Of a stretch of 61,157 bases of DNA, positions 1 through 61,157 are shown in pieces. The translations under genes and the position numbers were made by a program. Below the pieces are notes generated by a model. The model saw nothing but the letters and a program-made list of their open reading frames with translations. It was not told the origin of the DNA and did not search any database. Every line of letters starts with the position of its first letter. The stretch's first letter is position 1. The DNA comes from Methylotenera sp. (GTDB taxonomy: Bacteria > Pseudomonadota > Gammaproteobacteria > Burkholderiales > Methylophilaceae). The stretch lies in contig JALRGX010000095.1 in NCBI GenBank assembly GCA_023259635.1, forward strand, positions 1 to 61,157. Direction: 5' to 3'.

Positions 1-467
1 TGCGCAGCTTTAAGCTTACGTAATGTTTCTTTCACATCACGTGCAATCGCATTGTCATGCACTTCCATTGTTTTAATCACACCTTCTGGATTAATAATGA
101 ACGTACCGCGCAATGCCAGACCTTCCTCATCAATATGCACATCAAATGCACGTGTTAATTGATGTGTAGGATCACCAAGGAGCGGGAATTTTGCCTTGCC
201 TACAGCTGGTGAAGTTTCATGCCAAACTTTGTGTGAGAAGTGTGTATCAGTTGTCACAATATAAACTTCTGCACCGGCTTTTTGAAACTCTGCATAGTTA
301 TCGGCAGCATCTTCAACTTCTGTTGGGCAATTGAATGTAAATGCTGCTGGCATGAAAATCACCACTGACCATTTACCTTTCAGGCTTTCATCTGTAACTT
401 CAATAAAGTTACCGTTATGAAATGCCTGTGCTTTGAATGGTTGTACTTGTGTATTAATTAATGACAT
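1..467 (-). CDS. ahpC: Alkyl hydroperoxide reductase C (peroxiredoxin), 3' end runs off the window
   Basis: Not in the ORF track. Hand translation from ATG at 467: MSLINTQVQPFKAQAFHNGNFIEVTDESLKGKWSVVIFMPAAFTFNCPTEVED..., containing the peroxidatic FTFxCPTE motif. Confidence 0.95.
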   Translation of the reverse strand, partial: MSLINTQVQPFKAQAFHNGNFIEVTDESLKGKWSVVIFMPAAFTFNCPTEVEDAADNYAEFQKAGAEVYIVTTDTHFSHKVWHETSPAVGKAKFPLLGDPTHQLTRAFDVHIDEEGLALRGTFIINPEGVIKTMEVHDNAIARDVKETLRKLKAA

Positions 468-532
468 ATTTTTTCCTATCTTTTAATGAAAAAATTACTG
501 CTGTTGAAAAATTCTATAAATTCGAGACTTGA

Positions 533-598
533 ATTATAGAAAGGTTATACAATTAAATCCAATATATCATTTTAATGATAATGATAAATTAAACTTAT
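533..598 (-). promoter_or_regulatory. OxyR-type operator and sigma70 promoter of ahpC
   Basis: Minus strand reads ATAA-N7-TTAT-N7-ATTA-N7-ATAT (598-562), matching the spacing of ATAG-N7-CTAT-N7-ATAG-N7-CTAT, followed directly by TGGATT-N17-TATAAT (561-533). Confidence 0.7.
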
Positions 599-714
599 TA
601 AACGACAGACTGTAAATAAGCAGGATTGCTACGGTATAAATATAGGTATGCACAGAAACAAATAACCTCTAATCATTTCGTGCTGAATCTTATGCCATTT
701 TTATTGCAAAACTG

Positions 715-1035
715 TTAAGCCTGCGTAACAACAATATCCTGCGTTGCAGTTGCACCATGATTATCGTGCCAGGTCACTGCCACAATATCCCCCACCTTGG
801 CACCTTTCAGCCTAAAGGTTAGATAAGGATTTTTAGAAATACCGGTACCCCACTGCGCTTCCAGTACTGTTTTACCATTGAGGGTAGCCGTCAGCAATTG
901 CACAAAGTGTGCGGGTATCAGCTGGCCAAAGTCATCTTTCCTGCGGCCAGTTTCCATAGGGTGGCTCATCAGCACTTTTACTTCAACAAAATCGCCCTTA
1001 AGCTGGGCACGCATTTTCATGTTATCCATAGTCAT
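715..1035 (-). CDS. soxZ: Sulfur carrier complex protein SoxZ
   Basis: HPMETGRRKD..G.LIPAHF and ISKNPYLTF motifs; adjacent to soxY. Confidence 0.9.
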   Translation of the reverse strand: MTMDNMKMRAQLKGDFVEVKVLMSHPMETGRRKDDFGQLIPAHFVQLLTATLNGKTVLEAQWGTGISKNPYLTFRLKGAKVGDIVAVTWHDNHGATATQDIVVTQA

Positions 1036-1046
1036 GCCTCGATCAA

Positions 1047-1481
1047 TTAACCACAGCCATTTTCGAGCACTTCAACATTTTTTGAGTTCGTAAAATAACG
1101 GCCATCTGCCTTTACCACTATTTTTACATCTGAAGTTTCTGCCATCTTGATACGCGTCACGACAAAAGGCTCCGCTCCATTGCTGAATACAAAATTAGCA
1201 ATCAGCGGCGTCGGATTTTTATCAACAAATATCGCAATCGCTTCAGTATTGGCAATATTACTTTTCACCTCTACCTGTACAATCGCGCCATTTTCGGCGC
1301 GATCAGGCGCTACGATCTGAATATCTGCACTAGGGATTTCTGCATCGACATTCAGGTACTTGCTGGCATCTTTTAACTGCACCGATTCAAACGCAGCTTT
1401 ATTCCACAGTGCTGCGAGCACCTTGGTTGGCAGCAGCGCTACAAATGCTGCAAAACCTAATAGAAATTCTCTACGCCGCAT
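1047..1481 (-). CDS. soxY: Sulfur carrier protein SoxY with a variant carrier arm
   Basis: Tat-like MRRREFL signal, AENGAIV, KNPTPL and RIKMAETS motifs, C-terminal GCG. Confidence 0.85.
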   Translation of the reverse strand: MRRREFLLGFAAFVALLPTKVLAALWNKAAFESVQLKDASKYLNVDAEIPSADIQIVAPDRAENGAIVQVEVKSNIANTEAIAIFVDKNPTPLIANFVFSNGAEPFVVTRIKMAETSDVKIVVKADGRYFTNSKNVEVLENGCG

Positions 1482-1505
1482 TTTATTGATCCTTATTATC
1501 AGTCA

Positions 1506-2984
1506 TTAAGATTTCGGTTTTTTCTCATCACCCAACATTTGCCTTAACTGCTTCAGGCGCGCTTCTACAATGGATTTCTGATAAAAATCACCGTCATTCG
1601 CTTTTGCTGCTAGGTCCATCTGTTCAACAGCACGTGCAAGGTCATACTTCCTATAATACGCTTCACTCTGCGCCTGATGACTCAGCAGTACCTGATTCTG
1701 CATAGTATAGGCTTTAGCGAGTAAATCATAAAAATACGGATCGTCAGGATACAGGCTCTGCTTTCCTAAAATCAGGCGTACAGCATCTTTTGTCTGATTC
1801 ATTGCTAGAAAATGCTCAGCATAACCATAAATCAATGCCCGATTGTCCGGATAGCGCTCCAATGCGGCGGCGTATTTCTTGGCCGCCTGCTGCGGATTGT
1901 TTCTGGCAACTTCTACCCTTGCCGACAGGCTCTCAATCATTGCATGCGGTGGCGCATTTTTCTTCAACCATGCCAACTCTTGCTCAAGCTGCGGAAATGC
2001 ACCTTTGCGCAGCAGAGCCACCGCCAGTCCATAATGTTCTGCAGCCTCATTGCTATAACGGTGTTCTCGTATATTCTGCTCAAAAACAGCTATCACCGTC
2101 TCCGGCACACCATATGTCGCACGAAGTTTTGCACGTACATACTGAAACTCTACACTATCTGCAACCTGGCGGTATGGCATTTGCTCTACCCGGTTAGTCA
2201 CGTCGGCTATACGCTCAGATGTCAGCGGATGGGTGCGCAAGAAACTGGGGGCACTGCCTTCAGAAAAACGCGAGCCACGCTGTAATGTGTTAAAAAATGC
2301 CGGCATTGCACGCACGTCAAAACCGCCGCTATTCAAAATCTGTAAACCGATACGATCTGCCTCGCGCTCATGCTCTCGCGTGTAATCAAGCTGGTTCTGC
2401 ACACCTGCTGCGCCTACCGTAGTCATTGCACCGGAAGCCAACTGCGGATTTGAACGCGCTACCAGTAATGCCAGCGCGAGCCCTGCGATATTTTTTAAAG
2501 TGTCATATTTCTGCGAAGCGAGCATGCGCGCCAGATGGTGCTGTGTTACGTGACCAATTTCATGGCCCAATACACTAGCCACCTCAGACTCGCTATTAGC
2601 CGCCAATATTAGCCCGGTATGCACGCCGATAACACCCCCTGGCATCGCAAAGGCATTGATCGTATTATCCTTCACCACAAAAAAAGTGAATTTCTGCCGC
2701 TTATCCGGCCCATTCGCCACCAGCCTTGCACCTAAAGCCTGCAAGTAATCTGTCACTTCGACATCTTGCAGCACATCATCGCTTACAGCAACCTCACGCA
2801 AAATTTGCTCGGCAATAGCCTGTTCCTGTAACGGTGACATGACTGTTGCGGACACATCACCCAAATCCGGCAGCTCATTTGCAGACGCATAGGAAAGAGA
2901 CAGCGCTGATACTAACGTGAAAATAATAATTGTGAACTTTGATTTCATTGTTGCTATGATAACGTTTATGGTCATTCGGTTCAT
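1506..2984 (-). CDS. bepA: M48 metalloprotease with TPR repeats, BepA/YfgC-like (start probably at 2948)
   Basis: LPDLG, INAFAMPGG, HEIGH (HExxH), EREADRIG, LRTHP and a helical TPR-like C-terminus. Confidence 0.85.
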   Translation of the reverse strand: MNRMTINVIIATMKSKFTIIIFTLVSALSLSYASANELPDLGDVSATVMSPLQEQAIAEQILREVAVSDDVLQDVEVTDYLQALGARLVANGPDKRQKFTFFVVKDNTINAFAMPGGVIGVHTGLILAANSESEVASVLGHEIGHVTQHHLARMLASQKYDTLKNIAGLALALLVARSNPQLASGAMTTVGAAGVQNQLDYTREHEREADRIGLQILNSGGFDVRAMPAFFNTLQRGSRFSEGSAPSFLRTHPLTSERIADVTNRVEQMPYRQVADSVEFQYVRAKLRATYGVPETVIAVFEQNIREHRYSNEAAEHYGLAVALLRKGAFPQLEQELAWLKKNAPPHAMIESLSARVEVARNNPQQAAKKYAAALERYPDNRALIYGYAEHFLAMNQTKDAVRLILGKQSLYPDDPYFYDLLAKAYTMQNQVLLSHQAQSEAYYRKYDLARAVEQMDLAAKANDGDFYQKSIVEARLKQLRQMLGDEKKPKS

Positions 2985-3034
2985 GAAAAAATGTTTCAGA
3001 ATATTACATCAGCACTCACTATAGCGAGCTTAAC

Positions 3035-3532
3035 TTGCAAATGAAATCTGATCAGCAGCCTCTAACGCATTTTGATGCCAGCGGCCAGGCGCATATGGTA
3101 GATGTAGGGAAAAAATCAGAAACCCATCGCATCGCAATTGCCACAGGAGTAATCAGCATGCAGCCTGCGACACTGGAACTTATTAAACAAGGCAACAGTA
3201 AAAAAGGTGATGTGCTTGGCATCGCGCGTATTGCGGCCATTCAGGCCAGCAAAAAAACCTCTGATTTGATTCCATTATGCCATCCAATTCCCCTTACGCA
3301 CGTTTCGGTCAGCTTCAATATCGATGATGCCAGTGCAAGCATTCTATGCACAGTAACTACCGAAACTTACGGAAAAACCGGGGTGGAAATGGAAGCGCTT
3401 ACTGCCGTGAGTACAGGGCTACTGACCATTTACGACATGTGCAAAGCTGCGGACCGCGGCATGGTTATCAGCAACATTCGATTAGCAGAGAAGCGTGGTG
3501 GAAAATCTGGCGACTGGGTTAGTGGCATATAA
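3035..3532 (+). CDS. moaC: Cyclic pyranopterin monophosphate synthase (ATG at 3041)
   Basis: [34 protein letters not shown]. Confidence 0.97.
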
Positions 3533-3554
3533 AACCGTCGCCAGTAACTATTGA

Positions 3555-6185
3555 TTAGATAGAACCTGATACAGGTACCCGACTGTTCATTACCAGCTGC
3601 TCGAAATCAGCGGCTGAAACCGGCTTGCTAAAATAATAGCCTTGGAAATAATGACAACCGAAACTCTTCAGCACCTCAAACTGCTCTACCAACTCAATAC
3701 CCTCTGCTACGATATCACAGTGAATTGTCTTGCCTACTGCAAGCACCATTTTAATGATGGCGGCATCGTTAGAGTCGGTAAGAACATCATGTACAAATGA
3801 TTGGTCAATCTTGATTTGGGTAACAGGTAGTTTTTTCAAATAAACCAATGATGAATGGCCAATACCAAAATCATCCAGCGAGACCTTAACACCCATTTTT
3901 TTAAGTATTTTCATTTTGTTAATAACATCATCGATATTATCAACTACTGCAGTTTCAGTAAGTTCCAGCTTAAGCAAATCAGGATTTATACCCGTAGCAG
4001 TAATAATCTCGCGCAGTTCTGTTATGAAATTAATATATAAAAACTGCTTGGCACTGATGTTGACTGAAAGCCTGATATTTCCAAACCGCGGATGCTCTGC
4101 CCATGCTTTAAGCTGCTCGCAGGCCTGCTGCAATACCCAGTGACCAATCTTAATAATTTCGTGGCTCTTTTCGGCTATCGCTATAAACTCTGCAGGACAA
4201 ACTTCACCCAGCTGCGGGTGCTCCCATCGTAGCAACACCTCAGCCCCGACGACATTTTGATTTATATCTACAATACTCTGGTAGTTAAGATGTAATTCGT
4301 TATTTTTAATAGCTGTAGATAATGCAGATTCCAGCGTAAAGCACTTATCCAGTCCTTCCTGCATTAATTCATCGTAGAAGCGATAAGTATTGCGCCCCGC
4401 TGCCTTAGCCTGATACATGGCCGCATCTGCATGCCTCAAATGCACATCAAAACTATTAAGCTGGTCATCTATAAACAATGTAACGCCAAGACTCACACTA
4501 GTATTAAATTCAAACAGGCCTAAATGGTAACTAGTGCCAAGTCCATCCAACAGCTTCTGTGCCACCTCGCTTGCCTGCTGGTAAGCCCTGTCAATATTAT
4601 TGCCCAAGCCTTCGAGAATTACTACGAACTCATCTCCGCTAAGCCTGGCAACAGTATCACCGGCTCTAAGCGTGTGCTTAATTCTTTTTGCAACTTCAAC
4701 GAGTAATTGATCACCGATATCGTGGCCCTTACTGTCATTCAACATTTTGAAATGATCCAAGTCTACAAACATCAGTGCGCAATAAGTATTGGCGCGCTGA
4801 CTTAAAAGAACCGCATGCTGAAAACGATCTACCAGCAAACGTCGGTTTGGCAAACCCGTAAGCGCATCATAGTAAGCAAAATTTTCTATTTCCTGACGTG
4901 CTTTTTTCTGCTCGGAAATATCTCTCACAAAGCCCGTTACCAAAGATAAACCGCCTTCGTTCAGGGCTGTCAGCGTCAACTCAACTGGAAACTCTGTACC
5001 GTCAGAGCGCATTGCAAAAAGTTCAACGCGCTGATTAAAAATATGCTTCACATTGGTTAAAACAAATTGTTTATAACCTTCTTCATGTGCTTTTCTCAAG
5101 CGTGGAGGAATAATAAGTTCTGACATAGATCTGCCTAGAACCTCCTCACTTTTATAGCCGAACATACGTTCAGCCGCCGGATTAAACTCTACCAGATCTC
5201 CGGCATCATTTATCGTTAGGATTGCATCCAGTGCACCATCGATTACTGCTCGTAATTTCTTTTCATTCTCACGCGATATCCTTTCAGCAGCATTTCTACC
5301 TGATTGTAAAGTTGATATCAGCAGCATCGCCACGACCAACGTTACCATGAATGTCCACAATGAGAACAATCCCTCACCGATATCCACACTATAAAACGTA
5401 CCATAGCCCTGTGATGTAAACCATACAGCTAAAGCACACAAGCTAATCACAACGATGGATCCGCCAACAACACCTAAAGCCATCGAGGCCCAAATCAAAA
5501 CCGGCAGAATCAAAAATGCGGTTAATAAGAACTGTTTATTGAGGTCGTGCACCATATTAACAATCACATATTCACAACAAGCGAAAAACAACAGCCACGC
5601 GATTAGTTGAAGGCTTTGATGTAGATTGGTAATAAGTTTTCTTCTACTTACATTCAAAACCAATGGCAATGCCAACAGCACACCCACGCTATCGCCCATC
5701 CACCAGATAAACCAGATTCTAAACACATCATCAGGAGTAATTTGATTGCTAAGATACAGGCTTAGTGTACCGCCTGTTGAGGAAACCAGCATACCCAACA
5801 ACGCGGATGAAATCATCAGAAAAATATCGCGCTGCCTGGTAAGATCTTGATTAAAATTAGATTTTTTCAGAAGGTGCGCGGTGAGCAGGGGCGCCAAAGT
5901 ATTACCGCAAGCCATGCCCAGCGAAGTACTGGTAGGCAGGCCCAGAGATAACTCAACAAAAGTAGCTGCGACAAAAACGGCTGGCAGACTAACGTAACCC
6001 CAGCGGATGATGGCACCAACCGCGATGCCGGTTGGCAACCAAAGCAATGTGACGATGGACTCCTTATAAGGACCCATAAGCCCAAGCTTCGCTGACAGAA
6101 AGTAAGCTAAACCAACCAGAATAAATTTAAACACCAGTGATTCCAGCGTTTTCAGTTGATTTATCGCAGCGCGGCTTTGCATCAC
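3555..6185 (-). CDS. MASE1-PAS-GGDEF-EAL c-di-GMP signalling protein
   Basis: N-terminal membrane domain with LWLPTG and WWMGDSVG (MASE1), PAS (FNPAAERMFGY), SGDEF, EVLLRW and DDFGIGHSSL. Confidence 0.9.
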   Translation of the reverse strand: MMQSRAAINQLKTLESLVFKFILVGLAYFLSAKLGLMGPYKESIVTLLWLPTGIAVGAIIRWGYVSLPAVFVAATFVELSLGLPTSTSLGMACGNTLAPLLTAHLLKKSNFNQDLTRQRDIFLMISSALLGMLVSSTGGTLSLYLSNQITPDDVFRIWFIWWMGDSVGVLLALPLVLNVSRRKLITNLHQSLQLIAWLLFFACCEYVIVNMVHDLNKQFLLTAFLILPVLIWASMALGVVGGSIVVISLCALAVWFTSQGYGTFYSVDIGEGLFSLWTFMVTLVVAMLLISTLQSGRNAAERISRENEKKLRAVIDGALDAILTINDAGDLVEFNPAAERMFGYKSEEVLGRSMSELIIPPRLRKAHEEGYKQFVLTNVKHIFNQRVELFAMRSDGTEFPVELTLTALNEGGLSLVTGFVRDISEQKKARQEIENFAYYDALTGLPNRRLLVDRFQHAVLLSQRANTYCALMFVDLDHFKMLNDSKGHDIGDQLLVEVAKRIKHTLRAGDTVARLSGDEFVVILEGLGNNIDRAYQQASEVAQKLLDGLGTSYHLGLFEFNTSVSLGVTLFIDDQLNSFDVHLRHADAAMYQAKAAGRNTYRFYDELMQEGLDKCFTLESALSTAIKNNELHLNYQSIVDINQNVVGAEVLLRWEHPQLGEVCPAEFIAIAEKSHEIIKIGHWVLQQACEQLKAWAEHPRFGNIRLSVNISAKQFLYINFITELREIITATGINPDLLKLELTETAVVDNIDDVINKMKILKKMGVKVSLDDFGIGHSSLVYLKKLPVTQIKIDQSFVHDVLTDSNDAAIIKMVLAVGKTIHCDIVAEGIELVEQFEVLKSFGCHYFQGYYFSKPVSAADFEQLVMNSRVPVSGSI

Positions 6186-6186
6186 A

Positions 6187-7674
6187 TCACTTACTATTCA
6201 CATCAAGCCCTGCCTGCACCAGTTCTGCCGCGCGCAATACTGCCCGCGCCTTGTTCTGGGTCTCTATCCATTCACTCTGCGGGATAGAATCCGCCACAAT
6301 GCCTGCCCCGGCCTGAACGTGCAGCATATTATTTTTAATCACACCAGTCCTGATTGCGATCGCAACATCCATGTCGCCATTAAAACCCAAATAGCCGACT
6401 GCACCGGCGTAAATACCGCGCTTGCTAGGTTCCAGTTCGTCAATAATTTCCATCGCACGCACCTTGGGTGCCCCGCTTACCGTACCGGCAGGGAAAGTGG
6501 CTTTCAGAACATCTATCGCATCCATCCCTGGTTTTAACTTGCCTTCAACGTTACTCACAATATGCATCACATGCGAATAACGTTCAATCATCATGTTGTC
6601 AGTGACTTTTACCGAACCAGTCACTGCCACCCGGCCTACATCGTTGCGGCCCAAATCCATGAGCTGCACATGCTCAGCACGCTCTTTCGGATCAGCCAGC
6701 AACTCTTCCGCCAGCGCGATATCCTGCTCTCGCGTTTTACCGCGCGGACGTGTACCGGCAATTGGACGTGCGGTAACCGTACCGTTTTCCAGACGAACAA
6801 GAATTTCTGGTGAGGCGCCTACTACATGATGATCGCCCATATCGTAGTAAAACATGTAAGGTGACGGATTCAGGCTGCGCAGCACGCGATACAGCGAAAG
6901 TGGTGAGGCGGAAAATGACTGAGACATACGCTGCGACAGTACAACCTGCATAATATCGCCATCCAGAATATACTGCTGTGCGCGCTTGACCGCAGCCTTG
7001 AAATTATCTTCGCCGAACTCTGAGATCGCTACAGTTTTGTTTGTGGGCGGTGTTTCTGGGATAGTGACTGCTTTTTTAAGCATTTTCAGCAAATCACCGA
7101 GGGTAGCATGCGCACTTTCGTAAGCATTCTCTTCACTGGTGTCGGCATACACAATAAAATAAAGCTTGCCACTCAAATTATCCACCACAGCCAACTGCTC
7201 TGAAACCATCAGCAACACATCGGGATTACCAATCGTGTCAGGCTTATTTGTATTTGCCAGACGCTTTTCAATATAACGTATGGTTTCATAGCCAAAATAA
7301 CCGGCTAAACCGCCAGTAAACCGCGGCAGTCCTTCATATGGTGGGGTCTTGAAACGGGCCTGATATGCTTTCACAAAATCCAGAGGATTCGTATCCTCTA
7401 CCGTTTCCACAACCGTGTCGCCTTGAACGACCTCAACTTTTCTACCGTGCGCCACAATGCGTGTTTTTGCCGGCAAGCCGATAATCGAATAACGGCCAAA
7501 ACGCTCGCCACCTTGCACAGATTCCAACAAGTAAGAAAATGGCTGATTGGCCAACTTCAAGTATAAAGACAACGGGGTATCAAGATCCGCGAATGTTTCC
7601 AGCACCAGTGGAATGCGGTTATAACCCTGTGCTGCCAAGGCGTTGAATTCTGCTTGGTTGATTGTATTTAACAT
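6187..7674 (-). CDS. trpE: Anthranilate synthase component I
   Basis: [45 protein letters not shown]. Confidence 0.97.
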
Positions 7675-7755
7675 AAACTTCCTACAACTTTCTCATCATA
7701 ATTTTCTTCAATCGGTCAGCGATAGCTACCGGCTTATTATTACGTGTCTTTTCAA

Positions 7756-7833
7756 TTAAATTCGCCAAGAGCCACGCCAACGCAAGACTTCACTGCAAAA
7801 ATTACCGTGAAAATTATGACCTGATACTTTCAT
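7756..7833 (-). CDS. trpL: Putative trp leader peptide, 25 aa: MKVSGHNFHGNFCSEVLRWRGSWRI
   Basis: Hand-translated short ORF ending 81 bp upstream of trpE, with two Trp codons in an RWR..WR context; not in the ORF track. Confidence 0.75.
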   Translation of the reverse strand: MKVSGHNFHGNFCSEVLRWRGSWRI

Positions 7834-7858
7834 ATTGAAGTTTTGTTTTAAAAAATTT

Positions 7859-8524
7859 TTAAGTTAATAAGCCTGCCAAATCGGTCAAGCTGGGAATCGT
7901 TTCATCAACCAGGTTATGATCAATCGGCTTACCCTGATTATACCCATAGGGAACCGTCACAATGTAGCATCCGGCAGCATGTGCGGTTTTGACATCTATC
8001 AACGAATCACCAACGAGCATGGCCTCTGCTTCCAATACGTTGAATTTTGCACAAATGTATCGCAGTTGTATAGGGTCTGGCTTCTTTTTCGGTAAAGTAT
8101 CCCCAGAAACCACCACCTCGAAGAAATCAAGCAAGCCGCATTTATCAAGCAAAGGGATGGTGAACCTTTCGGGTTTATTAGTCACACATGCCAGCCTCAA
8201 GCCCTTATTCTGTAAAGTAGATAACGCCTGAACTACCCCATCATACGGTTTACTCTGCGTGACATTATCAGCGTAGTGCGCAAAAAACAGTGCCTGCGCC
8301 CGCTCAAATAAGGCCCCATCAGGTTCACCTTGGATATTTGCCGCCAGGCAGCGCATGATGAGCGCTTGCGCACCTTCGCCAATATAGCTTTCTATCTGAT
8401 TTTGAGGCATAACAGGAAAGCCCAATTCGGCAAGCATCTTATTGATAGAAGCTGCGATTTCAGGTGCGGTGTGAACAAGTGTACCGTCAAGATCGAACAT
8501 GACGGCTTTGACGTAGAAAGCCAT
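7859..8524 (-). CDS. gph: Phosphoglycolate phosphatase
   Basis: HAD motifs FDLDGTL, VTNK, KKPDP, VGDS; rpe-gph-trpE synteny. Confidence 0.92.
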   Translation of the reverse strand: MAFYVKAVMFDLDGTLVHTAPEIAASINKMLAELGFPVMPQNQIESYIGEGAQALIMRCLAANIQGEPDGALFERAQALFFAHYADNVTQSKPYDGVVQALSTLQNKGLRLACVTNKPERFTIPLLDKCGLLDFFEVVVSGDTLPKKKPDPIQLRYICAKFNVLEAEAMLVGDSLIDVKTAHAAGCYIVTVPYGYNQGKPIDHNLVDETIPSLTDLAGLLT

Positions 8525-8549
8525 GACTCTTTAATTTTTAACGCATATA

Positions 8550-8690
8550 GAGACCTTTATCCAAATAGGCGAGCGCAGTGAAGACAAGGCTAAAATTGAT
8601 GAAAAACCGGAGCTTATTCAATATAAATGAGGATTTTGAATCAATTTTTAACACCGTATTCACAAGCACAGTCATTTGTACAAAGGTGTC
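8550..8690. repeat. RPE-like palindromic element E1 (141 bp)
   Basis: Terminal inverted arms gagacctttatccaaat / atttgtacaaaggtgtc (14 of 17 match); internal ACAAGGC ... AACACCGT core; nested stems. Confidence 0.75.
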
Positions 8691-8698
8691 GCATAAAC

Positions 8699-8727
8699 AA
8701 TTAGGCGCCAACAAGTGGCGCCTAATT
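8699..8727. terminator. Hairpin downstream of rpe
   Basis: aattaggcgcca-acaag-tggcgcctaatt, a perfect 12-bp stem. Confidence 0.65.
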
Positions 8728-8740
8728 ATGCTTTTAATGA

Positions 8741-9460
8741 TTAAACAGTAGCAAGTGAAGCGCGCATTTCACTCACAACAGTATTGTAACGGTTAGCATC
8801 TGTATCTTTACCTGCACCAAAAATTGCTGATCCGGCAACAAAAGTATCAGCACCGGCGCGCGCGATTTCTGCAATGTTCTGTACATTCACGCCACCATCC
8901 ACCTCAAGCCAGATTTGACGGCCTGTTTTCTCATAGTAAGCATCAATGCGTGCACGGGCTTCTTTCAGCTTATCCAGTGTGCTTGGGATAAATTTCTGAC
9001 CACCAAAGCCTGGGTTCACTGACATCAGCAAAATCATATCGACTTTATCCATTACATAATCAAGGTAGCTCAACGGCGTAGCAGGGTTAAATACCAGACC
9101 GGATTTACAACCCAATTCGCGCACCAGGCTCAAACTGCGGTCAATATGCTCAGAAGCTTCCGGATGGAAAGTAATAATGTTTGCGCCCGCCTTGGCAAAA
9201 TCAGGAATAATGCGATCTACCGGTTTTACCATCAGATGTACGTCAATCAACGCACCTACTTTTTTTGATGTTTCACGAATCGCATCACATACCAATGGGC
9301 CGATAGTCAGATTAGGCACGTAGTGATTATCCATTACGTCAAAGTGCACAATATCTGTACCGGAGGTAATCACATCCTCAATCTCTTGGCCAAGTTTGGC
9401 AAAGTTTGCAGAAAGAATACTAGGGGCAATTCTAAAAGTTTTATCCATGGCTATGTCCAT
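8741..9460 (-). CDS. rpe: Ribulose-phosphate 3-epimerase (start probably at 9448)
   Basis: [36 protein letters not shown]. Confidence 0.97.
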
Positions 9461-9671
9461 CTAAAATAATTTATCTACATAAACCGTTATTTTAACCTTA
9501 TTTTTCAATAATAAGATGAAGCTTCTTGCTTAACATAAGTCTATCCCTCAAAATTACGCATGGAAAATTCATCAACATATTTCTAAAACAAATCAATATG
9601 CAGGCAAATTAGCACAATGGCAGTAAAATACTCAAATATCAAAACACCGGCAATGAACCGATAAAATTTTC

Positions 9672-10931
9672 ATGCAGTTATACGTTATAGGCGTGAACCA
9701 CACGACCGCCCCCCTTCAAATCCGTGAACACGTCGCTTTTAATAGCGACCATCTTGGCAATGCCTTGCATGAACTCACTCTTAACGGCGCAACTGAAGCA
9801 GCGATTTTATCTACCTGCAATCGCACCGAGCTTTATTGCAGCACAGATGACCCGCAAAAAGCACTCGACTGGCTATCGCAATACCACCACCTTGAAAAAG
9901 AGGCCATTGCACCTTATATATACACCCTGCCCGATGATGAGGCTGTCAAGCACGCATTCCGGGTAGCCTCCGGTCTTGATAGCATGGTATTGGGCGAACC
10001 CCAGATTCTTGGGCAATTCAAACAGTCCGTCAAAATCGCGCAGGATGCCGGCACACTGGGCACGTTGCTGCACAAGCTGTTCCAGCGTACCTTTGAAGTA
10101 GCGAAAGAAGTGCGCACCAATACCGATATTGGCGCCAATTCAATCTCCATGGCCGCTGCCGCGGTTAAGCTCGCACAACGTATTTTTGGCGACATCAGCG
10201 AACAGAAAGTATTGTTTATTGGTGCTGGCGAAATGATAGAACTTTGCGCAGATCACTTTGCCGCACAGAAACCGAAAAGCATGACGATTGCCAACCGCAC
10301 CATTGAACGCGGTTCCAATCTGGCACAAAAGATTACTGCTCAAGGTATTCAGTCGCAGGCAATCCTGCTCAACGACCTGCCAATGCACTTTGCAGAGTTT
10401 GATATTGTCGTCACTTCAACCGCAAGCCAATTGCCCATTATCGGCCTGGGTATGGTTGAAACGGCGATCAAGGCACGCCGTCACCGCCCGGTATTTATGG
10501 TAGACCTTGCAGTACCTCGCGACATCGAGCATGAAGTTGCCGAGCTGGACGATGTGTTTTTGTACACCGTAGATGACTTGGCGCAGGTAGTTTCTGACGG
10601 TATTGAGAACCGCCAGCTTGCCGCAATAGAGGCAGAAACGATTGTTGCCAATCGCGTTGCGAACTTCATGCAATGGCTCAAAAAGCGCGATGCCGTACCA
10701 ACTATCAAAGCATTACGCGACCAGGCTGAAACCATGCGCAAAGCCGAAATGGAAAAAGCGCTTAAACAGTTGCAAAAAGGTGAGAATCCGGAAAAGATCC
10801 TGGAAACTTTAAGTATCGCCCTTACCAACAAATTTTTACACGCGCCCAGCCATGCACTGAACCAGTCACATGGTGAAGAGCACGCAAAGCTTGAAGACAC
10901 ATTGAAACAACTTTACCAAATTAAAAGTTAA
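9672..10931 (+). CDS. hemA: Glutamyl-tRNA reductase
   Basis: [28 protein letters not shown]. Confidence 0.97.
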
Positions 10932-10942
10932 AGAAGCACCCT

Positions 10943-12025
10943 ATGAAACCCAGCATGATTACCAAGCTCGCCAATTTAAGCGAGCGCCTGGACGAAGTAA
11001 ACCGTCTTTTAAGCAGTGAAGATATTACTGCCAATATGGATAACTACCGCAAACTCACGCGTGAGCATGCGGAGATTACGCCTATCGTTGAGCAATACCG
11101 CACTTTTGTACAAACCGAGTCTGACATTGCCGAAGCACAGAAAATGCTCAGTGACCCTGAAATGAAAGAGTTTGCGCAGGAAGAAATTGACGCCGGCAAA
11201 GAAAAGCTGGAAACGGTTGAAGCCGACTTGCAGAAACTTTTACTGCCTAAAGACCCGAATGATGAAAAAAACATCTTTCTTGAAATTCGCGCTGGCACTG
11301 GCGGTGATGAATCGAGCTTATTCGCAGGCGATTTATTCCGCATGTACTCACGCTATGCTGAACGTCAAGGCTGGAAAGTGGAAGTCATGTCTGCCAATGA
11401 ATCCGAAGTTGGCGGTTATAAGGAAATTATCGCCAAAATTGAAGGTTATGGCGCTTATTCCAAACTTAAATTTGAATCCGGCGGCCACCGTGTACAACGT
11501 GTGCCAGACACAGAAACCCAGGGGCGCATTCACACTAGCGCCTGTACTGTAGCCGTATTGCCTGAAGCAGATGAAGTTTCTAACGTCGTAATCAACCCTG
11601 CGGACATTCGCATCGACACTTTCCGTGCCAGCGGTGCCGGCGGCCAACATATTAATAAAACCGACTCTGCAGTGCGTATTACCCACGCACCTACCGGAAT
11701 CGTGGTGGAATGCCAGGAAGGCCGAAGCCAGCACGCTAACAAAGCACAGGCGATGGCGGTATTGGCAGCACGCATCAAAGCCAAACAGGTCGATGAGCAG
11801 CAATCCAAAATTGCAAGCGAGCGTAAGAGCCTGATCGGCAGTGGCGACCGCAGTGAACGCATTCGCACCTACAACTACCCGCAAGGCCGTATTACCGACC
11901 ACCGCATTAATTTAACCTTATACAAAATTGATGCGATTACCGAAGGTGATATGGATGAGTTGATTGGCGCGTTGTCTGCAGAACATCAGGCCGACCTGCT
12001 GGCTAGCCTGGGTGAAGATAACTAA
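10943..12025 (+). CDS. prfA: Peptide chain release factor 1
   Basis: GGQ motif, PxT recognition loop (RVPDTE), hemA-prfA-prmC synteny. Confidence 0.97.
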
Positions 12026-12051
12026 TTCTCACGGCTAAAAGCCGATTCACA

Positions 12052-12927
12052 ATGCACACAATCCGCTCTGCTCTTTTGCAAGCCCAGGCGCAACTTAACA
12101 ATGCAACTGAGCTAGATGTAATTGATGCCAGATACGAATCACAGTTGCTGTTACAACACATACTGAACGCAAACCGTGCGTGGCTGATTGCGCACGAGAA
12201 TGATGTTCTGCAACCTGCCAACCAGGGCAGGTTTGCAGCTTTACTGCAACGCCGCTGTAATGGTGAACCTATGGCCTATATTCTAGGCAAGCGTGAGTTT
12301 TATGGGTTGGATCTTGCTGTAACGCCAGCAGCGCTCATCCCGAGGCCGGACACAGAAATACTGGTGGATGCTGCGCTAGAAAAGATTTCAGAAAATCAAA
12401 GCATGCAGGTACTTGATTTAGGCACTGGTACAGGGGCAATTGCACTTGCAATCGCACAGCAACGGCCACAGGCACAAGTCACCGCGGTAGATGCCTCCCA
12501 GGCCGCTTTAGACGTTGCCATCAGCAATGGCCGGCAACATAACATTGCGAATGTCCATTTCTTTCTCAGTGACTGGTTTTCCGCTTTAAGCCAGAAAAAA
12601 TTTGATGTCATCGTCAGCAACCCGCCCTATATCGAGCAAAACGATGCCCATCTATCACAAGGCGATTTGCGCTTTGAGCCCATATCCGCATTAGCTTCCG
12701 GTGAGGATGGACTTGATGACATTCGCCGCATTATTGACGATTGTTTAATCCACCTGGAACCACAGGGCTGGTTAATGCTCGAGCATGGCTATAATCAGGC
12801 CAAGCCTGTTGCTGACCTGATGGCACAGGCAGGATTGGTCGACATCGAAACCTTCAAGGATTATGGCAGCAATGACCGCGTCACGATAGGTAGGAATCCG
12901 CTCATTGTCAGCGCCCATTGGGACTAA
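12052..12927 (+). CDS. prmC: Release factor glutamine methyltransferase
   Basis: LIPRPDTE, DLGTGTG, NPPY. Confidence 0.96.
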   Translation: MHTIRSALLQAQAQLNNATELDVIDARYESQLLLQHILNANRAWLIAHENDVLQPANQGRFAALLQRRCNGEPMAYILGKREFYGLDLAVTPAALIPRPDTEILVDAALEKISENQSMQVLDLGTGTGAIALAIAQQRPQAQVTAVDASQAALDVAISNGRQHNIANVHFFLSDWFSALSQKKFDVIVSNPPYIEQNDAHLSQGDLRFEPISALASGEDGLDDIRRIIDDCLIHLEPQGWLMLEHGYNQAKPVADLMAQAGLVDIETFKDYGSNDRVTIGRNPLIVSAHWD

Positions 12928-12928
12928 T

Positions 12929-13471
12929 TTAAAACCCTGCCTGATACTGTGTTTTCAACAGCACATAGTTATTCGCCGAATACATGAAATTTGCGATCTC
13001 ATCAGCCGTTAGAGCACGTACCTTTTTTGCCGGTCGGCCTACATACAGGTAACCGCTTTCAAGCACCTTCCCTTCCGGAACCAGGCTGCCAGCCGCCAGC
13101 AGTACATGCTTCTGCACTAATGCCTTATCCATGACGATACTGCCCATACCAATCAGCACTTCATCTTCTATCGTACAGCCATGCAATATGACCGAATGGC
13201 CTATGGTTACATTGTCACCAATAATAAGCGGTGCGCCAGCCGGATCACTGCTGGACTTATGATTTACATGCAGCATGCTCAAATCCTGCACATTGGTATT
13301 CTTGCCGATGTGAATATAATTCACATCACCGCGAATCACAGCGCCAGGCCAAACAGAGCTATCCTCCCCGATTACGACATCACCGATAACCGTTGCGGCA
13401 GTATGCACATAAACGCCACTGGCAATTTGCGGAAAATGCTTCAAAAAACGTTGTATGTTTTGCGCAGGCAT
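12929..13471 (-). CDS. Gamma carbonic anhydrase family protein (YrdA-like)
   Basis: Hexapeptide repeats, RGDVN, QD, TIGH.VILHGC. Confidence 0.9.
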   Translation of the reverse strand: MPAQNIQRFLKHFPQIASGVYVHTAATVIGDVVIGEDSSVWPGAVIRGDVNYIHIGKNTNVQDLSMLHVNHKSSSDPAGAPLIIGDNVTIGHSVILHGCTIEDEVLIGMGSIVMDKALVQKHVLLAAGSLVPEGKVLESGYLYVGRPAKKVRALTADEIANFMYSANNYVLLKTQYQAGF

Positions 13472-13544
13472 TTGTTACAAAAACCTCTTTTCAAATCGCT
13501 TTTTTCTATAAACTTGTTTCTGATTGCCATAGTATAATCATATT

Positions 13545-14687
13545 ATGTCTGAAAATAACTCCGTCGGCATTGTTGCCCCACAAACTGCACACTTTAGCGA
13601 GCCGCTTACACTTAAAAGCGGCGAGGTATTGCCACAATATGACCTGGTTTATGAGACCTATGGCACGTTAAATGCTGATAAATCCAACGCTGTACTGATC
13701 TGCCATGCCTTATCCGGAAACCATCATGTTGCCGGCAAGTATAGCGCGGACGACAAATACCCTGGCTGGTGGGACAACCTGATTGGCCCGGACAAGCCAC
13801 TGGATACGAATAAGTTCTTTGTGGTCGGCCTCAACAACCTCGGCGGCTGCCATGGTTCGTCAGGCCCATCCAACATCAATCCAGCTACCGGCAAACAATG
13901 GGGCTCCGCCTTCCCGATTCTCACTGTAGAAGACTGGGTTAACTCTCAGGCACGCCTGCTTGACCATCTTGGCATTGAACAACTAGCAGCGGTGATCGGT
14001 GGCAGCCTGGGTGGCATGCAGGGTCTACAGTGGACAATCGCTCACCCTGACCGCGTGCGCCATGCATTGATTATTGCTTCTGCACCCAACCTGACCGCAC
14101 AGAACATGGCGTTCAATGAAGTTGCCCGTCAGGCGATTATTACTGATCCCGAATTCCACAATGGCGATTATTACGAACACGGTGTAGTGCCACGCCGCGG
14201 GCTCCGTATCGCACGTATGTTAGGCCATATTACCTACTTAAGCGATGATGCAATGGGAGAGAAATTCGGCCGTAAAGTTAAAGACACCATCAAATACAGT
14301 TTTGATGTTGAGTTTGAGATGGAGTCCTACTTGCGCTATCAAGGCGACAAGTTTGCTGGCTCTTTTGATGCGAACACCTATTTACGTATGACACGTGCTC
14401 TGGATTATTACGATCCTGCACTCGCATATGACGGCGATTTGAGCAAAGCCTTAAGCAAGGCTAAATCTGAATTTCTGGTAGTGTCTTTCACTAGCGACTG
14501 GCGCTTTTCCCCGGCACGCTCACGCGAAATCGTTAAAGCGCTGCTGGATAACGAAAGTACCGTCAGCTATGCAGAAGTGACTGCTGCGCACGGCCATGAT
14601 GCATTCCTAATGCCGGATAAACATTACCACGCGATTTTGCGCAGTTACTTAAGCAACATACAGATTGGCAGCAACCATGCAAAATAA
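13545..14687 (+). CDS. metX: Homoserine O-acyltransferase (MetX family)
   Basis: CHALSG, GGSLGG, GHDAFL; followed by metW. Confidence 0.95.
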
Positions 14688-15282
14688 TGTTGATATCACA
14701 AATTTCAGGCAAGATTTTGCAATTATTGCAAATTGGGTTAAGTTTGGTTCTAAAGTGCTGGATTTGGGCTGCGGTAATGGCGAATTACTAAATTTTCTGC
14801 GCAGTTCACTTGAAATTAAAGGCTACGGAGTAGAAAAAGATGACGCCAACGTGCTGGCCTGTGTGAAAAATGGCACTAATGTAATCCAGATGGATCTTGA
14901 AGACGGCCTGTCCGGTTTTGAGGATCAGTCTTTCAATACTGTAATTCTCTCGCAAACCCTGCAGGCGATGCATCACACCGAAGCAATTGTGCTGGAAATG
15001 CTGCGTGTAGGCCAGGAAATCATTGTCACTTTTCCCAACTTTGGTTACTGGCGCAACCGCATACAAATCACAATGGGGCAGATGCCGGTCTCAAGAACAT
15101 TACCTTACCAGTGGTACGATACGCCCAATGTGCATCTCTGTACTATCAGTGATTTCGATATATTCTGCAAAAAACACAATATTGATATTCTGGAACGCAG
15201 GGTCATTACCGATGGCAAAGAAATCAACCTGATGCCCAATCTGCTTGGCAACCTTGCCATGTACCGCCTGAAAACCAAGTAA
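14677..15282 (+). CDS. metW: Methionine biosynthesis protein MetW
   Basis: [31 protein letters not shown]. Confidence 0.95.
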
Positions 15283-15287
15283 CAGTT

Positions 15288-16541
15288 TTGCAGTCAATCC
15301 CGCAACCCAGCATCCGGCAATCGATCATGAGCAAAAAGATGCTCATCTGCGTATTTACCGGCTTCAGCTCGGGCCTGCCGTTATTTATACTGATTAGCTT
15401 ATTGCCGGCCTGGCTACGTTCCGAGGGCGTCAATCTTAAGGCGATTGGCCTGTTCGCCTTCATTAACCTGCCCTTTACCTGGAAATTTTTGTGGGCACCT
15501 CTATTTGACCGTTACACTCCACCCTTGGGCAGAAGGCGCGGATGGCTAATCATCACACAGCTTTCATTGCTCATTTCCATTCCCATATTTGGCAGCTTCA
15601 AGCCCGGGCTGGATATCTGGACAATCGCCTACCTGGCTACCGTCGTTGCATTTTTCAGCGCCTGCCAGGACATTGTGATAGATGCATATCGCCGCGAACT
15701 CTTGCTAGACGCAGAACTGGGCTTGGGCAATGCCGTACATGTAAACGCCTACAAAGTGGCCGGACTCATACCAGGCTCACTATCGTTGATTCTGGCTGAT
15801 CACATGGACTGGAGCAGCGTCTTCATCATTACAGCACTTTTCATGCTGCCTGGACTGATAATGACCCTGCTTATATCAGAACCCTTGCTGCTTAGCGGCA
15901 CACCCAAAACTCTGCGCGCAGCCGTAGTGGAACCGTTTAAAGAATTCATCAGCCGCAACGGTATCAAATCGGCACTGCTTATTTTAGCGTTTATCTTTCT
16001 ATACAAACTGGGCGACAGCATGGCAACGGCTTTAGCAACACCGTTCTACCTTGATATGGGTTACAGCAAGACTGAAATTGGCCTGATAGCAAAAAACGCC
16101 GGCTTATGGCCCAGCGTGATTGGGGGCTTATTAGGTGGTGCATGGATGGTTAAACTCGGCATTAACCGCTCACTCTGGATATTTGGTGCCGTACAGATGA
16201 TCGCCATTCTGGGGTTTGCCTGGCTGTCAACAGCATCACATAATATACCGCTATTAGGCTTGGTGATCGGCATTGAGGCTTTTGGCGTCGGTTTAGGAAC
16301 CGCAGCTTTTGTGGCTTACATCGCGCACACCACGCACCCGCTTTACACGGCAACACAGTTCGCACTTTTTACCAGCCTTGCCGCCGTACCGCGCACATTT
16401 GCCAATGCCGCAACTGGCTACATGGTAGAAAACCTGGGTTGGCTCAAATTTTTCATACTATGCTTTGTACTGGCAATACCTGGAATGCTGTTATTAATCA
16501 AAATCGCGCCATGGAATGAAACCTCAACAAAACAGAATTAA
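15288..16541 (+). CDS. ampG: Muropeptide MFS permease
   Basis: GFSSGLP, KFLWAPLFD, GRRRGW, QDIVIDAYR, YTATQFAL. Confidence 0.93.
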   Translation: MQSIPQPSIRQSIMSKKMLICVFTGFSSGLPLFILISLLPAWLRSEGVNLKAIGLFAFINLPFTWKFLWAPLFDRYTPPLGRRRGWLIITQLSLLISIPIFGSFKPGLDIWTIAYLATVVAFFSACQDIVIDAYRRELLLDAELGLGNAVHVNAYKVAGLIPGSLSLILADHMDWSSVFIITALFMLPGLIMTLLISEPLLLSGTPKTLRAAVVEPFKEFISRNGIKSALLILAFIFLYKLGDSMATALATPFYLDMGYSKTEIGLIAKNAGLWPSVIGGLLGGAWMVKLGINRSLWIFGAVQMIAILGFAWLSTASHNIPLLGLVIGIEAFGVGLGTAAFVAYIAHTTHPLYTATQFALFTSLAAVPRTFANAATGYMVENLGWLKFFILCFVLAIPGMLLLIKIAPWNETSTKQN

Positions 16542-16605
16542 AGCCAAGGCACTGTAAGTTTTGGCAAATTAGCGCGACGAATCTCAACACTCAAGGAGAT
16601 TCACC

Positions 16606-17376
16606 ATGTTACCAAACCCCAAGCTTTTATTCACATTTATGCTCATCAGCCTCACAATACCAGAGGCCTATGCTGCTCAATGTAACGCGGCTAGCGGCAA
16701 AACTGTAGTGCCCCTGCTTGAACTCTACACTTCCGAAGGCTGCAGCAGCTGTCCGCCTGCTGAACAATGGCTGAGCAGCCTCGATCTGGGTGCAAGCAAA
16801 TTGACGCCTCTTGCTTTTCACGTGGATTATTGGGATTACATAGGCTGGAAAGACCGGTTTGCAAGAACCGCCTATAGCGAACGACAACGAAAACTTGCAG
16901 CATTGGGTGGTGCCAGATTTGTTTACACACCGCAATTCACTTTTAATGGGAGGGACTTCAGGAGTTGGAATGATGCTCGCCTTAAACTAGGCATAGAGAA
17001 CAGCAACAACCAAATTGCACACGCGAGCCTGGCGCTGAACCTGAGTAATGAAGGCAAAGGCGAAATTCTGCTAAAAACCTCTGCACACAGCAACTACCCT
17101 GATGATGCCAGGCAGGCTGATATTTTCATTGCCATTTATGAAAATAAACTAACCAGCCAAGTCAATACCGGTGAGAACAGTGGCCACGAACTGCAGCATG
17201 ATTATGTAGTACGCGAATTTCTAGGACCTTATCAGTTCGATCGTAATAATGCATTTGCAAAAACCATCACCTTAAAACCGGAATGGAAAGGACGCAATGC
17301 CGGCGCTGCAATGTTTGTACAGAGTCGCTTCACCGGCAGTGTGTTGCAAAGCCTGAAACTACCGTTATGCCTTTAG
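16606..17376 (+). CDS. Secreted thioredoxin-like protein, DUF1223 family
   Basis: Signal peptide, ELYTSEGCSSCPPA, HVDYWDYIGWKDRF, YTPQ, GEN.G.EL.HD.VVR. Confidence 0.88.
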   Translation: MLPNPKLLFTFMLISLTIPEAYAAQCNAASGKTVVPLLELYTSEGCSSCPPAEQWLSSLDLGASKLTPLAFHVDYWDYIGWKDRFARTAYSERQRKLAALGGARFVYTPQFTFNGRDFRSWNDARLKLGIENSNNQIAHASLALNLSNEGKGEILLKTSAHSNYPDDARQADIFIAIYENKLTSQVNTGENSGHELQHDYVVREFLGPYQFDRNNAFAKTITLKPEWKGRNAGAAMFVQSRFTGSVLQSLKLPLCL

Positions 17377-17401
17377 AATCAAATAAAAAGACACGCAAAG
17401 T

Positions 17402-18370
17402 TTATGGAGCAGAAATATGCGCAATATCAATCCTTGGCTGATCCATATTACCTAGTAATCCAGCTTCCACCCCCGTGCCGGAAACAACTGAAGAATCCGT
17501 TACCATTGGCCCTAAATTTTCTACAATTTGCATAGGTGGCCCAGCAAGCTTGCGGGTGTAATGTATGGACTGATACAAGTCTTTCTCCCAACCATCAGCC
17601 TGCTCTTTTTCTACGATAAACTCCAAGGATTGCGCCATTTCCGCCTTTGTATAGCCTAACTCCATCAGCAGGTTAATCGATATATCATCCGCCTCCGTTA
17701 ACTGGCTCGGCTTGATCCTGGACAACGCCACTTCAGAGCCTACATAAGAAGTCACGGTAGAAGCAGCACTGGTCATCACACTCGTTGCCGTTGTAGCCTG
17801 CGCGGCCGCACTGGAAGCGCTCAGTAAACTTACAGCAGGAAACAAAACGCCAGATAGCACACTAAACAGTATTTTAGTCATGGCATTGTCATTGTGGTGG
17901 CGTGCAATCACATGCCCCATTTCACGCGCGATCAGGAAAGCCATCGCTTCTTCACCCAAGTCCAGGTTTTGGACGCTGCGAAAAACAACAACCTTTCCAT
18001 TGGCACTAGAGGCACATCCTATACCTTTTTTATCGGTCACCGCGAACTCGAAACCGGGAGTCCTTTTTTTGAGTTCCGGGTATATTTCATAGGCTAATTG
18101 CGCCAGGCGCCGCCCTAGCTCCTGCACTTGCAGGTCAAAAGCCGCATTTTCCTTGCAAGCATCCCCGCTACAGGATTTTCCGTCAGGTTTGGCAGCAAGA
18201 CGCAAACGCATATCAATATCTGAATAGGCGTAGCTGATGCCTTCGATTGGATCCTTGCCAGGAACAATCGTGCCAGATCCCGGCACAGTCTGATTCGAAC
18301 CGGCAAAAGCCGAAGGCGCACACAAGCCTGCTGCCAGGCAAATAACCCAATATGAATAACGAATGCTCAA
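17402..18370 (-). CDS. M48 peptidase-like secreted protein with a degenerate zinc motif
   Basis: AFLIAREMGHVIARH and TEADD match the M48 layout, but HExxH reads RExxH. Confidence 0.75.
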   Translation of the reverse strand: MSIRYSYWVICLAAGLCAPSAFAGSNQTVPGSGTIVPGKDPIEGISYAYSDIDMRLRLAAKPDGKSCSGDACKENAAFDLQVQELGRRLAQLAYEIYPELKKRTPGFEFAVTDKKGIGCASSANGKVVVFRSVQNLDLGEEAMAFLIAREMGHVIARHHNDNAMTKILFSVLSGVLFPAVSLLSASSAAAQATTATSVMTSAASTVTSYVGSEVALSRIKPSQLTEADDISINLLMELGYTKAEMAQSLEFIVEKEQADGWEKDLYQSIHYTRKLAGPPMQIVENLGPMVTDSSVVSGTGVEAGLLGNMDQPRIDIAHISAP

Positions 18371-18420
18371 GTGTTTAACTTATTGAAATAAAAAATATTC
18401 TGGAGATTTACACACATACA

Positions 18421-19194
18421 TTAAAACACATAATCTATAATAAGTGGCGCATGATCGCTAAAACGCTCATCTTTATACACACTGCTTGCCACGGCTTTTT
18501 CTGCCATGCCAGGCGTAGCAATCTGATAGTCGATACGCCAACCTACATTTTTTGCCCATGCCTGACCGCGATTGCTCCACCAGGTATAACATTCATCCGT
18601 AGTATCCGGATACAACCTACGATAAACATCCACCCAGCCAATTTCATCAAATAACCCCGTCAGCCAGGCGCGCTCTTCCGGCAAGAAACCGGAGTTCTTT
18701 TTATTGCCTTTCCAATTTTTCAGGTCAGCCTCTTTGTGCGCAATATTCCAGTCGCCACAGATCACCACATCACGTCCGCTTGCGATTAGCGTTTGCAACT
18801 GCGGCATAAATCGATCCATCACACTGAATTTAAAAGCCTGTCGCTCCTCACCGCTGGACCCGGACGGCAAATACAGGGAAACCACGCTTAAATTACCGAA
18901 CCTTGCTTCAATATAGCGGCCTTCACTATCTATATCGACAATGCCTAAACCTTCTATCACAGCATCAGGCTGTTTTTTTGAATAAATCCCAACACCGCTA
19001 TATCCCTTTTTCTCAGCATAATGGAAATAACCATAATACCCTTCCGGATTAAGCATTTCTTTAGTCAAATCTGTCACTTGCGCCTTAATTTCCTGCATGC
19101 AGATAATGTCTGCATCCTGTTTTTTCAGCCAAGCATATAGGCCTTTATTGGCAGCAGAGCGGATGCCATTTAAATTTAACGATATAATCTTCAA
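18421..19194 (-). CDS. xth: Exodeoxyribonuclease III / AP endonuclease (TTG start)
   Basis: NLNGIRSA, MQE, GYSGV, GDWNIAH, WRIDY, SDHAP. Confidence 0.93.
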   Translation of the reverse strand: MKIISLNLNGIRSAANKGLYAWLKKQDADIICMQEIKAQVTDLTKEMLNPEGYYGYFHYAEKKGYSGVGIYSKKQPDAVIEGLGIVDIDSEGRYIEARFGNLSVVSLYLPSGSSGEERQAFKFSVMDRFMPQLQTLIASGRDVVICGDWNIAHKEADLKNWKGNKKNSGFLPEERAWLTGLFDEIGWVDVYRRLYPDTTDECYTWWSNRGQAWAKNVGWRIDYQIATPGMAEKAVASSVYKDERFSDHAPLIIDYVF

Positions 19195-19229
19195 AACTAT
19201 AACTTCCCGATTAACAACAGATAGATAAC

Positions 19230-19883
19230 ATGACCCAACAAACAGACCAATTCAGACAAGAGTTTATCGCATTTGCGATCAAAAAAGAGGTTTTACGTTT
19301 TGGTGAGTTCAAAACCAAAGCCGGCCGCTTAAGCCCATATTTTTTCAATGCCGGCTTATTTAACGATGGTGAAAGCCTGATGAAACTAGGTGAATTCTAT
19401 GCCGAAGCGATTAAAAATTCCGGTATTGAATTTGACATGCTGTTCGGCCCTGCTTACAAAGGCATTACATTAGCGGCAAGTATTGCCATTGCTTTTGCCA
19501 AAAATGGTCGCAATATTCCTTATGCCTACAACCGCAAAGAAGCTAAAGATCATGGTGAAGGTGGTGTAATAGTAGGTAGCCCGCTCAAAGGCAAAGTTCT
19601 CATCATAGATGACGTAATTTCGGCAGGAACCTCAGTGCGAGAATCAGTAGAACTTATCAACGCCAGCGGCGCCAAAGCCTGTGGTGTAGCTATTGCGATT
19701 GATAGGCAAGAGAAAGGTTTAGGCAAGCTGTCTGCCGTGCAAGAGGTTGTGAAATCCAACCAGATTCCTGTATGTGCCATTGCAAATCTGGACGACCTGC
19801 TAAGCTTCCTGAGTGCACATCAAGATATGGTCCAAAACTTGCATGCGGTTGAAGCATATCGCCAAAAATACGGCGTAATTTAA
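19230..19883 (+). CDS. pyrE: Orotate phosphoribosyltransferase
   Basis: SPYFFNAG, FGPAYKG, RKEAKDHGEGG, IIDDVISAGTS. Confidence 0.97.
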   Translation: MTQQTDQFRQEFIAFAIKKEVLRFGEFKTKAGRLSPYFFNAGLFNDGESLMKLGEFYAEAIKNSGIEFDMLFGPAYKGITLAASIAIAFAKNGRNIPYAYNRKEAKDHGEGGVIVGSPLKGKVLIIDDVISAGTSVRESVELINASGAKACGVAIAIDRQEKGLGKLSAVQEVVKSNQIPVCAIANLDDLLSFLSAHQDMVQNLHAVEAYRQKYGVI

Positions 19884-19933
19884 TACTGAGGCGCAGGTGC
19901 GCCACACCAATAAATAAGGTCTCTCGAATCACC

Positions 19934-20599
19934 ATGTTGCAATTACAGAAATTAACACTTAGAAAGCCGGATTATTTTATTGCTATGCAATTAGGAATAT
20001 CAGCTTTGTTATGTTTAACGCTATGTTACATGCATCCCGTTTACGCAGGAGGCGCCAGCCGCATTGTTAAATGGAAAGATGAAAATGGTGTAACTCACTA
20101 TGGAGATCAAATTCCACCTCAGTACACGAATCGTGAAAATTCGTTAATGAACAAACAAGGTATCACCGTACAGCAAAACAAACCCCAAGCCCCTCAAGAC
20201 AAAGAAGCGGAATTGGCTAAACTGGAACAGGAGAAAAAAGACCGGGCACTGCTTGGCACATTCACGAATGCAGAGGAAATTGACCTGACACGCGACCGCA
20301 ATCTGGAGCCCGAGTTACTTATACTTAAAAACCTGCAGCAGGATAGAGCTGTCGCACAAGGTAAAGTTGACCAATCAAACGCAAAAGCAAACGCCTTTAA
20401 CAGAACCAGAAAACCGGTTCCGGCAAATATCAGCGATGAGCTTAAGGCAAATAAAGATGCTCTGGCAAAAATTGACCAGCGCATCAATATACGGCAACAG
20501 GCAATTGACAACATACGCAATCGCTTTGAAGAAGATAAAAGACGCTATCTCATACTGCGCGGCCAGAGCACAGCCACACCTACTGATAAACCCCAATAA
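19934..20599 (+). CDS. DUF4124 domain secreted coiled-coil protein
   Basis: KWKDENGVTHYGDQIPP followed by DRALL and a coiled coil. Confidence 0.8.
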   Translation: MLQLQKLTLRKPDYFIAMQLGISALLCLTLCYMHPVYAGGASRIVKWKDENGVTHYGDQIPPQYTNRENSLMNKQGITVQQNKPQAPQDKEAELAKLEQEKKDRALLGTFTNAEEIDLTRDRNLEPELLILKNLQQDRAVAQGKVDQSNAKANAFNRTRKPVPANISDELKANKDALAKIDQRINIRQQAIDNIRNRFEEDKRRYLILRGQSTATPTDKPQ

Positions 20600-20601
20600 A
20601 T

Positions 20602-20627
20602 TAGGGTCGGCAAGATTGCCGACCCTA
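20602..20627. terminator. Hairpin between convergent genes, resembling a GTAG-type REP
   Basis: tagggtcggcaa-ga-ttgccgacccta, a 12-bp inverted repeat directly after the stop codon. Confidence 0.55.
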
Positions 20628-20708
20628 TCAATCATTAAGCTCATGTTTACGGCCCCATTAGACCTGGATCACATATTCAGTAACCCGGACCAAAGAGCAC
20701 GCTAGAAA

Positions 20709-22157
20709 TTAAGCCTCAAGTTTTTTCTTCAGCATCTCATTCACTTGCGCCGGATTAGCCTTGCCCTTAGAAGCCTTCATAGCCTGGCCTACCAATGCAT
20801 TAAACGCTTTCTCCTTGCCAGCTTTAAACTCTTCGACCATAGCAGCATTAGCCGCCAACACTTCATCGATAATCGCCTCTATCGCACCAGCATCAGAAAC
20901 CTGCTTCAGACCTTTTTTCTCGATGATGGCATCTACTTCACCGTCACCATTCCACATTACTTCAAACACCTGTTTCGCAGCATTATTAGAAATGGTGTTA
21001 TCCATAATACGTTTAATCAGGTTTGCTAATTGCTCAGCAGTAACAGGCGACTCTGTAATAGCTTTCTCTTCTGCATTCAGTTTTGCTGAAACTGCGCCCA
21101 TTACCCAGTTTGCGGCAGGTTTTGCATCAGCTCCGGCCTTGACGGCAGCCACAAAATAATCTGCAACATCCCGGCTCGCTGTAAGCGTTGCCGCATCATA
21201 GCCGGTTAAACCATATTCTGATTCAAAGCGTGCTTTCATCGCCTCCGGCAATTCGGGCATTTCTGCACTTACACGCGCCTTATCAGCTTCGGTGATTTCA
21301 AGCGGCAGCAAATCAGGATCTGGGAAATAACGATAATCATTGGCCTCTTCCTTGGTACGCATTGCACGTGTTTCGCCAGTATCCGGGTTGAATAGCACGG
21401 TTGCCTGCTGGATCGCGCCGCCATCTTCCAGGGTTTCAATCTGCCAGCGCGTTTCAAACTCAATTGCCTGTTGCATGAATTTGAACGAGTTCAGGTTTTT
21501 GATTTCACGGCGAGTGCCGAGCTTATCGCTGCCTTTAGGACGTACTGAAACGTTAACGTCACAACGGAAGCTACCTTCCTGCATATTACCGTCACAGATA
21601 CCGATCCACTGTACCAGCTCATGCAGTTTCTTGGCGTAGGCAACCGCCTCAGCCGCCGAGCGCATATCTGGCTCGGTCACAATTTCCAGCAATGGTGTAC
21701 CTGCACGGTTAAGGTCAATACCACTCATACCTTCCACAGCGCCATGCACTGATTTGCCTGCGTCTTCTTCCAAATGTGCGCGCGTAATATTAATGACTTT
21801 TTCATAGGCCGGATTTTTACCTACAGCCGGGACTTGAATCGTAACCGCACCCTTACCTACGACAGGCAGCTCATACTGACTAATTTGGTAACCTTTTGGC
21901 AAATCCGGGTAAAAATAGTTTTTACGCGCAAACACAGAACGCGGTGTAATCTGCGCATTGACAGCCAAGCCGAATTTAATCGCACAGTTCACAGCTTCTT
22001 TATTCAGTACCGGCAACACACCTGGCAAGGCAATGCTCACTTCACAAGCCTGGGTGTTAGGCTCCGCACCGAACGCCGTAGAAGCGCCTGAAAATATTTT
22101 TGTTTTTGTTTGCAGCTGGGCATGAGTTTCCAGCCCGATAACGACTTCCCATTCCAT
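20709..22157 (-). CDS. gatB: Asp/Glu-tRNA amidotransferase subunit B
   Basis: [39 protein letters not shown]; start overlaps the gatA stop (TAATG). Confidence 0.97.
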
Positions 22158-23611
22158 TATGCTAGACCTTCTGGCATGCGTGTATGCCAATCTGTTACTT
22201 GTTGATATTGGTGCGCCACATTAAGCATGCGTGCTTCATCAAAATAATTACCGATAATTTGCAGACCTACCGGCAAGCTATTACTGAATCCGGCAGGGAT
22301 ACTCATGCCGGGCAAGCCTGCCAAGTTAACGGCGATGGTGTATAAATCCTCTAAATACATCGCAACCGGGTCATCTACTTTTTCGCCAGCCTTAAATGCT
22401 GTTGACGGTGCAGCCGGGCCCATGATCACATCACAATGCTTGAAAGCCTCTTCAAAATCCTGTGCAATCAGGCGACGAATCTGCTGTGCTTTCAAATAAT
22501 AGGCATCATAATAACCCGCGCTCAATACATAAGTACCAATCAGGATACGGCGTTTAACTTCTTCGCCAAAACCCTCAGCACGGGTTTTGCAGTACATATC
22601 CATCAGATCGGTATATTCAGGGGTACGGTAACCGTAACGTACGCCATCATAACGTGACAGATTGCTGGAGGCTTCAGCCGGTGCCAATACGTAGTACACC
22701 GGGATAGACAGGCCGGTATTTGGCAATGAAATATCTACAATCTCCGCGCCCAGTTTTTTGTATTCAGTAACCGCATCCATGACCACTTTAGCGACATTGG
22801 CATCCAGGCCTTCAGCAAAATACTCTTTAGGCAAGCCGATTCTTAACCCTTGCAGCGGTTTATTCAGATCGCGGGTGTAATCTTCTTTTTCACGGTTAAG
22901 GCTGGTGGAGTCACGCTCATCAAACCCAGCCATCACATTCATCATGAGCGCACAATCTTCAGCCGATTTAGCCATCGGGCCAGCTTGGTCCAGGCTGGAT
23001 GCAAAGGCGATCATGCCATAGCGCGACACTACGCCGTAGGTTGGTTTTAAACCGGTAAAGCCGCACAAAGATGCAGGCTGACGAATCGAACCACCGGTAT
23101 CAGTGCCGGTCGCAGCTGCACATAAACGTGCAGCAACCGCTGCCGCGCTACCACCACTGCTACCGCCTGGCACACGAGTGAAATCCCATGGATTTTTCAC
23201 GCCGCCAAAATAACTGGTCTCGTTGGATGAACCCATCGCGAATTCATCCATATTGGTTTTACCCAGATTCACCGCACCAGCTGCATCAAACCGGGAGATG
23301 ACATGCGCATCATACGGTGCAACAAAATTCTCCAGCATTTTAGAGCTGCAGGTAGTCTTCCAGCCGTTGGCACAGAAAATATCTTTCTGCGCAATCGGAA
23401 TACCGGTCAGCGGCTCAGCATTACCGGCAGCAATTCGGGCATCGGCCGCCTTCGCCTGCGCCAGCGTTTTATCCTGATCCAATGCGATATAAGCGTTAAT
23501 TTCCGGATTGAATGCATCAATGCGATTTAGAAAAGCCTGCGCCAGCTCAACGCTGGAAATTTCTTTTTTAGCCAGCATCTGGCTTAGTGTTTTTAAGCTA
23601 CTGTTAATCAT
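22157..23611 (-). CDS. gatA: Asp/Glu-tRNA amidotransferase subunit A
   Basis: Amidase signature [19 protein letters not shown]. Confidence 0.97.
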
Positions 23612-23617
23612 GTACGG

Positions 23618-23932
23618 TTACTCAATTACTTTAGGAACAAGATAAAGACCGCCATCAACGGCGCGCTCTGTCGAACCATTACCGAGAACCGGTGCAATTC
23701 CCTGAAACGCTTCACGCTGGTTGGTTTTAGTTACCACATCGTCACGCAGGCGCTGCACTAGATCCTGCGAGTGTGACATCGGAACAATACCTTCGGTATT
23801 TACGGCTTGCATCTGTTCGATTAAACCTAAAATTCCAGTAAGTTTGGTAAGTGTTGCCGCGGCTTCATCCTCGCTGATTTCAATGCGCGCAAGGTGCGCT
23901 ATTTTTTTTACATCTTCAATACTGAGTGCCAT
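23618..23932 (-). CDS. gatC: Asp/Glu-tRNA amidotransferase subunit C
   Basis: [21 protein letters not shown]; gatCAB order. Confidence 0.93.
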
Positions 23933-24117
23933 GCTTCAATCATCCGAAAGATAGTAAGAGCAATTTGATTATGTCAAAACCAAATTATTCAATTTAAATA
24001 AATTTTGTTAAAAACCTTTACGGATAAACTTAAGTAAAAATTCACCTTAATTTTTCCAATGCATCTTAATTTTCAACAGGATATGCGGTATTATAACTTA
24101 TTTCAGCTGAGCCTTAA

Positions 24118-25224
<1,107 letters not shown>

Positions 25225-25254
25225 TTCAAGTAATCTTTATATTATTTGATTATC

Positions 25255-25288
25255 AAACTTTAGGCCGTACGCATACGGCCTAAAGTTT
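25255..25288 (+). terminator. Strong hairpin between mreB and mreC
   Basis: aaactttaggccgta-cgca-tacggcctaaagttt, a perfect 15-bp stem. Confidence 0.65.
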
Positions 25289-25328
25289 ATACACCAACAG
25301 AAAAAATGAGATTTTATAAATTCGCTAA

Positions 25329-26369
25329 ATGATGCGCGGAATTCATCAAAATTTTGAGCAACAACCAGCCCCGGCTTTCTTTGTCCGTGGCCCCAGCCCC
25401 TTTGCCCGCCTGGCATTTTTCACGACGCTGTCATTAGCCCTGATGGCCACCGACTCACGCCTGCAATATCTGGCAAATATTCGTCAGAATCTGATGACTC
25501 TGTTACATCCCTTGCAAATTATCGCTAATACACCTTCAGAGCTCTACCGGGCTACTGATGAATATTTCTCGACCCACCATTACCTACTGGCAGAAAATGC
25601 TCGCTTAAAGAAACAGGCGCTAACTCAGGACATTGCTTTGCAGCGCCTGGACCGCCTCAATATTGAAAATGCCAATTTACGCAATATGCTGGATGCTAAA
25701 CAGTCGCTGACTGAGATTAGCACTCTGGCTGAAATCCTGTATGTCGGGCGTGACACTTTTACAAAAAAGATCATCGTTAACCGTGGCAGGAATCACAATG
25801 TTGTCATAGGTGCCGCTGCAGTTGATGCAAAGGGAGTCATCGGCCAGATCACCCGCACCTACCCATCCAGCAGTGAAATTACACTGATTACAGACAAATC
25901 ACTTGCTATTCCCGTGCAGGTTGAACGTAACGGTTTGCGCGCAATTGCATTTGGCCGGGGCCGCGATAACACACTTGATTTACCCTATTTACCAGCCAAC
26001 GTTGACATTAAGCAGGGTGACAAGCTGATTACCTCTGGAATTGACGGTGTCTATCCGGCTGGGCTGGCCGTAGCCACGGTTACTGAAATGAAAACCACAC
26101 AAGACTCCCCATTTGCACACATTGTTTGCACCCCGGCCGGAGGTGTTGAAAATAACAGGCAAGTCCTGCTCGTGAGCATGCCTAAAGTCGAGCCAGAAAA
26201 AGCGGCAAACACTCACAGTGCCAAACCTGTCATGGCTAAGACGGCTGCAGACACCAACTCTAACACAGAGCCTGTTCCAAATACCAAACTTACCAATCCG
26301 GTATCCGCCGAAAAACCTGCGCAGAAACCTTTAGCTAATATTGAGAATCGCTCACATGCGCAACAATAA
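25329..26369 (+). CDS. mreC: Rod shape-determining protein MreC
   Basis: Transmembrane anchor, ENANLRNML, GVIGQI, TSGIDGVYPAG. Confidence 0.95.
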   Translation: MMRGIHQNFEQQPAPAFFVRGPSPFARLAFFTTLSLALMATDSRLQYLANIRQNLMTLLHPLQIIANTPSELYRATDEYFSTHHYLLAENARLKKQALTQDIALQRLDRLNIENANLRNMLDAKQSLTEISTLAEILYVGRDTFTKKIIVNRGRNHNVVIGAAAVDAKGVIGQITRTYPSSSEITLITDKSLAIPVQVERNGLRAIAFGRGRDNTLDLPYLPANVDIKQGDKLITSGIDGVYPAGLAVATVTEMKTTQDSPFAHIVCTPAGGVENNRQVLLVSMPKVEPEKAANTHSAKPVMAKTAADTNSNTEPVPNTKLTNPVSAEKPAQKPLANIENRSHAQQ

Positions 26370-26835
26370 GCTCAGATCAATTTACCTATCCCTTTTCTTG
26401 GCATTTATCTGCATGCTGATTCCATGGTCAGGCGCTGCACTATCGCTGCGTCCGGACTTTATGCTGTTAGTGATTTTATTCTGGCTATTGCGTGCGCCCA
26501 ATCAATGCAGCGTTGGCACTGCATGGTTCATGGGTTTATGGGTAGATCTGGCGACCGGCGGCACCTTTGGTCAATACGCACTCGCCTATACCATTACAAC
26601 TTTTTTTGCGGTCATTTACCAACGCCGACTGGTTCTGTTTAGCAGCACCCAGCAGCTGGTTTATGTTTTTTCATTACTTTTCCTGTCGCAACTCATATTA
26701 CTCATACTCAAGGCATTTGCCGGTAAAGAGTTTTTAGGCTGGTCTTATTTCTTGCCAAGTGTCACTGGCGTTCTGTTATGGCAACTCGCAGTAAGCCTCG
26801 GCCTAAATACCGGCAGGCATGCTCACGGCAACTGA
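26356..26835 (+). CDS. mreD: Rod shape-determining protein MreD
   Basis: RPDF..L..LFW, hydrophobic; mre operon position. Confidence 0.92.
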   Translation: MRNNKLRSIYLSLFLAFICMLIPWSGAALSLRPDFMLLVILFWLLRAPNQCSVGTAWFMGLWVDLATGGTFGQYALAYTITTFFAVIYQRRLVLFSSTQQLVYVFSLLFLSQLILLILKAFAGKEFLGWSYFLPSVTGVLLWQLAVSLGLNTGRHAHGN

Positions 26836-28765
26836 TCATAACATGGGGGCAGAATTAAAAAATCACCTGCATGAACAGCATTATTTCAGGCTCCGGCTGG
26901 GTGTTGCTGCATTTGTTGTATTGAGCCTGTTTGCAGTATTGGCTTTCAGATTCTCTTATCTGCAGCTTAAGCAGTACAACCACTATCAAACACTTGCCGA
27001 AAACAACCGCATCTCACTGGTTCCTATTGTTCCGAACCGGGGTTTGATTCTGGATAAAAATGGTACCGTGCTCGCACATAACTTTTTTGCCTATACCCTT
27101 GAGATTACTCCATCAAAAATTAATGATGTGGAAGCCACCATTGCCGAAATAAGCAAGCTGGTTGAAGTCAGCTCACTTGACCGCAAACGTTTTAAAAAGC
27201 TTCGCGACCAAAGCCACAATTTTGAGAGCGTTCCCATACGCACCCATCTTAATGAAATCGAAGCAGCCAGGTTTGCGGTCAATCACTATCGCTTTCCCGG
27301 GGTGGAAATCAAATCTCGCTTATTCAGACATTACCCCTTAGGTAAACTTGGTTCGCATATGGTTGGCTACATTGGCCGCATCAACGACAAAGACATCAAA
27401 AACCTGGAAGAATCCGGTGACCTTTCCAACTACAAAGGCTCCGACCATATCGGCAAAAGCGGCCTGGAACAGTTTTATGAAAAATACCTGCATGGCACTA
27501 CCGGTTTCCAGCAGGTTGAAATCGATGCTGATGGACATGCGGTTCGCGTATTATCAAGCAACGCGCCAATTCCAGGCAATAACATTATTTTATCTGCTGA
27601 CAGCAAACTGCAGGAGATTGCAGAAACGGCATTTGGCGACCGTCGCGGAGCCATGGTTGCGATTAACCCAAAAACCGGTGAAGTATTAAGTTATGTCAGC
27701 CAGCCGACTTTTGACCCTAACCTGTTCGTAGATGGCATTGATAGCGAAAGCTGGAAAGCACTTAATGAATCGCTGGATAAACCCTTAATCAACCGGCCAC
27801 TACGCGGCATATACCCGCCAGGATCCACCTTCAAACCATTCGTTGCACTTGCCGGACTTGAAGCAGGTAAACGCGAGCCGCCATACTCCATTAATGATCC
27901 CGGCTTTTACACCTTGCCCGGCAGCAGTCATCGCTACCGCGACTGGAAACCGGGCGGACATGGTACTGTTGACATACAAAAAGCAATCACGATATCTTGT
28001 GACACGTTTTTTTATGGCCTGGCAATGGAATTGGGAATAGACAACCTGACTTCATTTGTGCGCCATTTTGGTTTTGGCAGAAAGTCAGATTTTGATATCA
28101 AAGGTGAAATTGAAGGTCTACTGCCAACACCTGAGTGGAAAAACCGACGCTTCAAGCAACCCTGGTACCCAGGTGAAACCGTCATTGTCGGCATCGGGCA
28201 AGGTTATACTTTAGTAACCCCTCTACAATTAGCGCAAGCTACTGCGATACTGGCCAACAACGGCGTTGCCATGAGGCCGCACCTGGTCAGCCATATCCAG
28301 AATGCACAATCCGGGAAAAACACAGCCATAACACCTATTATTCAGGATAAGCTTACGCTCAACCCGAACCACATAGAAATAGTTAAACGCGGCATGGTCG
28401 ATGTCACCATGCCCGGCGGCACAGCCGCAAGCGTAGGCGCTAATGCCGGTTATACGATAGCGGCCAAAACCGGTACTGCGCAGGTAATCGGCATTAAGCA
28501 AAATGAAAAATACAATGAGCATGCTATTGACGAACGCCACCGTGACCATGCGCTATTCATTGCCTTTGCCCCTGCGGAAGACCCTAAAATTGCACTGGCA
28601 GTCATTGTCGAGAATGGCGGTCATGGCGGCTCTGCCGCAGGCCCAATCGCCAGGAAAGTCATGGATTACTATTTACTGGGCAAACAGCCTGCACCCGATG
28701 CCGCCAAAGAAAATAAAATATTAAACCCGGCAACACCTATACCCGAAGAAGAGCTACATGATTAG
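26819..28765 (+). CDS. mrdA: Penicillin-binding protein 2 (start probably at 26843)
   Basis: STFK (SxxK), SCD (SxD), KTG motifs. Confidence 0.96.
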   Translation: MLTATDHNMGAELKNHLHEQHYFRLRLGVAAFVVLSLFAVLAFRFSYLQLKQYNHYQTLAENNRISLVPIVPNRGLILDKNGTVLAHNFFAYTLEITPSKINDVEATIAEISKLVEVSSLDRKRFKKLRDQSHNFESVPIRTHLNEIEAARFAVNHYRFPGVEIKSRLFRHYPLGKLGSHMVGYIGRINDKDIKNLEESGDLSNYKGSDHIGKSGLEQFYEKYLHGTTGFQQVEIDADGHAVRVLSSNAPIPGNNIILSADSKLQEIAETAFGDRRGAMVAINPKTGEVLSYVSQPTFDPNLFVDGIDSESWKALNESLDKPLINRPLRGIYPPGSTFKPFVALAGLEAGKREPPYSINDPGFYTLPGSSHRYRDWKPGGHGTVDIQKAITISCDTFFYGLAMELGIDNLTSFVRHFGFGRKSDFDIKGEIEGLLPTPEWKNRRFKQPWYPGETVIVGIGQGYTLVTPLQLAQATAILANNGVAMRPHLVSHIQNAQSGKNTAITPIIQDKLTLNPNHIEIVKRGMVDVTMPGGTAASVGANAGYTIAAKTGTAQVIGIKQNEKYNEHAIDERHRDHALFIAFAPAEDPKIALAVIVENGGHGGSAAGPIARKVMDYYLLGKQPAPDAAKENKILNPATPIPEEELHD

Positions 28766-29852
28766 CAAACTATTCCAAAACTTATTCAAGCATATTGATG
28801 CCTTCTTAATGGCATGCCTGTTTTTTGCCTTATTAACCAGCCTATTCGTGCTGTATAGCGCATCAGGACAAAGTCTTGACCGTGTATCTGCACAAGCAAT
28901 TAACATGGTAGTGGCATTAACTGTGCTATGGGTAGCTGCCAATATCCCGCCGCAGAAACTGGAGCGTGTAGCACTGGCGCTATATGTACTTGGAGTTTTG
29001 CTGCTCATTGCCGTCGCATTATTTGGTTCCATTAGCCACGGGGCGCGACGCTGGTTGAACATTGGTTTTACGCAAATACAACCCTCGGAACTGATGAGAA
29101 TCGCCATGCCAATGATGCTGGCATGGTACTTTGCCACACGCGATGGCAAACCGGGCACAGCCAACTTTATCGTTGCTGGTTTGTTACTGGCTGTACCCGT
29201 TGCCCTTATCATGAAACAGCCTGATTTAGGCACGTCCCTGCTTATCGCATCATCCGGATTTTATGTGCTGTTTCTAGCCGGATTGAGCTGGAAATTTTTA
29301 GCGGGAGCCGCAGTCTCCCTACTAGGCCTCATGCCTGTTTTCTGGTCCATGCTACATGACTACCAGCGCAAACGCATTGAAATTCTATTCGACCCGACAC
29401 AAGACCCGTTAGGCGCCGGCTATCACACGATCCAAGCCATCATTGCCATCGGCTCCGGCGGCGCAACCGGTAAGGGATGGCTGAACGGCACCCAGACACA
29501 GCTGGATTTTCTACCGGAACGTACTACCGATTTTATTTTTGCAGTATTCAGTGAAGAGTTCGGTTTTTTAGGCAACATGCTGTTACTTAGCCTTTTCACT
29601 CTCATCATCCTGCGCGGCCTGATGATCGCTTCCCAGGCAAAAAGCACTTTCTCCAGGCTACTGGCCGGCAGCATCACGCTCAACTTCTTTTCTTATGCTT
29701 TTGTCAACATGGGTATGGTAAGCGGCATTCTGCCTGTGGTAGGTGTACCATTACCCCTAATCAGTTACGGGGGCACTTCAATGGTGACACTGTGCCTGGG
29801 TTTTGGTATTTTAATGAGCATACATACACACAAGAATCTAGTTGCAAACTAA
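28758..29852 (+). CDS. rodA: SEDS peptidoglycan polymerase RodA
   Basis: GARRW, QPSE, QPDLGT, PERTTDFIF, PLISYGG. Confidence 0.96.
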   Translation: MISKLFQNLFKHIDAFLMACLFFALLTSLFVLYSASGQSLDRVSAQAINMVVALTVLWVAANIPPQKLERVALALYVLGVLLLIAVALFGSISHGARRWLNIGFTQIQPSELMRIAMPMMLAWYFATRDGKPGTANFIVAGLLLAVPVALIMKQPDLGTSLLIASSGFYVLFLAGLSWKFLAGAAVSLLGLMPVFWSMLHDYQRKRIEILFDPTQDPLGAGYHTIQAIIAIGSGGATGKGWLNGTQTQLDFLPERTTDFIFAVFSEEFGFLGNMLLLSLFTLIILRGLMIASQAKSTFSRLLAGSITLNFFSYAFVNMGMVSGILPVVGVPLPLISYGGTSMVTLCLGFGILMSIHTHKNLVAN

Positions 29853-29976
29853 CTGGCACTTCTATAAATACTTTCTTTGGGTACATTACAGGTTACAACA
29901 CCCCAGACTCTGCATTTCCAGAAGCGTCATAACCTGTATCAAAGATGTATAGATACATTGAAATAGAGGTAATTGA

Positions 29977-30918
29977 ATGTTTAACTTTCAACGATTTATT
30001 GTCATTCTGTGCATTGCCATGGTTACAGCATGTGGCGGTCATTCATCGGTAAAACCGGACACTGCTTCCACAGCAAAACCAGCTGGCAGCAAAGGCGGTG
30101 GTTATTATCTGGATGATGGTCCAGGCGATAATGCTCCAGCAGACATTGATAGCATTCCCGATGCACAACTTAAGACTGAAACGCCTTTGTCACGTCCGAA
30201 TCAGCCATACATGGCACTCGGCAAGAAATATGTTCCAATGACCAGTTATGCACCCTATGCCCAGCAAGGCATAGCTTCCTGGTATGGCAAACGCTATCAC
30301 GGCAAAAAAACTTCCAGCGGGGAAATTTATGATATGTATGGCATGAGCGGTGCACATACCACATTACCGATACCCAGCTATGTCCGGGTAACCAATCCTG
30401 CTAACAAGCGCTCAGTCATAGTCCGCATCAACGACAGGGGGCCATTCAAGAATGATCGCCTGATTGATTTATCCTATGCGGCCGCCTATAAATTACGTTT
30501 AATTTCACAGGGTAGCGGCCTGGTGCAAGTCGAATGGATTGATACCAGCCCTGAAGCACTGCAAAAAATGAATACTACCCAAGTGGCTACGTCAGCCAGT
30601 ACGGCAGAATCGATACCTGTAACTTATAAAGAGACACCTCCAGCTACAACCACGCCAACGCCAAAAGATAATATAGAAACCCCTGCAACAAGTTACTATG
30701 TTCAGGTGGGGGCATTTAAAAATGAAGCAAATGGTAACCAATTACAGAATAAAATTCTGGGGCTGGATCTTGCCGGAGATGCAGCTGTCACTAACGTGTA
30801 TAATAATGGCATTTACCGCGTAAAGCTCGGCCCTTTCGCTACCAAAAAGGAAGCCAATGCCTCTGCCGACAAAGTTCGCAAGCAATTAAACTTATCAGCA
30901 ATCGTTACCAATCAGTAA
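29977..30918 (+). CDS. rlpA: Septal lytic transglycosylase lipoprotein RlpA
   Basis: Lipobox VTAC, ASWYG, INDRGPF, C-terminal SPOR domain (YVQVGAF). Confidence 0.95.
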   Translation: MFNFQRFIVILCIAMVTACGGHSSVKPDTASTAKPAGSKGGGYYLDDGPGDNAPADIDSIPDAQLKTETPLSRPNQPYMALGKKYVPMTSYAPYAQQGIASWYGKRYHGKKTSSGEIYDMYGMSGAHTTLPIPSYVRVTNPANKRSVIVRINDRGPFKNDRLIDLSYAAAYKLRLISQGSGLVQVEWIDTSPEALQKMNTTQVATSASTAESIPVTYKETPPATTTPTPKDNIETPATSYYVQVGAFKNEANGNQLQNKILGLDLAGDAAVTNVYNNGIYRVKLGPFATKKEANASADKVRKQLNLSAIVTNQ

Positions 30919-30934
30919 TCATTAGTAAAGTCAC

Positions 30935-32107
30935 ATGATCAAACATTCATTATTAACGCGTAGTCTCCGTATTGTTTCTGCAACCGCTTTATGCGTAGCC
31001 TTAAGTCTTAGCCAGCTGGCGCATGCTGACAGTGAACAAATTGCCCCTCCACCCAGCCTGGCTGTAAAAGCTTACTTGCTTAAAGACTTCAATAGCGGCA
31101 GAGTGATTGCCTCCCAGAATGCCAACACGCGTATTGAACCAGCATCACTGACTAAAATCATGACTGCCTACATGAGCTTCAAAGCACTGAAAAATGGCCA
31201 TCTGCAGCTCACACAAACATTACCTGTGAGTGAAACTGCCTGGAAAGCTGAAGGCTCTAAAATGTTTATCGAGCCAAACAAACCCGTTACCGTTGATGAA
31301 CTATTGCATGGCATGATTATTCAATCAGGTAACGACGCTTCAATTGCACTCGCAGAAGGCATTGCAAGTTCAGAGGAACTGTTTGCAAGCATGATGAACA
31401 AGGAAGCGCAACGCCTGGGCATGAAAAACACGCATTATGTAAATGCCACCGGCCTGCCGGATCCGCAGCACTATACTACGGCAGAAGACTTGTCGATTCT
31501 GGCTACAGCGTTAATCCGTGACTTTCCGGACGATTACAAGCGTTTGTATTCTGTTAAGGAATACACCTATAACAATATCAAGCAGCCAAACCGTAACCGC
31601 CTGCTATGGCTGGACCCAAATGTAGATGGCATGAAAACCGGCCATACCGAATCTGCCGGCTACTGCCTGATTGCTTCTGCCCAGCGTAATAACATACGCC
31701 GTATTTCTGTAGTACTGGGCGCACCTTCGGATGCAGCACGCGCAACCGAAAGCCAGAAACTGCTCAATTACGGTTTCCAGTTTTTTGATTCCACACAGAT
31801 ATACAAACAAGGGCAAAACATCAATCAACTCAAAGTATGGAAAGGCAGAGAAAATACAGTCACATCAACTGTAGCTAACGATTTATACTTGACCCTGCCT
31901 AAGGGAGAGTACGCCAACGTTAAAGCATTAATTTCAAGCACACAGCCATTAATCGCTCCTATTAAAAAAGGGCAAGTAATCGGTACTGTTAAATTCCTGC
32001 TGAATGACAAGGTTGTTGAGCAGCGCCCTATCATTGCTGCAGAAGCAGTCAGCGCTGCCGGCATTCTAGGCCGCGCCTGGGACTCGATAAAATTACTGCT
32101 GCAATAA
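30935..32107 (+). CDS. dacA: D-alanyl-D-alanine carboxypeptidase (PBP5/6)
   Basis: SLTK, SGN, KTG motifs. Confidence 0.9.
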   Translation: MIKHSLLTRSLRIVSATALCVALSLSQLAHADSEQIAPPPSLAVKAYLLKDFNSGRVIASQNANTRIEPASLTKIMTAYMSFKALKNGHLQLTQTLPVSETAWKAEGSKMFIEPNKPVTVDELLHGMIIQSGNDASIALAEGIASSEELFASMMNKEAQRLGMKNTHYVNATGLPDPQHYTTAEDLSILATALIRDFPDDYKRLYSVKEYTYNNIKQPNRNRLLWLDPNVDGMKTGHTESAGYCLIASAQRNNIRRISVVLGAPSDAARATESQKLLNYGFQFFDSTQIYKQGQNINQLKVWKGRENTVTSTVANDLYLTLPKGEYANVKALISSTQPLIAPIKKGQVIGTVKFLLNDKVVEQRPIIAAEAVSAAGILGRAWDSIKLLLQ

Positions 32108-32114
32108 ACAGGTA

Positions 32115-32402
32115 ATGGCCATGCGTGAAATAGAACCCCACACCGCACCACCTTTAATCGAGTTCCCATGCAACTTTGCAATTAAGGTGGTGGGAGAAAC
32201 ACAAGATACGTTTTCAGCAACCATCGTTGACCTGATTCAAACACTGGTGCCTGCATTTACTGCTGAGCATGTGGAAATGCGTGCCAGTTCTGCTGGGAAA
32301 TACATCAGCCTGACCTGCAATGTCTATGTGACATCTCAAAACCAGCTTGATGATGTTTACCGCTTGTTAAGTGCGCACCCTCTGGTGAAATTTACACTCT
32401 AA
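32115..32402 (+). CDS. ybeD: YbeD/DUF493 family protein
   Basis: LIEFPC.F.IKV, SSAGKYIS; dacA-ybeD-lipB synteny. Confidence 0.9.
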   Translation: MAMREIEPHTAPPLIEFPCNFAIKVVGETQDTFSATIVDLIQTLVPAFTAEHVEMRASSAGKYISLTCNVYVTSQNQLDDVYRLLSAHPLVKFTL

Positions 32403-32411
32403 TCAATAGCA

Positions 32412-33083
32412 ATGCAGCAGCCCCTGGTCATCCGGCGTTTAGGCCTTACTGAATTCGAAAGCACATGTCAGGCAATGCAGCGTTTCAATACAGAGCGCAC
32501 GCCTGATATGCTAGATGAGCTATGGCTTACTGAACACCCGCCGGTATATTCATTGGGCCTCAATCGGCGCCAGGTCAGGTTGCCACAGCGCGATGATATC
32601 CCGACCGTATTTACAGACCGCGGCGGCAAAATCACTTATCACGGCCCGGGACAAATTGTCATTTATATACTGGCAGACCTGGAACGCCGCCGCTTAAATA
32701 TACGCAGCTTGGTAAGCCTGCTGGAAAACACAGTCATCGAATTACTGGCAGATTACGGCGTAATTGCCGTGTCCAGAAAAGATGCCCCCGGCGTTTATGT
32801 GCAGCTTGATAATTCCCAGGAGGCTAAAATTGCATCACTAGGATTACGTGTAAAAAACAATTGCTGTTATCACGGCCTGAGTCTCAACGTCGATATGGAC
32901 CTAAGCCCATTTGAGGCAATCGACCCTTGCGGCTACGCCGGATTAAAGGTGGTACAGACCAAGGACTTAGGTATTGATGCGGACATGCAGGCAATCAGTG
33001 AACACCTGCTGCAAAAGCTCAGTGCCAATTTTGAACAGCTACAAAACTCAGCTATGACTGATGAGATGGAAAAGCATGACTGA
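32412..33083 (+). CDS. lipB: Octanoyltransferase
   Basis: [24 protein letters not shown]. Confidence 0.96.
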
Positions 33084-34041
33084 TACATCCGACAATAAAA
33101 CACCCATGAAAAAAATTGCCGGCGTTAAGGAAATCGACGCGGCAAAAACCTCGCGCATCCCGATTAAGATCATTCCACAACCAGCGCAACGCAAGCCGGA
33201 ATGGATACGCATGAAAGCACCGGATTCAGCACGCTACCAGGAAATCAAGCGTGTACTGCGTGATAACAAACTGCATACCGTATGCGAGGAAGCCAGCTGC
33301 CCCAATATCGGTGAATGCTTTAGCGGCGGCACGGCAACATTCATGATTCTCGGTGATATCTGTACACGCCGCTGCCCATTCTGCGATGTAGCGCATGGCA
33401 AACCATTGCCGCCGGATGTAGATGAACCGGAAAATCTGGCACGCACCATTGCCCAGATGAAACTCAAATATGTCGTTATCACCAGTGTAGACCGCGATGA
33501 CCTGCTGGATGGGGGCGCACAGCACTTTGTAGATTGCATCAAGGCAGTACGCGCACAATCGCCCGATATCAAGATCGAGATTCTAGTGCCTGATTTCCGC
33601 GGCCGCCTCGATGTTGCAATGAAAATCCTGAGTGAAGCACCGCCGGATGTCATGAACCACAACCTGGAGACCATCCCCAGATTATATAAACAGGCCAGAC
33701 CAGGTTCTGACTACCATAACTCGCTGGCATTGCTAAAGAAATTTGGTGAACTGTATCCGCATATCCCCACCAAGTCTGGCCTGATGTTAGGCCTGGGCGA
33801 AACTGACGAAGAAATTCTGGAAGTCATGCACGACTTGCGCGCACACAACGTAAGCATGCTAACCCTTGGCCAATACCTACAGCCCAGCGTGCACCATTTG
33901 CCGGTAATGCGCTACGTGGAGCCACATGTATTTGAAACACTAAAACAAAAAGCTGAAGCAATGGGCTTTAATAATACCGCCAGTGGCCCCATGGTAAGAA
34001 GCAGCTACCATGCTGACCTGCAGGCACAGCATGCAGTTTGA
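33076..34041 (+). CDS. lipA: Lipoyl synthase
   Basis: [24 protein letters not shown]. Confidence 0.97.
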
Positions 34042-34102
34042 TTAAACCCCACACACCTGTAATATGACTGGGTAAACGCGATACTTTTTTAAAAGGGTAC
34101 TT

Positions 34103-35413
34103 ATGGTTCCTCACCTGACAACGGCACTGAACGGCCCGCTGCTGAGTTTAGAAAAAAACATGCTCGATGCCATGCCAAAAATCGAACACTGGTTCCGCTC
34201 GCAATGGCTGGAACATGCCGCACCATTTTATGCTTCGGTCGATTTACGCAATGCAGGCTTTAAGCTGGCACCAGTCGACACCAACCTGTTCCCGGCCGGC
34301 TTTAACAACCTCAATCCGGAATTCCTGCACCTGTGCGTACAAGCCGCAATGGTAGCTGTTGAAAAGGTCTGCCCGGAGGCACATCGCCTGCTGATCATCC
34401 CGGAAAACCATACCCGTAACACCTATTACCTGCAAAATGTGCTTGAATTAGCCAATATCCTGAAACAGGCAGGCATGCACATCAGAGTCGGCAGCATTTC
34501 ACCTGAAATTACCGTGCCCACCAGGCTCGAAACCCAGGGCTGCCAGACATTGCTGCTGGAACCTGTAGTGCGCGTTGGCAACCGCATCAAACTACCACAA
34601 TCCACTATTGATGGCGAAACACTGGAAGAATTTGATAGCTGTGCCATTTTACTGAATAACGACCTGTCCGCCGGCATTCCGGAAATACTCAAAAACCTTG
34701 AGCAGGATTTAATCCCGCCACTCTATGCGGGCTGGAGTACACGCCGAAAATCCCAGCATTTTTCGGCCTATAACCGCGTGACGACGGAATTTGCACAGCT
34801 CATCGGCATAGACGAATGGCTGATTAATCCGTATTTCGATACCTGCGGCGAGATTGATTTCAATGCGCGCACCGGTGAAGAATGCCTTGCCGGCAAAGTG
34901 GAACAACTACTGGAAAAAATAAAACTGAAATATGCCGAATACGGCGTAACACAGGAGCCATTTGTAATTGTTAAAGCCGATGCCGGCACCTATGGCATGG
35001 GCATCATGACAGTAAAATCACCAGATGAGGTGCGTGGCCTCAACCGCAAAACCCGCAACAAAATGGCTGTAGTGAAAGAAGGCCTGCAGGTCTCTGAAGT
35101 CATTATCCAGGAAGGCGTATATACCTTTGAAAGTATTAATGAAGCAGTAGCCGAACCTGTCGTGTACATGATAGATCACTATGTAATCGGTGGCTTTTAC
35201 CGTGTGCATACAGGCCGCGGCGTGGATGAAAACCTGAATGCACCGGGCTCACATTTTGTGCCACTGGCTTTTGAAAAACCCTGCACCCTGCCGGATCGTG
35301 CCGGTGCGCCGGATGCAGCGCCTAACCGCTTCTATGCCTATGGTGTGGTAGCACGCCTGGCATTGCTGGCGGCGGCGATTGAGCTGCAAGAACTGAACCC
35401 GCTCAATTATTAA
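34103..35413 (+). CDS. gshA: Glutamate-cysteine ligase, betaproteobacterial type
   Basis: MVPHLTTAL, SVDLRNAGFKLAPVDTNLFP, KADAGTYGMG; upstream of gshB. Confidence 0.93.
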   Translation: MVPHLTTALNGPLLSLEKNMLDAMPKIEHWFRSQWLEHAAPFYASVDLRNAGFKLAPVDTNLFPAGFNNLNPEFLHLCVQAAMVAVEKVCPEAHRLLIIPENHTRNTYYLQNVLELANILKQAGMHIRVGSISPEITVPTRLETQGCQTLLLEPVVRVGNRIKLPQSTIDGETLEEFDSCAILLNNDLSAGIPEILKNLEQDLIPPLYAGWSTRRKSQHFSAYNRVTTEFAQLIGIDEWLINPYFDTCGEIDFNARTGEECLAGKVEQLLEKIKLKYAEYGVTQEPFVIVKADAGTYGMGIMTVKSPDEVRGLNRKTRNKMAVVKEGLQVSEVIIQEGVYTFESINEAVAEPVVYMIDHYVIGGFYRVHTGRGVDENLNAPGSHFVPLAFEKPCTLPDRAGAPDAAPNRFYAYGVVARLALLAAAIELQELNPLNY

Positions 35414-35427
35414 ACTCTCTCACACTT

Positions 35428-36363
35428 ATGAAACTCGTATTTATTCTAGATCCACTGGCCAGCCTCAAAATCTACAAAGATACGAGCATGGCTATCATGC
35501 GTGAAGCCAGCCAACATGGCCATCAACTTTTTGTCAGCATGCAGCATGATCTTTTCCTGCGCGGTAGTCAGGCCAGAATCAGAACACAGCCGTTTAAGTT
35601 TACTGCTGATGGCTTTGAATCGTGCGTGGCCAGTGAAGGTAATCCGGAGGATTTTGATGCCATTATCATGCGCAAGGATCCGCCATTTGATAACGAATAC
35701 CTGTACAGCACCTACCTGCTCGAAATCGCCGTAAATCAGGGTGCCAAAGTGTTTAATGATCCGGCGGCAATTCGTGGCTGGAATGAAAAATTATCAGTGA
35801 CACGTTTCGCACAGTTTGCACCGGAATTTCTGGTCACGGCCAATAATGTACTTATCCGCGAATTTTTAAACACGCATCAGGATATTGTAGTAAAACCGCT
35901 GGATGGCATGGGTGGCAGCAGTATTTTCAGGCTGAAACTTAACGACCCGAATATCAGTGTGATTCTGGAAACCATTACCCAGCATGGCAGCCGCACGATC
36001 ATGGCACAACGCTATTTACCGGAAATCCTGCAGGGGGATAAACGGATTATAGTGATCAATGGCGAACCCTTGCCCTATGCCTTGGCGCGCATACCGCTCA
36101 CGGGTGAGACACGCGGCAATCTGGCAGCAGGCGGCACCGGTTTTGCCCAGCCACTTAGTACACGTGACTATGAAATCGCCAGCACCGTAGGCAAAACCCT
36201 GAAACAGGAAGGACTGTTCCTGGTGGGTCTGGATGTTATTGGTGGTCATTTAACTGAAATTAACGTCACCAGTCCTACGGGGATGGTGGAGATCGCTGCA
36301 CAAACCGACTGCAATCCGGCAAGTATGATGCTTGATGCGTTAGCACAACATCTCGCACAGTAA
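35428..36363 (+). CDS. gshB: Glutathione synthetase
   Basis: MRKDPPF, NEKL, KPLDGMGG, RGNLAAGG, EINVTSPTG. Confidence 0.96.
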   Translation: MKLVFILDPLASLKIYKDTSMAIMREASQHGHQLFVSMQHDLFLRGSQARIRTQPFKFTADGFESCVASEGNPEDFDAIIMRKDPPFDNEYLYSTYLLEIAVNQGAKVFNDPAAIRGWNEKLSVTRFAQFAPEFLVTANNVLIREFLNTHQDIVVKPLDGMGGSSIFRLKLNDPNISVILETITQHGSRTIMAQRYLPEILQGDKRIIVINGEPLPYALARIPLTGETRGNLAAGGTGFAQPLSTRDYEIASTVGKTLKQEGLFLVGLDVIGGHLTEINVTSPTGMVEIAAQTDCNPASMMLDALAQHLAQ

Positions 36364-37469
36364 TGGCGATATCGATGCACAAATGGCCTCTCCGCCTCCT
36401 GGTGATTATTGCCATCATTGTGGTTGGTGTCTTTGGCATGCGCACACTCAAGCAAGAGCCGCTTTACCACAGCCAGAGTTATGTATTCGGCACACTGGTC
36501 GACATCAGCATCTATGGTGAGACTGAAGACCGTGCAAAATTCTTTGCCAATAAGATACTGCAGGACTTTCAGAACCTGCACAACCAGCTACATGCCTGGA
36601 AGCCGGCCAGCAACAATCAACCCAGCGAACTGGGCGTACTCAATGCAGCATTTGCAAATGGCAAGAAACCTATAGAAATCAGCCCGCAACTGGCTAACAT
36701 GCTGACCGATGCAACTGCTTTATCGGTCAGATCACAAGGCTTATTCAATCCTGCTATTGGCCACTTAATCGGCACCTGGGGCTTCCAGCGCGATGAATTT
36801 AGTGCCATAAACATTGATGACACTAAGATAAAAGCACTGGTCAAAGCCAACCCGCGCATGACCGACATCGTTATTAAAGACAATACCGCCTACAGTAATA
36901 ATCCTGAAGTAAAGCTTGATTTAGGTGGCTACGCCAAAGGCTACGCCCTGGATATTGCAGCGACCTATTTACGTGAGCAAAAAGTTAAAAATGCACTGAT
37001 TAATATAGGTGGCAATATCATTGCCATCGGCAAGCATGGCGATATGCCATGGCGAGTCGGTATACAGCATCCGCGCAAACCGGCTGCCATTGCTACACTG
37101 GATTTGGCGGATGGCTGGGCAATCGGTACTTCTGGTGATTATCAACGTTACTTCATGCTGGATAGCAAACGCTACTGCCATATCATAGACCCGCGTGACG
37201 GTTACCCGGTACAGCATACCCAGGCAGTCACAGTGCTGATCCCTCCACAGAAAAATGCCGGCGTACTGTCTGATGTTGCATCTAAACCTATTTTCATTGC
37301 CGCAGCTCAAGATAAAGCAAAAACCGCTGCCATGCTGGGTATACAATATTTCATGATGATTGATGCACATTCCAACATATTCGTGAGTAAAGCACTTATG
37401 GATAAACTCGACTGGTTAGACCCGGAAGTGAAAAATAACAGTCATGTTAAGCTTGTTACACTCCCCTAA
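36363..37469 (+). CDS. apbE: FAD:protein FMN transferase
   Basis: DLGGYAKGY, GTSGDYQRY, HIIDPR. Confidence 0.93.
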   Translation: MAISMHKWPLRLLVIIAIIVVGVFGMRTLKQEPLYHSQSYVFGTLVDISIYGETEDRAKFFANKILQDFQNLHNQLHAWKPASNNQPSELGVLNAAFANGKKPIEISPQLANMLTDATALSVRSQGLFNPAIGHLIGTWGFQRDEFSAINIDDTKIKALVKANPRMTDIVIKDNTAYSNNPEVKLDLGGYAKGYALDIAATYLREQKVKNALINIGGNIIAIGKHGDMPWRVGIQHPRKPAAIATLDLADGWAIGTSGDYQRYFMLDSKRYCHIIDPRDGYPVQHTQAVTVLIPPQKNAGVLSDVASKPIFIAAAQDKAKTAAMLGIQYFMMIDAHSNIFVSKALMDKLDWLDPEVKNNSHVKLVTLP

Positions 37470-37842
37470 ACCCACATTCAGGCATCTGCTGATCGGTGAC
37501 TGGTTCACGATTATTTCCTGCGCCATTATTATCGTTTTCCTGTTCCAGACACTATGGTCGCATGAACATGCCGCTAAGGTGCAAATCCGTATCGGCGACA
37601 AGATCTATGCTGCCTACGATCTTAACCAGCAGCGCGACATCATTCTTCACGGCCCCATCGGCGATGCCGTCATTCATATTGAGCAGGGAAAAGTTCGCTT
37701 TGTTAAATCACCGTGTCATAATCAGTACTGCGTACATCAAGGCTGGCTGGTACACAGCGGGCAGGTAGCGATTTGCCTGCCTAATCAGATCAGCTTGGAA
37801 CTGATAGGTAAGCAGAAACCTTATGATTCTCTTAATTACTAA
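37444..37842 (+). CDS. NusG domain II-containing membrane-anchored protein
   Basis: N-terminal TM helix, SPC..Q.CV.QGW and ICLPN motifs. Confidence 0.85.
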   Translation: MLSLLHSPKPTFRHLLIGDWFTIISCAIIIVFLFQTLWSHEHAAKVQIRIGDKIYAAYDLNQQRDIILHGPIGDAVIHIEQGKVRFVKSPCHNQYCVHQGWLVHSGQVAICLPNQISLELIGKQKPYDSLNY

Positions 37843-37861
37843 AGTAGTGCTTTAATCGCAC

Positions 37862-38401
37862 ATGCAGATTCAAACCAATATTGACGATCACCGCATAGCA
37901 AAACTGGCAGCTTTTGCCATTGCACTGCATATGGTAGAAGCGGTTGTGCCATCGCCGTTACCTGGCGTTAAACCCGGTATCGCCAACATTGTTACATTAT
38001 ATGTGCTGCTGCAATATGACTTTGCTACCGCGGCCTGGGTCAGTATATTACGCGTATTTGCCAGCAGCCTGCTCATGGGACTGTTCATGTCGCCAACGTT
38101 TGCACTCAGCCTCAGCGGAGCGCTCGTTAGCTTAAGCGTACTTTGGGTAGCGCAGTATCTGCCAAAACGGTATTTCAGCGTTATTACTTTAAGCATCCTG
38201 GCCGCGTTTGCCCACATTGCAGGGCAGCTTATCATGGTACGTTTATGGCTTATCCCGCATGCCAGCGTTGCCTACCTGATACCAATCTTTTCTGTAGCTG
38301 CGCTATTCTTCGGGCTAATCAATGGGCTGATCACTGCAAGACTTCTTTACAACAAGGCACAGAAGCCAGAGCCGGATATTACAGAACCCAAGCCAGGCTA
38401 G
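37862..38401 (+). CDS. Gx transporter family (heptaprenyl diphosphate synthase component I-like) membrane protein
   Basis: E..VPSPLPGVKPGIANI, SLSG, AHIAGQL. Confidence 0.87.
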   Translation: MQIQTNIDDHRIAKLAAFAIALHMVEAVVPSPLPGVKPGIANIVTLYVLLQYDFATAAWVSILRVFASSLLMGLFMSPTFALSLSGALVSLSVLWVAQYLPKRYFSVITLSILAAFAHIAGQLIMVRLWLIPHASVAYLIPIFSVAALFFGLINGLITARLLYNKAQKPEPDITEPKPG

Positions 38402-38402
38402 C

Positions 38403-39506
38403 ATGCAACTACAACCTACCCTTTTAAAAATGCCTAACAAGCTTAAATTGCAGTTAATGCGGCACAAGGTGCTGTTGCTTGCGATACTTTGCTCCATACT
38501 TTTACACATGCTGTTTTTAAGCGGCTTCAGCATTAATTTGCCGCAATTAGCCGGAAATGAACAAATACTGGAAATGCGGCTGGTTAAACTACAATCTAAG
38601 CCTATTCCCAAACCTGCCCCCGTCATAAAGAAAAATTCAATTCCCAGGCAAAAACTGCTCAAACGCGATTCCACAACCATACCGGCTCCGTCGAATGAGA
38701 TCGTACCTTCAAGTGCTCCAGTAAACCTTACTGAAAATGCACGATCTGCCACTCATACGGATACCATGCAAGCTGTACCTGAAGAAACGCCAGCAACAGA
38801 GATGGAAAGCCTTGATGAAACACCGGAATACATTTTCCCTGAAGAAGCACCTAAAGCGGCTGCCTATACGCATGTAGAAACAGAGTTTGAGGTCATGCGC
38901 GGTATTAACACCCCTGCTGCAGGTATTACAAAAATTGTTTTTAATATTGATGCAAATGGTCGGTATTCGATTACCAGCAGCACACAGGCCAAAGGACTGG
39001 CATCACTCTTTTTTGGCGATCTAGTACAAAAAAGTGAAGGCACCGTCACCGAAAATGGCTTGAAACCAGACTTTTATTCTTACCAATACGGTAATGACGC
39101 AAAAAAATCACAAACTGCCAGCTTCGACTGGACGACTAATGTTTTGCATATGCACACTGTGAAAGGTGACAGCACAGCAAATCTCGTTGCCGGCACACAA
39201 GACTACTTGAGCTTTATGTATCAGTTCATGTTCACGCCACCGCTAAGCGGTATGCAATTCACCATGACCAATGGCAAGCGATTACGTACCTACACCTTTA
39301 GCTTTGAAGGTGAAGAAGTTATTGTTACGAAACTGGGAGATATAAAAACCCTGCACTTGCTGAAAAGCGGTAATGATGAAGAAAAAACAGAAATATGGCT
39401 TGCCAGTGACTATCAGCACTTACCGGTTAAAATCCGCAAAACAGAAAAAGACGGTACGGTGATTGAACAAGTCACAGCCAATATCCACACTAAGACTCCA
39501 AATTAA
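38403..39506 (+). CDS. DUF3108 domain protein with N-terminal TM and Pro-rich linker
   Basis: SILLH anchor, GTQD.LS..YQ, EIWLA.DY..LPVKIR. Confidence 0.8.
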   Translation: MQLQPTLLKMPNKLKLQLMRHKVLLLAILCSILLHMLFLSGFSINLPQLAGNEQILEMRLVKLQSKPIPKPAPVIKKNSIPRQKLLKRDSTTIPAPSNEIVPSSAPVNLTENARSATHTDTMQAVPEETPATEMESLDETPEYIFPEEAPKAAAYTHVETEFEVMRGINTPAAGITKIVFNIDANGRYSITSSTQAKGLASLFFGDLVQKSEGTVTENGLKPDFYSYQYGNDAKKSQTASFDWTTNVLHMHTVKGDSTANLVAGTQDYLSFMYQFMFTPPLSGMQFTMTNGKRLRTYTFSFEGEEVIVTKLGDIKTLHLLKSGNDEEKTEIWLASDYQHLPVKIRKTEKDGTVIEQVTANIHTKTPN

Positions 39507-39540
39507 ATAACCTGACGTGAATGAGCTAGCCGTATAAAAA

Positions 39541-39575
39541 AAGAGGATGTTTTTTCAATGTAAAAGCATCCTCTT
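39541..39575. terminator. Probable bidirectional terminator between the convergent DUF3108 and pilY1 genes
   Basis: aagaggatg...catcctctt inverted repeat preceded by an A-run. Confidence 0.55.
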
Positions 39576-39604
39576 ATCACGTCATATTCCTAATCTAGCT
39601 CTCG

Positions 39605-42600
39605 TTATTTATCACCCGAAGATTTCCAATACTTGATCTTGCGTTTTGAGCTAATTAAAGGCTTAACCTTCTGTGGGTCATACTGTGAGCTCGTTGCCGA
39701 CACGCCACTTCCTGTGCCAGATCCAGATCCTGTTCCCGCTTTATCCGGCGCAGCAATAACCACTGTAGTGATGACGCCATTAATTGGCACCGTAGCCATA
39801 ACAGGTGAAACCGGCAAGCCACCGCCCAAGAATATTGAAGATCGGTCACCACCACATGATCCGTCCACGCCTATAGCACCGGAACCATTGAATAAATTCA
39901 CCCAGTAGCCTCGAGCTTCACCTAATACAGTGCTACAACTACCATCAGTTGTCGGAACAGGTCGATTGGTACCAAAAGTAACCATGCCACTCACGATAAG
40001 CGCCGTACCAACTGCCTGCTCACCCCGGCCATTCTGGTTTAGGTTCATAAACCAGCCCTTCATACCCGAACTAGGCAATACTTTTTCTGAACTACATGTT
40101 GATGAAGATGTGTAATCAAACATTGAGCCGCTATCATCCAGATTATATGCAGCCGTATCACTGATATCATCCATAAACACGTAAAAGCGATTAACAACAT
40201 CTTGGTATGGATAGTCACTTATTAATGGATGTTCGCGATCACCTGAACCGAGTGCCAGATATACTTTACCGCCACTAGCCTGCAAAAGTGCAGGAGGGAA
40301 TAGAAATTTACGGCCACCTCCATTAGTATATGCAATTCTATTACTTGCCCATGAACCGCTACTTAGCACAGCTTTCGTAGCAGGATCAATAAAATTAATA
40401 CGATAAATATTGCCGCCCGTATCTACAGCGTAGGCAAAGTCCACGTAAGTGTCATTATCAACATCAATGAGTGAAATATCTGCCGCAACGCTACGCAAAG
40501 TATCAAACTTTGCCAACACTGCACCAGTCTCTCCATCCAATACATATATCCCTTTACCTTTGGCGCCGCTGCAGGCTGGGGTAGTAGTATTTTCATCTTC
40601 ACATTTATCATAGCCGCCACCTACAACCAATACTGGAGTAGATGTTGAATAACCTTTAATAAATGCAACATTGGGCGTTGACCAAGTCTGGCCGATTTCT
40701 GGATGGCCGCCAATACAGCCAGCATCATCATTCAGGTTCGGGCAGCCAATTTTCCACTTGATAGCAGGTGTGTTAGCGTCAGTTACATCCAATGCGTATA
40801 TCATTCTACCGCCACGTCGCATAGTAGGATAAATCGTCACACTGGAGCTATCGGCTTCCTGGTATAAGCCCACCGTACCATCCCAGAAATAATCTTTAGG
40901 TATTGGCGTCGGTATTAACGAAGTCGATACATTCGGATAACTGATCTTGGGTTGATTATCTTGTAACCTTTGCATACGCGCATTGAACTCATAAGGCAGA
41001 AACGCCCATTTTTCTTTACCGGTATTCGCATCTACAGCCCTGAACATACCGTCATTTGCACCATAATACACCACCACATTCCCATCACCGTAGTTAACCG
41101 GAAATGGCCGTGAATGCACCACATCTCCATGTATCGAGGCGCGTGTTTCCTTGTCACCGATAGCGTTTTCTTTAGCATAGCCCAACGCCAAGTCTGAGCC
41201 TACATCGTAGCCTAACACCCACTGTTTCAGGTTGGGTACAATAGTTGGCAATGTAGCAAGCGTTTCAAGACGTTCCATAGTTGTTGATGCCACACTTGAT
41301 GTAGCAAAAATGTTACGATTCACATCCCAAGTTGGAGAGATATCGGTAGCTGTGGGATTATTCCCCTTACGAATTACCTCAGCAACTGATCCAGCCTCAA
41401 CGCGCGGACCATCAGGCAGATCAGAATACTTGCCAACACCAATATTTGTACAGGCATTCAGGGTGCTTTCCGGGACCACATAATCCTTCCAGTATTCCCC
41501 GGAATCTGAAGTCCAGTAACTGGTAGCACAATCCTTAATAAAGCCGGTCTGCGTATTTACAGCCACATTCCCATTCAGATCACCTAGCTCGATATTACCC
41601 GCATCATCAATCAACTGGTAACGTTTAAGATTACCAAACCAGCGCGGTTTTGCTTGCGAATCCGGGCGGAACATGGCAATAAATACCTGATTCTCATTTT
41701 GTGTACGGTTAGTCGCGTTCACCGGCAAGCTGGCAGATGCAAATGTGGAGTTCACTGAAGTAATCTCGGCAAAAATTTCCTGCATTGCATTAAAAATTTT
41801 GGCCTCATCTGTTGCGCTATAATATTGACCGTTACCGAACTTGGCCATATTCCTCAACAAGGCTGACTGGTCTAGACTAGGTTGATTCTTATATACATCG
41901 ATTGTATAAGTATAAACATTCTGCTTTCCTGTAGTTTCATTGACATCGGTCTTATACAAGAAATCAGTAAATTCATCGGCAAAACGGTTTGCTGCATTTG
42001 CAGACGGTTCGGTGTATGTTGCGGTGACTGATGTACACTGCTGAACAATTCTCTGGTTACCAGTGCAGGAAGATTTAACACATTGATACAATGTTGTAGG
42101 AGAATCTCCAGGCTTTGCAGTATTACATGCATCAAGGTTAGTGTAGCATGAGCCTGTATCTGTCCATGTACCGGCACAGGAATAATTGGCAACAGGATAT
42201 TCTATAATCGTAGTGAGCGGATTCGCAGCATCATTCAGATACTTAAGGGCTTCACGCATATCTAAGTTTGAGTTCTCGCTAGCAGGGAACCCATTACCAA
42301 TAAAAATAATATAATTCTTGCCGCAGGTTGTCTGTGTTGGCGAGTTATATCTGAGCCCATTTGGGAATTCATCAGAAAAGTCATCATAAGCATTTCTATC
42401 TCGCTTAAGAGAACCATCCGGATTAATATCTACATTATTTGAACCCCAGTATCTTCTGCTGAAGATGCGAACACCGTTAAAATCAGGCGCTACTGCAGGC
42501 CTGCTATTTGCCGTAGCATGCGCCACATCGGTATACCCGCCAAAGTATTTGAAAGCATCAAACAGGGCTGCTGAATACTGCACTGAGGATGCAGCTGTTT

Positions 42601-43072
42601 CTGTATTAAAATTCAGGATGATTTTATCTAACTCGGCAATAAATGCAGCCTTATTTGTCGCGCTCATTTCCTTGATTGCTGAACGCATATAACCGCCATC
42701 GCGCGGCGCATTGGAATTATTGAACATCATCAAGCCAAGGTTAACCTTGCCATTGCCTGAAGCGTCAACCGGCAAAGAATTAACTACTTTGCGCAATGAC
42801 TTCAGTTCGTAATAACCCTGTTTATTGCAATCGTTACCACAAGCTACTGGAGGATTGGCATCTGTAGGCCAGCCCTGGTTCGCAGCCGACCAGTTCGAGC
42901 TATTATCAAGTATAACCAGCACATTGGGATTATCAGCACCGCCAGATGAGTCCCCTATAAAAATATCAATATCTTCTGCATAAGCAGGCAATATGGTACC
43001 AGCCGCAGCTAAACAGACAGATACGATAAAAAATAATGATCTAAAATATGTTTTCATAATGATTCCTGTCAC
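39605..43072 (-). CDS. pilY1: Type IV pilus tip adhesin PilY1/PilC
   Basis: Signal peptide, vWA-like ILDNSSN, W.GNLKRY, GDVVHSRP, GANDGM, GQTWSTP, Ca-binding loop DVDNDTYVD. Confidence 0.92.
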   Translation of the reverse strand: MTGIIMKTYFRSLFFIVSVCLAAAGTILPAYAEDIDIFIGDSSGGADNPNVLVILDNSSNWSAANQGWPTDANPPVACGNDCNKQGYYELKSLRKVVNSLPVDASGNGKVNLGLMMFNNSNAPRDGGYMRSAIKEMSATNKAAFIAELDKIILNFNTETAASSVQYSAALFDAFKYFGGYTDVAHATANSRPAVAPDFNGVRIFSRRYWGSNNVDINPDGSLKRDRNAYDDFSDEFPNGLRYNSPTQTTCGKNYIIFIGNGFPASENSNLDMREALKYLNDAANPLTTIIEYPVANYSCAGTWTDTGSCYTNLDACNTAKPGDSPTTLYQCVKSSCTGNQRIVQQCTSVTATYTEPSANAANRFADEFTDFLYKTDVNETTGKQNVYTYTIDVYKNQPSLDQSALLRNMAKFGNGQYYSATDEAKIFNAMQEIFAEITSVNSTFASASLPVNATNRTQNENQVFIAMFRPDSQAKPRWFGNLKRYQLIDDAGNIELGDLNGNVAVNTQTGFIKDCATSYWTSDSGEYWKDYVVPESTLNACTNIGVGKYSDLPDGPRVEAGSVAEVIRKGNNPTATDISPTWDVNRNIFATSSVASTTMERLETLATLPTIVPNLKQWVLGYDVGSDLALGYAKENAIGDKETRASIHGDVVHSRPFPVNYGDGNVVVYYGANDGMFRAVDANTGKEKWAFLPYEFNARMQRLQDNQPKISYPNVSTSLIPTPIPKDYFWDGTVGLYQEADSSSVTIYPTMRRGGRMIYALDVTDANTPAIKWKIGCPNLNDDAGCIGGHPEIGQTWSTPNVAFIKGYSTSTPVLVVGGGYDKCEDENTTTPACSGAKGKGIYVLDGETGAVLAKFDTLRSVAADISLIDVDNDTYVDFAYAVDTGGNIYRINFIDPATKAVLSSGSWASNRIAYTNGGGRKFLFPPALLQASGGKVYLALGSGDREHPLISDYPYQDVVNRFYVFMDDISDTAAYNLDDSGSMFDYTSSSTCSSEKVLPSSGMKGWFMNLNQNGRGEQAVGTALIVSGMVTFGTNRPVPTTDGSCSTVLGEARGYWVNLFNGSGAIGVDGSCGGDRSSIFLGGGLPVSPVMATVPINGVITTVVIAAPDKAGTGSGSGTGSGVSATSSQYDPQKVKPLISSKRKIKYWKSSGDK

Positions 43073-43639
43073 TTAGAGCGGACATGACGTTGCTATATTG
43101 TCTGTTGACACTCGTACACCTGCACCCTCCGTTACGGTAACCTCGGCCTCAGTTACATCATCGACCGCTGTAGCACTAAGCTCCCATATACTATCAGCGC
43201 AAATAGAATTGCCTGTAGCCACATTCTTTTGCCCAAACTGGTTTTGCGTAGGACTTACAGTGCAACCTTGATCCTCCTCACTCTCAAAATTCAAGGCACT
43301 GTTCAGCACTACTTTTGCCTGTGTACATTTCGGGGTCGCCAGTGTAACTGTCACATCAGTCTTGCCATCATTATTGACATCAACACATTTTGTATTGGCG
43401 GCACACCCATTCGGAACAGCATTTGCTGGAGTTTCAAAGAACTGGGTTTTACTTACGGTTTCCTCAATAGTTTCCTGCGCTGCAGCCATCGCTTCATTCC
43501 GCTGCTGCATATTACCCACCGTCTGTAAGTTGCTTTTACCCAGCAAGAAACTGCTCACACCTAACAATGTCATCAACACCAATATAATCAAACTAACCAG
43601 CAAAGTAGCACCTCGTTGCTGCGATGCATTTATTCTCAT
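43073..43639 (-). CDS. pilX: Minor pilin PilX
   Basis: QRG|ATLLVSL prepilin signal lacking Glu5. Confidence 0.88.
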   Translation of the reverse strand: MRINASQQRGATLLVSLIILVLMTLLGVSSFLLGKSNLQTVGNMQQRNEAMAAAQETIEETVSKTQFFETPANAVPNGCAANTKCVDVNNDGKTDVTVTLATPKCTQAKVVLNSALNFESEEDQGCTVSPTQNQFGQKNVATGNSICADSIWELSATAVDDVTEAEVTVTEGAGVRVSTDNIATSCPL

Positions 43640-44649
43640 GGCACCCTCCTGCCAGCTGGATTATTCAACCTCACCGTTGATTGGAAGGCATGGCGTTTAT
43701 AACTGTCGTTATAGCTAGTCGCATCATTTGATAACAAGGCATAACTCTTGCTATCCGTGTAACCTGTGGTTTCTTCTGTATTGCGCGCTAACAACCCAAT
43801 TTTCACAGAGACTACCGAGCGCCAATCATCTATGCTGGCAGGACTAGCTGTATATGAGTCCGGAGCGCCATCGGCGGTAGGGGTATCAAGCCCGTATTCG
43901 ATCTGCAGATCTTCGATCCCCTCTACCATCGGCACCACGCTAAACCCATCCTTACCTAATTCAGCACGCTTGAGTGTAGGAATACCATCACCGCTCTCAT
44001 TATTATTAGCGATAAAATAAATATGGGTCAGGTAACGGTGAAGAGCAGCAGTACTTGTACAGTTGCGCTTAGTAAGCGTTAAGCTGGCGGCATCGGCACT
44101 TAACTTGAAGTGATGGTCCGGATAAGTAAGGCTTTCGAGCTCGGCAGGATTACTGCACAGCGATGCCTGAAAGTATGGCGCACCTGCAATAACATCATCA
44201 CAACCTGCCGCCCCGGCCTCACATGTGCTTACACGACGCACCGCAATAATATCTGTGCCCGCTTTCAAATCATTAATACATCCCGGCGTTACTGCCCCAT
44301 TATCATAACCTTGCACATGCAGCATAAAGTTACTTTTTAGATCATCAACTGCCGTAGCACATACATCGGGCAATGCTGCCGGTGATGGCATCAGGCTTGG
44401 GGCAAACTCGGAAAAGTAGCCTGCCAACCTAAGATCATCGGTAAGCAGTTGTATAGCATAGCGGCCGTTCTCGATCTGCTGATTGGATTTTTCTATTTCA
44501 CTACGCGTACGTAAGTTTCCTACAAAAATCACAAAAAGTGCCGTAAGCACAATTAGCCCCAGCGCGACAGAAACCATAAGCTCAATAAGCGAGAAACCAC
44601 GGCTGCTATCAATTAGCTTCATATTTGCACCTAATATCATCAGACACAC
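43636..44649 (-). CDS. pilW: Minor pilin PilW (start probably at 44622)
   Basis: RG|FSLIELM, ENGRYA, DLRLAG, EGIEDLQIEYG. Confidence 0.9.
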   Translation of the reverse strand: MCLMILGANMKLIDSSRGFSLIELMVSVALGLIVLTALFVIFVGNLRTRSEIEKSNQQIENGRYAIQLLTDDLRLAGYFSEFAPSLMPSPAALPDVCATAVDDLKSNFMLHVQGYDNGAVTPGCINDLKAGTDIIAVRRVSTCEAGAAGCDDVIAGAPYFQASLCSNPAELESLTYPDHHFKLSADAASLTLTKRNCTSTAALHRYLTHIYFIANNNESGDGIPTLKRAELGKDGFSVVPMVEGIEDLQIEYGLDTPTADGAPDSYTASPASIDDWRSVVSVKIGLLARNTEETTGYTDSKSYALLSNDATSYNDSYKRHAFQSTVRLNNPAGRRVP

Positions 44650-45209
44650 CCCGGCAAACCTAAAACAACCCGGGTAGATATAGCACGACGATAACTATCA
44701 ACCCCATACGCCCCTTCTCCACAGGAAACGGCAGGAGCAGCAGTTTTATTCATACCCTGCCATGCAACACTTACTTGGTATATTGCTGGAGTACAGATAC
44801 CCGCAGTAGCATCTGCCGCCCGAATTTCAGTAATACATCCGCGTGCGCCTGCCATCGCGCCAACATCATTACCACCCATTTTTTCGGCAGCGCCCCTTAA
44901 GGCATTACACCACTGACTCAGATCATTGCCAACAAGTGTTCCATCCGCATCAGCACAAGCCTGATCGCCAATGCTGTCAACAACATAGGAAGCCGCCTGG
45001 GCACGATTGGTATTGATCCGTTCCGCCATATCAGACAGCAATGCAATCGCCTGCGCGCGCTGATAAGACTCAATCTCGGCTAATTGAACCTTCGCCTGAA
45101 GCCCGGCCAATCCAAGCAAACCAAAGGTAAGGATAATAATGGTCACCAGCACTTCTATCAGAGTAGTGCCAGCCTGGTATTTATGCTGAAATGAATATTG
45201 ATTTAACAT
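44640..45209 (-). CDS. pilV: Minor pilin PilV
   Basis: AG|TTLIEVL, GLLGLAGLQ, DMAERI. Confidence 0.9.
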   Translation of the reverse strand: MLNQYSFQHKYQAGTTLIEVLVTIIILTFGLLGLAGLQAKVQLAEIESYQRAQAIALLSDMAERINTNRAQAASYVVDSIGDQACADADGTLVGNDLSQWCNALRGAAEKMGGNDVGAMAGARGCITEIRAADATAGICTPAIYQVSVAWQGMNKTAAPAVSCGEGAYGVDSYRRAISTRVVLGLPGCV

Positions 45210-45700
45210 GCCGAACTTTTCACTTTAGGTAAGCCGCTTAAACTGGTCGATACACAGCGTTCGGAAGATTCAGACCCCATTACAGCCTTAACACCAAAAG
45301 ATACAATCCCGGCAATACGGCCGGAACTGTTATATTCCACCGAAGCGGTCCCACTAAGAGTAACGTCACCATTAATAGTATGATCTTCCAAAACCTTATC
45401 TTCCGCGGCTGATGGGTAAATCTGCCAACCACTGCTACCAACCGACAATGTTACGTTTGCATTACGTTTAATCGCTTCACTGCGCGTCTTGATCAGGGCC
45501 ATGTACAAGTCTGTAGCTGTAGACTTTGCCTTCATTCTGGTTATCAGCCCGGTATATGCAGGCACAGCAATCATTGCTAGCATTCCTATAATGGTAACCA
45601 CCACGACCATTTCAATAAGATTAAACCCTTGGCTCAGCTTCCATGACTTATGAGACACGAACCTGGATGGATAAAAACTTTGGGGGCCTAGACTATTCAT
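45203..45700 (-). CDS. fimT: GspH/FimT-FimU family minor pilin
   Basis: QG|FNLIEM, RSEAIKRN. Confidence 0.82.
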   Translation of the reverse strand: MNSLGPQSFYPSRFVSHKSWKLSQGFNLIEMVVVVTIIGMLAMIAVPAYTGLITRMKAKSTATDLYMALIKTRSEAIKRNANVTLSVGSSGWQIYPSAAEDKVLEDHTINGDVTLSGTASVEYNSSGRIAGIVSFGVKAVMGSESSERCVSTSLSGLPKVKSSAC

Positions 45701-45709
45701 GACATTGAA

Positions 45710-46141
45710 TTACCATTTGCTGACTGGTGTTTTAACGCCGACATTATCCAATGTCAGCTCACCATCACCCGCTTGCGCACTTCCGGAAACTGGAGTTGCT
45801 GTTACCTTAAAGGTAGGTGGAGGACCATCTGCAGCCTCAATTGTAATTGTGTAATAAACTGAAACATCTGCTGGCGTTGTCACATCCAACGTAGCCAGAT
45901 CTGATGCATAACTGCGTGCATCGAGAAAATATTGCTGCTGCTTCTGTGCGGCATCCATCATTACCGCCTGTGCTGCTGCCCGCCTGCCTTTTTTCAAATG
46001 CTCAAGATAATTGGGCAGCGCAATCGAAGCCAATATACCAAGTATCGCCACTGCCACCATCAACTCCACCAAAGTAAAGCCCACTTGCCTCAACAATGAT
46101 CTTTCCGGATGACGACATTTAATTTTTGATGTAAGCAACAT
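45710..46141 (-). CDS. pilE: Minor pilin PilE
   Basis: VG|FTLVELMVAVAILGILASIALPNY, GRR.AAQ. Confidence 0.88.
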   Translation of the reverse strand: MLLTSKIKCRHPERSLLRQVGFTLVELMVAVAILGILASIALPNYLEHLKKGRRAAAQAVMMDAAQKQQQYFLDARSYASDLATLDVTTPADVSVYYTITIEAADGPPPTFKVTATPVSGSAQAGDGELTLDNVGVKTPVSKW

Positions 46142-46210
46142 ATCGATTTTCAGACCCTTTTAAACGTCATATATCATGCATGCGGGCATTTACAATGTCT
46201 ATTGGTAACT

Positions 46211-46241
46211 GACAGTCGGTAAAATTTCCTCAATGAGCGGT
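46211..46241 (-). promoter_or_regulatory. AlgR/LytTR-like direct repeat upstream of the minor-pilin operon
   Basis: Minus strand ACCGCTCATT-N11-ACCGACTGTC (21-bp period), resembling the AlgR box ACCGTTCGTC. Confidence 0.5.
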
Positions 46242-46396
46242 CACAGCGCTGCGCCCAGCTTTTTTTGCAAAACACATTATTAATTCCTAAATCTAAAATT
46301 ATGTAGAAAAGTGAATTACATTAAAAAATGCTAGAATGCTTAGATTGTTCTCAATTTGGCTAATTGTTTTATTAAAAAATTACCACATCGCCACCT

Positions 46397-46525
46397 ATGC
46401 AAAAACTCACTAAGAAAATCATACTGTTACTGGCTGCCTGCTTTGTACTTAACGCTTGCGGCACCAAGGGCCCGCTATACATTCCTGAGCAGCAATATCC
46501 TCAGCCTACTGAGAAAACCCAATAA
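46397..46525 (+). CDS. lptM: Small lipoprotein of the LptM/YifL/LppL family, 42 aa
   Basis: Not in the ORF track. MQKLTKKIILLLAACFVLNACGTKGPLYIP..., lipobox plus the CGxKGPLYxP signature, directly upstream of lysA. Confidence 0.9.
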   Translation: MQKLTKKIILLLAACFVLNACGTKGPLYIPEQQYPQPTEKTQ

Positions 46526-46560
46526 TCTAGCCCCACCTTTTAATTTATTAAGTCATTACC

Positions 46561-47805
46561 GTGAACGCATTTAATTTCAAAAATAATACGCTACATGCTG
46601 AAGATGTAGCCCTTAACAAAATCGCAGAAAACTTTGGCACACCTTGCTACGTGTATTCCAAATCGGCACTCACCAAGGCATTTGAACGCTTCAACGCCGG
46701 ATTTAAAGATACAAACCACCTGGTATGCTTTGCGGTTAAATCCAACCCCAGCCTTGCTATCCTGAACCTGTTCGCAAAACTGGGGGCTGGCTTTGATATT
46801 GTTTCAGGTGGCGAACTGGCCAGAGTAATTGCTGCTGGCGGTGACCCATCAAAAGTAGTATTTTCCGGCGTAGGCAAAACCGCCGATGAAATGCGCGCCG
46901 CTCTGGAAGCAGGTATTTTTTGCTTTAATGTAGAGTCTGCCAGCGAACTCACACGCCTGAACGATATTGCCGGTTACATGGGTAAAATCGCCCCGGTTTC
47001 ACTACGCGTAAACCCGAATGTGGATGCAAAAACACACCCTTACATTTCTACCGGCCTGAAAAACAATAAATTCGGCGTCGCTTATGAAGATGCACTGGAT
47101 ATTTACCTGCAGGCAGCAGCGATGCCCAACATTGCAATCCATGGCGTAGACTGCCATATCGGCTCACAGATCACCGAATTATCACCATTTATGGATGCAT
47201 TCGACCGCGTACTGGCGCTGGTAGATGCGCTAGAGCAGAACAACATCCGCATTCAGCACATCGACCTGGGCGGCGGTATCGGCATCTGCTACAGCGACGA
47301 AACGCCTCCTGAATTCAGCGACTATGCAAAAGCAATGTTAGCCAAGCTGGGCAAACGTGACATCAAACTGGTATTTGAACCAGGCCGCGCACTGGTAGGC
47401 AATGCTGGGGTATTACTCACTAAAGTTGAATATCTTAAACATACCGAGACCAAGAATTTTGCAATTGTTGATGCCGCCATGAATGACCTGATGCGCCCAG
47501 CGTTATACGATGCTTACCATGCGATTGAAGCTGTGCAGCCACGCGATGCAAATACCCGCAATTACGAAATTGTAGGCCCGGTATGCGAAAGCGGCGACTT
47601 CTTGGGTCATGACCGGGAGTTGGCTTTAGCTGAAGGCGATCTACTCGCAGTAATGTCTGCAGGCGCTTATGGCATGAGCATGGCCAGCAATTACAACACT
47701 CGCCCGCGCGCTGCAGAAATCATGGTCGACGGCGACAAATTAACTGTGATTCGTCAACGTGAAAAAGTGCAGGACTTATTTGCACTGGAAACTATCATCA
47801 AATAA
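46561..47805 (+). CDS. lysA: Diaminopimelate decarboxylase (GTG start)
   Basis: AVKSN, HIGSQ, EPGR, GPVCESGD, SNYNTRPR. Confidence 0.97.
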   Translation: MNAFNFKNNTLHAEDVALNKIAENFGTPCYVYSKSALTKAFERFNAGFKDTNHLVCFAVKSNPSLAILNLFAKLGAGFDIVSGGELARVIAAGGDPSKVVFSGVGKTADEMRAALEAGIFCFNVESASELTRLNDIAGYMGKIAPVSLRVNPNVDAKTHPYISTGLKNNKFGVAYEDALDIYLQAAAMPNIAIHGVDCHIGSQITELSPFMDAFDRVLALVDALEQNNIRIQHIDLGGGIGICYSDETPPEFSDYAKAMLAKLGKRDIKLVFEPGRALVGNAGVLLTKVEYLKHTETKNFAIVDAAMNDLMRPALYDAYHAIEAVQPRDANTRNYEIVGPVCESGDFLGHDRELALAEGDLLAVMSAGAYGMSMASNYNTRPRAAEIMVDGDKLTVIRQREKVQDLFALETIIK

Positions 47806-47819
47806 TTACATAACTAGGC

Positions 47820-47856
47820 AATAAAAAAGCGAAGACCAATCTTCGCTTTTTTTATT
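47820..47856. terminator. Bidirectional intrinsic terminator (lysA / purU)
   Basis: aataaaaaagcgaaga-ccaa-tcttcgctttttttatt. Confidence 0.85.
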
Positions 47857-47870
47857 ACTCAACATCACCC

Positions 47871-47997
47871 AATTCCAATTTCAGTTCGAAGGTGAAACAA
47901 GGCAACGACGAGTACGTGACGCAGGCAGTACAAATAGTACGACAAGGAACGTACGAGGAAGTTAACGCCGTGTCACCGATGAAATGAATTTGGAATT
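47871..47997. repeat. RPE-like palindromic element E2 (127 bp)
   Basis: Arms aattccaatttcagttc / gaaatgaatttggaatt (15 of 17 match); ACAAGGC, CAGTAC-aaata-GTAC, AACGCCGT; right end overlaps the purU stop. Confidence 0.75.
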
Positions 47998-48850
47998 AAT
48001 CGAAAATTACGGTTTTGTTCGCATAAAGCAGAATACGGTTTTCAATATGCCAGCGTACCGCTTTTGACAACACTACTCGCTCCAGGTCACGTCCTTTTTG
48101 AATCAGGTCTTCCACTTGGTCGCGGTGTGAAATGCGCTCGATACCCTGCTCAATGATCGGGCCTTCATCCAGCACCTCGGTCACATAATGACTGGTGGCA
48201 CCAATCAGTTTCACACCGCGTTCAAACGCACGGTGATATGGACGGGCGCCGATAAATGCCGGCAGGAATGAGTGATGAATATTGATGATACGCTGCGGGT
48301 AGCGTGCCACAAAATCCGGTGACAGGATTTGCATGTAGCGCGCCAGCACAATCAGGTCAATATTGTACTCATCAAACAATCTGAACTGCGCCGCTTCAGC
48401 TTCTGCCTTATTTTCTTTACTGATAGAAATGTAATGAAAATCCACGCCATAGAACTGCACCAGCTTTTCGGTATCACGGTGATTACTGATTACCAGCGGA
48501 ATCTCGCAGGCGAGTTCACCGCTTTTATGCCTGTGCAACAAATCCGCCAGGCAGTGGTCATATTGTGACACCATGATTGCAACTCGCGCCTTGGTTTGGG
48601 ATAACTTTAGCTGCCATTGCATGCTGAATTTGTTGGCAATAACTGCAAATGCCTGATTAAAGCCGCTTACATCCAGATTAAAACCGGCCAAATCCCACTC
48701 CACGCGCATGAGGAATAGATTATTTTCTGCATCCTGATGCTGGTCTGCGTGTAAAATGTTGGCATTGTGCTGATGTAGAAAATCAGCAATTGCCGCCACA
48801 ATGCCTCTGGCATCCGGGCAGGTAATCAGTAAGGTTGCGGTGTTTTTCAT
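47996..48850 (-). CDS. purU: Formyltetrahydrofolate deformylase
   Basis: ACT domain (CPD.RGIVA), LARYMQIL, NIHHSFLP, LDEGPII. Confidence 0.96.
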   Translation of the reverse strand: MKNTATLLITCPDARGIVAAIADFLHQHNANILHADQHQDAENNLFLMRVEWDLAGFNLDVSGFNQAFAVIANKFSMQWQLKLSQTKARVAIMVSQYDHCLADLLHRHKSGELACEIPLVISNHRDTEKLVQFYGVDFHYISISKENKAEAEAAQFRLFDEYNIDLIVLARYMQILSPDFVARYPQRIINIHHSFLPAFIGARPYHRAFERGVKLIGATSHYVTEVLDEGPIIEQGIERISHRDQVEDLIQKGRDLERVVLSKAVRWHIENRILLYANKTVIFD

Positions 48851-48876
48851 AGTGAGACTTTTTTCATAGTGAGACT
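48843..48876. repeat. Exact 17-bp tandem duplication spanning the purU start
   Basis: tttttcatagtgagact repeated twice. Confidence 0.9.
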
Positions 48877-49004
48877 TTATTAATCATTAATTAAAACTTA
48901 TGAGATTATACCCGATGCGCCTGCCACCTGAAAAATCAGTTAACTCTAAGGCGCATGATTACGCATTCAATTAAAGCAAAGCTACAAATAAAAGATACAT
49001 ACAA

Positions 49005-49994
49005 ATGAACAAAGATACGAGCATTGTACTTGCTAACCCTCGCGGATTCTGCGCCGGGGTAGATCGCGCGATTATCATCGTGGAACAGGCATTAGAGAAA
49101 TTCGGAGCGCCGATTTATGTACGCCATGAAGTAGTCCACAATAAATTTGTTGTAGATCAGCTCCGTGCCAAAGGCGCGATTTTTGTTGAGGAGCTGGATG
49201 AGATTCCAAGCGGCAGTACAGTTATTTTCAGTGCACACGGCGTTTCAAAAGCAATACGCACAGAAGCCGATGCGCGCGGCCTGACCACTTTCGACGCCAC
49301 TTGCCCGCTGGTAACCAAAGTGCATATCGAAGTTGAAAAAATGCGCAAAGCCGGTTTGGAAATCATTATGATTGGCCACAAAGGCCACCCTGAGGTTGAA
49401 GGCACGATGGGGCAGATTGAACAAGCGCAAGCCGATGGAAGTAATAAGGCAGCCGGAATGTATCTGGTGGAAACACCTGAAGATGTAACAATCCTACAGG
49501 TGCAGAACCCTGACCAGCTAGCCTATGTCACACAAACCACGCTATCACTGGATGATGCCGCCCTGGTAGTTGAAGCGCTGCGAAAACGCTTCCCCAATAT
49601 CAGAGCCCCCAAAAGCGATAGCATCTGCTATGCCACGCAGAACCGTCAGGATGCAGTCAAAATCATGGCAAAAGATTGCGACTTGGTCATTATTGTTGGC
49701 TCGCCTAATAGCTCCAACTCTAACCGTTTGCGTGAAGTTGCCCAAAATCAGGGCGTAGAAGCTTATATGGTAGATAACGCCAGCTACCTTAAAGCGGAAT
49801 GGCTGATAAATAAACAGAAAATCGGTGTTTCCGCAGGCGCTTCTGCTCCTGAAGTGCTGGTGCAGGAAGTTATTACAAAATTGCAGGAACTAGGTGCGAA
49901 TAATGTAGAGGAACTGCATGGCGTTGTAGAGCATGTAGTGTTCCAACTGCCTAAAAACCTGACTGCTGCAATTGCTAAACAGCAAATCTCGTAA
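49005..49994 (+). CDS. ispH: 4-hydroxy-3-methylbut-2-enyl diphosphate reductase
   Basis: [35 protein letters not shown]. Confidence 0.97.
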
Positions 49995-50014
49995 TGTTTT
50001 GCATGCTGAATAAA

Positions 50015-50090
50015 ACCGGTGTAGCTCAGTTGGTAGAGCGTTTCATTCGTAATGAAAAGGTCTTGGGTTCGATTCTCTTCTCCGGCACCA
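50015..50090 (+). tRNA. tRNA-Thr(CGT), structurally degenerate and possibly a pseudogene
   Basis: 76-nt cloverleaf with D-arm GCTC-AGTTGGTA-GAGC, anticodon CGT, TTCGA and encoded CCA; mismatches A1:C72, T6:T67, T49:T65, T50:T64. Confidence 0.85.
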
Positions 50091-50103
50091 CTACAAAGTT
50101 ATA

Positions 50104-50568
50104 ATGAAAAGCTACAAAACTCCCATTTCCGCCCTGGTATTGATCCACACGCCAGATTTACAGGTGCTGATTATGGAGCGTGCCGATAAGGCAGGTTTCT
50201 GGCAATCTGTCACCGGCAGCTTAGAAGGAGAGGAAACTCCGCTACAGGCCGCAATCCGTGAAGTACGTGAGGAAACCGGCCTGGATGCAACACAATATAA
50301 TTTACAGGATTGGAACGCATCCAATGTATATGAGATTTACCCGCACTGGCGTCACCGCTATGCACCTGGCGTGACTGAAAATCGCGAGCACCTGTTTGGC
50401 CTGACCTTGCCAGGCCCGCTACCTGTAAAACTCGCGCCGGACGAACATGTGCGCTATGAATGGGTAGATTGGCGCGAAGCGGCAAAACGGGTTTTTTCGT
50501 GGACAAATGTCGACGCCCTGAAAAGATTAGGTGAACGACATCAATTAACGTTAGGAAACATGGAATAA
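50104..50568 (+). CDS. nudB: Dihydroneopterin triphosphate diphosphatase
   Basis: YKTPISALV, FWQSVTGS, Nudix box, W.HRYAPGVT.N.EH. Confidence 0.93.
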   Translation: MKSYKTPISALVLIHTPDLQVLIMERADKAGFWQSVTGSLEGEETPLQAAIREVREETGLDATQYNLQDWNASNVYEIYPHWRHRYAPGVTENREHLFGLTLPGPLPVKLAPDEHVRYEWVDWREAAKRVFSWTNVDALKRLGERHQLTLGNME

Positions 50569-50694
50569 GTCGCTGAGCGAGATAAAGTGCAAGGCGCACG
50601 GAACGGGAGCCGAGATAGTATTTAGCATACAGCGAGGTTGCGAGTACCGCGCAACGCAGCAATTTGCTCGCGTAGGCACTTATTTTGCGTTTCC
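50554..50694. repeat. RPE-like palindromic element E3 (141 bp), supplying the nudB 3' end
   Basis: Arms ggaaacatggaataagt / acttattttgcgtttcc; GCAAGGC, TAGTAT-ttagc-ATAC, CGAGTACC, AACGCAGC; GTTA on both flanks. Confidence 0.78.
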
Positions 50695-50747
50695 GTTATA
50701 AAATAAGCATTTTTAACACTTACGCTTTATTCATCACTTAAAAATAT

Positions 50748-51845
50748 ATGCAGATTTCACCGATTAAATTTGAGAAGTTTCAAGCAGCAGAAGATGCTGA
50801 ATGTCAGCGCCGCATTATTGCCGCTAAAGAAAAACTCGGCAAACGCCTGGTGATTCTAGGTCACCACTACCAGCATGAGAGCGTTTACCGCCATGCGGAC
50901 TACACCGGCGACTCACTCAAACTTTCGCGCCATGCCGCCGAGGTGGATGCCGAATATATCGTATTCCTGGGTGTGCATTTCATGGCGGAAGTTGCCGACA
51001 TTCTGAGCCGCCCTGGACAGATCGCGATCCTTCCTGACCTCGCCGCCGGTTGCTCGATGGCGGATATGGCGAACCTTGCCAAAGTCGAGCGCAGCTACCG
51101 CGAGCTGAATAAAGTTCTGAATTTTGACGAAAAAATCACACCGATCACCTACATCAATTCAGCCGCCGACCTGAAAGCATTCTGCGGCGAGCATGGCGGC
51201 ATTGTTTGCACGAGCACCAACGCGCCAAAGATTCTGGAATGGGGCTTTGCACAGCGTGAAAAAGTATTGTTCTTCCCCGACCAGAACCTGGGACGTTGGA
51301 GCGGTTACAAAATGGGTATTCCACTTGAGCAGATGCCGGTATGGGATCCTGACCTGCCTATGGGTGGCTTGACAGAAGAACAAATCAGGAACGCAAAAAT
51401 CCTGTTATGGAAAGGTCACTGTGCTGTACACCAGATGTTCCGTTTGCAGAACATCACCCAGTTCCGCAATGAACATCCGGATGGTTTTGTGATCTCGCAT
51501 CCCGAAGCCCCTTTCGAAGTGTGCCAGCATTCTGACTATGTAGGCTCTACTGAGTACATACTTAAGACCGTGAGCGAAGCACCGCCAAATACCAAGTGGC
51601 TGGTTGGCACGGAACTCAACCTGGTAAACCGCCTGGCTGAACAAATGAAGCCACAAGGAAAACTGGTGCAGTTCATGAGCCACGTCGTTTGCGAATGCTC
51701 CACCATGGCCAGAATTGACCCGCAACATCTGGCGTGGGTGCTGGAAAACCTGGCCGAGGGCAATGTCGTTAACCAGATCAAAGTGCCTGAGCATGAAGCC
51801 AAATTGGCCAAACTCACACTAGATCGCATGCTGGCGGCATCATAA
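50748..51845 (+). CDS. nadA: Quinolinate synthase, Bacillus-like subfamily
   Basis: GHHYQ, TGDSL, GVHFMAE, GCSMA, WKGHC.VH, CECSTM.RID. Confidence 0.94.
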   Translation: MQISPIKFEKFQAAEDAECQRRIIAAKEKLGKRLVILGHHYQHESVYRHADYTGDSLKLSRHAAEVDAEYIVFLGVHFMAEVADILSRPGQIAILPDLAAGCSMADMANLAKVERSYRELNKVLNFDEKITPITYINSAADLKAFCGEHGGIVCTSTNAPKILEWGFAQREKVLFFPDQNLGRWSGYKMGIPLEQMPVWDPDLPMGGLTEEQIRNAKILLWKGHCAVHQMFRLQNITQFRNEHPDGFVISHPEAPFEVCQHSDYVGSTEYILKTVSEAPPNTKWLVGTELNLVNRLAEQMKPQGKLVQFMSHVVCECSTMARIDPQHLAWVLENLAEGNVVNQIKVPEHEAKLAKLTLDRMLAAS

Positions 51846-52273
51846 TGACTTGCACGCTATGCCAGCCCTGCCCACACCCGATTCTCTGGCAGGATGACTT
51901 CTGCCGTGTCGTGCTGTTAAATGATGCTGATTACCCGGCATATTGCCGGATAGAACTGCTGGCACATATCAAGGAAATGACCGATCTGGTACCGGTCGAA
52001 CGTGCGCGCATGATGAAAACCGTTTTTGCAGTAGAACTTACGCTCAGGGAAATGTTTAACCCTGACAAAATCAACTTGGCCAGCCTCGGCAACAAAACCC
52101 CGCATATCCACTGGCATGTGATTCCACGCTTTACTAATGACAGACACTTTCCTAATTCACATTGGGGTGAAGCGGTGCGGGCGAGCAACCCGTCAGCACT
52201 TGATGCCGCGAGCATTGAACTGCTGGCACACAAAATAAACGCGCATATTACATGCGCGCTTAACACAGATTAG
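51845..52273 (+). CDS. HIT family protein
   Basis: CxxC, KINLASLGN, HIHWHVIPR. Confidence 0.9.
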   Translation: MTCTLCQPCPHPILWQDDFCRVVLLNDADYPAYCRIELLAHIKEMTDLVPVERARMMKTVFAVELTLREMFNPDKINLASLGNKTPHIHWHVIPRFTNDRHFPNSHWGEAVRASNPSALDAASIELLAHKINAHITCALNTD

Positions 52274-52353
52274 AGTCCTGCAGTTTCTTAAGAACCCATC
52301 CTTAAAAAACTGGCCTAAACAGCTACACTAGACAACTACACTAGGTGACCACA

Positions 52354-52668
52354 TTAAGCAACCACAAGCCGCTCAACGATTTTGCCGTTTTGCAGATGGC
52401 TTTCAATGATCTCATCGATATCTTCATTATCGACAAAGGCATACCAAACCGCTTGCGGGTAAATGACTAACAGCGGCCCCTCACCGCAACGGTCAAAACA
52501 ACCGGCACGGTTAACACGCACCTTACCTTTGCCATTCAGCTTAAGTTTTTTTACCTGCGCCTTCATGTAATCGAATGCCGCTCCTGCGCCCTTATCCATG
52601 CAACAGGCGGAGCCGTCTTCACGCTGATTCAGGCAGAAAAATACGTGATGCTCGAAGTAGTTTGTCAT
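52354..52668 (-). CDS. Thioredoxin-like (2Fe-2S) ferredoxin
   Basis: From MTNYFEHHVFFC: C..CC, GCFDRC, GP..VIYP..VWY; start corrected from the ORF track. Confidence 0.9.
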   Translation of the reverse strand: MTNYFEHHVFFCLNQREDGSACCMDKGAGAAFDYMKAQVKKLKLNGKGKVRVNRAGCFDRCGEGPLLVIYPQAVWYAFVDNEDIDEIIESHLQNGKIVERLVVA

Positions 52669-52745
52669 AAGGTTCTCACAATAATCTTTATCAACATCAT
52701 TTATTAAATTATCTGCGTGGACAGAAATCCACACACCCTGACAGG

Positions 52746-52809
52746 CTGGATTGCCGCGCTTCGCTCGCAATGACGTCATTGCGAGGCCACACAGGCCGTG
52801 GCAATACAG
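52746..52809. repeat. CGTC-type REP inverted dimer
   Basis: ctggattgcc...ggcaatacag outer arms around the perfect 22-bp palindrome ctcgcaatgacgtcattgcgag (52764-52785). Confidence 0.75.
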
Positions 52810-52858
52810 TGCTGCAGGCGTCATTACAAATTAATAGGTATTCGAATACAAACAATAC

Positions 52859-52959
52859 AATTTTCTCAAAATCTAAAGAGTCAAGACGGCTAGGTGAAAA
52901 CAGTACGTATAATACGGCGAACCGAAGCCAACGCAGGATATTTAGATTTTCAGAAAATT
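52859..52959. repeat. RPE-like palindromic element E4 (101 bp)
   Basis: Arms aattttctcaaaatctaaa / tttagattttcagaaaatt (18 of 19 match); TCAAGAC, CAGTAC-gtata-ATAC, AACGCAGG; right end overlaps the stop of the tonB-like gene. Confidence 0.75.
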
Positions 52960-53947
52960 ATTCAGTGGCCAGGCTATCTTCTTTGGTAAACGTCCAAGTT
53001 CTGGTAATACTTAATATATCGACTTCCTTGCGTATATCTTCCGGGAACTGCGCATATGGCTCCCCTAGCTCAACAATATGTCTGGCAGCTGCATCCAGCA
53101 CCTTATGCCCGGAACTGCGATTAATTTCTATGGATTCCACACTGCCATCAGACTTGATTGATACAGTCAGCTGCAACTGACCGTAAAGTTTCTGGTCACG
53201 CGCTGCTTCCGGATAATTCAGTTTGCCGATCTTCTCTACTTTCTGCCGCCAGGCTTCCACATAAAGTGCATATTTATATTCTTTAGTGCGTCCACCTACA
53301 AATTTACGTTTCGGCCGTTTTTGGTATTCATCCTGTTGCTTGGAAATAATGGCCTCCAGCTTTTCCATTTCCAGTGCTGCAGTTGCAATTTTTTGCAGAT
53401 CAATTTTTCTCTCTGGCACTGGCTGATCTTCGGCTTGCACTTCCTTGGCAGCCGCTTTCTGCACCTGCTGTGACTTTACGACTTTGGTAGCCTTGATTTG
53501 CGTCATTAACTCCTGCGCCTGTTTTTCCAGCTGGGCAACACGTTTCTGTTCGCGTGCTTCACTAGCCTTCTGGATAGTGGCCTGCGCGGCCTGCTTGCTA
53601 TTTGCAACCGGTTTAGGCGTGGGCTGGGATTTCTGCGACTTCAATACAGGCAGCGCGGTTTTCATCTTGCGGTCCAGCTCTGTATTACCACCGCGGTCTA
53701 GATTAGCTTGCGCATAAACTTCGGTGTTATCAGGCCTGGACTGTGTTTTTGCATTAACCAGCACTACATTGAGTATCGCCAGGTTATCCTTGAATTTATT
53801 GAGCTGCGGCTCAAAATGGATACTCAGCAGAACAATATGAAACAAGACCGAAAACCATAGCGCAATACTTAACCCGCTCATGGATTTAAGTTTGGATATG
53901 AGTGATCTCATCTGTTTTAGTCCGGTCCCGATACGCACTGATGTCAA
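52958..53947 (-). CDS. TonB C-terminal domain protein (start probably at 53911 or 53881)
   Basis: SVLFH TM anchor, AQANLDRGG, NYPEAAR, SSGHKVLDAAA, ITRTWTF. Confidence 0.85.
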   Translation of the reverse strand: MTSVRIGTGLKQMRSLISKLKSMSGLSIALWFSVLFHIVLLSIHFEPQLNKFKDNLAILNVVLVNAKTQSRPDNTEVYAQANLDRGGNTELDRKMKTALPVLKSQKSQPTPKPVANSKQAAQATIQKASEAREQKRVAQLEKQAQELMTQIKATKVVKSQQVQKAAAKEVQAEDQPVPERKIDLQKIATAALEMEKLEAIISKQQDEYQKRPKRKFVGGRTKEYKYALYVEAWRQKVEKIGKLNYPEAARDQKLYGQLQLTVSIKSDGSVESIEINRSSGHKVLDAAARHIVELGEPYAQFPEDIRKEVDILSITRTWTFTKEDSLATE

Positions 53948-53958
53948 ATTCCGCTACT

Positions 53959-55353
53959 TTACACAGCAGATTTTAATGCGTCGAGCAGCTTTTGATGAAT
54001 ACCGCCGAAACCGCCATTGCTCATTACCAGTACATGGTCACCGGTTTTTGCTGCCTGCACAATTGCTGTTACCAGCTGATTCAAGTCATCATGCACCTGG
54101 GTCCTGGTACTTATCGGTGCCAGTGCCTCTATTGCATCCCAGCCCAGATTTGCCTGGTAACAAAACACCAGGTCAGCATCCTTTAAACTTGCCGGCAATG
54201 CACTCTTCATGACACCCAATTTCATTGTATTGGAACGCGGTTCCAGTACCGCCAGGATTCTCGCCGTGCCTACTTTGCCACGCAAACCCGCCACTGTAGT
54301 TTCAATTGCTGTGGGATGGTGGGCAAAATCATCGTACACGCTGATACCATTCACCACACCGCGCAGCTCCATGCGGCGCTTTACATTACGAAACTCGCTT
54401 AATGCGGCAATACTGACATCAACTGCAACACCGGCATGACGCGCCGCGGCTATACTGGCCAGTGCATTCATGCGGTTATGCTCACCTAGTAGGCCCCATG
54501 CTACTCGGCCTTGCAGCTTACCCTGACCTTTATCATCAAAATACATAACATCAAAACTGCCATCACCATGCGCATTGTCAGCTTGCCAATCATCATCGGT
54601 GCCGAATTTTTCTACCGGCGTCCAGCAGCCTTTATCGATCACGCGTTGCAGACTCACCTCTTTACCATTGACCACCACCAGCCCTTGCTGGGGCACGGTG
54701 CGTACCAAATGGTGAAACTGCTTTTCGATCGCAGCCAAGTCTTCAAAGATATCCGCATGATCAAATTCAAGATTATTCAGCACGGCTGTGCGTGGGCGGT
54801 AATGAACAAACTTGGAACGTTTGTCGAAAAAGGCGGTGTCGTATTCGTCCGCCTCAATCACAAAAAACGGTGAAGTGCTGTTTGCATCTTGTATCGGCGT
54901 TTGTGGCAGCCTTGCCGATACGCCAAAATTCTCCGGCACACCGCCAATCAAGAAACCCGGTGCCAGGCCTGCATATTCCAATATCCATGCCAGCATCGAG
55001 CTGGTCGTAGTCTTGCCATGCGTACCGGCAACAGCCAGCACCCACTTACCCTGCAGTACATTCTCGGCCAGCCACTGCGGGCCTGAAATATAAGGCAAAC
55101 CGCGATTCAGAATTTCTTCCATCAGCGGGTTACCGCGTGATACCACATTGCCAATGACGTAAATATCAGGGTTAAGCTTAGTCTGCTCCGGAGAAAAGCC
55201 TTCAATCAGCGCTATGCCCTGTGCCTCCAGCTGTGTACTCATCGGCGGATAGACATTGGCATCGCAACCCGTGACCTTGTGCCCCGCCTGTTTTGCCAAC
55301 ACGGCAATACCGCCCATGAATGTACCGCAGATACCTAAAATGTGGATATGCAT
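53959..55353 (-). CDS. mpl: Murein peptide ligase
   Basis: MHIHILGICGTFMG, GTHGKTTT, EADEYDTAFFDK, DDFAHHP. Confidence 0.96.
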   Translation of the reverse strand: MHIHILGICGTFMGGIAVLAKQAGHKVTGCDANVYPPMSTQLEAQGIALIEGFSPEQTKLNPDIYVIGNVVSRGNPLMEEILNRGLPYISGPQWLAENVLQGKWVLAVAGTHGKTTTSSMLAWILEYAGLAPGFLIGGVPENFGVSARLPQTPIQDANSTSPFFVIEADEYDTAFFDKRSKFVHYRPRTAVLNNLEFDHADIFEDLAAIEKQFHHLVRTVPQQGLVVVNGKEVSLQRVIDKGCWTPVEKFGTDDDWQADNAHGDGSFDVMYFDDKGQGKLQGRVAWGLLGEHNRMNALASIAAARHAGVAVDVSIAALSEFRNVKRRMELRGVVNGISVYDDFAHHPTAIETTVAGLRGKVGTARILAVLEPRSNTMKLGVMKSALPASLKDADLVFCYQANLGWDAIEALAPISTRTQVHDDLNQLVTAIVQAAKTGDHVLVMSNGGFGGIHQKLLDALKSAV

Positions 55354-55386
55354 AATTTTCTAATTATTATTTAAATCAAGTTTTAG

Positions 55387-58300
55387 TTAACCCAAATTCG
55401 GTGCCAGCCAGCGCTCCAGGTATTCTTTCGGCAGGCCTCTGCGTTTTGCCATGTCCAGCAGCTGGTCTTCACCAATTTTATCAACACTGAAGTACTTGGC
55501 ATCTTTATGTGCAAAATAGAAACCTGACACGGCTGCTGCAGGCTGCATCGCAAATGAATCAGTCAGCGACATGCCGACTTCGTCACATTGCAGCAACTTG
55601 AACATATCAGGTTTCACGGTATGGTCCGGGCAGGCCGGATACCCTGGTGCCGGACGGATGCCCTGATACTGCTCCTTAATCAGCGCTTCGACTTCCAGGT
55701 GTTCACCAGCCGCATAACCCCATAAATCGGTACGCACACGTTCATGCATATATTCGGCAAAGGCTTCTGCCAGACGGTCTGCCAGTGACTTGAACATAAT
55801 CGCACTGTAATCATCGTGCGCTGCTTCAAACTGGGCAAGACGCTTTTCCATACCCATGCCGGCACTTACGGCAAACAGGCCAATGTAGTCATCGGTTCCC
55901 TTAGGTGCAATAAAATCGCTCAGGCATTGGTTAGGGCGCGCTACGCCATCAATCACCGGTTTCACCGTCTGCTGGCGCATACCGTACCAGGTGAACGCAA
56001 CTTCACCGCGGTTTTCGTCAGTGTAGATTTCGATATCGTCATCATTGACGGTGTTGGCCGGCATCAATGCAATCACGCCACTGGCGCTTAACCAACGACC
56101 ATCGATGATCTTCTTCAACATGGCTTGCGCCTCGTTGAATACTTTAGTTGCCGCCTCACCCACTACTTTATCCGCCAAAATGGCAGGATAAGAACCGGCA
56201 AGGTCCCAGGTCTGGAAGAATGGCGACCAGTCAATATATTGCGCAATCAGCGCCAGATCAATGTTCTTGAACACGCGGCGGCCGATAAATTTGGGTTTGA
56301 CCGGCGCAGCGTCTCCATCAAACGCAAGTTTGGCTTTATTGGCGCGCGCCTGCTCAAGCGTCAGTAATGGCGTGCCTTTTTTATTGGCATGCTGGTTGCG
56401 CGCTTTTTCATAATCCGCCTGCACTTCAGCAATGTAGTTATCTTTGGTTTCCGGCGTGAGCAATGATTGCATCACGGCTACCGAACGTGAAGCATCCGGC
56501 ACATAGATTACCGGGCCATCATAATGCGGTGCGATTTTCACTGCGGTATGCGCGCGTGATGTAGTAGCGCCACCAATCAACAGCGGTGTTTTCAAGCCGC
56601 TGAAATGTGGGTCACGCTGCATCTCTCTGGCAACATAGGCCATTTCCTCAAGCGACGGCGTAATCAAGCCTGACAAGCCGATAATATCGGCATTCTCGGC
56701 TTTGGCCATTGCCAGAATCTCGGCCGCCGGCACCATCACACCCATGTTGACCACTTCAAAGTTATTACATTGCAGCACCACAGAAACAATGTTCTTGCCG
56801 ATATCGTGGACGTCACCTTTAACGGTGGCGATTACCACCTTACCTTTAGGCTTGGCCACAATACCGGTGCGTTTTTCTTCAAGCGCTTTTTCTTCTTCAA
56901 TAAACGGGATCAGGTGCGCAACTGCCTGCTTCATGACACGCGCAGACTTCACCACCTGCGGCAGGAACATCTTGCCCTGGCCGAACAAATCACCCACCAC
57001 ATTCATGCCGTCCATGAGCGGACCTTCAATGACATGAATCGGGCGACCGCCGTTATTCATGACTTGCAGTCGCGCTTCTTCAGTATCCTCTACAATAAAC
57101 TCGGTGATGCCATGCACCATGGCATGTGTCAGGCGCTTTTGCACAGTGACCGGGTTTTCAGGCGTACCGCGCCATTCCAGCGTAGCTTCTTCTTTCTTGC
57201 CGCCGGCTTTTAACGTACCGGCAATCTCGATCATGCGCTCGGTGGCATCTGGCCTGCGATTCAACACCACATCTTCTACGCGCTCACGCAGTTCAGGCTC
57301 CAGATCGTCATACACCCCCATCATGCCGGCATTGACGATACCCATGGTCATACCCGCCTTGATGGCATGGTAGAGGAATACAGTGTGAATCGCCTCACGT
57401 GCGGGGTCGTTACCACGGAAGCTGAAACTGACATTGGAAACACCGCCGGAAATTTTGGCATGCCGCAGGTTTTCCTTAATCCAGCGCGTAGCATTAATAA
57501 AATCTACCGCGTAGTTGTTATGCTCTTCGATACCCGTAGCGATTGCGAAAATGTTGGGGTCAAAGATAATATCTTCCGGTGGAAAATCGATTTCCTGCAC
57601 CAGTAAATCATAGGCACGCTTACAGATTTCGATCTTGCGCTCATAAGTATCGGCCTGGCCTTTTTCGTCAAACGCCATCACAATCACCGCTGCGCCATAA
57701 CGGCGGCACAGTTTGGCCTGACGTAAAAATTCCGCTTCACCTTCTTTCATCGAAATCGAGTTTACAATGGCTTTACCCTGCACACACTTCAAGCCAGCCT
57801 CGATTACAGACCACTTGGAAGAGTCAATCATGATCGGTACACGTGCAATATCTGGCTCGGAAGCGATCAGGTTCAGGAAGTGCGTCATCGCCTTAACGGC
57901 GTCCAGCATGCCTTCGTCCATATTGATATCAATGACCTGCGCGCCATTTTCCACCTGCTGACGTGCCACGCTCAGCGCTTCTTCAAATTGTTCATTGATA
58001 ATCATGCGCGCAAAAGCTTTACTGCCAGTCACATTGGTGCGCTCACCCACGTTTACGAACAGGGAGTTGTCATCAATGATGAACGGCTCCAGGCCGGATA
58101 ACCTTGTATATGGGGCTACTTCCGGCACCTGGCGCGGCGGCAGGTCTTTAATGGCTTCATAAATCGCGTTAATATGTGCTGGCGTTGTACCACAACAGCC
58201 ACCGGCAATATTCACAAAACCGCTTTGTGCAAACTCTTTCACCAGGCTTGAAGTGACATCCGGCGTTTCATCAAAACCGGTGTCGCTCATTGGATTAGGC

Positions 58301-59160
58301 AAGCCTGCATTCGGGTAGATACATACAAAAGTATCGGCGATTTTCGACAACTCTTCAGCATACGGGCGCATCAATGTTGCACCTAAAGCACAATTCAAAC
58401 CAATGGTCAGCGGTTTGGCATGGCGCACGGAATGCCAGAATGCCGTAACAGTCTGGCCTGAAAGAATGCGGCCGGACGCGTCAGTAACGGTGCCTGATAT
58501 CATAATCGGCAGCGTATGGCCAACTTCTTCAAAAAAGCTATCAATTGCAAACAAGGCCGCTTTACAGTTGAGCGTATCAAAAATAGTTTCAACCATCAGG
58601 ATATCGGCACCGCCATCCACCAAGCCGCGCACTTGTTCATAGTAAGCGGTTACCAACTGATCGAAATTCACATTACGTGCTGCCGGATTATTCACGTCAG
58701 GTGAAATGGAAGCGGTCTTGGGTGTCGGGCCTAAAGCGCCGGCAACAAAGCGTGGTTTATCCGGCGTACTGTATTTGGCACAGGCTGCCTTGGCGAGCTT
58801 GGCAGCCTCTACGTTCATCTCGTAAACGAGATGCGCCATGTAATAATCATCCTGCGCGACGCTGGTTGCACCAAAAGTATTGGTTTCAATAATATCTGCA
58901 CCGGCCGCCAGGTATTTCTCATGAATCTCCTGAATAATGTGTGGCTGTGTTAAGGTCAGCAACTCATTATTACCCTTCACGAATAGTTCACGCTCACCTG
59001 CCGGCGCTTTGAAACCTGCAAAACGTTCGCCACGGTAATCCATCTCAGTCAGCTTGTACTGCTGAATCATCGTGCCCATTGCGCCATCCAGTATGAGGAT
59101 GCGCTGTGCGAGCAATGCTCTAAGCGTGTTTTCAGTGGCGGATATTATTCTGTTGTACAT
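55387..59160 (-). CDS. metH: Cobalamin-dependent methionine synthase
   Basis: [37 protein letters not shown]. Confidence 0.98.
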
Positions 59161-59287
59161 AAATAAAACGATGGATTTGACTTAAGATGGAATTGTATCA
59201 CTTGCTTGGGAAAGGCTTCTCAATATTGCGAGAATACATGATGGTTATTGCGATTTAACTTGCCAACAAATCTTGCCATTGCAGCAA

Positions 59288-59329
59288 GACATCAGGGCAG
59301 GCAAAAAGATAATCGCCTGCCCTGATGTC
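59288..59329. terminator. Long hairpin downstream of the AsmA-like gene
   Basis: gacatcagggcaggc-N12-gcctgccctgatgtc, a perfect 15-bp stem with only a weak U-tract. Confidence 0.5.
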
Positions 59330-59372
59330 AAAAACCATCAAAACCAAAGATAATATTAAAACAAGAGAATTG

Positions 59373-60095
59373 CTAAAACAGGCTTTTAATCTTATCCGCA
59401 GCGCCGCCAGCCGCCTTGCCTATCGTCTCTCCAGCCTGCTGGGCGGCCTTGCCTAATTTGTCAAAACTCACTGCTTTGGTAAGTTGTTTTTTCATAGCGC
59501 CAGCAATTCTCTGTCCAAGCTCTCCCGGCGTGATGCCACCTTCGGCTTTGCCTATATTGCGCATTGTTAAAGGTGGCAGATCTACAGCCACAGTTTCACC
59601 ATTCATGAATGGTGCAGCTGCCTGTGCTTTAGAGTCACGCATTTTGAACTCTTCTACTATCAGTTTTTTACCTTGTGAAGACGCATTATCAGAAGGCCCT
59701 ACATAATCTGCAATATTTTTCTGAATTACATCGAAGTTGGTCTTGCTGTCGCCTTTTTCATAAATCACTTCAGGCGCGATAATGGCAATTTTTTTCACAG
59801 TGATCACATCGCCGGTAATACTTGCCGGATCGAGCGCTACCGTAAACTCCTTCACTCTCAATGCATAGGGCGTATTAAAGCCGTTAGGATTGCCCACTAC
59901 AAAATCACTAATGACGCCCTCACCATTCACCGCGTCGATTTTGACACTGCCTACACTTACCTTGGCTTGCGTCATTTCACTGCCATATTTAGCGATTGCA
60001 TCACGCACCAGCCCATCCAGGTTGTTACGCAGCCAAAATAGAGCACCCGCAACTATTGCAATAAAAATAAATAGCGCAATTCCAATCTTTTTCAT
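59373..60095 (-). CDS. Short AsmA/DUF748-like membrane-anchored protein
   Basis: N-terminal TM, V.VGSV.I, VGNP.GF, TNF pattern typical of the AsmA-like N-terminal region. Confidence 0.6.
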   Translation of the reverse strand: MKKIGIALFIFIAIVAGALFWLRNNLDGLVRDAIAKYGSEMTQAKVSVGSVKIDAVNGEGVISDFVVGNPNGFNTPYALRVKEFTVALDPASITGDVITVKKIAIIAPEVIYEKGDSKTNFDVIQKNIADYVGPSDNASSQGKKLIVEEFKMRDSKAQAAAPFMNGETVAVDLPPLTMRNIGKAEGGITPGELGQRIAGAMKKQLTKAVSFDKLGKAAQQAGETIGKAAGGAADKIKSLF

Positions 60096-60165
60096 TTCTT
60101 AATTTACTCCTTGTAATAAACGCATCCTGCTATCAATCAAATGATGTGGAAAACACTTCCATCCA

Positions 60166-60753
60166 TCAGATACCATGCCTTCTATATTGAATAGCTTCTG
60201 CAATATGGACAGGCTGAATATCAGTAACATCGCTCAAATCTGCAATAGTACGCGCTACCTTTAATATGCGATGATAAGCACGCGCAGAGAGATTAAGCTT
60301 CGAGATAGCCGTTTTCAGCAGCGCGAGACCAGCATCATCCGGCTGGCAGAACTGTTCGATTTCCGCTGTACCAAGCGCGAAATTTGCCTTGCCCTGACGC
60401 AGCAACTGGATTTCACGCGCCTGCTCTACCCTTGCGCGTATAACATCACTGTTTTCTGCCGTTTGCGCACGCGTAAGCTCATCTTCCTTCAGTGCAGAAA
60501 CTTCAATATGCAGGTCTATACGATCCAGCAATGGTCCTGATATCTTGGCTTTATAACGTGTTACCTGATCCGGTGTGCAACGGCATTTATTATTATGGTG
60601 TCCCAGATAACCGCATGGGCAAGGGTTCATTGCAGCAATCAGCTGGAATTGGGCCGGGAAATCCGCCTGCCTTGCGGCACGCGAAATCGTAATCTGCCCG
60701 CTCTCCAGTGGTTCACGCAGCACCTCAAGTACTTTGCGGTCAAATTCGGGCAT
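60166..60753 (-). pseudogene. comM: 3' portion of comM (YifB/Mg-chelatase-like AAA+ ATPase), interrupted by an insertion
   Basis: PEF..KVLEVLREPLESG, AAMNPCPCG, ISGPLLDRID, LSARAYHRILKVARTIADL. Homology stops at the LDE(L/M)PEF Walker-B motif and upstream DNA is AT-rich and non-coding. Confidence 0.9.
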
Positions 60754-60917
60754 TTTGCTTTATTAGTCTATTTAGCACAACAAGTTGTCCAAAACTCAAA
60801 GAAAGTTTCCCATGAATCATAATCTTTTTATTCATTATTGTCGTAACCTTTTAGGTAACGATTGAAACTTTTTGAGTAACATTGGTAAAACAATCTATAT
60901 ACATTCAGTATAATTTA

Positions 60918-60957
60918 TCATAACATATAATTATTCATAACATATAATTATTCATAA
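60918..60957. repeat. 17-bp tandem repeat in the promoter region of the regulator
   Basis: tcataacatataattat twice plus tcataa; TATAAT at 60909, 60926 and 60943. Confidence 0.85.
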
Positions 60958-60968
60958 GGTGCTGTGTG

Positions 60969-61157
60969 ATGGCTAACAAACTAGATCCTCAGCGATTGCA
61001 CTTGTTGGAATTGCTACTTCGATGGGAAGGTCAGATTGGTAATGCTCGTTTAAGGCTAATGCTGGGACTCAGCTCTATAAGAGCAAGTCAATGGCTTAGG
61101 GAGTTTAGAGAGTATCAGCCCAACTGGACGCAGTGGAACAGCATCTCACGTAGCTTT
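60969..61157 (+). CDS. CapW/BrxR-like transcriptional regulator, N-terminal winged HTH only (partial)
   Basis: Not in the ORF track. MANKLDPQRLHLLELLLRWEGQIGNARLRLMLGLSSIRASQWLREFRE... matches the R...E....WEG....L...G.S...AS pattern of CapW-family N-termini; the WYL domain itself is outside the window. Confidence 0.75.
   Translation, partial: MANKLDPQRLHLLELLLRWEGQIGNARLRLMLGLSSIRASQWLREFREYQPNWTQWNSISRSF

What the first reader, a model, noticed from the sequence alone, without database searches (positions are those of the whole stretch)
8550..52959. Four fold-back elements with unrelated arms but one conserved structural core: candidate family of structured mobile DNA or RNA
Seen: E1 8550-8690, E2 47871-47997, E3 50554-50694 and E4 52859-52959 each have 17-19 bp inverted arms that differ between copies. 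All share the order CAAG(G/A)C, variable stem, apical hairpin, variable stem, AAC(G/A)C(C/A)G. The apical hairpin reads AGTA(C/T)-N5-(G/A)TAC in E2-E4 and TTAT-N5-ATAA in E1. Inner stems differ in sequence yet still pair (E1 aaaattgat/atcaatttt, E2 gtacgt/acgtac, E4 ggc.agg/cc..gcc). All four have the same orientation regardless of neighbouring gene strand, and three overlap stop codons. Known: Rickettsia palindromic elements are similar in size, and E3 resembles RPE1 as I recall it (unverified). Inference: conserved loops with covarying stems suggest recognition of a folded ssDNA or RNA by an unknown mobilising enzyme, or a ribozyme-like fold, rather than a classical MITE defined by its terminal repeats.
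Basis: partly seen in the sequence, partly recalled or inferred. Interest (0 to 1): 0.78.

Follow-up and report, generated by a model that had tools for sequence, protein, structure and literature searches.

The report
One hairpin core, many mini-transposon shells
The four fold-back repeats are small non-coding jumping-DNA elements whose different ends enclose one conserved hairpin core that also sits inside the long-known Neisseria Correia and enterobacterial ERIC repeats, so these separately named repeats likely form one family whose core is likely selected for folding on one DNA strand.

Summary
The four elements are real (fold z -3.1 to -5.9). They are MITEs: E3 has an empty site in a relative and a 4-bp target duplication, and three shell types have ends matching IS5-family insertion sequences. 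The core claim holds and goes further. Two covariance models built without window sequence together find all four elements, on one strand only. The short core is that of the Neisseria Correia element and the long core that of E. coli ERIC; an RPE1 link is only weak. The long-core model hits 61 of 150 Pseudomonadota genomes. The core is absent from 97 IS loci searched, rides shells with 2-, 3- and 4-bp duplications, and keeps pairing by compensatory change with one-strand G.A/G.T bias. Old copies persist at orthologous operon junctions while synonymous sites near saturation, mostly antisense to the gene whose stop codon they touch; this orientation bias is not general. The core's ligand is unknown. 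I found no paper stating a shared Correia/ERIC core (10 searches; key primary papers not held). This scan noted shared-core MITEs on other DNA before; whether it is the same core is untested.

The parts
8550..8690 (+). E1: 141-bp element, shell type C, long ERIC-type core; lies between rpe (stop 8741) and gph (start 8524), antisense to both
   Evidence: 4 copies in genome; R2 68.1 bits, E 9e-19; missing from the same intergenic region in G017 and G018, junction not resolvable; its own flanks show no duplication, sister copy C84 has an exact 4-bp one
8585..8656 (+). Core of E1 (outer motif, variable stem, purine-rich loop, apical stem, 5-nt loop)
   Evidence: one E1-derived pattern also matches enterobacterial ERIC-type elements
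47871..47997 (+). E2: 127-bp single-copy element with Correia-type apex; right arm overlaps the purU stop codon (47996-47998, - strand)
   Evidence: 28-nt apex 96% identical to N. gonorrhoeae repeat at 31-36 places; R1 27.8, R2 36.5 bits; absent in G018, right end only in G017
47898..47970 (+). Core of E2
50550..50553 (.). Left copy of the 4-bp target duplication of E3
   Evidence: empty site in G018: 57-bp versus 202-bp intergenic region
50554..50694 (+). E3: 141-bp MITE, shell type A (IS5-subgroup-like ends), inserted just before the original nudB stop codon, which it replaces (new stop 50566-50568)
   Evidence: about 56 related hits in genome; R1 19.1, R2 19.6 bits
50590..50659 (+). Core of E3; the same core (66 of 72 bases) occurs in shell B copies with unrelated arms
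50695..50698 (.). Right copy of the 4-bp target duplication of E3
52859..52959 (+). E4: 101-bp old element with short Correia-type core; right arm overlaps the stop codon of a TonB-family gene (52958-52960, - strand)
   Evidence: R1 53.1 bits, E 1e-10; core elements at the same stop codon in G017, G018, G015, G005
52882..52936 (+). Core of E4
29854..29929 (.). Shell B derivative that has lost its core (76 bp), exact 4-bp duplication

Best explanation
The four elements are miniature inverted-repeat transposable elements that carry one shared hairpin core as cargo inside different terminal shells; IS5-family transposases acting in trans likely move them, and the core is likely kept because its + strand folds, most likely as DNA, in a way that helps a 100-145-bp element spread. 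Shown: target duplications, an empty site, ends that match IS5-family elements, the same core in unrelated shells and in Correia and ERIC, its absence from the IS interiors, covariation and one-strand mismatch bias. Inferred: the transposase reads only the outer ~15 bp; the core extrudes or folds as a long imperfect hairpin with repeated purine-rich 2x3 loops (C-AA-G opposite C-GCA-G, present in both directions along the stem), which brings the two ends together or binds a host protein. Elements land in AT-rich 2-4-bp targets, often stop codons. In this genus the copies that last are mostly those whose foldable strand is not in the read-through mRNA, and some have become fixed parts of operon junctions. 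E1 and E3 belong to moderately young families (copies about 84% identical); E2 and E4 are older relics.
For: Empty site and 4-bp duplication for E3. Exact 4-bp duplications in 19 of 40 shells versus 2.1 expected. A 1337-bp IS5-family element in a congener has shell-B-like ends and an exact 4-bp duplication; 21 of 33 related IS with resolved ends (73 tested) match shell B at 12 or more of 16 bases, best 15. Shell-A-like ends bound 1.2-kb IS5-subgroup elements with exact 4-bp duplications, and E. coli IS5 ends match shell A at 9-12 of 16. Shell C ends bound ~660-bp IS5-like remnants in N. gonorrhoeae. In distant genomes, 98-99% identical core-bearing families share their ends with an 843-bp DDE transposase element. 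R2 finds no core in 89 IS loci nor in 8 further IS loci. Shells A and B share 66 of 72 core bases but 14 of 36 and 16 of 35 arm bases. Covariation score 0.527 versus 0.158 shuffled on a gap-free alignment and 0.728 versus 0.233 for long cores. G.A:C.T 37:12 and G.T:A.C 40:12 without a model; G.A:C.T 86:22 on the model alignment. Orientation towards genes is mixed in other taxa, so the selected strand is not tied to host mRNA.
Against: No experiment shows the core affects transposition, and DDE transposases are not known (my knowledge) to need a folded strand. No PF01609 transposase was found in this draft genome or in the complete congener G017, and no IS-sized shell-A pair in five congeners. 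Shell matches for A and C are partial, and the shell-A viral pattern was designed from this genome's variants. No IS partner was tested for E2, E4, Correia or ERIC ends, and none was found for the G076 family. The same shells also carry REP cargo, so the core is not required for a shell to exist. Long retention at operon junctions points to a host-level role that a transposition aid does not explain. G.T and G.A bias fits RNA as well as DNA.
Confidence: 0.55

Rival explanations
1. The elements move as MITEs, but the core is selected as RNA: a hairpin starting at a stop codon that sets mRNA processing or stability (as reported for ERIC with RNase E and for Correia with RNase III), or an antisense RNA. 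Families with this core spread because hosts tolerate or use it.
For: Old short-core copies abut stop codons in one orientation: 13 versus 0 of 19 in this genome and 24 versus 2 of 30 loci in five congeners, 14:1 by a wider rule. They persist at edd-eda, iscS-iscU, TonB-ferredoxin, aspS and pstB-phoU junctions with core identity 64-94% where four-fold sites are 30-47% identical in the genus. The review PMC2229807 (parts 1-2 read) reports orientation-dependent, ribosome-exposed RNase E cleavage for ERIC.
Against: At those sites the mRNA carries the - strand, where the favoured mismatches become C.U and A.C rather than G.U. The bias is weak in younger copies (17:8) and absent elsewhere: 36:33 in named genomes, 5 antisense versus 11 sense in long cores (rough ORF calls), mixed in E. 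coli. No promoter or terminator consensus at E4.
Confidence: 0.25
2. The core is a separately mobile, REP-like unit recognised as folded single-stranded DNA by an unknown HUH-type or other enzyme, and IS ends are picked up later.
For: One-strand structure with fixed loops and free stems. The same shells also carry CGTC-type REP hairpins. In complete genome G017, 15 of 16 assignable cores lie on the C-rich strand, off the lagging-strand template.
Against: Insertions make 2-, 3- or 4-bp duplications that follow the shell, not the core. No mobile-element enzyme among 77 plus 44 neighbouring proteins except one phage integrase. Core-less shells look like internal deletions, not empty targets. Replication bias is weak in this genome (37:19) and not evident in N. 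gonorrhoeae.
Confidence: 0.1
3. No function: one old MITE lineage swapped ends, and gene conversion among copies plus template-switch correction of palindromes produce the conservation and the apparent compensatory changes.
For: Related sequences can pass shuffle tests without structure (tool caveat). Loci were chosen by motif or model, which favours intact copies. E4 and its G018 orthologue each drift from the consensus at different positions.
Against: Palindrome correction would erase the internal loops, which are the most conserved part, and would not favour G.A over C.T on one strand. Arms too are kept at 60-88% identity at orthologous sites.
Confidence: 0.08
4. The core is a self-cleaving or catalytic RNA.
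For: Conserved purine-rich internal loops with covarying stems.
Against: A single unbranched hairpin, no Rfam match, DDE-type target duplications, and usually not on the transcribed strand here.
Confidence: 0.02

Closest known systems
Correia / NEMIS element of Neisseria (~105-bp form)
   Same: Same short core: outer motif, variable stem, 2x3 loop, apical stem with 5-nt loop. R1 scores it 74 bits and E4 53 bits. The name rests on size, TA ends and copy number matching the review PMC2229807, plus my recall of the sequence.
   Different: Correia has its own ends and a TA duplication; E2 and E4 have unrelated arms, and E2 has an extra stem segment. No gene-orientation or replication bias was evident for Neisseria-dominated sets.
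ERIC / IRU (127-bp enterobacterial repeat)
   Same: Same long core as E1. The E. coli aceF-lpd element has the outer motifs and the apex and holds the two 20-nt strings found with 'ERIC' in 272 papers (listing only). One E1-derived pattern finds both types in 13 of 401 genomes, control 0.
   Different: Different arms and stems; ERIC has TA ends, the E1 family a 4-bp duplication and IS5-like ends.
Rickettsia palindromic element RPE-1
   Same: Similar size and fold (PMC2229807). The only TIGR01045 hit in 301 genomes is an element with this core (22-23.9 bits, E 3e-5).
   Different: That hit is below the 30-bit cut-off, E3 itself does not score, and no Rickettsia DNA could be fetched; in-frame coding insertion is rare here.
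IS5-family insertion sequences and their MITEs
   Same: Terminal ~15 bp and 2-4-bp duplications.
   Different: The interior is not a deleted IS: the core is absent from 97 IS loci.
CGTC-type REP repeats (PMC3733652, passages read)
   Same: Palindromic cargo found inside the same shells in this genome.
   Different: Different sequence and size; no sign that the core has an associated tyrosine transposase.

Membership tests
MITE | Short, non-coding, terminal inverted repeats | tested here: met
   101-141 bp, 13-16 of 17 terminal bases pair; no family hit in 14 stop-free frames of E1-E4 except one at E 0.43
MITE | Target site duplication | tested here: met
   E3 exact 4 bp with empty site; 19 of 40 shells. 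Not seen for E1 itself, E2 or E4
MITE | Multiple dispersed copies | tested here: met
   E1 family 4, E3 family about 56 hits; E2 and E4 arms are single-copy, their core has 19 hits at E below 0.005
MITE | Ends shared with an autonomous IS | tested here: met
   Shell B strong; shells A and C partial; not tested for E2 and E4 beyond 28 congener IS loci with no convincing match
MITE | Mobilised in trans by that transposase | not testable with these tools
   needs an assay; no PF01609 hit in this genome
Correia / NEMIS | Central core sequence and fold | tested here: met
   E2 apex 27 of 28 bases; E4 53 bits on R1
Correia / NEMIS | Correia terminal repeats and TA duplication | tested here: not met
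   arms unrelated; so not a Correia member, but the same core
ERIC / IRU | Central inverted-repeat core | tested here: met
   (E1 68 bits on a model of ERIC-type and related long cores)
ERIC / IRU | 127-bp length, ERIC ends, TA duplication | tested here: not met
   E1 is 141 bp with other ends; distant blastn of E1 on 5426 E. coli genomes found no ERIC
RPE-1 | Score above TIGR01045 cut-off | tested here: not met
RPE-1 | DNA similarity to Rickettsia copies | not testable with these tools
   no Rickettsia record reached
REP / HUH-type substrate | Associated tyrosine transposase gene and no target duplication | tested here: not met
   duplications present; no such gene among neighbours; PF01797 was not searched genome-wide
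Ribozyme / Rfam RNA | Match to a curated family | tested here: not met
Ribozyme / Rfam RNA | Self-cleavage | not testable with these tools
   needs in vitro assay

The most novel reading that the evidence does not exclude
Correia, ERIC, probably RPE-1 and dozens of unnamed repeats across Pseudomonadota are one superfamily: an ancient, strand-specific hairpin module with repeated purine-rich loops that is selected in its own right, binds an unidentified host or mobile-element protein, recruits the ends of unrelated IS families as interchangeable vehicles, and has been domesticated at stop codons of housekeeping operons.
Probability: 0.35. Interest if true: 0.85.

Novelty: new variant of a known kind. 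Interest (0 to 1): 0.66.

Why it matters
Correia and ERIC repeats have been studied for over 30 years as separate families, and the review read here calls their mode of movement an open question (PMC2229807). A shared core under one-strand structural selection, carried by shells of several IS groups, reverses the usual picture in which MITE ends are conserved and the interior is free. It makes the question testable: very young families with a matching IS5-family transposase gene were found, so core mutants can be assayed directly, and the two models find the family across the phylum.

Tried and rejected
Rfam: no match to the elements. Distant blastn of E1 against E. coli genomes missed ERIC; the link shows only by pattern and model. 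nhmmer from E2 alone found no family. Neighbour scan for a mobilising gene: none among 77 of 124 listed proteins and 44 of 51. Shell-A pairs of IS size: none in five congeners. Shell-C motif in viral contigs: 44 loci, none with a partner end; in plasmids chance hits only. IS630 transposase PF13358: 2 of 41 congeners, no Correia-like ends at those loci. IS5 relatives of L396 in viral contigs: none. IS partner in G131, G119, G076 by NF033580: hits only in G076, ends not matching its MITE; the G076 identity of 0.62 is an artefact of a one-base length difference. Rickettsia DNA: not reached. Sequencing runs: no RNA holder was listed. Promoter and terminator scan around E4: none. Replication-strand rule as main cause: rejected for this genome, because copies next to lagging-strand genes mostly follow the transcript rule (4 antisense G-rich versus 1 sense C-rich); it may add to it (G017). 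R1 alone misses E1 and the E. coli ERIC. Primary papers on ERIC in Yersinia, RPE and Correia promoters were not held. Look-ups of earlier findings by sequence and place were blank.
Full report
Observation. The motif order, apical hairpins and three stop-codon overlaps are correct. Arms are unrelated to each other (2-7 of 17 identical). The two short motifs alone match 50 places in the 2.2-Mb genome; with stems required there are 11 distinct sites against none in two controls. Rfam has nothing for them. The organism was not identified; one flanking gene pair is shared with a Methylophilaceae record.

Copies and shells. E1 has 4 copies and the E3 core about 56 hits. The E3 core sits in two unrelated shells, A and B: 66 of 72 core bases are shared but only 14 of 36 and 16 of 35 arm bases. 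Copies within a shell average 84% identity. E2 and E4 belong to a set of short-core elements with mostly private arms (19 hits at E below 0.005). Shells A, B and C also occur with REP-type cargo or with the core deleted.

They are MITEs. In congener G018 the E3 site is empty: 57 bases against 202, which is a 141-bp element plus a 4-bp duplication. Exact 4-bp duplications flank 19 of 40 shells against 2.1 expected by swapping flanks (two of the 40 are overlapping calls of one element). A 1337-bp IS5-family element in another congener has shell-B-like ends and an exact 4-bp duplication. Of 73 related IS loci tested, 33 gave resolved ends and 21 of these match shell B at 12 or more of 16 bases. 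Shell-A-like ends bound three 1.2-kb IS5-subgroup elements with exact duplications; E. coli IS5 matches shell A at 9-12 of 16; shell C ends bound IS5-like remnants in N. gonorrhoeae. Against this, no PF01609 transposase was found in this draft genome or in complete congener G017, so the families may be inactive now. E1 itself, E2 and E4 show no duplication.

The core is shared with named repeats. The E2 apex matches an N. gonorrhoeae repeat at 31-36 places. That repeat is about 105 bp with TA ends and has the full motif order; size and ends fit the Correia element as described in PMC2229807 (parts 1 and 2 of 3 read), and I also recall the sequence. The E. coli aceF-lpd repeat has the outer motifs and an E1-type apex and holds two strings that occur with the word ERIC in 272 papers (listing only). 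One E1-derived pattern finds ERIC-type and E1-type elements in 13 of 401 genomes, control 0. For RPE-1 the evidence is indirect: TIGR01045 does not hit E3, but its only hit in 301 genomes is an element with this core, below the cut-off.

Models and covariation. R1 was built from 27 of 66 gap-free short cores (kept below 70% identity in free columns), none from this genome. It finds E4 (53 bits), E2 (28) and E3 (19) on the + strand only and misses E1. R2 was built from 24 long cores, none from the window but one E3-like copy from this genome and one from a congener. It finds E1 68, E2 37, E3 20 and E4 18 bits, all +, next best 9. Covariation scores are 0.527 versus 0.158 shuffled and at most 0.175 slid for short cores, and 0.728 versus 0.233 for long cores, where the structure was derived from the same alignment. 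These tests ignore relatedness. R1 hits 16 and R2 61 of 150 genomes of the phylum (some of these genomes supplied training sequences). R2 finds no core in 89 IS loci or in 8 more IS loci, while it does find it in 2 of 3 MITE-size loci of the same call. In G131 and G119, 98-99% identical core-bearing copies have TA duplications and share their ends with an 843-bp element carrying a DDE transposase frame in G159; G076 copies have other ends and 3-bp duplications. So one core rides shells with 2-, 3- and 4-bp duplications.

One strand is selected. In variable stems, G.A outnumbers its mirror C.T and G.T outnumbers A.C on the + strand: 37:12 and 40:12 in a model-free count (49 of 76 elements kept, those with at least 10 of 16 pairs; two hot-spot positions left out) and 86:22 and 112:43 on the model alignment, which leans to G.T. 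The loop C-AA-G opposite C-GCA-G recurs along the stem in both directions (sequence). This fits DNA or RNA; the high share of G.A leans to DNA (my knowledge of mismatch stabilities).

Position and retention. Old short-core copies touch a stop codon with their right arm, antisense to that gene: 13 versus 0 of 19 here and 24 versus 2 of 30 loci in five congeners (30 of 40 hits had loci; many are orthologous, so not independent). With a 160-bp rule the ratio is 14:1 for short and 17:8 for long cores. Cores persist at edd-eda, iscS-iscU, TonB-ferredoxin, aspS, groEL and, in another family, pstB-phoU. In 11 comparisons against this genome, cores are 64-94% and arms 60-88% identical while four-fold sites of the next gene are 30-47% identical; in the pstB set the contrast is small (72-83% versus 67-71%). 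These sites were found by the model, so decayed copies are not counted. The orientation bias is not general: 36 versus 33 in named genomes, 5 versus 11 in long cores elsewhere, mixed in E. coli; gene calls were simple ORF calls. By replication strand, 15 of 16 cores in G017 lie on the C-rich strand, 37:19 here, with no pattern in N. gonorrhoeae.

How it likely works. IS5-family enzymes acting in trans on the outer ~15 bp explain movement (about 0.85). Why the core is kept is open. Because young, active families with different ends all carry it intact and in either orientation to genes, selection at the element's own spread is the simplest reading, and with a DDE enzyme that points to folded DNA. 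Host use as RNA explains the retained junction copies better but fits the strand bias poorly. A dedicated enzyme, neutral conversion and a ribozyme are less likely; see rivals.

Literature. Ten searches gave no paper stating a shared Correia/ERIC/RPE core. I read parts 1-2 of PMC2229807, keyword passages of PMC2267715, PMC10969869, PMC3184786, PMC3733652 and bioRxiv 10.1101/2024.01.18.576219, and no supplements; these treat the families separately in the passages seen. Three primary papers were not held, so an earlier remark cannot be excluded. Earlier notes of this scan describe shared-core MITEs on other DNA; look-ups by my sequences were blank.

Verdict. Real; MITEs of a known kind, with a core that unites separately named repeat families and is under one-strand structural selection. 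New variant of a known kind; interest 0.66.

Noticed in passing
window 52746-52809: A back-to-back pair of CGTC-type REP units 50 bases left of E4; 50 such units in the genome, some inside shells A, B and C. It overlaps the predicted start of the ferredoxin ORF.
   Followed up: partly
window 29854-29929: Shell B with the core deleted and an exact 4-bp duplication.
   Followed up: yes
window 50015-50087: tRNA gene, anticodon CGT by the Rfam alignment.
   Followed up: no
window 39605-43072, 59373-60095, 51845-52273: ORFs of 1155, 240 and 142 aa with no NCBIfam hit at 1e-8.
   Followed up: no
window 25255-25288 and 59288-59329: Short near-perfect palindromes without the core; probably terminators.
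   Followed up: no
G000 C11:32197-32397, C53:7346-7707, C156:11678-11925 and others: Longer (200-360 bp) shell A and B copies carry an extra ~60-nt module and nested pieces between arm and core.
   Followed up: no
L023:6500-6760, L022:2172-2330, G000 C21:1058-1257: Tandem and nested elements of two families at one stop codon, in different order in close relatives.
   Followed up: partly
L031:1370-1484: Congener G015 has a different-armed long-core element at the same rpe-gph junction as E1, on the rpe stop codon.
   Followed up: partly
G000 C130:37270-37366 and C65:22094-22190: Two core elements lie inside long ORFs by simple ORF calls; possible in-frame insertions as known for RPE.
   Followed up: no
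L001 (NZ_CP119140.1): A 2.17-Mb record labelled as plasmid is evidently an N. gonorrhoeae chromosome.
   Followed up: no
L232-L234, L236, L243-L246, L251, L252: In one distant family the apical stem has other sequence but the same pairing, showing covariation in positions fixed in the training set.
   Followed up: partly
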